Part shown: positions 1 through 64,000 of the stretch, piece after piece
How the letters are laid out: each line of letters opens with the position of its first letter
Position numbering within the stretch: position 1 is the stretch's first letter
Origin: Octopus sinensis
Taxonomy: Eukaryota
Direction: 5' to 3'
DNA: 64,000 nt
NCBI RefSeq assembly: GCF_006345805.1
Contig: NW_021832548.1
Coordinates: forward strand, 1-64,000
The notes under the pieces: generated by a model
The model's database searches: none
The model's input: only the letters and a program-made list of their open reading frames with translations
Told to the model about the DNA's origin: nothing
Made by a program: the position numbers and the translations under genes

Positions 1-59
1 TTTTCAATTTTTATCAAAACATAATCTTTCCAGCACTTTATTCACGTGGTCTAAACGCC

Positions 60-1900
60 ATAACGGCACATTCCGTTGGCGTAAAACACGTGTTAACGAG
101 TTTCCTAGCAAGGGTGGGGTGCTGGTCCATTTCAACCAGTTCGAAAGCTTTTGACAAGGTTGACCATCGGTATCCGGTGTTGTCCTCACAGCATTTGGGG
201 TCGGCCCCGTCTTTAGAGGGTGGATCATTGCTTTATACAGTAACATTGACTCCATCGTTCGGGCGAACGGGTTCTTCTTGAAGCCGTTCAACATCAAGCA
301 CTCTGTTCGTCAAGGTGTCCTCTCTCCCCACTTCTGTATGTATTGGCTCGAGAGTTCTTGCTGCGGAAGTTGGAGAGATTAAAGTGCGTCCCACGAGATC
401 TAGTTGCAGTGGGAAGGTTTTTCGGCGTATGCGAATGACATCACCATCATAGTGTCCGAAATGGTACACCTACAGAGGGTAGGCAACGCCATTAAAGGCT
501 ATGAGGCAGGAGCAAAGTTAACTGGAATAAGTCAGTCGGCTTGCAACTCGGCACCTGGCAAGGCAAGACGATACCTCCCAATAACGTCGTAGGGCGTTGG
601 ACGGAGGGGCTGGTTAAATGCTAGGGGTTTAGTTTTGTCCAGATCTCCAGATAAGAAGGAGCGAGGTGACGAGCAGGTGATCCAGCTAACTCAGTTAGGT
701 CTGAGTGGCGGCTTTAGGGTCGCAGTTGTGTTTATCGCTTCTGTGATTACCTACCACCTAACCGTCGTGCCTTGCCCCCCGTTCGTGGCTGATCAATTTA
801 GAGGGGCTGCTCTTTTCCGTTTTTTTTTTGTGGAGTCGAAGTCCTCTTGTAAAGCGCTCTGTCTGCTGCCAGCACCTGCTAAATGGTGGGCAAGGGATGT
901 CTTGGCTGTTGATGCGCAGACGTGCGCTGATGCTGAGGAATCTGTGTCTCTACCTGGATAGTGAACAGGTGTGGTCTCCGTCCGGTCGGTTGTTATTTAC
1001 TAACTTACTAGTTTGGGTGAACTAGGACCTTGGGTCAGTGTAGACGAAAGTTGAGTGCTTGGCACGAAGTGTTGTGAAGCACTCAAGCTTCTCTGTCACA
1101 TGGGCAACGCCAGCGGAGGGGGTTCCACCTCGTATTTTTATTGAGGGTTGGTTGAGGTTCAGTGTGACGACGATGTTGGGGAAGACTAGGCTTTGATGAT
1201 GGCCAACTGGCCTGCCTGTTCCGAGGACATTTGGGCCAGGACCCCTGGATAACTTCCCAAAGATTCCCGCCTGGCAGGGTTATTGAGGAGCCTTACCAAT
1301 TCGCGATAAACTCGCAAAGCATGGCGCACCTTGCGCACTCCGCGCGCCCAAGATGCGAGCAGGACAGGGAAACTGTTCTGCACGCGATTGTGCAATGACC
1401 CAAAATTTCCGAAATGTGGGTTTACCTTGTAAACCAGCTGCTGACAAGCTGGGAAGAGTACAACTGTCTTTCGAGTCGATTATATAGATTGTTCCTGCTT
1501 CCTCTTTTAAACAAGAAGGCATGGCTCGTTTTCTCATTGTGGTCGCTATACCGAAAGAAGTAGTATGGAAGACCCACGTGAAAAGAATCGTGAGAGGCAT
1601 CTTCATCTCCAGCCTTGACTGGTTAATTTCCTCATCTAATACCATCTTAAGAGAAAAATAAGGGTGGAGATAAAATGCCTGTCACCTGAATGTATACGGA
1701 AAACGATGGAAGGTTGTAGCGAGTTTGTTGAGAATGAAGAATCCGCATAGTATATCAATAAGATTATACAAAAAGGTTACAATGGTGGCATGGGGCTTGC
1801 GGGGTCGAAGCAAACCCGTCCCCACTTCATTGTATGGTTATTGTTTGGTATCATCCTATTTATAAAAATTCTTAACGTAAATTTTTAACTATTCATCTAT
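60..1900 (+). mobile_element. Tx1/L1-clade LINE, degenerate ORF2 3' half (RT to C-terminal zinc knuckle)
   Basis: SKAFDKVDH, SVRQGCPLSP and AYANDIT (YADD-like) motifs plus a CPRC..ETVLHA knuckle; many frameshifts. Confidence 0.85.
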
Positions 1901-1916
1901 TCTAAAACATCATTTT

Positions 1917-3170
1917 TTAATCCACTCCTCCCTCATTTGTATCGTCCCCTCTATGTTTGGCCCCTGTGGGCAATAAATAGTCGTTCTTGTTCTTTGAGTT
2001 GCTGCTGGTGACTGCAGGAGGATGGTGGGACAGCGTAGGCAGGGTGGGATTAGGGTAAGAATTCACATTTTCGCCTTGATGTCTCTTCTTTTTCTTTCCC
2101 CATTCTTCAGTTTCTTTGGTGCCGTATTCCATCCATGTTTCTCTTCTGCCACCTGATTATCTCTCCTCCTTCTCCAGTTTCTTTTTTGCTCACACATGAC
2201 ATCGCAAGCGGTGGGGTGCGGTTTCTTTCGTTGGTTCCTTGCGCCAGGTGGAGTGTATCCTGTTTTATGTGCATTTTGACCGCATTTAAAGCACAGTGAG
2301 TCCTGCTCTCCACTAAGACTCTCAGCTTTATATCCTCTCCAAATGTGATGGTTTCTAAACCATCTTCTCTGAATCTCCCCGGCGGCCTGGACTATCATTT
2401 CCAGTGCCAATTTCTTTGTGGTACACTTTTGGCCTGGAAGCTCACAATCTTATCTCTGCCATTTCCAACGGGATGGCAGCAACCAGCCAGGCTACACCCC
2501 CACCTAAGGAGGGATCTCTCTCTTCTATACCCTTACCCAGAAGCACGCCTTTCGCAGTAAATGGTTAGAAAGACCACTTCACCCGTTTTGAAGGGAGTCA
2601 CGCCATGCTACCTGGCTCAAGCCTTCGACGCAAAACGCACCTACCCCGTTGCATATCTTCTGCTTCTGGCAAGTTAATTCACTTCCTTCCATATTCACTT
2701 CCTTCACTCCTCTATGCCTTTTCAACCTGTGTTGTGGTGTGCGACCGTGTGTTCGCTGCAATTACAAACCGTAAGTTCTGCACAGTACGTTCTTCTTTTA
2801 ACTCGTTCCCTTCCCTTCACTGGAAAGGGACACATTTACATCGTTCCCCTCAATTTCAAAGATTTCCTTGAATTGATTCAATTCTTCCAAGCATACGTCC
2901 TCACATTTATCTTAACCCGCCTTGAGTTCTCTTGGCCTCCATCGCCTCGTCAATCTTTTTCCAACTTTTAACAAGATCCTCCTCGGACGACAAGTCTGAG
3001 GATCTAACCTTTTCAGTTCTCGATCTCCATTACCGCGCGCCTCCCCTTTCAAAAAAGGAGGAAAGCGTCAACAAAGCCGCCTGAGGCAGCAAAACGATGT
3101 GCCGTTGGACACAAACAGTCAAACACAGTGAAACCAATTCAAATCACAGAAAATCAAGATGTTAACTAGC
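1917..3170 (-). mobile_element. Tx1/L1-clade LINE ORF1 and 5' region, degenerate
   Basis: CFKCGQNAHK zinc-knuckle remnant and a basic C-terminal tail; mirrored at 54290-55530. Confidence 0.7.
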
Positions 3171-4039
3171 CTGCAAATGAAATAACAACTCTGCTACTAC
3201 TGACTGACCAAACAACAAATGATTGATGACTTTATAGTGGCTGAGTCATACCACTTTGCCACGTGGGACGGGATGCACCATTTCTCTACGACTGTGTGTA
3301 TAGTGTGTGCGTGCGTGTATGCATGTGTGTGTGCGTGTGCGTGCGTTCCTGTGTGCATACGTGTGTACGTGCAAGCGTGCATGTGTATGTATGTATTTAT
3401 AAGAGAAAGTCCGCTTTTCCGTGCTGTACGGACCTTTTCACTACAATTTCCGCCATAAGGAGGACTTTATGCAAACCATGTCATATAGAGTGCATTTAAA
3501 GAATGCAGCTTCTTATATCAACTAAATGTCTCCAGAATCTTAAAAACAAATATATAAATTTGGTTAATCGAAATGATATACCTGTCAAGGATAAATATAA
3601 TTGTTAATATAACCGTCAGTGGATGTACAAATTTACTGGAAGGTGTAACTTAACCAGAAATATTGCTTCAGGAACGTTAAGGAACAAGAATATATAAAGA
3701 CGTTAAGGAAGATAACACAAAGAAAATTTGTTTACCTGTTATGTTGGTGAGTTGTAGAGTGCGTGATATCCTGTGTACAGAACATGAGACGCTTGAGTTA
3801 CCAATGTCCCCCTCTCTTATAAGGATTTTCTTAATTGACACTGCTGGAGATAAACACTTTCCATAAGGTCGAACATGCACTTGACTAACATTTATCCACA
3901 TCTGGTGATTTGTCTCATGACTCCATAAAAAGTCAGTAGCGCCAAAAGTGCACCGATGTATGCTGAACATCTGAAGATCGCTAACTTGTTTTACTTCAGC
4001 GGCGGGTTAAGAAATTCAGTTTCTTAATGAAAGATCTCA
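3150..4039 (-). pseudogene. DEG/ENaC/ASIC-like exon relics, left-arm copy
   Basis: Pyrimidine-rich acceptor at 4040-4041. Translation FGATDF...VRPYGKCLS...; PPYGGNC near 3450. Frameshifted relative to the right-arm copy. Confidence 0.6.
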
Positions 4040-4069
4040 CTGAAAAGAAAAAAAACAAAAACGAGTAGG

Positions 4070-4230
4070 CCAGGGAGTGGCTGTGTGGTAAGTAGCTTGC
4101 TAACCAACCCCATGGTTCGGGGTTCAGTCCCACTGCGTGGCATCTTTGGCAAGTGTCTTCTGCTATAGCCCCCGGCCGACTAATGCCTTGTGAGTGGATT
4201 GGTAGACGGAACTGAAAGAAGCCTGTCGTA

Positions 4231-4297
<67 letters not shown>

Positions 4298-4500
4298 GTG
4301 TGTTTTGGTCCCCCTATCATTGCTTGACAACCGATGCTGGTTTGGGTTTACGTCCCCATCACTTAGCGTTTCGGCAAAATAGACCGATAGAATAGGTACT
4401 GGGTTTACAAAGAATAAGTCCCGGGGTCGATTTGCTCGACTAAAGGCGGTGCTCCAGCATGGCCGCAGTCAAATGACTGAAATAAGTAAAAGAGAGAAAA
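4070..4500 (+). mobile_element. tRNA-derived SINE
   Basis: A-box-like TGGCTGTGTGGT, B-box-like GGTTCAGTCCC, internal microsatellite and a tail shared with many copies in the window. Confidence 0.85.
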
Positions 4501-4509
4501 GAAAGAGAG

Positions 4510-4880
4510 GGACTTAAGTGCATGCTGGACGGTACCTACACCAGAATATTACGTGCAGTGCCCAACATTTAATGGAGGGAGAACCCAACAAAACAAAGGT
4601 TATACGGGAATGTATCAACTTTCTCATCAATCATCTTAGAGCGGACGTTGGGTTTTGTTGACCATTGCTGGAGAAGTAAAGAAGAACTTGTTAGTAACGA
4701 GTTTGTTTGTGGCACCAAATCACGGTACCACAGCGACTGGAAGACTACGGAAGACATATATACAACAGCTTGCAGAAGATGTTGGATGCCAATTTGAAGG
4801 CCTAAAAATACTAATGGAAGATCGGGAGTGATGGAGAGAGGTAGTCATGCTGGCCTGGGCAATTGACCTGATTGGATGAA
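4510..4880 (+). mobile_element. RTE-clade LINE 3' end fragment
   Basis: LDGTYTRILRAV...CWRSKEELVS...GR.RKTYIQQL...DR..WREVV C-terminus; mirror at 51930-52300. Confidence 0.75.
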
Positions 4881-5387
4881 ACTTGTGTTCGATAGTGCAA
4901 TAGAAACACGCAATAGAAATAAAAATAATGATAATGGAATTGAATACGTGCAAAAAAAGAACGGAAGTAAAAATAGAACGAGTAAACTGACTCTCTTACA
5001 ACTCTAGGTTCTGAAGATCCTTCATTTGTTAAACATTTGTAGTATGTCGCATCCTCACAAGAGGGAGAAGGTTTCGAGCAGGTAATCACACCTATCTTAC
5101 TTATAGGTGATATAGGTGGAGTACAGTGAAAACCCTTCTCCTGGTTACTATCACAAAATTTCCTGTCTTCAATAGATAATCCATTTGAACAACAACTTCA
5201 CTGTGATTTCGCACGAGAAAAAACTGAATAAAATTTTTTATATCATATCGACATTTTATAGTTAAGAATGTTTTGTGTGCAAAATCAATATTTCTTGAAG
5301 GAAATACATCTGCAATCTCAATAACTGCATAGAAAAAAAAACATAAATCAGAGATAGATGTCATAAAAAATATATAAATGTAACTAT

Positions 5388-5433
5388 GGAAGAAGAAGAA
5401 GAAGAAGAAGAAGAAGAAGAAGAAGAAGAAGAA

Positions 5434-5489
<56 letters not shown>

Positions 5490-5575
5490 AGAAGAGAAAA
5501 AAGAAGAAGAAAGAAGAAGAAGAAGAAGAAGAAGAAGAAGAAGAAGAAGAAGAAGAAGAAGAAGAAGAAGAAGAA
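5388..5575 (+). repeat. Long (GAA)n microsatellite
   Basis: About 190 bp nearly pure GAA tract. Confidence 0.98.
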
Positions 5576-5894
5576 TGACAGAAGTAGGAAAAAGAGAACC
5601 CATAAAAATAACGGTTGTTGTGAATACGGATTACATCTATCCACAAATAAAACTTTGGAGATAGTTTTTGATATTTTGTATTATACTAACATACCCGTGT
5701 CGTCAAAATACCGACAGTTTTATTAATCATAGAAAATAGTTCATCAACACAATGAGAAAAACCTTTGATAGATGTCATCAATCTGGTAAATATGCACATA
5801 AATCTAACCTCTCAGTTGAAAATGACTTGATACATAAGTATGTATTTACGGACACATACACACACACACACACATATATACATATAAATATATG

Positions 5895-5948
<54 letters not shown>

Positions 5949-6175
5949 TATGCATACATTCATACATACATACATGTATATCATATATAGAAAGAGAGAG
6001 ACAGATTTATATATATAGATATATTGGTTGATACATCTATACATTAGTATATATGCATGCATATCTATGCATTTATTTATCGAAATCTTTCTGCCTCTCT
6101 CACTCTCCCTCTCTGTCTCTCTGTCTCTCTCTCTCTCTAGGAGTCACTGTAAGACGCTTACTTCCCCAGCATATA

Positions 6176-7430
6176 CGAGGGGCGCTCAGTAAGTAATGCC
6201 CCTGACCCACTTGCAGTTGTTTGGCCTTGCACTTATTTATGCATCTATAGATAAATGGCGCGAATTACAGCTCTGAACTTATTGTGGTTTCTGATTTACA
6301 GGTGTTTGAATTGAGTCAAGTGTGAAATGGAGCCTGTTGAGTGTCGAGCAGTGATTTGGTTTTTGTATTTGAAAGGACGCACACCACGGGAGACTTTTGA
6401 TGAAATGAACGTAACTTATGGTGATGATGCCCCATCATATGACCTTGTAAAACGCTGGCATTGTGAATTCAAACATAGTCGGAACTCTGTGGAAACAGCT
6501 CCCAGATCTGGTCGCCCCCCCTTCTGCCGTTGATGAGACGTCTGTCCGTCAAGTTGAGGATGCCATTTTGGAAGGTCAACGCATAACTATTTGCCAAATA
6601 GCCCATAAGGTCAAGATTAGTACCCGGTCTGTGGAAACTATCATTCATGACTATTTGCATATGCAAAAGGTGTCTGCCAGATGGATTTCCAGGTTGCTCA
6701 CACCTTTCCAGAAGCAAGAACGCGTTGAGTGCTCGAGGATGAATTTGGAGATGTGCCAAGAAGATGAGTCAAAATTTTTCAAAAGACTGATCACACAGGA
6801 TAAAACCTGGGTCAATCACTATGATCCAGAGACCAAAGCCCAGTCAATGCAGTGAAAGCACCGTGACTCACCTCCTCCAAAGGAGGCAAGGGGCAGCCAT
6901 CCGCTGACAAAGTTATGCTCACAGTCTTCTAGAACCAGGACGGAGTAGTGATGACAGATTTCCTGGCAAAGGGTACCACAATTACAGGAGCCTATTATGC
7001 TTCACTTTTGAGAAAATTAAGAGAAGCTATCAAAATCAAGAGGCGGGGCAAGATCAGCAAAGGCACCCTCCTCCTGCAGGACAACGCTCCGGTCCACAAC
7101 TCGCGTGTCGCCAGATCAGAAGCACAGGCGTGCAGCTATGAACTCCTCCCCTTGCACCCTCTGATTTTCACCTCTTCCCAGCCATGAAGTTGATTTTGAA
7201 AGGAAAGCGTTTCCCAGAAGATGCAGCCTTGATTTCTGAAGTCACGTCGTGGTTGGAGGACCAAGCTGGGGTCTTCTATAAAAACGGTCTCCAGAGATGT
7301 ATCAAACGATGGGAGAAATGCATAACTCTGGTTAGTTCCTATGTAGGAAAAGCCTAATAACTGTGCCAAGTGTCGTTGCTCTACTGCTATGGGAAGTGGG
7401 TCAGGGGCATTACTTATTGAACGCCCCTCG
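6176..7430 (+). mobile_element. Mariner (DD34D) DNA transposon, full length, defective
   Basis: TIRs CGAGGGGCG(C/T)TCA(G/A)TAAGTAATGCCCCTGACCCACTT with a TA duplication. Motifs ITQDKTWV, LLQDNAPVH and (DLAP)SDFHLF; frameshift and stop codons. Confidence 0.95.
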
Positions 7431-8524
7431 TAGCTGGGAAGCAAGTGTCTTAAATATTAGAATTTTTATCATTTGCCTTTTCTGAGCAGCCCTACAACAT
7501 GATAGAGGAAAGGGTAGTACAAATGCACATAGAGACAAAATATAAAAAAAAATTTAAATATTTTTATCAAATAATCTTGTTGTTAAAATAATTTATTCAA
7601 AATGGACTTTAAAAAGGCCACACTACAAAAAGTTAAGCAAAAAAATTCATTTTTTATAAAAGTAATTTATACTAAAGAAAATAAATAGAACACTTTGTAT
7701 TGATTTGTGTTTGTCGTTTATCTTTTGTTGTGTGTGCAACTAAGAAATAGTTTAGTTCATACATGTCTAGTCCCTTTAATATCACGCAAAAATTGATACA
7801 AATTTAAGAATTAAAATTAATAACTTTTTTCTAATGGATAACATTTTACGAAACCTTTACCAATATATTCTTTTAACATTTCCTTTCATATTAATATCAA
7901 TATAATAATTATTGATCAAAATTAAAAGAATGGTGTGGATTCAAAATGCCAATGTCGGGCTTTATTACCCGTCAGTCAACCAGTTTGGTCTATACGCTTT
8001 TTCTCTTTTGTTCTACTGCACCAGACTTTAAGTATTTTATGTCTAAATGTAGCTTATCACTAGTCAAACATAATTTTTAAAAACTAAATTTGATTTGGAT
8101 TAAAACTGAATTAGTGAGACTACTTGGAAGACGCCAACTGCAACAAAAAGCTACGTTAAGAATATTATTCAACTACTACCGTAGTGTACACATTTTTTAT
8201 GTGTATATACAAGTTCGAAAGAACATATGATGATATATGCTAAATTTTATAGGGTCTACAAGAAACATTCATATATGCAAAATTGTTCAAATTATATATA
8301 ATTATATATAATAATTGTTCTAATTTATTTATTCGTACTAATATAAACTTTAGTCTTAGTAAATAAGAAAGTAACACAAATTTACTTGGTTTATCAGAGG
8401 AGAATAGCATCATAAATCAATGTTTATTATATATTGATTGAAATGGTTCTTTTCTTGGTTTGATTTATAATAATATATTTGTACATTATTTAAGGAATAT
8501 TAAAACATATTTTCGCTGGTCTCC

Positions 8525-9480
8525 ATGGAGAAATTACCGATTCACTTATCTTTACAAGACTTTCCTATTCCACCTAGAAAGGATTTCATGAAGGATCTGA
8601 TTAATAAGACATTTGAATTCATTCATAGAATCCGTAGGGTGGCTTTTTACCATGAAAAGGATTTTATAACAGAAAATAACCCTCATAAAGAAGTTACTGA
8701 ACTTTTAAAAAGAACTTTCAGACGAAGAAATTTCCACCACCATACCACCATTTGGAGGCTTTTGAAGACGATTTATGGAATATTGTCAAGACTATTAAAT
8801 TTGTTAAATATTCCCTCTGAGAAATTGAACATTTAAAGAAACTAAATTCTCTACTATGTGATCTTAAAAGAAAAAAATGGAATTATGGAGCAATGAAACT
8901 TATATGATTAGGATCTATTAAAATATCATGAATAAATGAAGAAAGAGATTACTAGTAATTATAAAGTAGTAAGTAAAAAGTTTTAAGGTTCATTAACTTA
9001 GATGCTAAGAAAATTATGAATGACAAGGACATTGGTGATAGAACAGAGACTTTTGTATCTATGAGGCCTAGGATAACTTTAAAAGATCACAAGGAAAACA
9101 ATTTTTTTAATTCTGAAGTGAGAATAATTTTCCCAGGCCGATCTGACCTGAGTACATTAAGTAAAGATTTTCTTGATATGTGTATACTTAAGAAAAACAT
9201 ATAGTCAAGAAAAACATAAAACTTGAACTTTTGTCTAATACACAGGAAACTATTTATTGTTTGCTAGACTGGATAATAAAAATAGAAGTAAATTTATACA
9301 GATATATATTAATAACTATTATTCTTCTATTAATCCTGTTGTGCTTAATAATGCTTTTCATCTGCTAGAAAAAAATCTAACGTTATTTTAAAGAAATTAA
9401 AGTAAGTTTGGGAGTTCAAAAATCTATTATTTTAGTTGATAATAAGTCCTGGGCTAGAGAAAGTAGCAATGATTATTTGA
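8525..9480 (+). mobile_element. Penelope-like element, degenerate ORF N-terminus to RT start
   Basis: PIPPRKDFMKDLINKTFEFIHRIR..AF, EAFEDDLW and TLKDHKEN...RII.P motifs typical of Penelope/Poseidon ORFs; mirror at 48600-49560. Confidence 0.75.
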
Positions 9481-9594
9481 CATTACCATGGGATCTGCTG
9501 ATTCTGATCTATACATTCTATTTTATTTTAGTAATAAATTTCCAGATATTAAAGGTGGACTGTATAGAGATGTAATGCTGTTTTTGATTAATAG

Positions 9595-9960
9595 TGACAC
9601 CTTCAGCAAGTGTCTTCTACTATAGCCTCAAGCCGAGCAAAGCCTTGTGAGTGGATTTGGTAGACGGAAACTGAAAGAAGCCTGTTGCAAATATATGTAT
9701 ATATATGTCTATCTATGTATATATGTATATATATATCTGTCTGTGTATGTCTGTGTTTTTCTCCCCATCACCACTTGACAACTGGTGTTGATGTTTTTTA
9801 CATCTCCGTAACTTACGGGTGTGACAAAAGAGACCGATAGAATAAGTACCCAGGCTTAAATTATAAGTAATGGGGTCTATTCCAATCGATTAAATCTCAA
9901 GACGGTGCCCCAGCATGACTGCAGTCTAATGACTGAAATAAGTAAAAGACAAAAGATGAA
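9595..9960 (+). mobile_element. tRNA-derived SINE, 5' truncated
   Basis: Body and tail match the 4070 family; mirror at 48130-48490. Confidence 0.8.
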
Positions 9961-10019
9961 AGATATATATATAATACAGAGAGAGAGAGAGAGAGAGAGA
10001 GATGGATAGATAGATAGAT

Positions 10020-10050
<31 letters not shown>

Positions 10051-10326
10051 TGTTTCTTTATTAGCCACACAGGGCTGCACACAGACGGGACGGATTACAA
10101 AGTAGAGCTGTTCTTTATGGGGGGGGAGAAAAAATGGTGGGGTAGGTTTTCGATCAAAAGGGATCGTAAAAGGGAAAGAAAGAAAAATAACGATCAATAG
10201 GGATCGTGTATCACAGTAATGTCATGATGTAAAGTGTAAGGGGGAAAGTAAATAGGGTTTATCCGTGGAAAGAAAAGCCTTCGGAAAATACCACGGTAAC
10301 CTCGGTCAATAATGTTAAATGTTAAC

Positions 10327-10485
10327 ATTTATAGATAGAGGAAAGGGTAGTACAAATGTCAAACCATACACTTCAGCCTACAAACTTTTGCTAAAATACA
10401 TTCAAATATGCTTAAGTTAAATTCTTCATAATAAGGATGGATTTATGGTTTGACATTTGTACTACCCCTTCCTCTATCTATAAAT
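10327..10485. mobile_element. Short MITE-like foldback with 42 bp TIRs
   Basis: atttatagatagaggaaagggtagtacaaatgtcaaaccata and its reverse complement with 1 mismatch; mirror at ~42830-42990. Confidence 0.75.
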
Positions 10486-10951
10486 AGAAAATTCTTGTTT
10501 GTCTCCATTGAACCAAGATAAAAAAAACTCCCCACTCCCCACTGATAGATCTAAATAGAAAAGTGAACCCAGTGATAAGAAATCTACCGATGGAGAAGGA
10601 CAACTATCACCACGTTCTTAATGATGAAATTAACCTCTTTGTCTATATATCTACCTTCTTTGTAATGTTGGCAAATGAAATAAGTATAAATATGTTTATT
10701 GTCCATTTAATTAAAAAAAAACTTCTATATGTGGCTGAAGATTGCTCGACATTTAACAACTGACGTAATACTTACAATGTTTAATAAAATGAAGTAGCAT
10801 GAAAGAATTGTACTACACTACCTTGGATATCCTTGTTGCTTATTTTGATTATAATCACCCCATTTGATTTATATGGATAATACCATACCAAATTCTGGTG
10901 CCTTTAACTTAAGTACCATATTCATCTGGATCTAAATTTTGCTGAACTTTA

Positions 10952-11042
<91 letters not shown>

Positions 11043-11321
11043 GAATATGTTATAAAAAGAAAAGATAAAATACACGTGGAAATGTAAGGGTAAATATGAA
11101 AAATCTACGAAAATGCACATTGCAAATTAAAAAAAGGCTATTATGACAGGTAACGACAAATATATACATTTAGATTGACTGGGGTAGTAATACGAGTCAT
11201 AAAAGTCATTATTATGAGATGATTATAAGATGATAACAAAGTAAGAGAACAAAACGATCCATGGTTTTACGCAAAGCTACTCATCGTTTGAAAAACACCG
11301 GCTAATATCATATACATATAT

Positions 11322-11390
<69 letters not shown>

Positions 11391-11877
11391 CAGAAGACGA
11401 AGACAGCAGGTGTATTATTATCGGGATGAAAGCAAAAGCTTATGCTTTTCGACAGAAAGAATTAAGAGGAAAAAAAACGGAGAGAGAATGATGAAAACTG
11501 TGAAAGAATAAAGAAAATTGGGAAAGAAACGGAAGTGCAGAGAAAAATTGTCCAACATGGCGAGATGACCGGAAAATAGAGGTTGAATGAAAGTGAGATA
11601 ATAATAATAACGATAACGGTAATATCCAAGGATCTTAGGTGCACAAGCGCATGTGTGTTTGGGAGGACGGTGTCTGTGAATGTGTTTATGTGAATGGATG
11701 CTAGTGTGTGAGTGGGTTAGCTGAAAATTATGTGGACTTCTGTGTGTCAGTGTGTACATTATGTGAAGTGACATGCATTCCATGTACTGGTTGGTGAGTG
11801 TGTGCGTACGGATGTATGTATTTTTCTGCTCCCAGGGGCACGTTACTGATATTGTGAGAAAATTTAAGAGTCTAAAG

Positions 11878-12174
11878 AGAGTGCTTTTCAAACTTTTTGC
11901 TGGAGTGGAACCCCAAGGAAACATTCCAATGGCTCGAGGAACCCCTGTGCCATAATTTAATAGTCTTATGCACACATATCTGCACAGGAGAATTAAAAAT
12001 TACTGCCGATTTTAGCAGTTTTGTAACTTCTTGCGTTATTTAGTTCATTAGAAAATCTGAAAAATCTGGCTTTCAAAATGAAAAGATCCTAGCTGTTTTG
12101 TAACTTCTTGCGGAACCCCTGGACTGTACTGGTAGAACCCGAAGGTTCCGCGGAACCCTGGTTAAAAACCACTG
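11878..12174. mobile_element. hAT (Charlie-like) MITE
   Basis: CAGTG(C/G)TTTT-type TIRs and an 8 bp TSD GTCTAAAG on both sides; mirror at 41042-41260. Confidence 0.85.
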
Positions 12175-13020
12175 GTCTAAAGCCATCCCTGGAACATAGT
12201 ATCGTACGTTCGCAGTCAGGAGGAAATCAGTTGAAAAATACTGTTTTTATAAACTTTTACAAACACTGACAGAACGGGATATATATGTATGTAGTATGTA
12301 TGTATGTATGTATGTATGTATGTATGTATGTATGTATGTATGTATGTATTATGTAGTATGTATGTATGTATGTACGTACGTACGTACGTACGTACTTACG
12401 TACATATGTATGTATGTATGTGTAATGTATGTATGTATGTATGTATGTATGTATGTATGTAGTATGCATATATGTATGTATGTATGTATGTGTGTGTGTG
12501 TTCGTGTTTGTGTGTAAAATTAACCTAGTGTATGTGTTGTGTGGAGAAATGTGTGTTTTGTGTATTCCTCTGTATGTGTGTGTGTGTGTGTGCATATGGA
12601 CATGTGTGTGTGTGCATATGGACATGTGTGTGTGTGCATATGGACATGTGTGTGTGTGCATATGGACGTGTGTATATTTGTGAAGTTAACGTGTCTGTGT
12701 GCGCGTGTGTCTGTTGTGTTGCACGTATAGCCGTTCATGTGAGCTTATTCAGGTAGTGTGTGCACGTGTGTATGTGTGTGTGTGTGTGTGTGTGTGTTTA
12801 TCTGTAATCAAATAGCGTGCACATCTATAGTGTATTTTTGTGAGCGAATGTTATCCGTGTCAATGCGTGTAATGCGTGTTTATGCGTGTTGCGTGTGTAT
12901 CTATATATTCTCTGTGTTTGGATATTATGTGTTTGTGTGGGTGTGAGAGTGTGCATGATGGTGTGTGGTGTGTGTACTGAATTAAACAGTGTGTTGTGTT
13001 GTTCGTATTATGGTATTTGT

Positions 13021-13440
13021 GGCGAGCTGGCAGAAACGTTAACACGCCGGCGAAATGCGTAGCCGTATTTCGTCTGCCGTTACGTTCTGAGTTCAAATTC
13101 CGCCGAGGTCGACTTTGTCTTTCATCCTTTCGGGATCGATAAATTAAGTACCAGTTACTTACTGGGGGTCGATGTAATCGACTTAATATCTATGTCTGTC
13201 CTTGTTTGTCCCCTCTCTGTGTGTAGCCCCTTGTGGGTAATAAAGAAATAGGTATTTCGTCTGCCGTTACGTTTTGAGTTCAAATTCCGCCGAGGTCGAC
13301 TTTGCCTTTCATCCTTTCGGGGTCGATAAATTAAGTACCAGTTACGCACTGGGGGTTGATGTAATCGACTTAATAACTATGTCTATGCTTGTTTGTCCCC
13401 TCTCTGTGTGTAGCCCCTTGTGGGCAGTAAAGAAATAGGT
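13021..13440 (+). mobile_element. SINE (second family) with tandem duplication of its 3' part
   Basis: Head ggcgagctggcagaaacgtt...gagttcaaattcc; the segment from 13255 repeats 13067-13254. The right-arm mirror (40040-40275) has one copy. Confidence 0.8.
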
Positions 13441-13974
13441 ATTTGTGGTGACGCTGTTGAAAAGTATATGTCGCTGTGTAGATAATGTGCGTGTGTGTGT
13501 GCGTGTGTGTGTGTGTGTGTGTGTGAGTGTGTGTGCGTGTGTGTATACTGTGTCTTTCAAAGATGAAAGCATGTTATCTCAGAGAAGAAGATTCAGTTTT
13601 GTAACAGAAAAAAATATTATGTTTCTTAATATTAACTTACAAGCCGAAGTGTAAGAAGACATCAGTAACATCATAACTAACAACATTGTTGATCTTGTGT
13701 CACAGGTATAAGGCAGGAGGAGAAATGATTGTCGGCTTCCAGAAAGCAGAAATTTTACGAAAAGATATCTCTTACAAATAGCGTAGTCGAAATGGCTAAA
13801 CATAACAGAAATAGAGAGAAAAACGCAAGTCCAACTTGAAGTGTGAGTGAACTGAAAGTCCCATCTTTCTGTTTCTTTCTTTTTTTCTCTCTATCTTTCT
13901 CTTTCTCCCTCTCTCTCTCTATCTCTGTCTTTTTCTGTCTCTTTCTCTTTTCTGCTCCGAGAAGTAAGGTAAAA

Positions 13975-14300
<326 letters not shown>

Positions 14301-14311
14301 ATATATAGAGA

Positions 14312-14704
14312 CTAGCAGTATCGCCCGGCGTTGCTCGGGTTTGTAAGGGAAATAACTATATATGCATTTATAGAGAGTTATAGCCAAAAGATAGCAAAAT
14401 GATGCATTAAAAATGGAAAAATTATGATGGTAAATTTTCTTTTAAATCGTTGACTCATCGTAGACATTTTTAGAGAGTTACTTCCCTTATATATAGCGAA
14501 AAAATGCATTAAAATGAAAAAAATGATGTTAATTTTTTTTTAATCGTAGACTCATCGTAGACGCGCGCTAATACCCAGAAGGGCTGGATATGAATCACGA
14601 CTATAAGATACCCGGTTTTGGTTATACTGCACCGCAAAATGTGGGAGTAGTTAGGGATCTAAATTGTAGGAGAGAGACACACAACTTCACTTTTATATAT
14701 AAGA
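14312..14704 (-). mobile_element. Non-autonomous Helitron
   Basis: Minus strand starts TC after A, and ends with hairpin cccgagcaacgccggg plus CTAG before T; present in the left arm only. Confidence 0.85.
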
Positions 14705-15484
14705 TATAAATGTCACGGACGCTAGAAAACCGGAAGTAAATATTCTTAAAAACGGAAACTTAAGTACACACACACGCACACAAGCACGCACGCACATGCG
14801 CACGCAAAAACACACACTCACACATATACACATACAAGGATGAAAAGAAAGATAGAGAATTTCGAAGTACTGAGAGATTGGGTGAAAGAAGTATTGTGAT
14901 TAAGAAAAAGACGCCGACTTAGGACGCGGGAGAGGAAAGTGAGGGAAAGTTATAAGGATATGAAAGTAAGAAAGGGAGAGAAGAAGGAAGATTGGCAAGA
15001 AGGAGTTATAGTAAAAGATTAAGAAGAACGTCATGGAAAAGTGAGAGGGAGGGAGTGAAAGGGACAAAGATAGAGAGAAAGAACGTAGGAGGAGAGAAAG
15101 AGAGAGAGAGAGAGAAAAAAAAGGGAAGAACAGTCAAGACATTTTCTTTTTTTTACTACATTTGTTTGGTATTTTTCTAATAGATTTTTCAATATGACGC
15201 TACACTGGACACTAGATGACCTAGCTGACCTTGCTGACCTAGCTGCTTGAACAGCTTCCTAAGCATTCTTCCGACTCGGTTGATTCATGCCAAAGGGAAT
15301 CGTCGGGAGTGGTAGGCTTACCAGGATTTCTACCTTATCGAAGCTCCTTCTTTATTGTAAGGTCATCGAGGCAGTTCAGAAAAAAAAGGATTTACTCCAC
15401 TCCCCGAGCAGTCTGGATTGCTGCTACACATACCACAAGGTAACTTACTGGTGAAGCAGAAGGGATTGGAAGTGAAACGGTACG

Positions 15485-15850
15485 GGATCTTTTCGGTTTG
15501 AACGGCAGTTTTTTTAAATAATTTCCACGCAACAAAACACTTTTAAACTTCTTATACTGGTAGAATGTGTTTATAAGACATCTTTTTCTCTTGGCTTTAT
15601 TGAGACAATTCTATAGTTTGTAGGTTATTTGTTGTTGTTTTTTCTTCTTCAATTTCTGCAATTTCAACCAATCAATGACATCTATTGAGGTAAAAAATAT
15701 TCTGTGCCGTATGAATCTGTCCCTCGTTTAAGAAACAGATTGGGATTATTTACATTTCTGAAGAAAAAAAGATACCCTTCCCCCCACCCCAAACCCTAAC
15801 CCTAACTAACCCTAAACCTAAAACAGATTGAAATGCAATAGATCGATACT
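15485..15850. mobile_element. Truncated copy of Merlin-like MITE
   Basis: One TIR GGATCTTTTCGGTTTGAACGGCAG with TSD copy ACGGTACG at 15477-15484; broken at 15850. Confidence 0.8.
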
Positions 15851-16530
15851 GTTGTCAATTTGAACATGGTCTGGGCTAACAACGGCGAAAATGTTATACT
15901 ACGTTATATACTGCGTGTAACCAAACCAATCTATAAATGATTACTGGGGAATAAGAGCAACGACGTCGTCGAGGGAAATCTGAGGGCGTAGGAAAAACAA
16001 TACACTTGTTTTGTCCGAAGAACTTTCGAGCCGGAGTCTATGATTTAATTCTAAAAATCCTTCGCCTGGCAGTGATATTGTAAGACACTGCCGATACGGG
16101 GTAAAGCCTACAAACGTGGCATTGCCTTTAGCCACATCCGCTCAAGAGCACACCGCGCCATAAAAGTGTCCTTCAATCGATCGTACAATTCTTGAGCGTC
16201 GCTGTCTTGAAGATTTACGTGGAGCAGCCGCAATCATTTGCCAGATGGATCCGGTTATATTTTATATAATGAAAATCGCCCTGTCACTTTTCGTTTATTA
16301 CATCTACCAGGAGGTCATGGCGAAAGTGATCGTGTGGTAAACTCTCATGACTTTTCAAGTTCCAGTTAGAAACGAAAATAAACATGCAAAAGGAGGTGCT
16401 TCCTCCAAGTAAATTCGTTGGACAGTGGATGAATTGCCCTAGACTAAGCGTGAGCTTGTAGTTTGAGAAACACGGCGGAGAGAGAAGCATTTACTATGAC
16501 ACTACTGGTGAGCAGGGTGACTCAGGATCT
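15851..16530 (-). pseudogene. DEG/ENaC/ASIC-like large exon relic (post-TM1 to beta-ball)
   Basis: In order: ILSHP..., AV.F.NY (FPAVTxCN-like), GHFYGAVCS, FTPYRQCLT, SFIDWFG, FAVVSP. Stops and frameshifts present. Confidence 0.65.
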
Positions 16531-16876
16531 GTGGGTTCCTTGGTTGCCTCTGGATGCATTTCCCTCTGGTAGGGAAATTTGTTGCTATAATTTTCCTGTT
16601 GTTATAGTTTTTGTTTTTCATTGTTTACACATGTTTAGATAAATTCCCAATGTCCTTGATTATGTTTTCTGTGGCGGCGAGCTGGCAGAATCGTGTGCAC
16701 GCCGCAAAAATGCTTAGCGGCATTTTGTCCGGCTTGACTTTGTCTTTCATCTTTTCGGGGTCGATAAAATAAGTAAATGTTGAGTACTGGAGTCGACGTA
16801 ATGGATATCTCCTCCTCCAAACTTTCTGCCCTTGTATCAAAATTAGAATGAAATATATTTTCTCTCTCTGTTACAG

Positions 16877-16992
16877 AAAAATTGTATAATGCAAATATTA
16901 TGACTAAGATTGTAACATTTGCAACATACATGCTTTTTATTAGCTATTTGCGTTAAGGATCTCGAAAAATATAAAGAAACAGAATCAACCTG
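16877..16992 (+). pseudogene. DEG/ENaC-like pre-TM2 exon relic
   Basis: Polypyrimidine-AG acceptor and GTTAGT donor; CFLLAICVKDLEKYKETES resembles ENaC K.NIFFKELNYKT.SES. In-frame stops upstream. Paralog at 62375-62492. Confidence 0.5.
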
Positions 16993-17459
16993 GTTAGTAA
17001 AATATTTTTCATTTTGTTTTCTTCTGTGATTTTGTTATCCTTGTATAAATCTTATTGATTTAGTTTCTGCTTAATTTGTGCTTAATACATTGCCTTTTTA
17101 AAAATCTCACTGTTGTTGTCATCGTCCTTCTTTAATGATTAGATTGGCATTCATCAAGCAAAGGTATTGGAGCACTGAACATCCCATAACATCCTTTACT
17201 TGTTCCAGTCATTGGACTGCGACCATGCTCGGCCACAACTTGAAATACGGAACAAATTAACCTCACTACTTATCTTTAAGTCTGGTACTAATTCGATCGG
17301 TCACTTTTGCTGAACCACTATGAGTTGGGGCTGTATACAAGCAACACTTGTTGTCAAGCGCTGGCTGGGGTCAAATACGTACGTACATACATACATACAT
17401 ACATACATACATACATACATACATACATACATACATACATGCATGTATACATGGTGGTG

Positions 17460-20390
17460 TATGTTTTCTACTCCTTATACAGAGTTTGACCACCTCCTGT
17501 ACCTACACCTTGCGCCATCATGGCGTCTGATGTGGTTTTTAAACCAGACAATGTTCTGAAAAGACACCCACCTAGATTGCACCTCTGATTAGGACCACCA
17601 AGAGCTGCAGATAAGTTCTGCTGTTTGTGGATTTTAACATGTCTTTTGAGGCCTCCGTTGGATTTTCAAACCATCTGGCATACACTGCATTCAAAAGTGT
17701 GCACAGAGATATAGTCAGAATAGTTGGTGGATGTTCGTTTTTCAAGCGTTCGCGGATGAGATTTGAGGCCAGCCAAAGACAGGCATGGTCTGTCACAGAC
17801 TGTGCACACGAAAAGATCATTGTCATTCACCTTCTCGATCGTTACATTCTTCCTTACATCTCTTTTGGGTCTTACATGCGTTATCCTGGCCGCTTCAAAT
17901 GCTTTTACTTCACTCACCACCTTTGTTCGCCATCCAACTCGATCCGAAGCAAGGGTTTCTATATCTTCTGGAACCAATCCAAGTGACTTCATAGTAGTCC
18001 TTATGCCGTCCTTAAACCTTTCTTTTTAGGTTTAGGCCGATAGCGTTTCCCCTCTGCAAGCCCATCATAAAACAGCTGTTTTGGCATGCGTTCATCAGCC
18101 ATTCGAACAATATGGCCACACCATCTCAACTGGTTCCTCAAAATCATAGCTATAATTGAGGTGATGCCTGCAGATGCAAGGACATCTGTGTAAAAGAACT
18201 CCATTCAATTTTTAAAATCCGACGAAGGAATTTTTGCTGGAATTGTTCTTACAGTTTAAAATGTCTTTCACAACAAGCCCAAGTTTCATAGGAATACAAC
18301 AGGGATGGTAAGGCAAATGATTTGTAAAGAGCCAGCCTTGTATTCTTGTTTATATGTCGCTGGCACTAAACGTGTGACTCCAAGCCACCAAATGCTTTTG
18401 CTGCTCTTTGAATTCGCATCTGTGTTTCTGTATCAAAATTTCCATCATTTTGAACAGAGCTTCCAAGATAGGCGAGCGAATCGACTACCTCAAGTAACTT
18501 TCCCTTAACAAAACTTTTAGTGGTGTTGCTAACAGCACCACACGCAGATTGATGCATTACAACGGTTTTTTTTCAAGTTGATGGTCAAGCCAAAATCATC
18601 AGAAACAGATACAAGAGATTGCAGACCTGTTTCAGAATGACTGACAAGATTGCAATCGTCAGCATACAATAGTTCCCTAATGAGTGAAGTAAAAACCTTC
18701 GTTTTGAATTTCAGTCTGGCCAGATTAAAAACATTCCCTGTTGTTCAATATTTTATGTAAATACCCTCCTCAGAGTTTTGAAAAGCATATGACAACACAA
18801 CAGAAAGTATATTGTAAAGAGGGTGGGTGCATCAATATCTCCTTGCTTTACTCCATTTTCTAGAGCAAAAGATTCAGAGAGCCTACCACCAAAATTAACT
18901 CTAGCTTTCATATCTTGATGGAAGCCCTGACCTTGTTTATTTTTCTGGGCAACCTATTTTCCTTAGAATTAACCACAGAGCATTTCGATTAACAGTATAG
19001 AATGCTTTGCTCAAATCAACAAAGCAATGGTATAGAGCAAGATTCTGTTCAATGCACTTATAATTGTCTGACAGTAAAGATACAATCAGCTGTGACCCTA
19101 GAGGAACGAAAACCACACTGAGACTCAGACACTATGTTTGGAACTATAAAGGTATTTAAACGTTCTAAGAAAATGTGGGCAAGTACCTTTCCAACCACAG
19201 CCAAAAGCGAAATCCCACGAAAATTACCACACAGATCCTTTGGCCCCGATTTATACAAAGATACTAAAATGGCATCAGTCCAGTCTTGAGGCCCTTTATC
19301 AGTTCTCCAACAGTGACAAATTAATATATTTAAGAGTTCATACATTTTATCACCCCCATATTTCAAGATTTCTGCACAGATTCCATCAGACCCTGGAGAC
19401 TTATTGTTATTCAGCTTATTCACAGCTAAATAAATGTCATTTAGAGTTGGTTCAAATGCCATCTCTTCTATAACTGGAAGATGTTCAATTTTTTTCTATC
19501 GTCCTCATGTCAGCAGATGACGGTCAATTCAAAAGTGCAGAAACATGTTCTACCCAGTGCTTATGAATAGAAGTGATATCAGTCAGAAGAAAAACATTTT
19601 CTGTTCTCACTGGAGCTATTGAAGAAGATTTTGGGCCATATACCGCCTTAACATGAGAGTACAAACCCTTGGCATCATTTCTATCAGCTGCTCCTTGTAC
19701 CCTTTTGTTCTATCATTTCACCATTTCTGTTTAATTTTCCTTAGAGCAATCTACACCTTCCTTTACAGCTTTCTGTAAGTTTCGTTTGAGTTGGGGTTCA
19801 AGAACTGAGAAAGAATTGTATTGCCTAAGTTTTGTTTTTCTAACAGTAGATCATGAATTTCTGCTGATCTGAGAACCAGTCACTGGATTTATGAGATTAA
19901 ATCCCACTGACGGATTTGCAGACTGAAATAATTTTGTTTTGAAGTCATCCATAGATTGTTTCTATTATAGTATTGTGGAATCTTTGCAAGTTGCTTGATA
20001 ATTTAAATTTTGCAACATTTAACTTTTTGGATACTTTAGGACCAGACTGTCGATTTTTAGGCATTATCGAAAAATCTATTTTTCCACGGAGTAGATGATG
20101 GTCAGTCCAGTTCTCTGTCAGTTCTCTCATGACACGAACGCTAGAAACGTATTTCATACCACGTTCTCCTGATCAGAATATAATTTATGAGATGCCAGTG
20201 CTTAGATCTTGGGTGCATCCAGGTGGTTTTATATCTATTTTTCTGCTTAAACAGGTCGGTCTTCAGTGCTACTGGTAACCTGTAATCCAGCAAAATGTAT
20301 CGCGTGGTCGGATCGTCGGCGACTAAACTTGCAACCCCACCAGGCTTGCTTGGTGAGGAGGGTTTTGTTGGACACCTTGCGGGATGAAGA
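17460..20390 (-). mobile_element. RTE-clade LINE, near full length, degenerate
   Basis: Endonuclease end (TWMHPRSKHWHLINYIL, TDHHLL), RT (KSPGSDGI, FRGISLL, ESQCGFR) and C-terminal CTVCDRPC..LAGLKSH. Confidence 0.92.
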
Positions 20391-20438
20391 AACATACATA
20401 CATACTTTCTAAATTGAAAACGCTTCCCTTTTTTGCAG

Positions 20439-20600
20439 GTTACTAACTGATGAACCCCTTCTGCAACACTTACATGTCGCAATCAAATCACATTTTCCGG
20501 AAATAAATATTTGATTCAACACCATATATTGAGTGCTTTCTCCAGTTACTGCTCATTCATTTCTGATATTGAAAACATATTATATGAATGTGTGTGCGCG
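20439..20600 (+). pseudogene. DEG/ENaC-like TM2 exon relic
   Basis: Acceptor tttttgcag conserved with 63891; Y*LMNPFCN...F(S)GNKYL spaced like Y....LL.DIGG..GLF.G.S.LT. Confidence 0.4.
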
Positions 20601-20659
20601 TGCAATATATATATATATGTGTACATACGCGTACATATTTTCACCTATAGGCAAGTACA

Positions 20660-21882
20660 TTGAAATTTTGCATGTGCAGTCATTTATATCTCTATAGAGT
20701 AAGTGGCAAATTACAGCTCTGAATTAATTGTGGTTTCTGATTTACAGGTGTTTGAACTGAGTCAAGTGTGAAATGGAGCCTGTTCAGTGTCGAGCAGTGA
20801 TCCGGTTTTTGTATTTGAAAGGACGCACACCACGGGAGACTTTTGATGAAATGAAAGTAACTTATGGTGATGATGCCCCATCATATGACCTTGTAAAACG
20901 CTGGCGTTGTGAATTCAAACATGGTCGGAACTCTGTGGAAACAGCTCCCAGATCTGGTCGCCCCCTTCTGCCATTGATGAGGCATCTGTCCGTCAAGTTG
21001 AGGCTGCCATTTTGGAAGATCGACGCATAATTATTCGCCAAACAGCCCATGAGGTCAAGATTAGTATCGGGTCTGTGGAAACTATCATTCATGACCATTT
21101 GCATATGCAAAAGGTGTCTGCCAGATGGATTCCCAGGTTGCTCACGCCTTTCCAGAAGCAAGAACGCGTCGAGTGCTCGAGGGTGAATTTGGAGATGTGC
21201 CAAGAAGATGAGTCAAAATTTTTCAAAAGACTGATTACACAGGATGAAACCTGGGTCAATCATGATGATCCAGAGACCAAAGCCCAGTCAATGCAGTGGA
21301 AGCACCGTGACTCACCTCCTCCAAAGAAGGCAAGGGTGCAGCCCTCCGCTGGCAAGGTCATGCTCACAGTCTTCTGGGACCAGGACGGAGTAGTGATGAC
21401 AGATTTCCTGGCAAAGGGTACCACAATTGCAGGAGCCTATTATGCTTCACTTTTGAGGAAATTAAGTTATCAAAATCAAGAGGCGGGGCAAGATCAGCAA
21501 AGGCATCCTCCTCCTGCAGGACAACGCTCCGGTCCACAACTCGCTTGTCACCAGATCAGAAGCACAGGCGTATGGCTATGAACTCCTCCCTACTTTCCTG
21601 ACCTTGCACCCTCTGATTTTCACCTCTTCCCAATCATGAAGTTGTTTTTGAAAGGAAAGCGTTTCCAAGATGAGGCAGCCTTGATTTCTAAAGTCACGTT
21701 GAGGTTGGAGGACCAAGCTGGGTTCTTCTACAAAAACGGTCTCCAGAGCCGCATCAAACGATGGGAGAAATGCGTAACTCTGGGTGGTTCCTATGTAGAA
21801 ACAGACTAATAACTGTGCCAAGTTTCGTTGCTCTACTGCTATGGGAAGTGGGTCAGGGGCATTACTTATTGAACGCCCCTCG
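20660..21882 (+). mobile_element. Mariner transposon, second copy, 5' TIR missing
   Basis: Same family as 6176-7430: ITQDETWV, QDNAPVH, PDLAPSDFHLF; 3' TIR followed by TA. Confidence 0.93.
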
Positions 21883-21969
21883 TATCTATCTTTTTCCAAC
21901 TAGAATCAGTTTTTCCTATGTTAGTGATAGTATATAGGGGAATGACAATCTCTTTTCTGTTTATAGGTG

Positions 21970-22160
21970 TAGTGTAGCAGAAGTAGAAATGTATTGGAAA
22001 ATATTATTTAAACTCTTTCGAAATCATGGTCTATCAATCACAATAGAAGCAGATTACAGATCAGCTAATTTTCTAGATATATCAAGATTCAATGTAGGAT
22101 TATGTACACCGTTCCATAAATCAAACGATTTACAAGTATTTATATGTCTGCAACGTATAT
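21970..22160 (+). mobile_element. Penelope-like RT thumb fragment
   Basis: KLFRNHGLSITIEADYRSANFLDI matches the PLE motif also seen at ~47700-47760. Confidence 0.65.
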
Positions 22161-22631
22161 GCCCAGAGGCTGCACATAGACCAGGACTCAAGGTACAGGT
22201 ACATAAGGTGCGAGACACGAACAATTTCCTGAAGTGACAACACAGCTATTGAAGGTAAATCAGACGTTAGATTTGGTAGTAGTACCAGTAATAGTAATAA
22301 TGTTAACAGTGATAGTAATGGTCCTTTCTACAACGGGACTAAGGTCAAGCATTTGGTGGATGAGGCTTAGACAATTAAAACGATCCCAGTGCTCAATCAA
22401 TAGTTACTTTACCGACATCGAAATGGTGAAAGACAAAGTCGACCTTGGTGGTATTTGATCTCAGAACATGCGACATGACCGAGAATTTGTTCAGGCGTGC
22501 TAACGATTGTACCAACTCTAAGCACATTAATTGTTGTAATTGTTGTAACAATAATAGTAGGAACTGTAATAATAACAGTGTCAAATATATTATAATAATG
22601 ACAGTAATATCAAAGAGATAGTAGTATAATT

Positions 22632-22936
22632 GTTGTTGTTTGTTCCTTCTCGAGCCACGCCTGGCTCATAAGGGCCGGTTTCCCGGTTTCCTTGGCGTAT
22701 AGGTTCCCCACCTGGATGGGACGTCGGTCCGTCGCAGGTGAGCTGCAAGATGCAGGAGGGAAGAGTGAGAGAAAGTTGTGGCGAAAGTGTCAGCAGAAGT
22801 TCGCCATTACCTTCTGCCGGAGCCTCGTGGAGCATATGTGTTTCGCTCATAAACACTCATCACCCGGTCTGAGATTCGAACCCGCGATCCCTCGACTATG
22901 AGTCCACTCCTCTAACCACTAGGCCACATGCCTCCA
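22632..22936 (-). mobile_element. tRNA-derived SINE (third family)
   Basis: Head GTGGCCTAGTGGTTAG...GGTTCGAATC on the minus strand. Confidence 0.8.
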
Positions 22937-23242
22937 CTAGTAGTATAATTAGTAATAGTCAAATAGAGGATATAACTGTAGTTGTTATGCTAAAAGTAAT
23001 GATAGTCATAAGCGCCCTTTTGAAAATAAATGTCTACGTAGAGACATAGCACATCAATGTTCTGTCAAACACAAGGCAATATATACCAGTATACAGGTAT
23101 GACAGAGGATCACTTCGATAATTGATGGAAAAGCATCATTTCTTCATTCCAGAATAAGAACGAAACACCTTAAATGAAAGGACAAATTTGTCACCTCAAT
23201 AAAGACAATGTAAGATGCTCATTCTTTTGTTCATTACTGTAG

Positions 23243-23530
23243 GCAGCCTTTCCTTATGATGGAGATGATCAGGATTGTACTTCTGTATCGAAATTACCCC
23301 CAACTGGATATTATAATGTAAGGACAACATTATTAATAAACATTCCGTAATAATTATTAGATTTCACCATTGTTTTAGAAAAAACATTTTGCAAGAACTA
23401 TTGAACTGCTATTGGATATGGGATTGATTAGCCAGAATGTTAAACGCATCCATTCCCAACTTCCTTCGCGATTTCTTTGATATCTGGAGACATTGACACA
23501 GCTTGTGGAAATTACTAGATTTGCCTGGCT
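23243..23530 (+). pseudogene. Two putative exons (23243-23317, 23379-~23530), possibly DEG/ENaC C-terminal relic
   Basis: Good splice sites around a 61 nt intron; ELLLDMG..LARMLNASI..FFD resembles the pre-TM2/TM2 region. Frame is ambiguous. Confidence 0.35.
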
Positions 23531-24002
23531 ATAGAGAGCGTTGTTTGGTACATTGTATTCAATTATGCGGATTAATACACTATCCGAGGGAAATGGACAT
23601 CATTATTTCTACGACGTAAAACCTGTCTTTATGTACTTGTTTTCTTTGATTGTATTAATTTTACACGAGCGTTTTCTTTAATTTTTTAATTAGAGATACA
23701 CTCAGTAATGAGAACACAATGTAACCAGATGAACCGGATGAGTCTGACTTTCGAGTCGTCAATGAGAATGAGTAACCATTATATATTCAAGAAAACATGA
23801 ATATGTATGTCTATCGATAGCAATTAATATCCGTAATGCGCTTATATCTATGACAACTACATATAGGTGTGTGTAGATATCAGTAGCGATATGTCTAGGT
23901 GAACTTGCAAATAGATATGTATGTGCATAAATATGTAAAAGTTTGCATGTGTATGCGTAAATATATGTACCTATTGTGCATATATGTGTGTGTGTATGTG
24001 TA

Positions 24003-24044
<42 letters not shown>

Positions 24045-24045
<1 letters not shown>

Positions 24046-24432
24046 TCTTTTACTTGTTTCAGTCATTTGACTGCGGCCATGCTGGAGCACTGCCTTTTAG
24101 TCGAGCAAATCGACCCCAGGACTTATTTTTTGTAAGTCTAGTACTTATTCTATCGGTCTCCTTCGCCGAACCGCTAGGTGACGGGGACGTAAACACACTA
24201 GCATCGGGTGGGGTGGGGGCAAACACAGACACACAAACATATAAACACATACATATACATATATACATATATACGACGGGATTCTTTCAGTTTCTGTCTA
24301 CCAAATCCACTCACAAGGATTTGGTCGGCCCGAGGCTATAGTAGAAGACACTTGCCCAAGATGTCTCGTAGTGGGACTGAACTCGGAACCATGTAGTTAG
24401 TAAGCAAGCTACTTACTACACAGCTACTCCTA
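24045..24432 (-). mobile_element. tRNA-derived SINE
   Basis: Full head-to-tail match to the 4070 family. Confidence 0.85.
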
Positions 24433-24436
24433 CGCC

Positions 24437-24492
<56 letters not shown>

Positions 24493-25003
24493 TATAAAAT
24501 CCGTTCTGTCTGTGTGTCTTCTAGGATCTCGGGCATCCTCCATCCGATTGCGCTCAAATTTGATATGTAGATACCAACGGTAGCAGGGCGTGTATAAATC
24601 TTGAAAAAAGTTACTAAAATCGATTCCAGGTGAGGATGCGATCGATAAAGCCGTGGGAATGTGCATTTGTACGCGCAAGTATATCAGCTGTACGTGAGAA
24701 AAATGCACGTGCAGTTTTCGCCAAAAAACCGGCTGTCTTGACAAAATGCCACATAATGCAGTATATTTAAGAGACCAAAAATGTAAGAAGCAAAAGAGAT
24801 ATTTTCTTCAAACTTGCCATGAAGGAAGAAAAGACTATTTGATTTTTCAAGAAGTGTATTTTATTTGCCTTAATTTAGGTTAAATCAGTGTTTCTAAAAG
24901 GGGAGGCCTATGGGTCGGTCGGATAAGTTGTTTAGAGAAAATTTTGTTTAAATGTTTGACAACTCAGCACCGTCCGTTGTACGGGGGGGGGCCTTATGGT
25001 CGT

Positions 25004-25073
<70 letters not shown>

Positions 25074-25162
25074 TTATATTAGAAAATATATACGCGTGTA
25101 TGAGCACAGACACACACACACATACACACATGTATATATATATATATATATTGTCGAGGTAT

Positions 25163-25233
25163 ATGCAGCTGATGAAGACAAATCAAATCTACGATGGCAA
25201 ACGTATTTGAAGAGTCTGAAACTGGTACTGCAT
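25163..25233 (+). ncRNA. Type I hammerhead ribozyme motif
   Basis: Stem I ATGCAG/CTGCAT, CTGATGA, stem II AGAC/GTCT, GAAA, minimal stem III, GTA cleavage triplet. Confidence 0.75.
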
Positions 25234-25432
25234 TATCCGTTTCTAGATTTTTCATTTTTCAGATGTTCTTCCTAGAGGTAAGACAAATTTTTTTCATGTT
25301 TGTTGCACACACACGTCTTTACTAGTATATACGCATTGAAGCTATACAATAGCGTCGTATTTATTACGCTCGCTATTTTCCAGTAAATATCGGTACTTCG
25401 TTGTACCATTTATTTACTTTGATATGTATATG

Positions 25433-25610
<178 letters not shown>

Positions 25611-25914
25611 ATGTATATATCTATGTATATACGTGTAGATACGTGCATGAAAATATAGAGGTATGCATGTTTATGTGAGTGTACATATCGAGGTGTATGA
25701 GGTGGACTTCAAAGCATGTGAGCGGAGCATGGGTGTAATTTATGTACAATCATGTATGAGAGTCAGAATATGAATTTAGTAAGAGGTGAATATTTCCCTC
25801 AAAACCTCTTCATAGGGGCCTTAGTAATATCGTATATATGTGTAAACTACCCTGTTTATTGTAAAACACACACACATATACATACATATATATATATATA
25901 TATATGTGTGTGTA

Positions 25915-26105
25915 CCGTTGGCGATTTTTTTCCCTCTGTCTTCCCTTCCCTGGATCTTTCCTTCTCCTATGGTTCCGATGAAGAGCTCCGCTCGAAACGT
26001 TAAACCCTCCTTCTTTCCTTCTTTCCTGGACGTCCAAAAATACTATATTTGTTCCACGTCCTCGCGTTGTTGTGTTTTTTGTGCTTTCTTGTTTGGATTA
26101 ACTTA
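25915..26105 (+). mobile_element. Short repeat with degenerate hammerhead motif (PLE pLTR-like)
   Basis: ggttCCGATGAagagctccgctcGAAAcgtta; second copy at ~60790-60990 on the minus strand; both sit next to (TA)n. Confidence 0.55.
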
Positions 26106-26113
26106 TATATATA

Positions 26114-27470
26114 CTAGCAGAATTGCCCGGCGATGCTCGGGGCTGAATTGCTTGAAAGTACTGTTAATGATTGCACTGAATTATGATTATTCAGGCAAAT
26201 ATTAATATAAGTTTATGGTGGGAGATAAGGACTTAACGATCAAACGTGTGCCATTGCATTGTTTTGGGGAAACCAAATTTCTAATGAGCATTATAGGGGC
26301 ACCAACTTTAAGTTTGAGAATGTGTGGTGGTAGTCCGGGGGTGGGGTGAAAGGAATTGAGTACCTCTATTGGATAGTTGCTGACGTCTTCTGGGTCAGGA
26401 GTTGTATCGATAGACTTATATACATAGACATCCCCAGGAATGTTCCACGTCCTCGCGTTGTTGTGTTTTTTGTGCTTTCATCATTAATATGGTGAACAGT
26501 TTTATTCCTCGGGGCCAGTATAGCCTTTTTGCCAATCCAATCCATATTCTGATAATTAGCTTGTAGATCTGGGAACACTGCATCTCTGAGATCAGAAGGA
26601 ATTTCAACAATGGTACAAATGGAATCGATGGCAATATTACCATTTTCATTCCCTGGTATTTTGCCTTCGCCAAGTGCAAGGAGGGTGTGAGAAAATGCTG
26701 CTGATGTGATATCACGTCGCATATGAGCACGCATATTGGTGTGAAGTTTGAGAGTCTTCACCAGTGGCCACAATGTGGATGACTTAAGACACGCACTTAC
26801 TGCATCAGCTCTAGTCCCTTTGGGAATAACGGGAAGTGTTTACCGGAAGTCCCCTGAAAGAAGAAGTGTTATGCCTCCCATGGGAGCTGAGAGTGTTTGA
26901 TGTCTCTGAGAGATCTATCTAGTGCCTCAAGAGCACCTCTGTGGGCCATCGTGCATTCATCCCAAACGATAAGCTTGCATCGTCTGAAGACTTCTGCCTG
27001 ATCGGAGCTGTTACTGATGTTGCAAGTTGGTGTCTCAGTCTTCGCTAAGTCAAGCGGGAGCTTGAAAGTGGAGTGAACTGTCCTGCCGCCTGGCAACAAA
27101 GTAGCCGCAATTCCAGATGATGCCACAGCTAGGGCAATGTCTTGTGTTCGCCTAATCTCAGCCAATATTAATTTGTTGACAAAAGTTTTCCCAGTGCCCC
27201 CAGGAGCGTCCAGGAAAAAAATCCCCCCAGCTTTGGCCCGGACTGAATTAACAACGGAGTTGTAAGCGAACTTCTGTTCTGGAAGGAGCTTTGGCTCATT
27301 GTCGACTATGTACTCGGCAAGCTCGTCAACATTAAAACATGTCTCACGCAGCAAATGTGAAGACAGAGTGTGTGTGCCTTCCCGGTTTGTTGAAGGTAGG
27401 CCATAGACCGGCAAGGCACTACCGCCCATATCAAGTACAGTATCTTCGAACGTAGTTTGTTACCACACAG
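26114..27470 (-). mobile_element. Helitron fragment encoding part of the PIF1-like helicase
   Basis: FFLDAPGGTGKTF, VASSGIAATLLPGGRTVHS and LIVWDECTM motifs; 3' hairpin plus CTAG at 26114. Confidence 0.93.
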
Positions 27471-27689
27471 CCACACCTGCCCCTATGTATGTGTGTGTGT
27501 GTGAGTGTGTGTGTGTGTGTGTGTGTGTATGGGTAGATATATTATGCATGTATATATGTGTATATATATATGTGTACATATTACATGTACATCTATATAT
27601 ATATATACATCTACACATAAAATACAAAATACAAAGTTATATCTTGATATCGCTAGTGATAACAATACACAAAATATATAACAGACTGG

Positions 27690-28000
27690 AATTGTAGGCC
27701 CGTCTCTTGCAATTTCGATCAATTGGATCTTGTCCTCCCTCTTGTATAGAAGTTTACGGCTGCAGCGAAATTCATTTTTGGACTTTCTTCTATCGAAGGC
27801 ATTTTAACAAAAATGCTTCCGTAAAGACAGTAAAAATATTGTCAATTTCCCCAAAGAGGGACACAATTCAATTTTTAAACAATAACCAAAGCCCCTTCTC
27901 CGAAAGGGGGAGGGTTGCGGTTTACAATTATTTAACAAATGCAACACAACAACGTTTCCCTGACGAGGAACCAAGAAACGTGATTACAATAGTTAAACAG
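27690..28000 (-). mobile_element. Possible Helitron RepHel N-terminal fragment
   Basis: Degenerate ...LL.LRKHF...NAF and RAYNS strings across frames. Confidence 0.35.
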
Positions 28001-28097
28001 TAATAATAATAACAACAAACCTTTTTAATTTATCCCCATTTATGTGAAAGCACTTATTCAAGTTCAAGTCATTGATGCAATTTTATACAAATTGCTA

Positions 28098-28134
<37 letters not shown>

Positions 28135-28552
28135 ATAAGGGTGAAAAATTGAATATTAATTTGATTAATATGAATTGAAAAGCAGTGGTGTAGCATATAA
28201 GAGCATAGCGGATCTTCCTCTAGCAAAATAACGACCAGTATTAATGACTCATCCCTGTTATATAAATACTTTCATTTTAATTGTTGCACACTTGCAAAGA
28301 GAAAGGAGAAAGTGTAGTGGTAATGGAAGGAGTGAAGCACTTGAAATGAGAGAGGCAAATCGTAAAATATTGAGTTGTCTCGAATTTTTGCTAAATTGGG
28401 GGTCAAATTGAAAAAACTTTATATGCCATGACCCAATGGAATCTACTTAGAAAAATCATAGGTAAATTCCAATTGAAGAAATTCTATATTGTACAATTGT
28501 ATAAAAAACGAACGATTTGGGAGGCAGAGGAAATCTGCCTTTTATCATAAGA

Positions 28553-29398
28553 CTAGCAGAATTGCCCGGCGTTGCTCGGGGCTGAATTGCTTGAAAGTAC
28601 AGTTAATGATTGCACTGAATTATGATGATTATTCAGGCAAATATTGATATAAGCTTACGGTGGAAGATAAGGACTTAACGATCAAACGTGTGCCATTGTA
28701 TTGTTTTGGGGGAACCAAATTTCTGATGAGCATTATAGGGGCACCAACTTTAAGTTTTAGAAAGTGTGGTGTTAGTCCGGGGTGCTCAAAGGAATTGAGT
28801 ACCTCTATTGGATAGTTGATGACGTCCTCTGGGTCAGGAGTTGTATCGATAGCCTGATATACATAGACTTCCCCAGGAATGAGTTTTAGCATTTCATCAT
28901 TAATATGGTGAACAGTTTTATTCCTCGGGGCCAGTATAGCCTTTTTGCCAATCCAATCCATATTCTGATAATTAGCTTGTAGATCTGGAAACACTGCATC
29001 TCTGAGATCAGAAGGCGTCTTAACAATGGTACAAATGGAATCGATGGCAATATTACCATTTTCATCCCCTGGTATTTTGCCTTCGCCAAGTGCCAGGAGG
29101 GTGTGAGGAAATGCTGCTGATGTGATATTACGTCGCATATGAGCACGCATATTGGTGTGAAGTTTGAGAGTTACTTCCCTTTATTAAAAAAAATATGCAT
29201 TAAAATGGAAAAAAATGATGGTAAATTATTTGTAAAATCATAGACTCATCGTAGACGCGCGCTAATACCCAGAAGGGCTCGATATGAATCACGACTATAA
29301 GATACCCGGTTTTGGTTAAACTGCATCGCAAAATGTGGGAGTAGTTGGGAATCTAAATTGGAGTAGACAGACACACAAGCTTTCTTTTATATATAAAT
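28553..29398 (-). mobile_element. Composite Helitron: non-autonomous 5' part joined to helicase 3' part
   Basis: KVGAPIMLIRNL.PPK.YNGTRLIVK with 3' CTAG; 29170-29398 matches the 14312 family. Confidence 0.85.
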
Positions 29399-29694
29399 AT
29401 TTTCGTCCTAAAAAACTTTGTATGGATTGAATGGTTACCTCTATGGAAATATATACACGCACATTATACATACATGTGTGTATAGATGAATATATAAATA
29501 CATTTAAATATCTATATACACTTTTGGGCGATCTTTCTGTTTCTTAGAGATAACTTTATCCCGTCCGATTCGCTCCAAAATTTACAGGGACACGTAGAGT
29601 GAGGTGACGATGCTCGTGGGCTACCTTAGAAATCCCTATCTTAAAAGGTGTGGTTGCTATGGGCCATCTTCCTCACTCACCCTATTTCCTCCAG

Positions 29695-30193
29695 TACCCT
29701 GTCACTCCTCTTCATTTGACAAACCACTACGGTTATTTAATGTAAAGTCTTCCTCAAATCACTCTCTCGCTATTTACTCTCTTCCAAGAACATTTTCACT
29801 CACTCTTATCTCTTAGCTTCCCATACACTTTACTCATGTATCTATCAGCGTGATAGACAGAAACAAATATTACATCGCCATCGCCATCGCATTCTATTGT
29901 CTACCTGTCAACACACACACAGTGAATTACTTTCACTTTATTCGTTGCACACTGTGTGTGCGTGTGCGTGTGGTGTAGACCACACTAAGAGAAGCATTTG
30001 ACTCATACACCACAATGTGAGTTTTCTCTAAATTTTGCTTAATTGGGGTTGAAATTTTAAAAAGTGGACCTGGCAAAACCCGATGCATTCTACTCTTAAA
30101 AATGCTAGGTAAATTGTAATTGAAGAAATCCTATATTGTAGATTTCTATAAGAGACAAAGGGAGGCAGATAAAATCTGCCTTTTATAATAAGA
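29695..30193 (-). mobile_element. Non-autonomous Helitron-like repeat, family B
   Basis: 5' TCTTATTATAAAAGGCAGATTTTATCTGCC; further copies at ~28330-28552, 31490-31790 and 33297-33772. Confidence 0.7.
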
Positions 30194-30587
30194 CTAGCAG
30201 TATCGCCCGGCGTTGCTCGGGTTGTAAGGGAAATAACTATATAAGCATTTTTAGAGAGTTATAGCCAAAAAATAGCAAAAAAATGCATTAAAAATTGAAA
30301 AAAAATTAAGGTAAATTTTTTTTTAAATCGTTGACACATCGTAGATATTTTTAGAGAGTTACTTCCCTTATATAAAAACGAAAAAAATGCATTAAAAGGG
30401 AAAAATATGATGGTAAATTTTTTTTAATCGTAGACTCATCGTAGACGCACGCTAATACCCAGAAGGGCTCGATATGAATCACGACTATAAGATACCCGCT
30501 TTTGGTTAAACTTCACCGCAAAATGTGGGAGTAGTTAGGAATCTAAATCGTAGGAGACAGACACACAACTTCACTCTTATATAAAGA
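30194..30587 (-). mobile_element. Non-autonomous Helitron (14312 family)
   Basis: TC...hairpin-CTAG termini; body matches 14312-14704. Confidence 0.85.
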
Positions 30588-31790
30588 TGCTTTTTTTTCA
30601 GTCATAGAGTTAGATTTATGAAGGTCTTCAGTAGAAAATCCTTTGAATTCTGACTCGCTGCTTGATATAATGAAATTTTGTCAGAATTACAAATTTTGAA
30701 AACACAATAGGAACAAATTTCGGAAAAAAATCTCCCATAATTCACGGAATTAAAATTACACTTCGATTTTTGTACAAAACTGTAGTTGAAGTGTTTACGA
30801 AGTATAATACGTGTTTTCACGAATGTACTAAAGAGATTTGCTCTGATATTCTCATTTAAATATGAATAGGTAAATTCGGGCGGCTTGGTAACGAAAGGGT
30901 TAAACGGATGCATACATTTATTAATCTCTTATTATAATAACTATATATAAGTGTCGTCTGTTTATACGTAAACACTGTTTCATACTGCAATTATATATAC
31001 ATATATCTATATATAATATTATATAATAAAATATATACAGAGTAAAATAAAAACCAATTTACCTTTTCTGTCCGTCCGTGTGTCTTTGCAAATGTGTTGG
31101 AATGATAAGTGAGTTGTGTTTTGGCGCCTTTTTTACTAATAACAAACACACACGTGTTTGTATGTAGTTGTATGTGTATGTAGTTGTATGTAGTTGTATA
31201 TGTATGTGTATGCGTGTGTGTGAGGAATGACACACACACACTCACGCACGCACACATGTACATCAATGCTTTCGGTGTGATATGTTAAAATATTGAGTTT
31301 TCTCGAATTTTGTCTTAATTGGTGGTAAAATTGAAAGAAATTTTTTATGGCATCACCCACTGAAGTACTCTGAAAAATCATGGGTACACTCTAATTGAAG
31401 AAATTGTGTGAGGAGTAAATCGCTATGTATTTATCTGTTTCTGTTTGCTGTGTTTTTTTATTTTTTGAGTAGTGGTTTAAATACTTTCAGTTTAGTCTTC
31501 CTCAAATCACTCTGTCGCTATTTACTTTCATTTTATTCGTTGCACACTGTGTGTGTGCGTGTGCGTGTGGTGTAAACCACATTAAGAAAAGCATTTGACA
31601 CACACACCAGAATGTGAGTTTTCTGTAAATTTTGCTTAATTGGAGTTTAAATTTTAAAAACTGGACCTGGCATGACCCGATGCTTTCTACTCTTAAAAAT
31701 GCTAGGTAAATTGTAATTGAAGAAATCCTATATTGTAGATTTCTATAACTCCCAAGGGAGGCAGATAAAATCTGCTTTTATAATAAGAGA

Positions 31791-32183
31791 CTAGCAGTAT
31801 CGCCCGGCCTTGCTCGGGTTTGTAAGGGAAATAATTATATAAGCATTTTTAGAGATGTAAAGTATAATAGCCATCTCAATATGGCTAACCACAAAGGGGG
31901 AGGGGTGTTACTGTAGCTTTTTACGTTCTGAGATTTAATAATGAATTTTAAAGAGTTACTTCCCTTATATATGTCAAAAATGGATTAAAAATGGGAAAAA
32001 TTGATGGTAATTTTTTTTAAATCGTAGACTCATCGTAGACGCGCGCTAATACCCAGACGGTCTCGATATGAATTACGACTATAAGATACCCGGTTTTGGT
32101 TAAACTGCACCGCAAAATGTGGGAGTAGTTAGGAATCTAAATCGTAGGAGACAGACACACAACCTCACTTTTATATATAAAGA
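31791..32183 (-). mobile_element. Non-autonomous Helitron (14312 family)
   Basis: TC...hairpin-CTAG termini. Confidence 0.85.
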
Positions 32184-32246
32184 TTTCCTCTATTTACATA
32201 ATATTGAGGTCTCTTTCTTTCTTTTGTTATCTTACTGTTTTTACCA

Positions 32247-32316
<70 letters not shown>

Positions 32317-32393
32317 GTTACAGAGATGTACTTGCATAGCAAGTGACTTGATCTGAGATCGTGTGCTGGAACGAAAACAGTTGGAGCGTTGAA

Positions 32394-32626
32394 GGTGTTT
32401 ATAAGCCATTTAAGAAACACACAAAAACCGTTAGATTCACTTCAACATTTAAATTTAATTTGCCAAAATATTTTCGTCGCTTTGAGACCGCGACCCGTTA
32501 GCACGATATTTTTGTCAGTGAACAGGTCGCGGTCTCAAAGCGGGGAAAATATTTTGGCAAATTAAATTTAAATGTTGAAGTGAATCTAACGTTTTTTGTG
32601 TGTTTCTTAAATGGCTTACAAACACC
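32394..32626. repeat. Foldback with ~102 bp inverted arms and 29 nt spacer
   Basis: 32394-32495 matches the reverse complement of 32525-32626 with few mismatches. Confidence 0.92.
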
Positions 32627-33004
32627 CTCCACGCTGCAATATATATATACACACATATATATATATATGTATGTATGTATGTATGTGTGTATATGTGTAT
32701 GCATGTATGTGTGTGTGTGTGCGTGTCTGTGCTTGTGATTGTCCTCCACCACTGCTTGACAACGAATGTTGGTTTGTTTACATCCCTGTCACCTAGTGGT
32801 TTGACAAAGGAAACAGATAGAATAAGTACAATGCTTACAAAAATAAAACTGGAGTTGATTCATTAAACTACAATTCTTCAAGGCATTGCCCCAGCATGGC
32901 CACAGACCAATGGCTGGAAAAAGCAGAAGAATAAAAGAATACATTCTCTGCTTTGGTCTTATGTTCAAGGCATGAGAAAGCTTGAGTTTACATGAGAAGG
33001 CCTA

Positions 33005-33280
33005 ACAGACCTGGTAGAAACAGCAGCCAAATCTCCCTCAAATCACACCTTACTGTCTTATGTATGTATATATATATATGAGCCAATGAGGGGGACCTCT
33101 ACATGGTAGCTAGACCTGGTAGAAATAGCAGCCAAATTTCCCCCAAATCACACCTTACTGTCTTATCTATGTATATATGTATGTATGAGCCTATGAGGGA
33201 GACCCCTACATGGCAGCTAGACATGGTAGAAATAGCAGCCAAATCTCCCTCAAATCACACCTTACTGTCTTATGTATGTA
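33005..33280 (+). repeat. Three tandem ~105 bp units
   Basis: gacctggtagaaa.agcagccaaatctccctcaaatcacaccttactgtctta occurs three times. Confidence 0.85.
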
Positions 33281-33780
33281 TATATATATATATACAAGCC
33301 ACTACGGTTATTTAATGTAAAGTCTTCCTCAAATCACTCTCGCTATTTACTCTCTTCCAAGAACATTTTCACTCACTCTTATCTCTTAGCTTGCCATACA
33401 TTTTACTCATGTATCTATCAGCGTGATAGACAGAAACAAATATTACATCGCCATCCCCATCGCCATCGCATTCTTTTGTCTACCTGTCAACACACTCACA
33501 GTGAATTAGTTTCATTTTATTCGTTGCACACTGTGTGTGCGTTTGCGTGTGCTGTAAACCAGACTAAGAAAAGCATTTGACATACACACCAGAATGTGAG
33601 TTTTCTGTAAATTTTGCTTAATTGGAGTTTAAAATTTAAAAACTGGACCTGGCATGACCCGATGCATTCTACTCTTAAAAATGCTAGGTAAATTGTAATT
33701 GAAGAAATCCTATATTGTAGATTTCTATAAGTGACAAAGGGAGGCAGATAAAATCTGCCTTTTATAATAAGATTATAATA

Positions 33781-33817
<37 letters not shown>

Positions 33818-34188
33818 GTCGAATTTATCTGTAAATGTAATATGTGCGAATTATTCGGTAGACATGATAAAACTCCGAGAAAAAAAAAACAGAGGGTTAA
33901 GAGTAAAAATACAGAAAAAAGGCATAAGGGAGTATACAAAGAGTAAACCACGTCTATATACGCACATACACTTATACACGCGCACACACACGCCTATATG
34001 CGCACATACCTGCACACGTCTATACACGCACACACACCATCAATGGAACTATACTCAAAGAACTTTTGGAGAAAATTACAGACCTGATTAAGCGCATGAG
34101 ATGGAAGGTATTATCCATATAAATCAAATGGGGTGATTATAATCGCCCCATTTGATTTATATGGATAATACCTTACTAAACTCTGGTA

Positions 34189-34222
<34 letters not shown>

Positions 34223-34228
34223 AAGAAG

Positions 34229-35125
34229 AAAAAATGGAGTTAACGCAGGTGTAAAAATCTCTTGCAAATTATATCTTCTCATAATAACAAACTGTTAAAT
34301 ATTAATACATTTACTAATACTAACATTAATTTAGCTAATACCATCCAACCCTCTAGAAATATTAATAACAAGGTTATTGTATCTGAAGTCAATTCCAATA
34401 GAATTAAGTTTATGTCAAGTAACTCTAAGATTAAAAATTCTATATACCAGTGTATAATCAGTACTCGTAATAAAGTACTATTTTACATTGGAAGCACATC
34501 GTTAGAGTTATCTAAAAGAATTTCTATCCATTACTCAACATTTAGGGATAGAAATAAACGGAATAGTACCGGTCTCAGCAAACTGATTTGGGACTTAAAA
34601 GACCACAATGAACAATTTCATTTAGAATGGTTGATCCTCTCAATTTCGATACCATATCACAAAGGCAAGAAATTCTGTCTTCTCTGCAATTCTGAGCTAT
34701 TTTTCATTATTTTTTCTAAAAATACTCTAGTAAACACGGTTATAGAGCGAGCATACAGATATAGGCATTGGCAAAAACATACATTTAGTGCATATAAGTA
34801 GTCTCTATCATTATATATAATTTAAACTTTAATTTCCTTTATATTTAACATTCACTATTAATATCCCTACTCTTTCTGTTAGCTACTTATTACGTTATAT
34901 CATATAACGTTTTTTAAACAATATTAATAGCGTTCTGTCTATCGCTATACAAATCCATCAATATTTGCTAAAATGTCGTATTGACGAGTTTCGTTTTTTT
35001 CACTTTCCCGAAGAGAAGATTGCATTGTTTATACCATTTATTCTTTTGAATAGTATCAGTGGAATTTTCGAAACATGTGTCGAAAGTAAAAATATTTGTT
35101 TGCACCTGCGTTAACTCCATTTTTT
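34229..35125 (+). mobile_element. Penelope-like derivative encoding only GIY-YIG endonuclease
   Basis: Open ORF 34262-34801 with IYQC...YIGST, STGLSKLIWDLK and C.LC.SE motifs; 23 bp perfect terminal inverted repeat; hammerhead relic at 35002-35087. Confidence 0.85.
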
Positions 35126-35272
35126 ATTCATATTATTCAAATATTCAACGTAAACACGAAGTTTCTACCTTTATAAACAAGGAGTTACAACACCTTTACT
35201 TGTGAGATTTTTGATGCCCTGGTAACTATTTATTTATTTTTCCGTGTTAATTGTTAACAAGGTAAAAATACA

Positions 35273-35370
<98 letters not shown>

Positions 35371-35376
35371 TATTAT

Positions 35377-35407
<31 letters not shown>

Positions 35408-35644
35408 TAATATATATATATATAATATATATATATATAATATATATATATATAATATATATAATATATATATATATAATAATAATAATATTAGGGAGTA
35501 TGGCTCCAAACTTACAGGGAAAAATTACATTAGGATTAAATCAAATTTCACAGTATAAATATATAAAATATGAATTAGAGATAAAACCACTATTAGGCAA
35601 CTCAAACAGTTTGAGTTGCCTAATAGTGGTTTTATCTCTAATTC

Positions 35645-35688
<44 letters not shown>

Positions 35689-35754
35689 ATTTTATTTTAT
35701 TTTATCTAGTTTTAGCTCACGAGCTGTGGCCATGCTGGGGCACCGCAATTTGGT

Positions 35755-38060
35755 GTTGCTACATGATTTTACTTCACGAATGCTTTTTAGCTATTGCCAT
35801 TTGGTGCATGAGAGAGTTCGATGCAGCTGTCCTCATCTGCACCTCCTGCCGTGAAGTTGGTTCATCTTGGACACCTGGCAGGAAGAGATCCAGTTTTATT
35901 TTAAAGACATCTGCATCCACCCCATGCAGGTCTCTCAGGTTCTTCGGGAGGATATTGAAGAGCTGTGGGCCTCTGAAGCCCAGGCTATCACAGTATCTTG
36001 TCCTACATCTTGATGGTAAATTTGGAGTCCTTGGCACTATGCAGTGGCGCCCAGTTCTGGTATTTGTGTAACTCCCGATGCCAAAGTTTAGGACAAGTCC
36101 TTCTAGGATCTTCCAGATGTATATTATGGCATGTCTTTCTCGCCTACGCTCTAAGGAATAGAGACTTAATCTCTTGAGTCTTTCCCAGTAGCTTATATGC
36201 TGCACAGAGGCTATCTTCTTCGTGTAGCTTCGTTGGATCGCCTCAAGTTCTGTGATTAACTTGACACTGGATGGTGACCATAGCTGAGAGCAATAGTCAA
36301 AGTGGTTTAGGACAAGTGTCCTCCAGAGAACCATCATGGTTTCCTGGTCTCTTGTTCTAAAGGTTCTAAGAATTCATCCGGTCAGCCGCCTACATTTCAT
36401 TGCCAATTTAGCAACATGCACATGAAAGGTTGCATCATCACTCATGTAAATACCCAGGTCTCGCACTGATTGTGCTTCTGGGATTGCAATCCCTCCAGGT
36501 CCAGTGTATTTATTGGGTATTGCATTTAGTTTTGCAAGCTGATAGCATAAAGCTTGAAACTTTTCAGCATTGAACTGCATGTTATTCTTTTCAGCCCACT
36601 TGTATATTTTGTCCAGCTCACATTGCAGGTGCTTAGTGTCTTCAGGGTTCTGTATTGCCTGTGAAACTTTTGTATCATCTGCATAACTTGTGATCGTGAC
36701 TCTCTGCGTGGCTGAGGGCATGTCTGAGAGGGCCATTATGAACAGTAGTGGTCCCAAAACAGTGCCTTGCGGAACACCGCTCACTATTTGCGTGTTAATG
36801 GAAGTGGCCCCATTGGCTACTACCACCTGACTTCTATCTTTCAGAAAGTCATGAAGCCATTCTCCCAATTTTCCAACTATGCCAAGATCACGCAGTTTGT
36901 GACATATCATTCCATGATCGACTTTATCAAAGGCCTTTGCAAAGTCGAGATATATCACTTCCACATTTGAGTGGTTGAGCAGTCGTTTCAGCACCCAGTC
37001 ATAGTGTTGTAGGAGCTGAGTTAAGCAGCTTCTTCTTGGTCGGAAACCATGTTGGGTGTCAGGCAGCAAGTCATTTTCTTCAAGGAAGGTGATTAGTTTC
37101 CTTCTGACTATTCGTTCCATGACCTTGCTGATGTGTGAGGTCAGAGAGATAGGTCTGTAGTTCTTGGCCTCCGCTCTGCTACCTCCTTTATGAATAGGGC
37201 ATATTTTACCTTCCTTCAGTTTTCTTTGAAGTTTGCCAGTTGCAAGGAAGCTCTGAAAGAGGAACTGCAGTGGTCTTGCTAGGACTCTCTTACATACTTT
37301 TAGAAGGATTGCTGGGAATCCATCGGGGCCAGTTGCTGAGTTTGCTTTCATTTCATCTATAGCCTTTATTACATCGTCTTCCTTTATATTGATGTATTCA
37401 ATCATCGCTGCCTCTGATTTTATATCTGCAGTGGTGAAGAAGTCAGTTGGATTGCTGACTTGAAAATGCCCTAGGGGTGGAGTGAAAATACACTTGAATC
37501 GCTCATTTAGTATTTCACTTATCCTCAATGGATTTCCTGTGAGTGTGCCATCCTTTTCAAGGAATTGCCCTATCGTACAGTGCACCGTAGCTGTTTCTTT
37601 GGCATACCTGTGGAAAGCTCTGGGGTTAGATATAATGTTGTCTATAGCCCAGGCTTCTTTGTCTGCTCTTTCTTTTTCATGGGAGAGTTGCAGACATTTT
37701 TCAATTTCCAACAGTTTTATTTTCAGGCGGGAATTTTCACTGCTTTCAATTAGTTTGTTTAGGCGACTTGAAACTTTTGTACGCCGTCTCATTAGAATTT
37801 TCCTCTCTCTGGGGATTTTGTTCTTGTGTACAGTGGCCTTTCTCTCTGGGACACATTTGTAGTATATGGCTTGCATTACATACATGAATTGTTGGAGTTT
37901 CATGTCGATGTCTGGCGAGGAGAGACATTCAGGCCAGTTTTGGTTGAGGATCGCTTTCTCAATTTGTTTCCAGTTTGCATTATAGAAGTTCAAGCTGGAA
38001 AGATTCTGAGAGTTTCTTGTAGACTGCATGTCCATGCTTTCCTTTGGCCCGTACATGGTC
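35755..38060 (-). mobile_element. CR1-group LINE, 5' truncated, RT nearly intact
   Basis: NYRPISLTS, QHGFR, YLDFAKAFDKV, GVPQGTVLGP, YADDTK and SLERRR motifs; ORFs 36374-38137 and 35774-36337 are in frame, separated by one TGA. Confidence 0.93.
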
Positions 38061-38092
38061 TGCTCTACAATATATATATATATATATATTGT

Positions 38093-38469
38093 AGCCCACG
38101 GTGCCGACTCCTTTAATATGCTTGTATATCCAACCAAATACAGTATAGATCAGCAGATAAATGACCTCCACGAAGCAACAAGAGTGAGTGGCAGAAATTT
38201 CAACGTTATGTCTGCAAACCCGAAGGGTCAGTGGGTAAGGTGATGCTGGTTGACGGCTGAGGCTGGAGATAACTCAGTTGCCAGATTCAGCATCATTGAC
38301 GTATGTTCGCTTACCGAATATATTTATGGTAGGAGGAATTGGGAACTTTCAAAGGATCCAGTGGAGGGGAACGCCAATCAACTAAGCAGAATTATGAGAT
38401 ATTCGGATGAAGAAACAGTGAGCCTGTTGCTAAGCACAATGTCAGAATTCGAAGAGATGAACGTACCGT
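38093..38469 (+). pseudogene. DEG/ENaC-like post-TM1 exon relic interrupted by MITE
   Basis: LVYPTKYSID...RVSGRNFNV resembles YP...I...FPAVTxCNxN; ~125 codons in one frame with a single TGA. Confidence 0.55.
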
Positions 38470-38914
38470 GGATCTTTGCGGTTTGAACGGCAGTCTTTTC
38501 TAGCGGTGTCATACGAAATTGTCACCCATAATTATGACCCTAGTATCGATCTATTGCATTTCAATCTGTTTAAGGTTTAGGGTTAGTTAGGGTTAGTTAG
38601 GGTTAGGCTTAGGGGTGGGGGGAAGGGTATCTTTTTTATCTTCAGAAATGTAAATAAACCCAATCTGTTTCTTAAACGAGGGACATATTCATACGGCACA
38701 TAATGTTTTCACCTCAATAGACGTCATTGATTGGTTGAAATTTCAGAAATTGAAGAAAAAAACACAACAAATATCTTACAAACTGTAGAATTTTCTCAAT
38801 AAAGTCAAGAGAAAAAGATGTTTTATAAACACATTCTACCAGTATACGAAGTTTAAAAGTGTTTAGTTACGTGGAAATTATTTTAAAGAACTGCCGTTCA
38901 AACCGAAAAGATCC
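38470..38914. mobile_element. Merlin-like MITE, complete, containing TTAGGG-like repeats
   Basis: TIRs GGATCTTT(G/T)CGGTTTGAACGGCAGT; 8 bp TSD CGTACCGT/CATACCGT. GG-starting TIRs with an 8 bp TSD fit Merlin. Confidence 0.8.
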
Positions 38915-39960
38915 CATACCGTTTCATTTCCAATCCCTTGTGTAGCAGCAATCCAGACTGTTAGGGGAGTGGAGTAAATCCTTTTTTTCTCAACTGCCAG
39001 GATAACCTTACAATGAAGAAGGAGCTTCGATAAGGTAGAAATCCTGATAAGCCTACCACTCCCGACGATCCCCTTTGGCATGAATCAACCGAGTCGGAAG
39101 AATGCTTAGGAAGCTGTTCAAGCAGCTAGGTCAGCAAGGTCAGCTAGGTCATCCAGTGTCCAGTGTAGCGTCATATTGAAAAATCTATTAGAAAAATACC
39201 AAACAAATGTAGTAAAAAAAAGAAAATGTCTTGACTGTTCTTCTCTTTTTGTTCTCTCTCTCTCACCTTCTCTCCTCTTACGCTCATTCTCTCTATATTT
39301 GTCCCTTTCACTCCCTCCCTCTCTCTTTTCCATGACGTTCTTCTTAATCTTTTACTGTAACTCCTTCTTGCCAATCTTCCTTCTTCTCTCCCTTTCTTAC
39401 TTTCATATCCTTATAACTTTCCCTCACTTTCCTCTCCCGCGTCCTAAGTCGGCGTCTTTTTCTTAATCACAATACTTCTTTCACCCAATCTCTCACTACT
39501 TCGAAATTCTCTATCTTTCTTTTCATCCTTGTATGTGTATATGCAGAAAAGAGAAAGGGAGAGAAACAGACAGACAGAGAGAGGGAGAAAGAGAAAGATA
39601 GGGAGAGAAAAAGAATGAAACAGGAAGACGGGACTTTCAGTTCACTCACACTTCAAGTTGGAGTTGCGTTTTTCTCTCTAAGTCTGTTATGTTTGGCCTT
39701 TTCGATTACGCTATTTGTAAGAGATATCTTTTCGTAAAATTTCTGCTTTCTGGAAGCCGACAATCATTTCTCCTCCTGCCTTATACCTGTCGCACAAGAT
39801 CAATAATGTTGTTAGTTATGATGTTACTGATGTCTTCTTACACCTCGGCCTGTAAGTTAATATTAAGAAACATAATATTTTTTTCTGTTACAACACTGAA
39901 TATTCTTCTCTTAGATAACATGCTTTCATCTTCGAAAGACACAGTATACACACACGCACG

Positions 39961-39997
<37 letters not shown>

Positions 39998-41772
39998 TAA
40001 CTACACACCGACATACACTTTTCAACAGCGTCACCACAAATACCTATTTCTTTACTGCCCTCAAGGGGCTACACACAGAGAGAGGACAAACAAGCAGAGA
40101 CATAGGTATTAAGTCGATTACAACGACCGCAGTGCGAAACTGGTACTTTATTTATCGACCCTGAAAAGATGAAAGGCAAAGTCGACCTCGGCGGAATTTG
40201 AACTCAGAACGTAACGGCAGATGAAATACGGCTACGCATTTCGCCCGGCGTGTTAACGTTTCTGCCAGCTCGCCACAAATACCATAATACGAACAACACA
40301 ACACACTGTTTAATTCAGTACACACACCACACACCATCATGCACACTCTCACACCCACACAAACACATAATATCTGAACACAGAGAATATATAGATACAC
40401 ACGCAACACACATAAACACGCATAACACGCATTGACACGGATAACATTCGCTACAAAAATACACTATAGATGTGCACACTATTTGATTACAGATAAACAC
40501 ACACACACACCACACACACACACACATACACACGTGCACACACTACCTGAATAAGCTCACATGAACGGCTACACGTGCAACACAACAGACACACGCGCAC
40601 ACAGAGACGTTAGCTTCACACATATACACACATCCATATGCACACACACACACGTCCATATGCACACACACACACGTCCATATGCACGCACACACACATA
40701 CAGAGGGATACACAAAACGCACATTTCTCCACACAACACATACACTAGGTTAATTTTACACAAACACACACACACCACACATACATATATACATACATAT
40801 ATGCATACATACATACATACATACATACATACATACGTACATACGCACGTACATACATACATACATACATACGTACATACATACATACATACATACATAC
40901 ATACATACATACATACATACATACATACGTACATATCCCGTTCTGTCTGTGTTTGTAAAAGTGTATAAAGACAGTATTTTTCAACTGATTTCCTCCAAAC
41001 TGCGAACGTACATTACTTATGTTCCAGGGATGGCTTTAGACCAATAGTTTTCAACCAGGGTTCCGCGGAACCTTACGGTTCCACCAGCACACTCCAGGGG
41101 TTCCACAAAATGTTACAAAACTGCTAAAATCGGCAGTAATTTTTTATTCTCCTGTGCAGATATGTGTGCATCAGACTATTAAATTATTGCACAGGGGTTC
41201 CTCGAGCCAGTGGAATGTTTCCTTGGGGTTCCGCTCCAGCAAAAAGTTTGAAAAGCACTGCTTTAGACTCTTAAAATTCTCACATAGTCAGTAGCGTACC
41301 CCTTGGGAGCACAAAAATTAGATACAACCGTACGCACACACTCACACCAACCAGTACGTGGAATGCATGTCACTTCACATAATGTACACACTGACACACA
41401 GAAGTCAACATAATTTTCAGCTAACCCACTCACACACTAGCATCCATTCTCATAAACACATTCACAGACACCGTCCTCCCAAACACACATGCGCTTGTGC
41501 ACCTAAGATCCTTGGATATTACCGTTATCGTTATGATTATTATCTCGCTTTCATTCAACCTCTATTTTCCGGTCATCTCGCCATGTTGGACAATTTTTCT
41601 GTGCACTTCCGTTTCTTTCCCAATTTTCTTTATTCTTTCACAGTTGTCATCATTCTCTCTCCATTTTTTTTCCTCTTAATCCTTTCTGTCGAAAAGCATA
41701 GGCTCGAGACTTAAAAGACTTTTGCTTTCATCCCGAGCGTTAAAATAATACACCTGCTGTCTTCGTCTTCTG

Positions 41773-41819
<47 letters not shown>

Positions 41820-41827
41820 ATATATAT

Positions 41828-41959
41828 TAAGGTATGTAGAAAAATACAACATGGACAAGAACGTATAACTCTTAGAAGACGATACAATAAACATGGACAG
41901 GACATTCGAACCCCTCAGTCTTCAGTCAAGAACCGGATCATCGTAGTAATTTCGGCTGA

Positions 41960-41965
<6 letters not shown>
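41828..41965 (-). mobile_element. Short PLE pLTR-like insertion in (TA)n, right arm only
   Basis: Absent from the left-arm mirror (11290-11390); degenerate CTGAAGA...CGAA.GTC on the minus strand. Confidence 0.5.
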
Positions 41966-42001
<36 letters not shown>

Positions 42002-42281
42002 ATATATATATGATATTAGCCGGTGTTTTTCAAACGATGAGTAGCTTTGCTTAAAGCATGGATCGTTTTGTTCTCTTACTTGTTATCATCTTATAATCAC
42101 CTCATAATAATGACTTTTATGACTCGTATTACTACCTCAGTCAATCTAAGTGTATATATTTGTCGTTACCTGTCAGAAATAGCCTTTTTCTATTTGCAAT
42201 GTGCATTTTCGTAGATTTTTCATATTTTACTCTTACATTTCAACGTGTATTTTATATTTTCTTTTTATAACATATTTCTAC

Positions 42282-42325
<44 letters not shown>

Positions 42326-42330
42326 GTGTG

Positions 42331-42371
<41 letters not shown>

Positions 42372-43287
42372 AAGTTCAGCAAAATTTAGATCCAGATGAA
42401 TATGGTACTTAAGTTAAAGGCACCAGAATTTGGTATGGTATTATCCATATAAATCAAATGGGGTGATTATAATCAAAATAAGCAACAAGGATATCCAAGG
42501 TAGTGTAGTACAATCGTTTCGTGCTACTTCATTTTATTAAACACTGTAAGTATTACGTCAGTTGTTAAATGTCGAGCAATCTTCAGCCACATATAGAAGT
42601 TTTTTTTTTAATTAAATGGACAATGTACATATTTATACTTATTTCATTTGCCAACATTACAAAGAGGGTAGATATATAGACAGAGAGGTTAATTTCATCA
42701 TTAAGAACGTGGTGGTAGTATGTCCTTCTCCATTGGTAGATTTCTTATCACTGAGTTCACTTTGCTACTTAGATCTATCAGTGGGGAGGGGGTTTCTTAT
42801 CTTGGTTCAATGAAGACAAACAAGAATTTTCTATTTATTGATAGGGGAAGGGGTAGTACAAATTTCAAAACCATAAATCCATCCTTATTATGAAGAATTT
42901 AACTTAAGCATATTTGAATGTATTTTAGCAAAAGTTTGTAGGCTGAAGTGTATGGTTTTGACATTTGTACTACCCTTTCCTCTATCTATAAATGTTAACA
43001 TTTAACATTATTGACCGAGGTTACCGGGGTATTTTCCGAAAGCTTTTCTCTCCACGGATAAACCCTATTTACTTTCCCCCTTACACTTTACATCATGACA
43101 TTACTGGGATACACGATCCCTATTGATCGTTATTTTTCTTTCTTTCCCTTTTACGATCCCTTTTGATCGAAAACCTACCCCACTTTTTTGTTTTCCCCCC
43201 ATAAAGAACAGCTCTACTTTGTAATCTGTCCCGTCTGTGTGCAGCCCTGTGTAGCTAATAAAGAAACATATCTATATATCTATTCAC

Positions 43288-43397
<110 letters not shown>

Positions 43398-43398
43398 C

Positions 43399-43951
43399 AA
43401 AAAGAGAAAATGGAGAAACATACCTAAATCAATCATCAACCATCAGATAATATCCAATCAATACTTTATTAAACCATTACACAACAGCAATGATATTATA
43501 CATTAATATAGTACAAATATAACTAGACATTGAAATAGAAATAGAAAATACATTTACATTGTAGCTGACAGCTGTTTCGGCCGTGAAGACAGGTGTGTCC
43601 CATTTAACCTATTAGCCATAAAGCAGGTAAAAATGAGACAATGACAAGAATGTCTCTCGGCCTCTTCAGAGAATTTAATGCAAGTATGAAAAAAATTTAC
43701 ATATAAATACAAATATGTGTGCATACACACTCATATTCCTACATATATATATATATATACACAATAATACAATATAAACAATATAAATCAATATACATTT
43801 ACAAACACAACAATGTTCCATATTGAACTCCACAGTTCTATAACCAACATCAAGGAAATACAACACGTACACTCACATTTAAAGCAGGCATATATATTGA
43901 ACAGTCCAATCTATTAAAATGTGTCACCCCACAAAAGTCAATAAAATTAAT

Positions 43952-43990
<39 letters not shown>

Positions 43991-45217
43991 CACGATTGTA
44001 CCATCCAAAGCAAGTGGACATCCACATATATACTCTATCAGTTGAATTCCTCTGCCCGCATGGTATTGATTTTCATAGATAGATTCGATTGGCTTATAGT
44101 TTTAAATTTGAATCACAATGGAAATTTTACGGTTAGTTAGCCAGGAAACATACACACGCGCACGCACATCCACAAATCGTGCGCACATACATACATAGTT
44201 ATATGTATATACACACACACCCACACACATACACACAGACATACCCACATACACAACCAAATCATAAATAAATAAATAATATAATAGGTTGTATCGCAAC
44301 TATACACATGCAAAACAGAGGAACTCAACCGATTGCACATACATGCATGCAGACATCCAGCCACCCCGGACGACACCATGGCCGTGGTATTAACTAAGTA
44401 TTTACAAATAGATCCACTCACATATTTCCATAAAACAGTAAATGCAATCATACATATAATTATATCCAGATAGAGAGTGTAATTTGTCATAAGGTACTTA
44501 ATTCATATGACACCGTATTTTCCGTAAACATAATATTTTATAACTAAAAATGACCGCAAACTTTACCGCTATGTTTTATTCAACATTCGCTAAATTATAA
44601 AGTATAGAATACCCGTTTCTGTTTGTCTATCCAAAGACATAAAAATATATATATACTAAGTTAACATCGGTTTATAATAATTAAATTATAAGAAATTAAT
44701 TGTAAAAAGTCAAAATACGCTAATATTCTAAGATATATAATCAAAATAACTCCTTATAGCTTATACAGATAGCATCCCTACGTAAGAAATCCAGTATTAT
44801 TACAATACTAATATTTTCCTATTTAAACCCTCACCAACGAACTAATAGAATTACACTAACATCTACATGTCCATATGTATACTCATGTGTAACAACAGAC
44901 ATATACATACACACCATATATTTTCACATATGATGTGCGTGTAAACATTCGTAGTACTTATATATATATATTTGTAAGTATCAGTGGACACATAAATACA
45001 TATATAATAATTAACAGGATTTAGCATTAAATAATATCAGTGGACATATAAATACCTATAAAGCAATTAACAGGACTTACCAATAAATAGTATATAAGTA
45101 AATAACAATAAATTAAATTAATTATAAGTTAATAATTGTAATTACTTAAAATTAAAATGTAATAAAATAAAATAAGATGAAATAATTAAAATTAAAATTA
45201 AGATATAAGTAAAAGCT

Positions 45218-45282
<65 letters not shown>

Positions 45283-48090
45283 AAATAATGGATATGTATG
45301 TATATATCTACATATAAATAAATAAATGAATAAATAAATAGATAAATACCATAGAATACAAATTAAGATAAATACAAAGGTAAACCTAATATATAGTACT
45401 GCTAATATGTATATATCCACATATACATAAATGAATAGATAGATAGATAAATAACATAAAATAAAATGAAAAATATACATTGAAATGAGTACATATATAA
45501 ACTTAGTATACAGGCTACTATTATGTAAATATTTACCTATAGATAAATGAATAAATAAATAGATAAATAACATAAAGTACAAATCAAGATGAGTACAATA
45601 TAGACTAAATATATAAGACTGCTAATATGTATAAAGCCAAATGTAAGTAAATGAATAGATTTATTAATAAATAACATTAGATACAAATTAAGATAAGTAC
45701 AAAGATACACTAAATATACAATATATAAGGCTGCCAAATAAATACCTGCAAAAACCCATATACTCATCCAAAACACACAATGTACATTCAATATAGACTC
45801 TCATTTATTACATATTAGTATTACAGTATCTAAAACCAGGTTCCCGAACTATGATACTCATACACACTCAACAATTTTGGAAATCCCCATGAATATCATA
45901 TTTCTGTGTATATACCAAAATATATATATTCATGCCACAGTGTATTTCCCTTATAAACCAGGACAAAAAAAAACAAGAAACAAAAAACAATCAATACAGA
46001 ACATATATATTTATATATATGTGTAGCTACAAAATTATAAATTTATAAGTTGCCTGTTTCAAATTGTAAAGACTACTAGTATAATCAGATATAGAGGAAA
46101 GTTAAAATATTACTAGTAGAAAAGCTAAGTTCTATTTAAATCTAGAGAAAGTGTACGGTAGTTTATGAATGCAAAAAAAATTTTGCTCATTAATATTATT
46201 AATAATAGGCCTACCAGCTTTGATAATGAAAAAAATTTCTTTAATACATAGAGAGCATTTTTTATTTTTACTATTATATACAGGTGCAGAAGTTAGTATT
46301 TTCCAATTTAATTTAAAATCTAAGTTCTTACTTTTGAGTTCCCAAATATACGTACTTAACCCCGTAGAGTACATCCTATTTTTATTTCTAAAAGTATATC
46401 TATGATAATTAAGTCTCTGTTTCATGCTATTCATAGTTGCTCCGATGTATACCCTACTGCTAAATTGTGTATCCACAGTGCATTGATAAACTACCTCTTT
46501 CTTGAGGCATTGATTACCAAACACACATTGATTTCTGTTTCTGAAATTACAGTTATCAACAGGTTGGGGTAATCTAACATTGGCCAAAATTTCTGTAACA
46601 CTATTCCCATTAATAGTGTTACAATTATTTTACTATCCAATCCCAAATTCAACGAATGATGGGATTTATCATTATTGGCGATATTCCTATCAATAGTAAT
46701 AGTATTATTGTTAGTGTTATCATCTAATACATTAATATTTTTCCTTACAGGTACGGTACCATCATAATTTGCAAGAGGGTTGTTCGCGTTAGCTCCAAAA
46801 GATATATTGTTCCTACGATTATAGAGAGGCAAATTACTATTATCTAAATTCAACTTTCTATCATTATAGAAGTAATCCAGCTTCCTGTTATTAAATGAGA
46901 TGATGGTGGCTAAATTATGTGTAATGCTATATCTTATTCTAACAGTTCCATTGTTAATTAATTGACCAAATTCATTCCTACCCTTAACAAAGTGCCTAAA
47001 TATTACATTGTGCAAAGCTCTAACTATGTCTGTTTTTATCTGCAATGCATATGGGATTATCAGCCATAGTGTATCCTTATCAGTATTAGGGTTGCCTATC
47101 AAATTGTTATTTTTAGTAAAAACCTTGTTCCTCCTCCATCCCATATGTTTACTATCCTTAACATTATCATTGTTATACCTATCATTATCAATATTACCAT
47201 AATTATTGCGTAAATAAACTTTATTATTATCATACCTACCATTAGTTTTAATATGCATATTATTAATATTACTACCATCACTTATGTGCGCTAATTTATT
47301 TAAACTAACGTCAACAGCTCCAAGATTACCAACACCTCTATAATTATCATAATCGTTTTTATATATCCTATTTTTCCTTGTCTTACAGTTATTATTGTTT
47401 GTCCTAAATCTATTGGCGTTGTTCTTAATGGTTCCACCTATATTTGAAGGATTATCCTTGGGTATATACCATATTTTACTTTTGTAGCCTGCTTTCAGCA
47501 AGGCTGTATTATATCTATCACAATGCTTATTAAAAATGTCCCCGTTTGAGGATAGATAAGAGATTCTCTGATTAATGCTACGCACTAGTGATCTTTTAAT
47601 TTGAGGGGGGTGATTGCTAGAACGGTTTATATATACTAAGTTAGAATTGGGTTTAATATAAGGTTCATGTATCCCATTAGTAAGGTTCCAATTGACATCC
47701 AAATAATTGGCAGAATAGTTTTCATTTTCAATAATTGTGGATAGGCCAAAACTTTTAAAATTTTATGTAGTCTTTTTTTCAGTATATCCAGTCTCGATGG
47801 TTGATGATTGATTTAGGTATGTTTCTCCATTTTCTCATTTTGTATTATTAATTTACGGTAATAATTTTACCTTTGCCCACATAATACAGTTGATTTAGGT
47901 ATGTTTCTCCATCTTCTCATTTTGTATTATTAATTTACGGTAATAATTTTACCTTTACCCACATAATACAGTAGATGAATTAATTGCATCGCAATTTTTA
48001 ACATTTATGTATTAGCTTTATTGGGTACTTCTCTAGCAGTATATTGGATATATGTTATCCCATGCAGGGTTGAATTTACAAACCCTATCT

Positions 48091-48095
<5 letters not shown>
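43399..48095 (-). mobile_element. Penelope-like element, 5' truncated, right arm only
   Basis: RT thumb (ANYLDV..., SNHPPQI) and linker at 46491-47790, then GIY-YIG (VYQC...YIGAT) at 46132-46587; ~50 bp inverted repeat (43399 vs 47797); inserted in (TA)n. Confidence 0.9.
43563..43673 (-). ncRNA. Hammerhead ribozyme motif with long stem II loop
   Basis: CTGAAGA-GGCC...GGCC-GAAA-CAGCT-GTC; palindromic stem III ACAGCTGT; stem I is weak. Confidence 0.6.
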
Positions 48096-48130
<35 letters not shown>

Positions 48131-50690
48131 TTCATCTTTTGTCTTTTACTTACTTCAGTCATTAGACTGCAGTCATGCTGGGGCACCGTCATGAGATTTT
48201 AATCGATTGAATATACCCCACTAATTATAATTTAAGCCTGGTACATATTGTATCGGTCTCTTTTGTCACCTCCATCCTAAGTTACGGAGACGTAAACACA
48301 CACACCCAGTTGTCAAGTGGCGATGGGGAGAAATACACCGACATACACACACAGATATATATATACATATATACATAGATACACATATATATACATATAT
48401 ATGCGACAGGCTTCTTTCAGTTTCCGTCTACCAAATCCACTCACAAGGCTTTGCTCGACCTGAGGCTATAGTAGAAGACACTTGCTGAAGGTGTCACTAT
48501 TAATCAAAAACAGCACATCATCTCTATACAGTCCACCTTTAATATCTGGAAATTTATTATTAAATAAAATAGAATGTATAGATCAGAATCAGCAGATCCC
48601 ATGGTAATGTCAAAAACTCATTGCTACTTTTTCTTGCCAAGGACTTATTATCAAATAAAATAAGAGATTTTTGAACTCCCAAACTTACTTTAATTTCTTT
48701 AAAATAAAGTTAGTTTTTTTTCTCTAGCAGATAAAAAGCATTATTAAGCTCAACAGGATTAATAGAAGAATAATAGTTATTAATATATATCTGTATAAAT
48801 TTACTTCTATTTTTATTATCCAGTCTAGCAACCAATAAATAGTTTCCTGTGTATTAGACAAAAGTTCAAGTTTTATGTTTTTCTTGACTATATGTTTTTC
48901 TTAAGTATACACATATCAAGAAAATCTTTACTTAATGTACTCAGGTCAGATAAGCCTGGGAAAATTATTCTCACTTCAGAATAGAAAAAATGTTTTCCTT
49001 GTGATTTTTTAAGTTATCCTAGGCCTCATAGACACAAAAGTCTCTGTTCTATCACCAAGGTCCTTGTCATTCATAATTTTCTTAGCATCTAAGTTAATGA
49101 ACCTTAAAACTTTTTACTTACTACATTATAATTACTAGTAATCTCTTTCTTCATTCATTCATGATATTTTAATAGATCCTAATCATATAAGTTTCATTGC
49201 TCCATAATCTATTTTTTTCTTTTAAGATCACATAGTAAAGAATTTGTTTCTTTAAATGTTCAATTTCCCGGAGGGAATATACAACAAATTTAATATTCTT
49301 GACAATATTCCATAAATCGTCTTCAAAAGCCTCCAAATGGCGGTATGGTGGTGGAAATTTCTTTGTCTCAAAGATCTTTTTAAAAAGTTCAGTATCTTCT
49401 TTATGAGGGTTATTTTCTTTTATAAAATCCTTTTCATGGTAAAAAGCCGCCCAACGGATTCTATGAATCAATTCAAAAGTCTTATTAATCAGATCCTTCA
49501 TGAATCCTTTCTAGGTGGAATAGGAAAGTCTTGTAAAGATAAGTGAATCGGTAATTTCTCCATTGAGACCAGCGAAAATATGTATTAATATTGCTTAAAT
49601 AATATACAAATATATTATTATAAATCAAACTAAGAAAAAGAACCATTTCAATCAATATATAATAAACATTGATTTATGATGCTATTCTCCTCTAATAAAC
49701 CAAGTAAATTTGTGTTACTTTCTTATTTACTAAAACTAAAGTTTATATTAATACGAATAAATAAATTAGAACAATTATTATATATAATTATATAAAATTT
49801 TGAACAATTTTGCATATATGAATGTTTCTTGTAGACCCTATAAAATGTAGCATATATCATCATATGTTCTTTCGAACTTGTATATACACATAAAAACTTA
49901 TGTGTACACTACGGTAGTAGTTGAATAATATTCTTAACGTAGCTTTTTGTTGCAGTTGGCGTCTTCCAAGTAGTCTCACTAATTCACTTTTAATCCAAAT
50001 CAAATTTAGTTTTTAAAAATTATGTTTGACTAGTGATAAGCTACATTTAGACATAAAATACTTAAAGTCTGGTGCAGTAGAACAAAAGAGAAAAAGCGTA
50101 TAGACCAAACTGGTTGACTGACGGGTAATAAAGCCCGACATCGACATTTTGAATCCACACCATTCTTTTAATTTTGAACAAGAATTATTATATTGATATT
50201 AATATGAAAGGAATTGTTAAAGGAATATATTGGTAAAGGTTTCGTAAAATGTTATCCATAGAAAAAAGTTATTATTTTATTCTCTCAATTTGTATCAAAT
50301 TTTGCGTGATATTAAAGGGACTAGACATGTATGAACTAAACTATTTCTTAGTTGCACACACAACCAAAGATAAACGACAGCACAAATCAATACAAAGTGT
50401 TCTATTTATTTTCTTTAGTATAAATTACTTTTTATAAAAAATGAATTTTTTTGCTTAACTTTATGTAGTGTGGCTTTTTAACGTCCATTTTGAATAAATT
50501 ATTTTAACAACAAGATTATTTGATAAAAATATAAAAATATTTTTATATTTTGTCTCTATGATCAGTATTCTATCATGTTGTAGGGCTGTTCAGAAAAGGC
50601 AAATGACAAAAATTCTAATATTTTAAGACACTTGCTTCACAGCTATACGGCTGGGAATTAAGCGTCCTACAGTGACTCCTAGAGAGAGAG

Positions 50691-50735
<45 letters not shown>

Positions 50736-50918
50736 GAGAGAGAAAAGGAGAGAGAGAGAGAGAGAGAATGAGGCAGAATGATGTCGATAAATAAATGCAT
50801 AGATATGCATGCATATATACTAATGTATATGTATCAACCTATATATCTATATATATAAATCTGTCTCTCTCTTTCTATGTATGATATACATGTATGTATG
50901 TAGAATGTATGCATATAT

Positions 50919-50967
<49 letters not shown>

Positions 50968-52869
50968 TATATATATATGTACATATATTTATATGTATAT
51001 ATGTGTGTATGTGAGTGTGTGTGTATGTGTAAGTCCGTGTGTGTGTCCGTAAATACATACTTATGTATCAAGTTATTTTCAATTGAGACGTTAGAACCGT
51101 ATTTAATACTTAAAGAGCCTAACTGAGTGCATGTGCATATATTTACCACATTGATGACATCTATCACAGGTTTTTCCCATTGTGTTGATGAACTATTTTC
51201 TATGATTAATAAAACTGTCAGCATTTTGACGACACAGGTATGTTAGTATAATAATAAATATCAAAAACTAACTGCAAAGTTTATATTGTGGATAGATGTA
51301 ATCCGTATTCACAACAACCGTTATTTTAATTGGTTCTCTTTTCCTACTTCTGTCATTCTTCTTCTTCTTCTTCTTTTCTTCTTCTTCTCTTCTTCTTCTT
51401 CTTCTTCTTCTTCTTCTTCTATAGTTACATTATATATTTTTTATAACATCTATCTCTGATTTATGTTTTTTTTTTTCTATACAGTTATTGAGATTGCAGA
51501 TGTGTTACCTTCAAGCAATATTGATTTTGCAAACAGAACATTCTTAACTATAAAATGTCGGTATGATGTAAAAAATTTTATTCAGTTTTTTCTCGTGCGA
51601 AATCACAGTGAAGTTATTGTTCAAATCGATTATCAAAAAAAGACAGGAATTTTTTTGAGGTAGTAACCAGGAAAAAGGGTTTTGACTGTACTCCACCTAC
51701 ATCCTCTCTAAGTAAGATAGGTGTGATTACCTGCACGAAACGTTATCCCTCTTGTGAGGATGCGACATACTACACATGTTCAACAAATGAAGAATCTTCA
51801 AAATCTAGACTTGTAAGAGGTAAGTTTACTCGTTCTATTTTTACTTCCGTTTCTTTTTTTGCACGTATTCAACTCCATTGTCTTTATTTTTATTTCTATT
51901 GCGTGTTTCTATTGCACTATCGAACACACAGTTTCATCCAATCAGGTCAATTGCCCAGGCCAGCCTGACTACCTCTCTCCATCGCTCCCGATCTTCCATT
52001 AGTGTTTTTAGGCCTTCAACTTGGCATCCAACATCTTCTGCAAGCTGTTGTATATATGTCTTCCGTGGTCTTCCAGTCGCTGTGGTACCGTGATTTGGTG
52101 CCCACAACAACTCGTTACTCACAAGTTCTTCTTTACTTCTCCAGCAATGGTCAGCAAAACCCAACGTACGCTCTTAGATGATTGATGAGAAAGTTGATAC
52201 ATTCCCATATAACCTTTGTTTTGTTGGGTGCTCCCTCCATTAAATGTAGGGCACTGCACGTAACATTCTGGTGTAGGTACCGTCCAGCATGCACTTAAGT
52301 CCCTCTCTTTCTTTTCTCTCTTTTACTTATTTCAGTCATTTGACAGCGGCCATGCTGGAGCACCGCCTTTAGTCGAGCAAATCGACCCCGGAACGTATTC
52401 TTTGTAAGCCCAGTACTTATTCTATCGGTCACTTTTGCCGAACCGCTAAGTGCATGTCTGTATATGCATGCATGAATGTATGTAAATATGTTTGCGTATG
52501 TGAATATATATGTATCTATATTGTGTCCACATATTCATACATGCGCACGCACACACATACATACACGCACACAGACAATATATATAAATGCACACAAATA
52601 CATGCTTATGTGTAAGTAAATATACACGTGTATGAATGTGTCATTCATCTGTTGTGGAGTTATTGCTAGTGACTTGGCCCCACACAGCCTTAGCACTGCT
52701 TACACAGTTAACCACTTCTAAGCAACAGTTCCCAAAGTCCAGGATTAACAATAATTGGAGTGTTGTCAAATGTTTTAGTTTTGTATGAAGATTGTAGTTT
52801 ACATTAGTGAAACTACTCTTTTATTGTGAGGCCCTTTGTTCGAAGATAAGCATATTTCGATTCACTTAA

Positions 52870-53111
52870 CTCTTTTTACTCTTTTACTTGTTTCAGTCAT
52901 TTGACTGCGGCCATGCTGGAGCACCGCATTTCGTCGAGCAAATCGACCCCGGGACTTATTCTTTTTAAGCCAAGTACATATTCTATCGGTATCTTTTGCA
53001 AGACCGCTAAGTGACGGGGACGTAAATAAAACAGCATCGGTTGTCAAGCAATGCTAGGGGGACAAATACCACACACACACACACACACACTCACACACAC
53101 ACACACACACA

Positions 53112-53184
<73 letters not shown>

Positions 53185-53345
53185 GATATACGACAGGCAT
53201 CTTTAAGTTTCCGTCTACCAAATCCACTCACAAGGCATTGGTCGGCCCTTGGATAGAGCAGAAGACACTTGCCCAAGATGCCACGCAGTGGGACCGAACC
53301 CGAACCATGGTGTTGGTTAGCAAGCTACTTACTACACAGCCACTC
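52870..53345 (-). mobile_element. tRNA-derived SINE
   Basis: Full copy of the 4070 family; a partial second copy lies at 52310-52450. Confidence 0.85.
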
Positions 53346-53390
53346 CTTCACCTATTCGTTTTTTTTTGTTTTTTTTTCTTTTCTTTTCAG

Positions 53391-54290
53391 TGAATCTTAC
53401 ATGAAGAAACTTGAATTTCTTAACCCGCCCGCTGAAGTAAACATGTTAGCGATCTTCAGATGTTCAGCATACATCGGTGCACCTTTTGGCGCTACTGACT
53501 TTTTATGGATTCATGAGACAAAACACCACAAATTGATAAATGTGAATAAAGTGCATGTTCGACCTTATGGAAAGTGTTTATCTCCAGCAGTGTCACTTAA
53601 TAAAATCGTTATAAGAGAGGGGGAAATTGGTAACTCAAGCATCTCATGTTCTGTATACAATGTATCACGCACTCTACAGCTCACCAAAATAACAGGTAAA
53701 CAAATTTTCTTTGTGTTATCTTCCTTAACGCGCTTTATATATTCTTGTTCATTAATATCTCCTGAAACAATATTTCTGGTTAAGTTACACCTTCCAGTAA
53801 ATTTGTACATCCACTCACGGTTATATTGACAATTATGTTTATCCTTGACAGGTATATCATTACGATTAACCAAATTTATATATTTGCTTTTTTAAGATTC
53901 TGGAGACATTTAGTTGATATAAGAAGCTGCATCCTTTAAATGCACTCTATATGACATGGTTTGCATAAAGTCCTCCTTATGGCGGAAATTGTAGTGAAAA
54001 GGTCCGTACAGTATGGAAAAAGCGGACTTTCTCTTTATATATACATACACATGCACGAACGCACGTACACACGTACCCACGCAGGGACGCACGCACACGC
54101 ACACACACATGTATACACACATGCACACACTATACACACAATAGTAGAGAAATGGTGCACCCCGTCCCACGTGGCAAAGTGGTATGACTCAGCCACTATA
54201 AAGTCAGCAATCATTTGTTGTTTGGTCAGTCAGTAGTAGCAGAGTTGTTATTTCATTTGCAGGCTAGTTAACATCTTGAATTTTTCTGTG
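53391..54290 (+). pseudogene. DEG/ENaC/ASIC-like exon relics, right-arm copy
   Basis: Strong acceptor at 53389-53390 and 146 open codons to 53829 (ML...C...GAPFGATDF, PYGKCLS). Then HYD*P, PPYGGNC (~53970) and QSCYFIC (~54240). Confidence 0.65.
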
Positions 54291-55530
54291 ATTTGAATTG
54301 TTTTTCACTGTGTTTGACTGTTTTGTGTCCGACAGCACTTCGTTTTGCTGCCTCAGGCGGCTTTGTTGACGCTTTCCTCCTTGTTTGAAAGGGGAGGCAC
54401 GGTAATGGAGCGAGAACTGAAAAGGTTAGCTCTTCAGACTTGTCGTCCGAGGGGGAACTTGTTAAAAGTTTGAAAAGTTTGACGAGGCAATGGAGGCCAA
54501 GAACTCCAGGCGGTGAAAGATAAAAGTGAGGACGTATGCTTAGAAGAATTGAATCAATTCAAGGAAATCTTTGAAATTGAGGGGAACGATGTAAAGGTGT
54601 CCCTTTCCAGTGAGACAACGGAACGAGTTAAAAGAAGAACCGTACTGTGCAGAACTTACAGTTTGTAATTGCAGCGAACAGAGGTCGCAACCACAACACA
54701 GGTTGAAAAGGCATAGAGGAATTGAAGGAAGTGAATATGGAAGGAAGTGAATATGGAAGGAAGTGAATATGGAAGGAAGTGAATTACCTTGCCAAAAGCA
54801 GAAGATAGACACGGAGAGGTGCTTTTTGCGTCGAAGTCTTGGGCCAGGTAGCATTGCGTGACTCCCTTCAAAACGGGTGAAGTGGTCTTTCTAACCATTT
54901 ACCTGGGAAGGCGTGCTTCTGGGGTAAGGGTAGAAGAGATATCTCCTTAGGTGGGTGTAGCCTGGCTGGTGGCCGCCATCCCGTTGGGAATGGCAGATAA
55001 GGTTGTGAGCTTCCAGGCCAAAAGTATACCACAAAGAAATTGGCACTAGAAATGATAATCCAGGCCGCCGTGGGAGATTCAGAGAAGATGGTAGAAACCA
55101 TCACATTTGGAGAGGATATAAAGCTGAGAGTCTTAGTGGAGAGCAGGACTCACTGTTGCTTTAAATGCGGTCAAAAGGGCACATAAAACAGGATACACTC
55201 TACCTGCCGCAAAGGAACCAACGAAAGAAAGCGCACCTCCACCGCTTGCGATGTCATGTGTGAGCAAAAAAGAACCGAAGAAGGAGGAAGATAATCAGGT
55301 GGCAGAGGAGAAACATGGATGGAATACGGCACCAAAGAAACGGAAGAGAGGGAAAAGAAGAAATCAAGGTGAAAATGTGAATTCCTACCCTACTCCCACC
55401 CTGCCCAACGCTGTCCCACCATTCCCCTGCAGTCACCAACAGCAAGTCAAAGAACAAGAACGACTATTTCTTTATTGCCCACAGGGGTTAAACATACAGG
55501 GGACGATATAAATGAGGGAGGAGTGGATAA
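54290..55530 (+). mobile_element. Tx1/L1-clade LINE 5' region and ORF1, degenerate
   Basis: CCFKCGQKGHIK knuckle; mirror of 1917-3170. Confidence 0.72.
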
Positions 55531-55559
55531 AACGAATGATTTTACAAAAGATGAATAGT

Positions 55560-57335
55560 TAAAAATTTACGTTAAGAATTTTTATAAATAGGATGATACC
55601 AAACAATAACCATACAATGAAGTGGAGGACGAGTTTCGCTTCGACCCCGCAAACCCCGTGCCACCATTGTAACCCTTTTGTATAACCTTATTGATATACT
55701 ATGCGGATTCTTCATTCTCAACAAAGTCGCTACAGCTTTCATCGTTTTCCGTATAAATCAGGTGACAGGCATTTTATCTCCACCCTTATTTTTCCCTTAA
55801 GATGGTAGATGAGGAATTAACCAGTCCAAGGCTGGAGATGAAGTTGCCTCTCACGATTCTTTTCACGTGGGTCTTCCATACTACTTCTTTCGGTATAGCG
55901 ACCACAATGAGAAAACGAGCCATGCCTTCTTTGTTAAAAGAGGAAGCAGGAACAATCTATACAATCGACGCGAAAGACAGCTGTACTCCTCCCAGCCGCG
56001 TCAGCGGGTGTTCAAGGTAAACCCACATTTCGGAAATTTTGGGTCATTGTACAATCGCGTGCAGAACAGTTTCCCTGTCCTGCTCGCATCTTGGGCGCGC
56101 GAATTGGTAAGGCTCCTCAGTAACACTGCCAGGCGGAGAATCTTTGGAAGTTATCCAAGGGTCCTGGCCCAAAGTCCTTCGGAACAGACAGGCTAGTTGA
56201 CCATCATCGAAGCCTAGAATCTTCCCCCACATCGTCGTCACACTGAACCTCAACCAACCCTCTATAAAAATACGAGGTGGAACCCCCTCCGCTGGCGTTG
56301 TCCATGTGACAGAGAAGCTTGAGTGCCTCACAACACTTCGCTTGCCAAGCACTCAACTATCGTCTACACTTGACCCAAGGTCCTAGTTCACCCAAACTAG
56401 TAAGCTTAGTAAATAACACACCGACCGAACGGAGACCACACCTGTTCACTATCCAGGTAGAGACACAGATAACTCAGCATCAGCGCACGTCTGCGAATCA
56501 ACAGCCAAGACATCCCTTGCGCACCATTTAGCGGGTGCTGGCAGCAGACAGAGCGCTTTACAAGAGGACTTCTACTCCACAAAAAACGGAAGAGCAGCCC
56601 CTCTAAATTGATCAGCCACGAACGGGGGCAAGGCACGACGGTTAGGCGGTAGGTAATCACAGAAGCGATAAACACAACTGAGACCTCTGCCCTTCCTTTC
56701 AGGGAGAGCCGCTACTCAGACCTCGCTCCAATACTTTATCTGGAGATCTGGACAAAACTAAACCCCTAACATTTTAACCAGCCCCTCCTTCCAACGCCCT
56801 ACAATGTTGTTGGGAGGTATCGTCTTGCCTTGCCAGGTGCCGAGTTGCAAGCCGATTGACTTATTCCAGTTAACTTTTGCTCCTGCCTCATAGCCTTTAA
56901 TAGCGTTGCCTACCCTCTGTAGGTGTACCATTTCGGACACTATGGTGGTGATGTCATTCGCATACGCCGAAACATTCCCACTGCAACCTAGATCTCGTGG
57001 GACGCAGTTTAATCTCTCCAACTTCCGCAGCAAGAACTCTAGAGCCAATACATACAGAAGTGGGGAGAGAGGACACCTTTGACGAACAGAGTGCTTGATG
57101 TTGAACGGCTTCAAGAAGAACCCGTTCGCCCGAACGATGGAGTCAATGTTACTGTATAAAGCAATGATCCACCCTCTAAAGACGGGGCCGACCCCAAATG
57201 CTGTGAGGACCAACACCGGATACCGATGGTCAACCTTGTCAAAAGCTTTCGACTGGTTGAAATGGACCAGCACCCCACCCTTGCTAGGAAACTCGTTAAC
57301 ACGTGTTTTTACGCCAAACGGAATGTGCCGTTTAT
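55560..57335 (-). mobile_element. Tx1/L1-clade LINE ORF2 3' half, degenerate
   Basis: NQSKAFDKVDH, SVRQRCPLSP, AYANDIT; mirror of 60-1900. Confidence 0.87.
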
Positions 57336-57669
57336 GGCGTTAGACCACGTGAATAAAGTGCTGGAAAGATTATGTCTTGATAAAATTGAAAAAGTCGACC
57401 ATATTAAGGCAAATTGCCCCCTTCTCGATAACCAAACACAAATGAGGGTGAGACAGGAGGAAAGCAGTAGCAACGAGAAGCTGAAGGAAGATACAGAGGA
57501 GGAAAATACAGATGAAGTCCAAGAAACACTACGGGAAAAGTCTCCAAGAACTCCCCACCCTCTAAGAACGCTGAAAAAAGAAGACAAAGTAACTGAGTGA
57601 CACACAAACGCCCACACAGCGACTAACACACGAAAATATATACCAGACAGTCCAAATATATACCAATAT

Positions 57670-57931
57670 ATACCAGACTTGCGCGAGCCAACTTTTGATA
57701 CCGAATGTTCAGGTTGCGCGAGTTGTATTCTCGACTTGCGCTTGTTGAGAAAATGTTTATTATCCATGGTTGCATTGTATTGTCTGTTATCTTGTTATCT
57801 ATTCATCATTTCAAATATACATAAAGTAAAAATAATTGTGTTTGAGTAATTGATAACAGTATCTGGTACTCGACTATCGCGAATTTCGAATTGCGCGTCC
57901 CCCAATTACTCGCGCAAGTCGAGGAATCCCT
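57670..57931 (-). mobile_element. Tigger/pogo-like MITE fragment
   Basis: End TA-CAGGGATTCCTCGACTTGCGCG with internal repeats of GACTTGCGC; the other end is not seen. Confidence 0.5.
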
Positions 57932-58728
57932 GTATACACACCACGTACATACAGTCCAGTAACACCAATAAATTATTCACAAGCACTCACAAACACTTCA
58001 CGTAGTGACGGTACAGATTCACTAAGTGATTACGCACGGGCAGGCATACAAGCAGACACAAGAAACACAAAACAATGATAAAAACAGAGCATTTATAACA
58101 CACTACTGGATGAATGCAGCCATAGAGGAAAAAATAGGGAAGATGACGGCAGTAATTAGAGATATAGAAGAAGAAAACATGAGAGACCCAGGTATGGGAT
58201 GAATTTTAATTGACAGGAAAAACTATAAAAAATTAAAAGCAAACTGTGGGGACGAAGTAAACCCATTAGGGGTAGAAATAAGACACGATCCTCTGCCTCC
58301 TGTGTTGGATTTCGAAAAACTGAAACCGCTTTCCATTTGCTAAGATAATTATTCGGATAAACGTTGGATTAAAAATAGTGTAATATATAGCTAAAATGGT
58401 ACTACACGGAAGTGGGTTGGAGAGTAGCCATTAAATCTTCATTTTTATAGAATTTCATTTCATTCATCCGTTTATGTTGTTTGTCCCACTTGTGCTGTCT
58501 AGTCTGTCCTTGTTCGTCCCCTCTCTGTATGCCCTTGTAGGCAATAGAGAAACAAGGTCAGTCAGTAGTAGAGAAACATTTGGGGAGTTAAGTTGTATCA
58601 TTTGCTGGCGTTATATTGTTGTTTAATTGTTGTAGTGTTCCTTGAACACTTAAGTTTGTGCTGTCTTGCGGCATTTTATATGTGATTTCCCTCCTCATAG
58701 AAGAAGGTAGACTGAATAAAAAGAAAAT

Positions 58729-59440
58729 ATGTCAGAAGAGGAAGATATCAGCTACTCAGAGCTGTCCTCGTCGGAACAGTCGGAGCAATCGTCGTCGTCA
58801 GAGATTTCGTGGAGTACAATAGAGAAACTGAACGAAGAACGGATAACAGAGAAGAAAAACTTCGCAGAAATCGCAAAGTGTAAGGAATATCAAATCGGAT
58901 GGGGAAAATGGAGAAATTACATGACAATGATGGGTCACGAAGGATTTAATGTGGAATTGAACCGCCTCAGAAGAAATGGTTAAAAATAGGAAGGAATGTA
59001 CAATTATATACAAGACGCATTCCGTAGATGCTGGGAAGATAGACATAATGACTACTTACAGAATAGAGAAGGCACTAAGGCCAATCTGGCAAGAGATAAC
59101 GTATCTTACCTGGGGCAAGTATGGAAATGTAGAGGTGAGATTTAAAGAGGCAGAAAAGGCAAGGGAGATCGCGGCAACCATTATAAAGAGTGATGAAGTG
59201 ATACTATTATATATGTACCATAGAAGGCGTGCTTTAAAAGTTAGCGTAGAGGGAATCCCACCAGAAGTTGACGTGGTCCGGATAGCAGCCCCTGTCCTAC
59301 ATGGAAATGAGAAAGAGATAGCGGTTCTCCAGGCCACAACGACGGAAAGTAGGCATTGCGAAGGCCAAACCTTAAACACGGTCATTCAAGCGCCAAAGAA
59401 AACTATTGAGAAAATGCCAGAAACGATAACGATAGATGAT
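58729..59440 (+). mobile_element. Divergent Tx1-like ORF1 relic
   Basis: TLNTVIQAPKKTIEKMPETITI resembles LEMI.QAA...EKMVETIT of the ORF1 at ~55050; truncated. Confidence 0.5.
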
Positions 59441-59779
59441 GTAATAATGGCCCGATTTCAATCAAATTTTCAACATAGTAAAGTGGAAGCGGATTTGTAA
59501 TTTAAGCGTGGAAATGGGTTCAAAGTTTGAAAATTAAGGCAATATTTCTGAAGTTGAAAAAAAATTTCTCATTTTTACGTATTTTTGCTCTTTACTTTTT
59601 ATTGTTTACAGTTTAGAGCTTTCATTTGCATGGCCAATCGTCGAAAACTTCACAAAATAAGTACTAAATTTAACAAAGAAATCCATTTTTTCCTTATTTT
59701 TAATCACTCAAATAGTGACACGTACAAAAGGCATGTGTGCTTTCCGTTTTCACTGCCTGATATTTATGATTGATCTTTC

Positions 59780-60034
59780 AAAATATTTCCTTTCTCAACT
59801 TACTCAAGATCTTTTGTTTTTTATAAATGGGAGAGAGATAGATAAAGAAAGATAGAGAGTGAGAGAAAGCGAGGAAGAGTCCGAGAGAAAGGAAGAGTAA
59901 GAGAGTGGGAAAGTGAGAGAGAAAAGAGAGAGAGAAACAAAGAGGGAGAATGTGGTGATAAGAACAGAAAGGAGGCAACAGAAAGTAACACCACACCCTC
60001 ACCCGCACGTATATAGCGGGTCACCTTAAGCTAG
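59780..60034 (+). mobile_element. Helitron-like 3' end
   Basis: Hairpin cccgcacgtatatagcggg followed by CTAG then T at 60031-60035; 5' limit uncertain. Confidence 0.5.
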
Positions 60035-61120
60035 TAACATATATTTTTGCGATTTATTTACTTTGTTTCTTTGTTCTATGTCCCCACAAAGAGACATAGA
60101 ACAAACGAAACAAATTAAAGACATCTTCGTTGGAGCAGAATACAGCTGAGTTTAGACAGCAAGAGAAAAGAGAACTACATGTCTGCATCCTGAAGGAATT
60201 TCTATGCGTTAAATAGCAGCTAAATCTCCCTGATGCCTATTCTATCGTACTAGTAAAAGAAAGTTTCATTCGACTATGAAGGCTTAGCTATAAAAGTAAA
60301 AATTCAAAAACACTAACATAATCTCTCTAATTATATCTTTTCATTTAAAAAGTATGAATAACTCTCGTTAATATAATTCAAACCATGTCTAAAGTAAAAG
60401 ACAGGGTGTTTACGGAGGGAAAATCTTTGATCATAGGTCAAAGTTATCAGGAATGATCTTAAGATCAGCAACGTAATTCGACTGGTTCCAGCAATTTGAC
60501 ATAAGAAGAATACTTCACGAGAATGCTTCAGTTTGTCTGTCTGGCATACAATAGGTACTAGTTCATATTTCAGAGATGAGGAGCTTGCAGTAGAAAAATA
60601 TAGAGCGTGGCAAGTCAACATAGAAATAAACAAGAACACATACTATAAACCAAAAATTTCAATACCGGTATAAAAGATTTATATTAAACAAAAGGAGAAA
60701 GATTGAATGAATTTCAGTTCAGGATCAAAATTTGATCATACTTTTCGATTGTAGATCTGGTTAAATATATATATATATATATATAGTAATCCAACATAAA
60801 AACACAAAGAGAAAACACAACAACGCGAGGACGTGGAACAACTATAGTATTATTGGACGCTCAGGAAGGAAGGGAAGAAGGAGGGTTTAACGTTTCGGGC
60901 GGAGCTCTTCCTCTGAAATATAGGAGAAGGAAAGATCCAGGGAAGGGAGGACGGAGGAAAAAAATCGCCAACGGTACACACGCGGTCACATTTTGAATGA
61001 TAAACATTTTGATTTCATTTCCAATTTGGAAAACAAAACTGCATTGAAAACTAAGATAAAAACATAAATATTATGTTTCTATATATTATTTTGTTTATAA
61101 TTTTTAATTTTTATTTCTAG

Positions 61121-61153
61121 GTACTGAGCAGAAAGCAATCAGAGACAATGCAG
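61121..61153 (+). other. Putative 33 nt symmetric (phase 1) micro-exon
   Basis: T-rich tract with TTCTAG acceptor and CAG|GTATCT donor; encodes GTEQKAIRDNA. Confidence 0.35.
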
Positions 61154-61439
61154 GTATCTTTTATCTTCTAACTTTTGCTTCTTTCAGTTACTGGATGGTG
61201 GCCATGCTGGGCTATTTTCTAATAGTCTTTGTCGTACTTATTCCCGAACTGATACGTTGTGGGCACGTAAACAAATCAACACTGGTTTTCCAGTGATGGT
61301 GGGGAACAAACACTAATATACACATATATACATACATACATACACACGCTACACACACTCACACACACATACACACCGACAGCGCGCGCACACAAATATA
61401 TACACGACATTCTTGGGTCAAGCATAGACCTATGCAGGG

Positions 61440-62010
61440 TATCTGACACCTAGTGTGACATCAGGCGCTCACACCTCTGTCAGCAGGGTATTGGTCTTAG
61501 TGGACGTTGTACCGAGACCATCTACACACAATTGGTGGAGAGTAAAAGTGACAACATCCTCTAGGAATCTCTGAGTGTCAATGAAGGCCAACTGCCTAGT
61601 CGTTTTCGAAGAAGATTTGCGCCGGGTTCCATTGATAATTTACAAAAATTCCTTGCCTGGCAGTGCTACAGAATAACATTGCCGATTCGTAATAAAATGA
61701 ACCGGCATGATATTCCCCTCAGCTGCGCTTGCCCTTGATGCACATTGCATGTGAAAGATGATGCGATTAATGAGAAAGAGACCAAACCTTCATTGACGTT
61801 TCAAGTTAAAAGAAAAGTGAGCGTGGAGTGCAAGGTCCTTCCTCCCAGTAAAACTGTTACACCGTGGATGAATATAGCAAGAATGGCTCGAGTGAATTGT
61901 CGTAACCTAAGCGTGCCCATGTAGTTACAGAAGCATGGAGGAGAGAGAAACACAACAGTATTCCTGGTAACAGGGTGACTCAGGATTACTTGGTACTGTG
62001 AGGTTACTTG
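61440..62010 (-). pseudogene. DEG/ENaC/ASIC-like large exon relic, paralog of 15851-16530
   Basis: ILSHPVT...FCNY, VHFITNRQCYSV, VTFTLH..CVDGLG and V*APD in order; ~62% nucleotide identity to the left paralog over the 156 nt I aligned. Confidence 0.65.
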
Positions 62011-62374
62011 GTTACTGTGAGGTTACTTGGGTAGCGTTTCCCTTTTAATTGGGAATTTTGTTGTTTTGATTTTCTTCTGATTATTTATTGTTTACATGTG
62101 TTTATGTAAATCTCCATTATCCCTGATTACTGTTTCTGAGGCTGCGAGCTGGTAGATTCATGAGCACGCCGTAACAAATGCTTGACGGCATTTTGTCCGG
62201 CTTTCTGCGTTAAAATGCCACCGAAGTTGACTTTACTTTTCATTCTTTCAGAGTCAATGAAATAAGCACCAATTGAATACTGGAGTTGATGTAATCGATG
62301 TCCACCTTCACCAAAGTTTTTGGTCTTGTACCAAAATTAAAATGAAACGGGCTTTTTTTTTCTTTCTATTACAG

Positions 62375-62492
62375 ATAAATTATATGATGCAAATATTATT
62401 ACTAAGATTTTGAAATTTGCAGCAACACTGCTTGTTATTGGCCATTTTCATTAAGGATTTCGGAAAACAAGCCCCAGCAGAATCAAAAAGTG
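62375..62492 (+). pseudogene. DEG/ENaC-like pre-TM2 exon relic
   Basis: Splice sites conserved with 16877; CLLLAIFIKDF resembles ILVLDIFFEVL; phase fits the acceptor at 63891. Confidence 0.5.
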
Positions 62493-62559
62493 GTTAGTAT
62501 TGTATTTTTCATTTTCGTTCCTTTGATTTTGTTATTCTTCTATATAATATATTTCTTTA

Positions 62560-62770
62560 CTACCCACAAGGGGCTAAACACAGAGGGGACAAAAAAGGAC
62601 AGATTAAGTCGATTACATCGACCCCGGTGCGTAACTGGTACTTAATTTATCGACGCCGAAAAGATGAAAGGCAAAGTCGATCTCGGCGGAATTTGAACTC
62701 AGAACGTAACGGCAGACGAAATACGGCTACGCATTTCGCCCCGCATGCTAACGTTTCTGCCAGCTCGCCG
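62560..62770 (-). mobile_element. SINE (13021 family)
   Basis: Head-to-tail match on the minus strand. Confidence 0.8.
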
Positions 62771-62814
62771 CCGTTCTTCTATATAATATTATTGATTAAG
62801 TTTGCGATTATGTC

Positions 62815-63060
62815 GCAGTGGAAATGGTATACCCCTCCCACGGGACAAATGGTATGATTCAGCCACTATAAAGTGCGACGACGTCAACCAGTACGGGTAG
62901 TCGTCTATCAGCCGTTGTAGAATCGTTGCACGAGTTCTCTGTTGGAGTTAAGTGTCAGTTAAGGGTTATAGTCGAGTTCGACTCAACAGTGATGGTAGGC
63001 GGTTCAAAGAGGCTGTTTTGCAGAGCTATCAGCAATAGCACGATAGACGAAGCGATGTAT
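62815..63060 (+). pseudogene. ASIC-like thumb-domain exon relic
   Basis: SSISRCRI(D)C.TSSLLE.KCQ.RVI across two frameshifts resembles [24 protein letters not shown]; the 5' part matches 54145-54205. Confidence 0.55.
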
Positions 63061-63499
63061 TACTACTCGGTATAGAAGAGATAAACTGTATCCGATACCA
63101 GAAAAATGGCCACTATAGTAGATACAAAAGCTACAGTCACAAGAGGCACCACACATTATAGATATGGAAAACACCACATCATAACAGCTTACTGCATTGG
63201 TTTTATTCTAAACTCATCGTTATGGTCATTCTTCTTTAATATTTATATAAACATTCATCGAGCAAAAGCATTCGATTACTGAACATCCCATGTTTTCACG
63301 GGCGTAGATAATCTTGTTTACTTGTTTCAGTCATTGGACTGCGACCACGCTTGGCTACCAGCTTAAACTGTCGAACAAAGAGACGTCACTACCTATTTTT
63401 AAGTTTGGTACTTATTCGATTATCACTTTTACCAAACCTCTAAATTATGGATCCGTATTTAAGCAACACCAGTCGTGAAGCGCTGGCTGAAGTTAAATA

Positions 63500-63850
63500 C
63501 ATACGTACGTACATACATACATACATACATACGTACATACATACATACATACATACATACATTCTCTCTCACTTTCACTCACACAATTACATACATACAT
63601 ACATACACATATACATACATACATACATACATACATACATACATACATACATACATACATTCATATATACATACATTCATACATACATACATACATACAT
63701 ACATACATGCATGCATACATACATACATACATACATACATACATACATACATACATACATACATGCATACATAGGTACATACATACGTGCATGCATGCAT
63801 ACATACATACATACATACATAACATACATACATACATACATACATACACG
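63500..63850. repeat. (TACA)n microsatellite
   Basis: Direct reading; paralogous to the tract at 17378-17445. Confidence 0.95.
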
Positions 63851-63891
63851 TATAATTTCTTTCTAAGTTGGCAATGCTTTCTTTTTTACAG

Positions 63892-64000
63892 GTTATTTCG
63901 AAACTTCCAACCGAAAATTAACTCACGTTTTCTCCGGAAATAAATATTTGACTCCATACTATATATTGTGTTCCTTCTGCAGTTAGTGCTTGTTGATTTC
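63892..64000 (+). pseudogene. DEG/ENaC-like TM2 exon relic (runs off window)
   Basis: Acceptor ttttttacag; VFSGNKYLT has the spacing of LFIGASILT; paralog of 20439. Confidence 0.4.

What the first reader, a model, noticed from the sequence alone, without database searches (positions are those of the whole stretch)
1..57392. Inverted duplication of >16 kb with a 22.7 kb spacer, placing two channel-gene copies head to head
The arms are collinear in reverse complement. I counted 20 mismatches in 246 nt (~8%) in one exon, split 6/5/9 across codon positions, which is close to neutral. Each arm has private insertions: mariner and Helitron on the left, Penelope on the right. The gene relic runs outward in both arms, on minus in the left and plus in the right. 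The inner left breakpoint falls inside a MITE. This could be a snapshot of birth-and-death evolution by inverted duplication.
Basis: partly seen in the sequence, partly recalled or inferred. Interest (0 to 1): 0.7.

Follow-up and report, generated by a model that had tools for sequence, protein, structure and literature searches.

The report
Duplicated octopus immunoglobulin-like receptor genes
This stretch of octopus DNA holds two back-to-back copies of an unstudied antibody-fold surface-protein gene, not a channel gene, and the two copies have changed their protein sequence faster than chance, as recognition molecules often do.

Summary
The inverted repeat is real: left arm 1-15850, right arm 38542-57392, spacer 22,691 bp, about 4% substitutions, with private transposons. 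The count of 20 mismatches in 246 nt (6/5/9) is exact. The gene is not a channel. It encodes a signal peptide, a V-type Ig domain, a second Ig domain, a linker and a hydrophobic GPI-signal-like tail. It belongs to an unnamed clustered family whose named relatives are all Octopus. Its divergence is not neutral: 44 amino-acid-changing differences against 17 expected, and 6 silent against 5.7 expected. Each arm matches a different, adjacent O. vulgaris gene model (160 of 164 and 102 of 102 residues), so the arms are paralogues, not mis-joined haplotypes. Six of 7 frameshifts are absent from those models and look like consensus errors, so 'relic' is unproven. The inner left junction also cuts the last intron of an older paralogue and strands its tail exon in the spacer. 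The best reading is a diversifying IgSF recognition-receptor cluster rearranged by an inversion or inverted duplication. The orientation rests on one junction that I could not check with reads. Ligand and tissue are unknown.

The parts
1..15850 (-). Left arm of the inverted repeat; continues beyond the window edge
38542..57392 (+). Right arm of the inverted repeat
15851..38541 (.). Single-copy spacer, 22,691 bp: 3' end of older paralogue X, then LINE, mariner, PIF1-Helitron and GIY-YIG relics
13641..13686 (-). Left copy, signal-peptide coding exon part (open; same 15 residues as right copy)
4993..5324 (-). Left copy, Ig domain 1 (V-type) exon; one 1-nt run-length indel, donor shifted by 1 nt
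   Evidence: 73 of 73 compared residues equal CAI9737732.1
3736..4039 (-). Left copy, Ig domain 2 exon; four 1-nt run-length indels within 75 nt
   Evidence: 87 of 91 compared residues equal CAI9737732.1
39806..39851 (+). Right copy, signal-peptide coding exon part
51485..51819 (+). Right copy, Ig domain 1 (V-type) exon; one frameshift in a T run
53391..53695 (+).
   Evidence: 79 of 79 compared residues equal the first unit of CAI9737731.1
61121..61153 (+). Right copy, linker exon (outside the part mirrored in this window)
62375..62454 (+). Right copy, last coding exon: hydrophobic C-terminal tail with no cytoplasmic part (GPI-signal-like)
15916..16876 (+). Remnant of the last intron of paralogue X, homologous to the right copy's last intron (61508 onward)
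16877..16956 (+). Orphan tail exon of paralogue X; 25 of 26 residues equal the C-terminus of O. vulgaris CAI9737735.1
   Evidence: the O. bimaculoides orthologue carries the same tail
15469..15850 (.). Truncated TIR element (MITE) ending sharply at the inner left junction; holds a TTAGGG-like G-run tract 38 bp from the junction
38456..38930 (.). Complete copy of the same MITE, with both terminal inverted repeats
6176..7430 (+). Left-only mariner element flanked by TA
14312..14704 (-). Left-only non-autonomous Helitron-type element (TC start, hairpin plus CTAG end, between A and T), inside a larger left-only stretch
   Evidence: the terminus rule is recalled knowledge
43398..48095 (-). Right-only Penelope-like stretch in a TA microsatellite
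54784..57392 (-). LINE relic shared by both arms (mirror at 1-2677), in the intron after Ig domain 2
   Evidence: (RVT_1, E 1e-9)

Best explanation
The arms are two true paralogous segments of a tandem cluster of Octopus IgSF genes (signal peptide, V-type Ig, second Ig, linker, hydrophobic tail). Shown: the anatomy, the fold, the paralogy and the excess of amino-acid change. Inferred: (1) The product is a lipid-anchored (GPI-type) surface protein without a signalling tail. It binds ligand through its outer V domain and most likely serves non-self recognition in immunity; neural labelling and gamete recognition are the alternatives. (2) After duplication both copies were functional and were pushed apart by diversifying selection, with patchwork exchange among at least five sister copies. 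(3) The head-to-head layout comes from one rearrangement whose inner junction joins the MITE upstream of the left copy to the last intron of older paralogue X. I favour an inverted copy inserted by template switching. Inversion of part of an existing tandem array fits nearly as well. (4) Most frameshifts in this sequence are consensus errors, but one lesion per copy may be real.
For: Fold: model of the O. bimaculoides relative XP_014786278.1 (pLDDT 78.7) has two beta-sandwiches. Its best matches are Ig proteins: Foldseek top hits, and a TCR V-delta domain at Z 13.0, rmsd 2.0 over 100 residues. Atlas look-alikes are Ig families and unnamed mollusc clusters. Family: 13 proteins at E<=0.001 among 1.84 billion; 9 are named, all Octopus, and 4 are unnamed. 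Accessions are consecutive or nearly so in three species. Paralogy: left = CAI9737732.1 at 160 of 164 residues, right = first unit of CAI9737731.1 at 102 of 102, in an assembly that was purged of haplotigs and has 1.22% heterozygosity (PMC10700109, passages). Selection: 50 substitutions in 600 exon nt against 371 in 9,356 non-coding. Non-synonymous 44 against 17.0 expected (P 3e-8); synonymous 6 against 5.7; no new stop among the 200 codons compared. Variable columns of Ig1 are clumped, 13 in a 16-column window, P 0.01. Junction; orphan exon. Errors: indel-to-substitution ratio 0.37 in the arms; 6 of 7 coding indels lie in stretches that the O. vulgaris models read in frame.
Against: The direct pN versus pS test is weak (Fisher P 0.077; binomial with the non-coding spectrum P 0.03), because there are only 6 silent changes. 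One of three clumping statistics was not significant (P 0.12). No expression, ligand or tissue data were found. No GPI predictor was run, and only 2 of 10 proteins had a C-terminal 19-residue window above KD 1.6. The O. vulgaris models skip exactly the stretches holding the right copy's T-run frameshift and the left copy's donor shift, so these may be real. The left and right copies are not closest relatives in protein distance, and the tree does not resolve the subfamily. Strand and order in other assemblies could not be read. The fold was predicted for a 46%-identical relative, not for the window's own product.
Confidence: 0.62

Rival explanations
1. The paralogues are real, but the inverted orientation is an assembly mis-join made through a truncated MITE copy that already lay in paralogue X's last intron.
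For: The junction lies inside a repeat. X carries its tail exon in the O. vulgaris and O. bimaculoides models. The MITE block diverges somewhat more than the neighbouring upstream blocks (20 of 370 against 12 of 498, P 0.03). The sequence is indel-noisy.
Against: There is no N gap and the junction is sharp. The MITE is not more diverged than the arms overall (P 0.17). The order of O. vulgaris accessions is loosely mirror-like: the two copies flanking the pair are both cut at the same point of Ig2.
Confidence: 0.22
2. Both copies are dead relics decaying neutrally.
For: There are 7 coding indels and one shifted donor in the window. Four of the five close O. vulgaris units are truncated in their gene models. 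No O. sinensis model of this subfamily appeared.
Against: Neutral decay cannot give 44 non-synonymous changes where 17 are expected while silent changes sit at background. Six of 7 indels are not in the orthologous models. The signal exons differ only silently. Recent death of one copy remains possible.
Confidence: 0.08
3. The arms are two haplotypes of one locus joined by the assembler.
For: Octopus assemblies can retain haplotigs (duplicated BUSCO 0.5% in one and 5.2% in another; PMC10700109, passages).
Against: Divergence is 4% non-coding and 8% coding against 1.22% heterozygosity. Both types occur as separate adjacent gene models on one O. vulgaris chromosome. An orphan piece of a third gene sits at the junction.
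Confidence: 0.04
4. The gene is an ion-channel gene, for example with a cyclic-nucleotide-binding domain.
For: A short stretch of the second Ig exon (REGEIG) resembles a motif of cyclic-nucleotide-binding domains (recalled, not from a call).
Against: No channel or cNMP family was hit in 27 read-through frames or in the exon at E<=5. Full-length relatives are about 260-290 residues with no multi-pass membrane region. The fold is Ig.
Confidence: 0.01

Closest known systems
Uncharacterised Octopus gene models: O. vulgaris CAI9737731.1, 32, 34, 35, 36; O. sinensis LOC118766814-816; O. bimaculoides LOC106880707, 708, 709, 713, 715
   Same: Same family and exon plan. The left and right copies match CAI9737732.1 and the first unit of CAI9737731.1, and the orphan exon matches CAI9737735.1.
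   Different: They are named only 'hypothetical', 'uncharacterized' or 'Ig-like domain-containing'. The window differs from the O. vulgaris models at a few residues and at six indels, and its X tail exon is detached from the gene body.
Molluscan VIgL proteins (FREP, CREP, GREP)
   Same: Mollusc IgSF domains that profile libraries miss (PMC9334734, passages), in diversified families. One Atlas structural look-alike cluster is molluscan with Lectin_C (TM 0.45).
   Different: No lectin domain follows the Ig domains. The chain ends in a short hydrophobic tail.
Dpr / ZIG-8 (Wirin family)
   Same: Two Ig domains, probably GPI-anchored, expanded by duplication (PMC10084454, passages).
   Different: No sequence match: the family profile finds 0 of 177,635 PDB sequences at E<=1 and no Pfam Ig family is hit. 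Neural expression is untested, and this family shows fast amino-acid change.
Fold-back inverted duplication with a single-copy spacer (Hermetz et al., PMC3907307)
   Same: Inverted copy plus spacer. The reported spacers of 766-70,466 bp bracket 22.7 kb, and some junctions lie inside repeats (passages).
   Different: Those are de novo human rearrangements with terminal deletion. Here the event is old (4% divergence), microhomology cannot be read from one side of the junction, and inversion of a tandem array is not excluded.

Membership tests
Immunoglobulin superfamily | Ig beta-sandwich fold | tested here: met
   (model of a 46%-identical relative; Z 13.0 to a V domain)
Immunoglobulin superfamily | One domain per exon with phase-1 introns, and paired cysteines | tested here: met
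   exon borders; conserved Cys and Trp; the rule itself is recalled knowledge
Immunoglobulin superfamily | Match to a curated Ig sequence profile | tested here: not met
   no Ig Pfam family at E<=5 for 4 of 4 proteins; such misses are reported for mollusc IgSF domains
Ion channels (CNG/HCN/EAG or other) | Multi-pass membrane or pore domain, or a cNMP-binding domain | tested here: not met
VIgL (FREP/CREP/GREP) | C-terminal fibrinogen, C-type lectin or galectin domain | tested here: not met
   the full-length relatives end shortly after Ig2; no lectin Pfam hit
Wirins (Dpr/DIP/IgLON) | Sequence and phylogenetic kinship with Dpr, ZIG-8 or IgLON | tested here: inconclusive
   no PDB sequence hit at E<=1 and none among 13 relatives; no tree with Wirins was built
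Wirins (Dpr/DIP/IgLON) | Neuronal surface expression and D1-D1 binding | not testable with these tools
   no expression or binding data
GPI-anchored proteins | Signal peptide plus C-terminal hydrophobic tail without a cytoplasmic part | tested here: inconclusive
   a conserved tail is seen in 7 relatives and in the window; hydrophobicity is moderate; no omega-site predictor was run
Fold-back inverted duplication | Single-copy spacer between inverted copies | tested here: met
Fold-back inverted duplication | Inverted microhomology or a hybrid repeat at the junction | not testable with these tools
   needs the unbroken intron of paralogue X, which is not in the window; no eukaryotic DNA collection was available
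Fold-back inverted duplication | The two arms are sister copies | tested here: inconclusive
   4-5 informative sites group left with right, others conflict; tree unresolved

The most novel reading that the evidence does not exclude
An undescribed, octopus-restricted family of V-domain surface receptors forms a diversifying recognition repertoire (immune, self/non-self or gamete). It grows by segmental inverted duplication. The same rearrangement detached the membrane-anchor exon of an older member, which could turn that member into a secreted decoy or leave it spliced across a giant intron holding antisense paralogues.
Probability: 0.25. Interest if true: 0.75.

Novelty: new variant of a known kind. 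Interest (0 to 1): 0.5.

Why it matters
My searches turned up diversified IgSF recognition families for snails (VIgL) and flies (Dpr/DIP) but none for octopus. A small, clustered, Pfam-invisible Ig family under amino-acid-diversifying selection is a concrete candidate that single-cell atlases and binding assays can test at once. The inverted repeat by itself is an ordinary kind of rearrangement. The case also shows that indel-noisy assemblies make live, fast-evolving genes look like relics.

Tried and rejected
Channel identity: rejected. Neutrality read from the 6/5/9 split: rejected, because only 2.5 of 23 differences in that exon are silent. Pfam and a PDB sequence-profile search did not recognise the family. 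A search for short relatives of the Ig2 exon, hoped to give transcript evidence, found 0 of 1 candidate. Rfam found 0 matches in the window. Trees of Ig1, Ig2 and both together did not resolve the subfamily (the 23-residue unit was left out of the Ig1 tree, and only five subfamily units plus two outgroups went into the joint tree). Homopolymer enrichment of 1-bp indels in the arms overall is modest: 75 of 116, against 50% of bases lying in runs. It is therefore weak support for errors on its own. Searches for six LOC ids and six accessions found 0 papers each. Topic searches (listings and abstract starts only) showed no paper on this family. The supplement of an octopus skin-mucus proteome (PMC11431876; listing only) could not be read and might hold expression evidence. 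No complex prediction was run, as there is no candidate partner. Pfam scanning did not cover 24001-38900 in all frames (only selected ORFs) or most of the minus strand of the right half.
Full report
Observation. A self-comparison shows two collinear reverse-complement arms, 1-15850 and 38542-57392, around a 22,691-bp spacer, with no N in the window. Over 16 alignable blocks (10,516 columns; microsatellites and some SINE stretches left out) there are 445 substitutions (4.2%) and 166 indel events, 116 of them single bases. The private insertions are there. The left arm has a TA-flanked mariner at 6176-7430 and a Helitron-type element at 14312-14704. The right arm has a 4.7-kb Penelope-like stretch, the least firmly labelled of the three. 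The inner junction is sharp and lies inside a TIR element that is complete in the right arm and truncated in the left.

The gene is not a channel. Read-through frames of the right arm and beyond hit no channel family (27 frames). The 101-residue open exon at 53392-53694 finds three O. vulgaris hypothetical proteins (3 of 32 candidates). It finds 13 proteins at E<=0.001 among 1.84 billion representatives; 9 of these are named, all from Octopus, and 4 are unnamed. A profile search added only further Octopus members among named hits (9 of 2,170 candidates). With these proteins the right copy maps as a signal exon (39806-39851), domain 1 (51485-51819), domain 2 (53391-53695), a linker (61121-61153) and a tail (62375-62454), joined by phase-1 introns. 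The left copy mirrors the first three exons on the minus strand. The two start codons are 26 kb apart, so a shared promoter is unlikely (inference). A model of the O. bimaculoides relative has two beta-sandwiches. Its structural matches are Ig proteins, the first domain best matching V domains (Z 13.0, rmsd 2.0, 100 residues), and the Atlas agrees. Pfam and PDB sequence profiles miss the family, as reported for other mollusc IgSF domains (PMC9334734, passages). Most full-length members end in a conserved, moderately hydrophobic tail with nothing after it. I read this as a GPI signal; no predictor was run.

Paralogues, not haplotypes. The left copy equals CAI9737732.1 at 160 of 164 compared residues. 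The right copy equals the first unit of CAI9737731.1 at 102 of 102. The two copies differ from each other at 45 of 197. These are adjacent models on one chromosome-scale contig of an assembly that was purged of haplotigs and has 1.22% heterozygosity (PMC10700109, passages). The window is not letter-identical to those models, so they are independent evidence (inference). O. vulgaris has at least five close units, while the nearest O. bimaculoides protein is about 46% identical. The subfamily is therefore young, within the roughly 34 million years since those lineages split.

Not neutral. In 200 comparable codons of the two Ig exons there are 50 substitutions, 44 non-synonymous and 6 synonymous (pN 0.094, pS 0.047). 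Non-coding arm DNA differs at 371 of 9,356 sites (4.0%). That spectrum predicts 17.0 non-synonymous, 5.7 synonymous and 1.1 stop changes. The observed values are 44 (P 3e-8), 6 and 0. The direct pN versus pS test is weaker (P 0.077 and 0.03). The amino-acid differences are largely shared with the O. vulgaris models, so they are not sequencing noise. Variable columns of domain 1 are clumped on two of three statistics (P 0.01, 0.04, 0.12), and informative sites conflict, suggesting exchange among copies. Exchange alone would also raise silent divergence, which is at background, though on only 6 counts.

Relic or error. There are seven coding indels and one shifted donor. All seven can be read as run-length changes, and four fall within 75 nt. 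Six lie in stretches that the O. vulgaris models read in frame, against only four residue differences from those models in the Ig domains. This points to consensus error, as does the arm-wide indel-to-substitution ratio of 0.37. The other two lesions, the right copy's T run and the left copy's donor, fall in stretches that the O. vulgaris models skip. They may be real and shared, so present-day status is open.

The junction breaks a third gene. The spacer begins with the last intron and tail exon of an older paralogue X. The exon at 16877-16956 equals the C-terminus of CAI9737735.1 at 25 of 26 residues. The O. bimaculoides orthologue has the same tail (66% identity overall). Intron homology to the right copy starts 65 bp from the junction. 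No Ig exon of X lies in the window. The rearrangement therefore joined the upstream MITE of the left copy to X's last intron. An inverted copy inserted by template switching fits, and the spacer size is within the 766-70,466 bp range of human fold-back events (PMC3907307, passages). Inversion of part of a tandem array also fits, because left and right are not closest relatives in protein distance. A mis-join through a pre-existing MITE fragment cannot be excluded without reads. A telomere-like G-run tract sits 38 bp from the junction, one of only two such loci in the window, each duplicated. A role in fork stalling is speculation.

How it works, by inference. The product is a lipid-anchored two-Ig surface protein with no signalling tail, so it would capture ligand or signal through a partner. 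Fast change in the outer domain after duplication is what recognition molecules in conflict show. I put immune or non-self recognition at about 0.5, neural labelling of the Dpr kind at 0.15, gamete recognition at 0.15, and other adhesion roles at 0.2. It works like a diversified invertebrate IgSF family but fails the VIgL test (no lectin domain), and it is not shown to be a Wirin (PMC10084454, passages).

Novelty and verdict. Two searches for gene ids and accessions found no paper, and four topic searches listed none on this family (listings only). Subscription papers and one unreadable supplement were not seen. The rearrangement is of a known kind. The family, its selection signal and the detached anchor exon appear undescribed. 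Interest 0.5.

Noticed in passing
window 63252-63308, 17142-17186, 60472-60543, 20435-20497, 63891-64000: Homologues of alternative hydrophilic C-terminal exons of other family members lie near both tail exons (for example 14 of 19 residues to one O. bimaculoides isoform; one has an in-frame stop). The family may make anchored and secreted forms by alternative last exons.
   Followed up: partly
O. bimaculoides LOC106880715 (P0014, P0015, P0020, P0021): RefSeq lists isoforms X1, X2/X3 and X5 under one locus although their Ig domains differ throughout. This could be merged models, or a shared exon spliced to different gene bodies.
   Followed up: no
O. vulgaris CAI9737731.1 and CAI9737736.1 (P0001, P0017): These models fuse several tandem gene copies into one protein, so the cluster is larger than its gene count. 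Two sister units stop at the same point of domain 2.
   Followed up: partly
window 15775-15812 and 38580-38627: TTAGGG-like, G-quadruplex-pattern tract inside the MITE, close to the junction.
   Followed up: partly
window 52310-52452 and 52871-53013 against 4360-4502: The right arm has two SINE pieces with about 420 bp between them where the left arm has one. This could be a deletion between direct repeats on the left.
   Followed up: partly
window 14837-15400 and 38950-39529: Upstream blocks diverge less (12 of 498) than the arms on average; possibly promoter constraint, not tested against the background.
   Followed up: no
window 26113-29400, 30191-30588, 31786-32186: Nest of PIF1-bearing and short Helitron-type elements in the spacer that share ends with the left-arm element.
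   Followed up: partly
window 32382-32638, 34105-34174, 35576-35640: Short near-perfect palindromes in the spacer; two of them flank a GIY-YIG-like ORF at 34244-34801.
   Followed up: no
window 7431-9590 and 48500-50645: An older AT-rich relic shared by both arms, resembling the start of a Penelope-like ORF by recall only; no Pfam hit.
   Followed up: no
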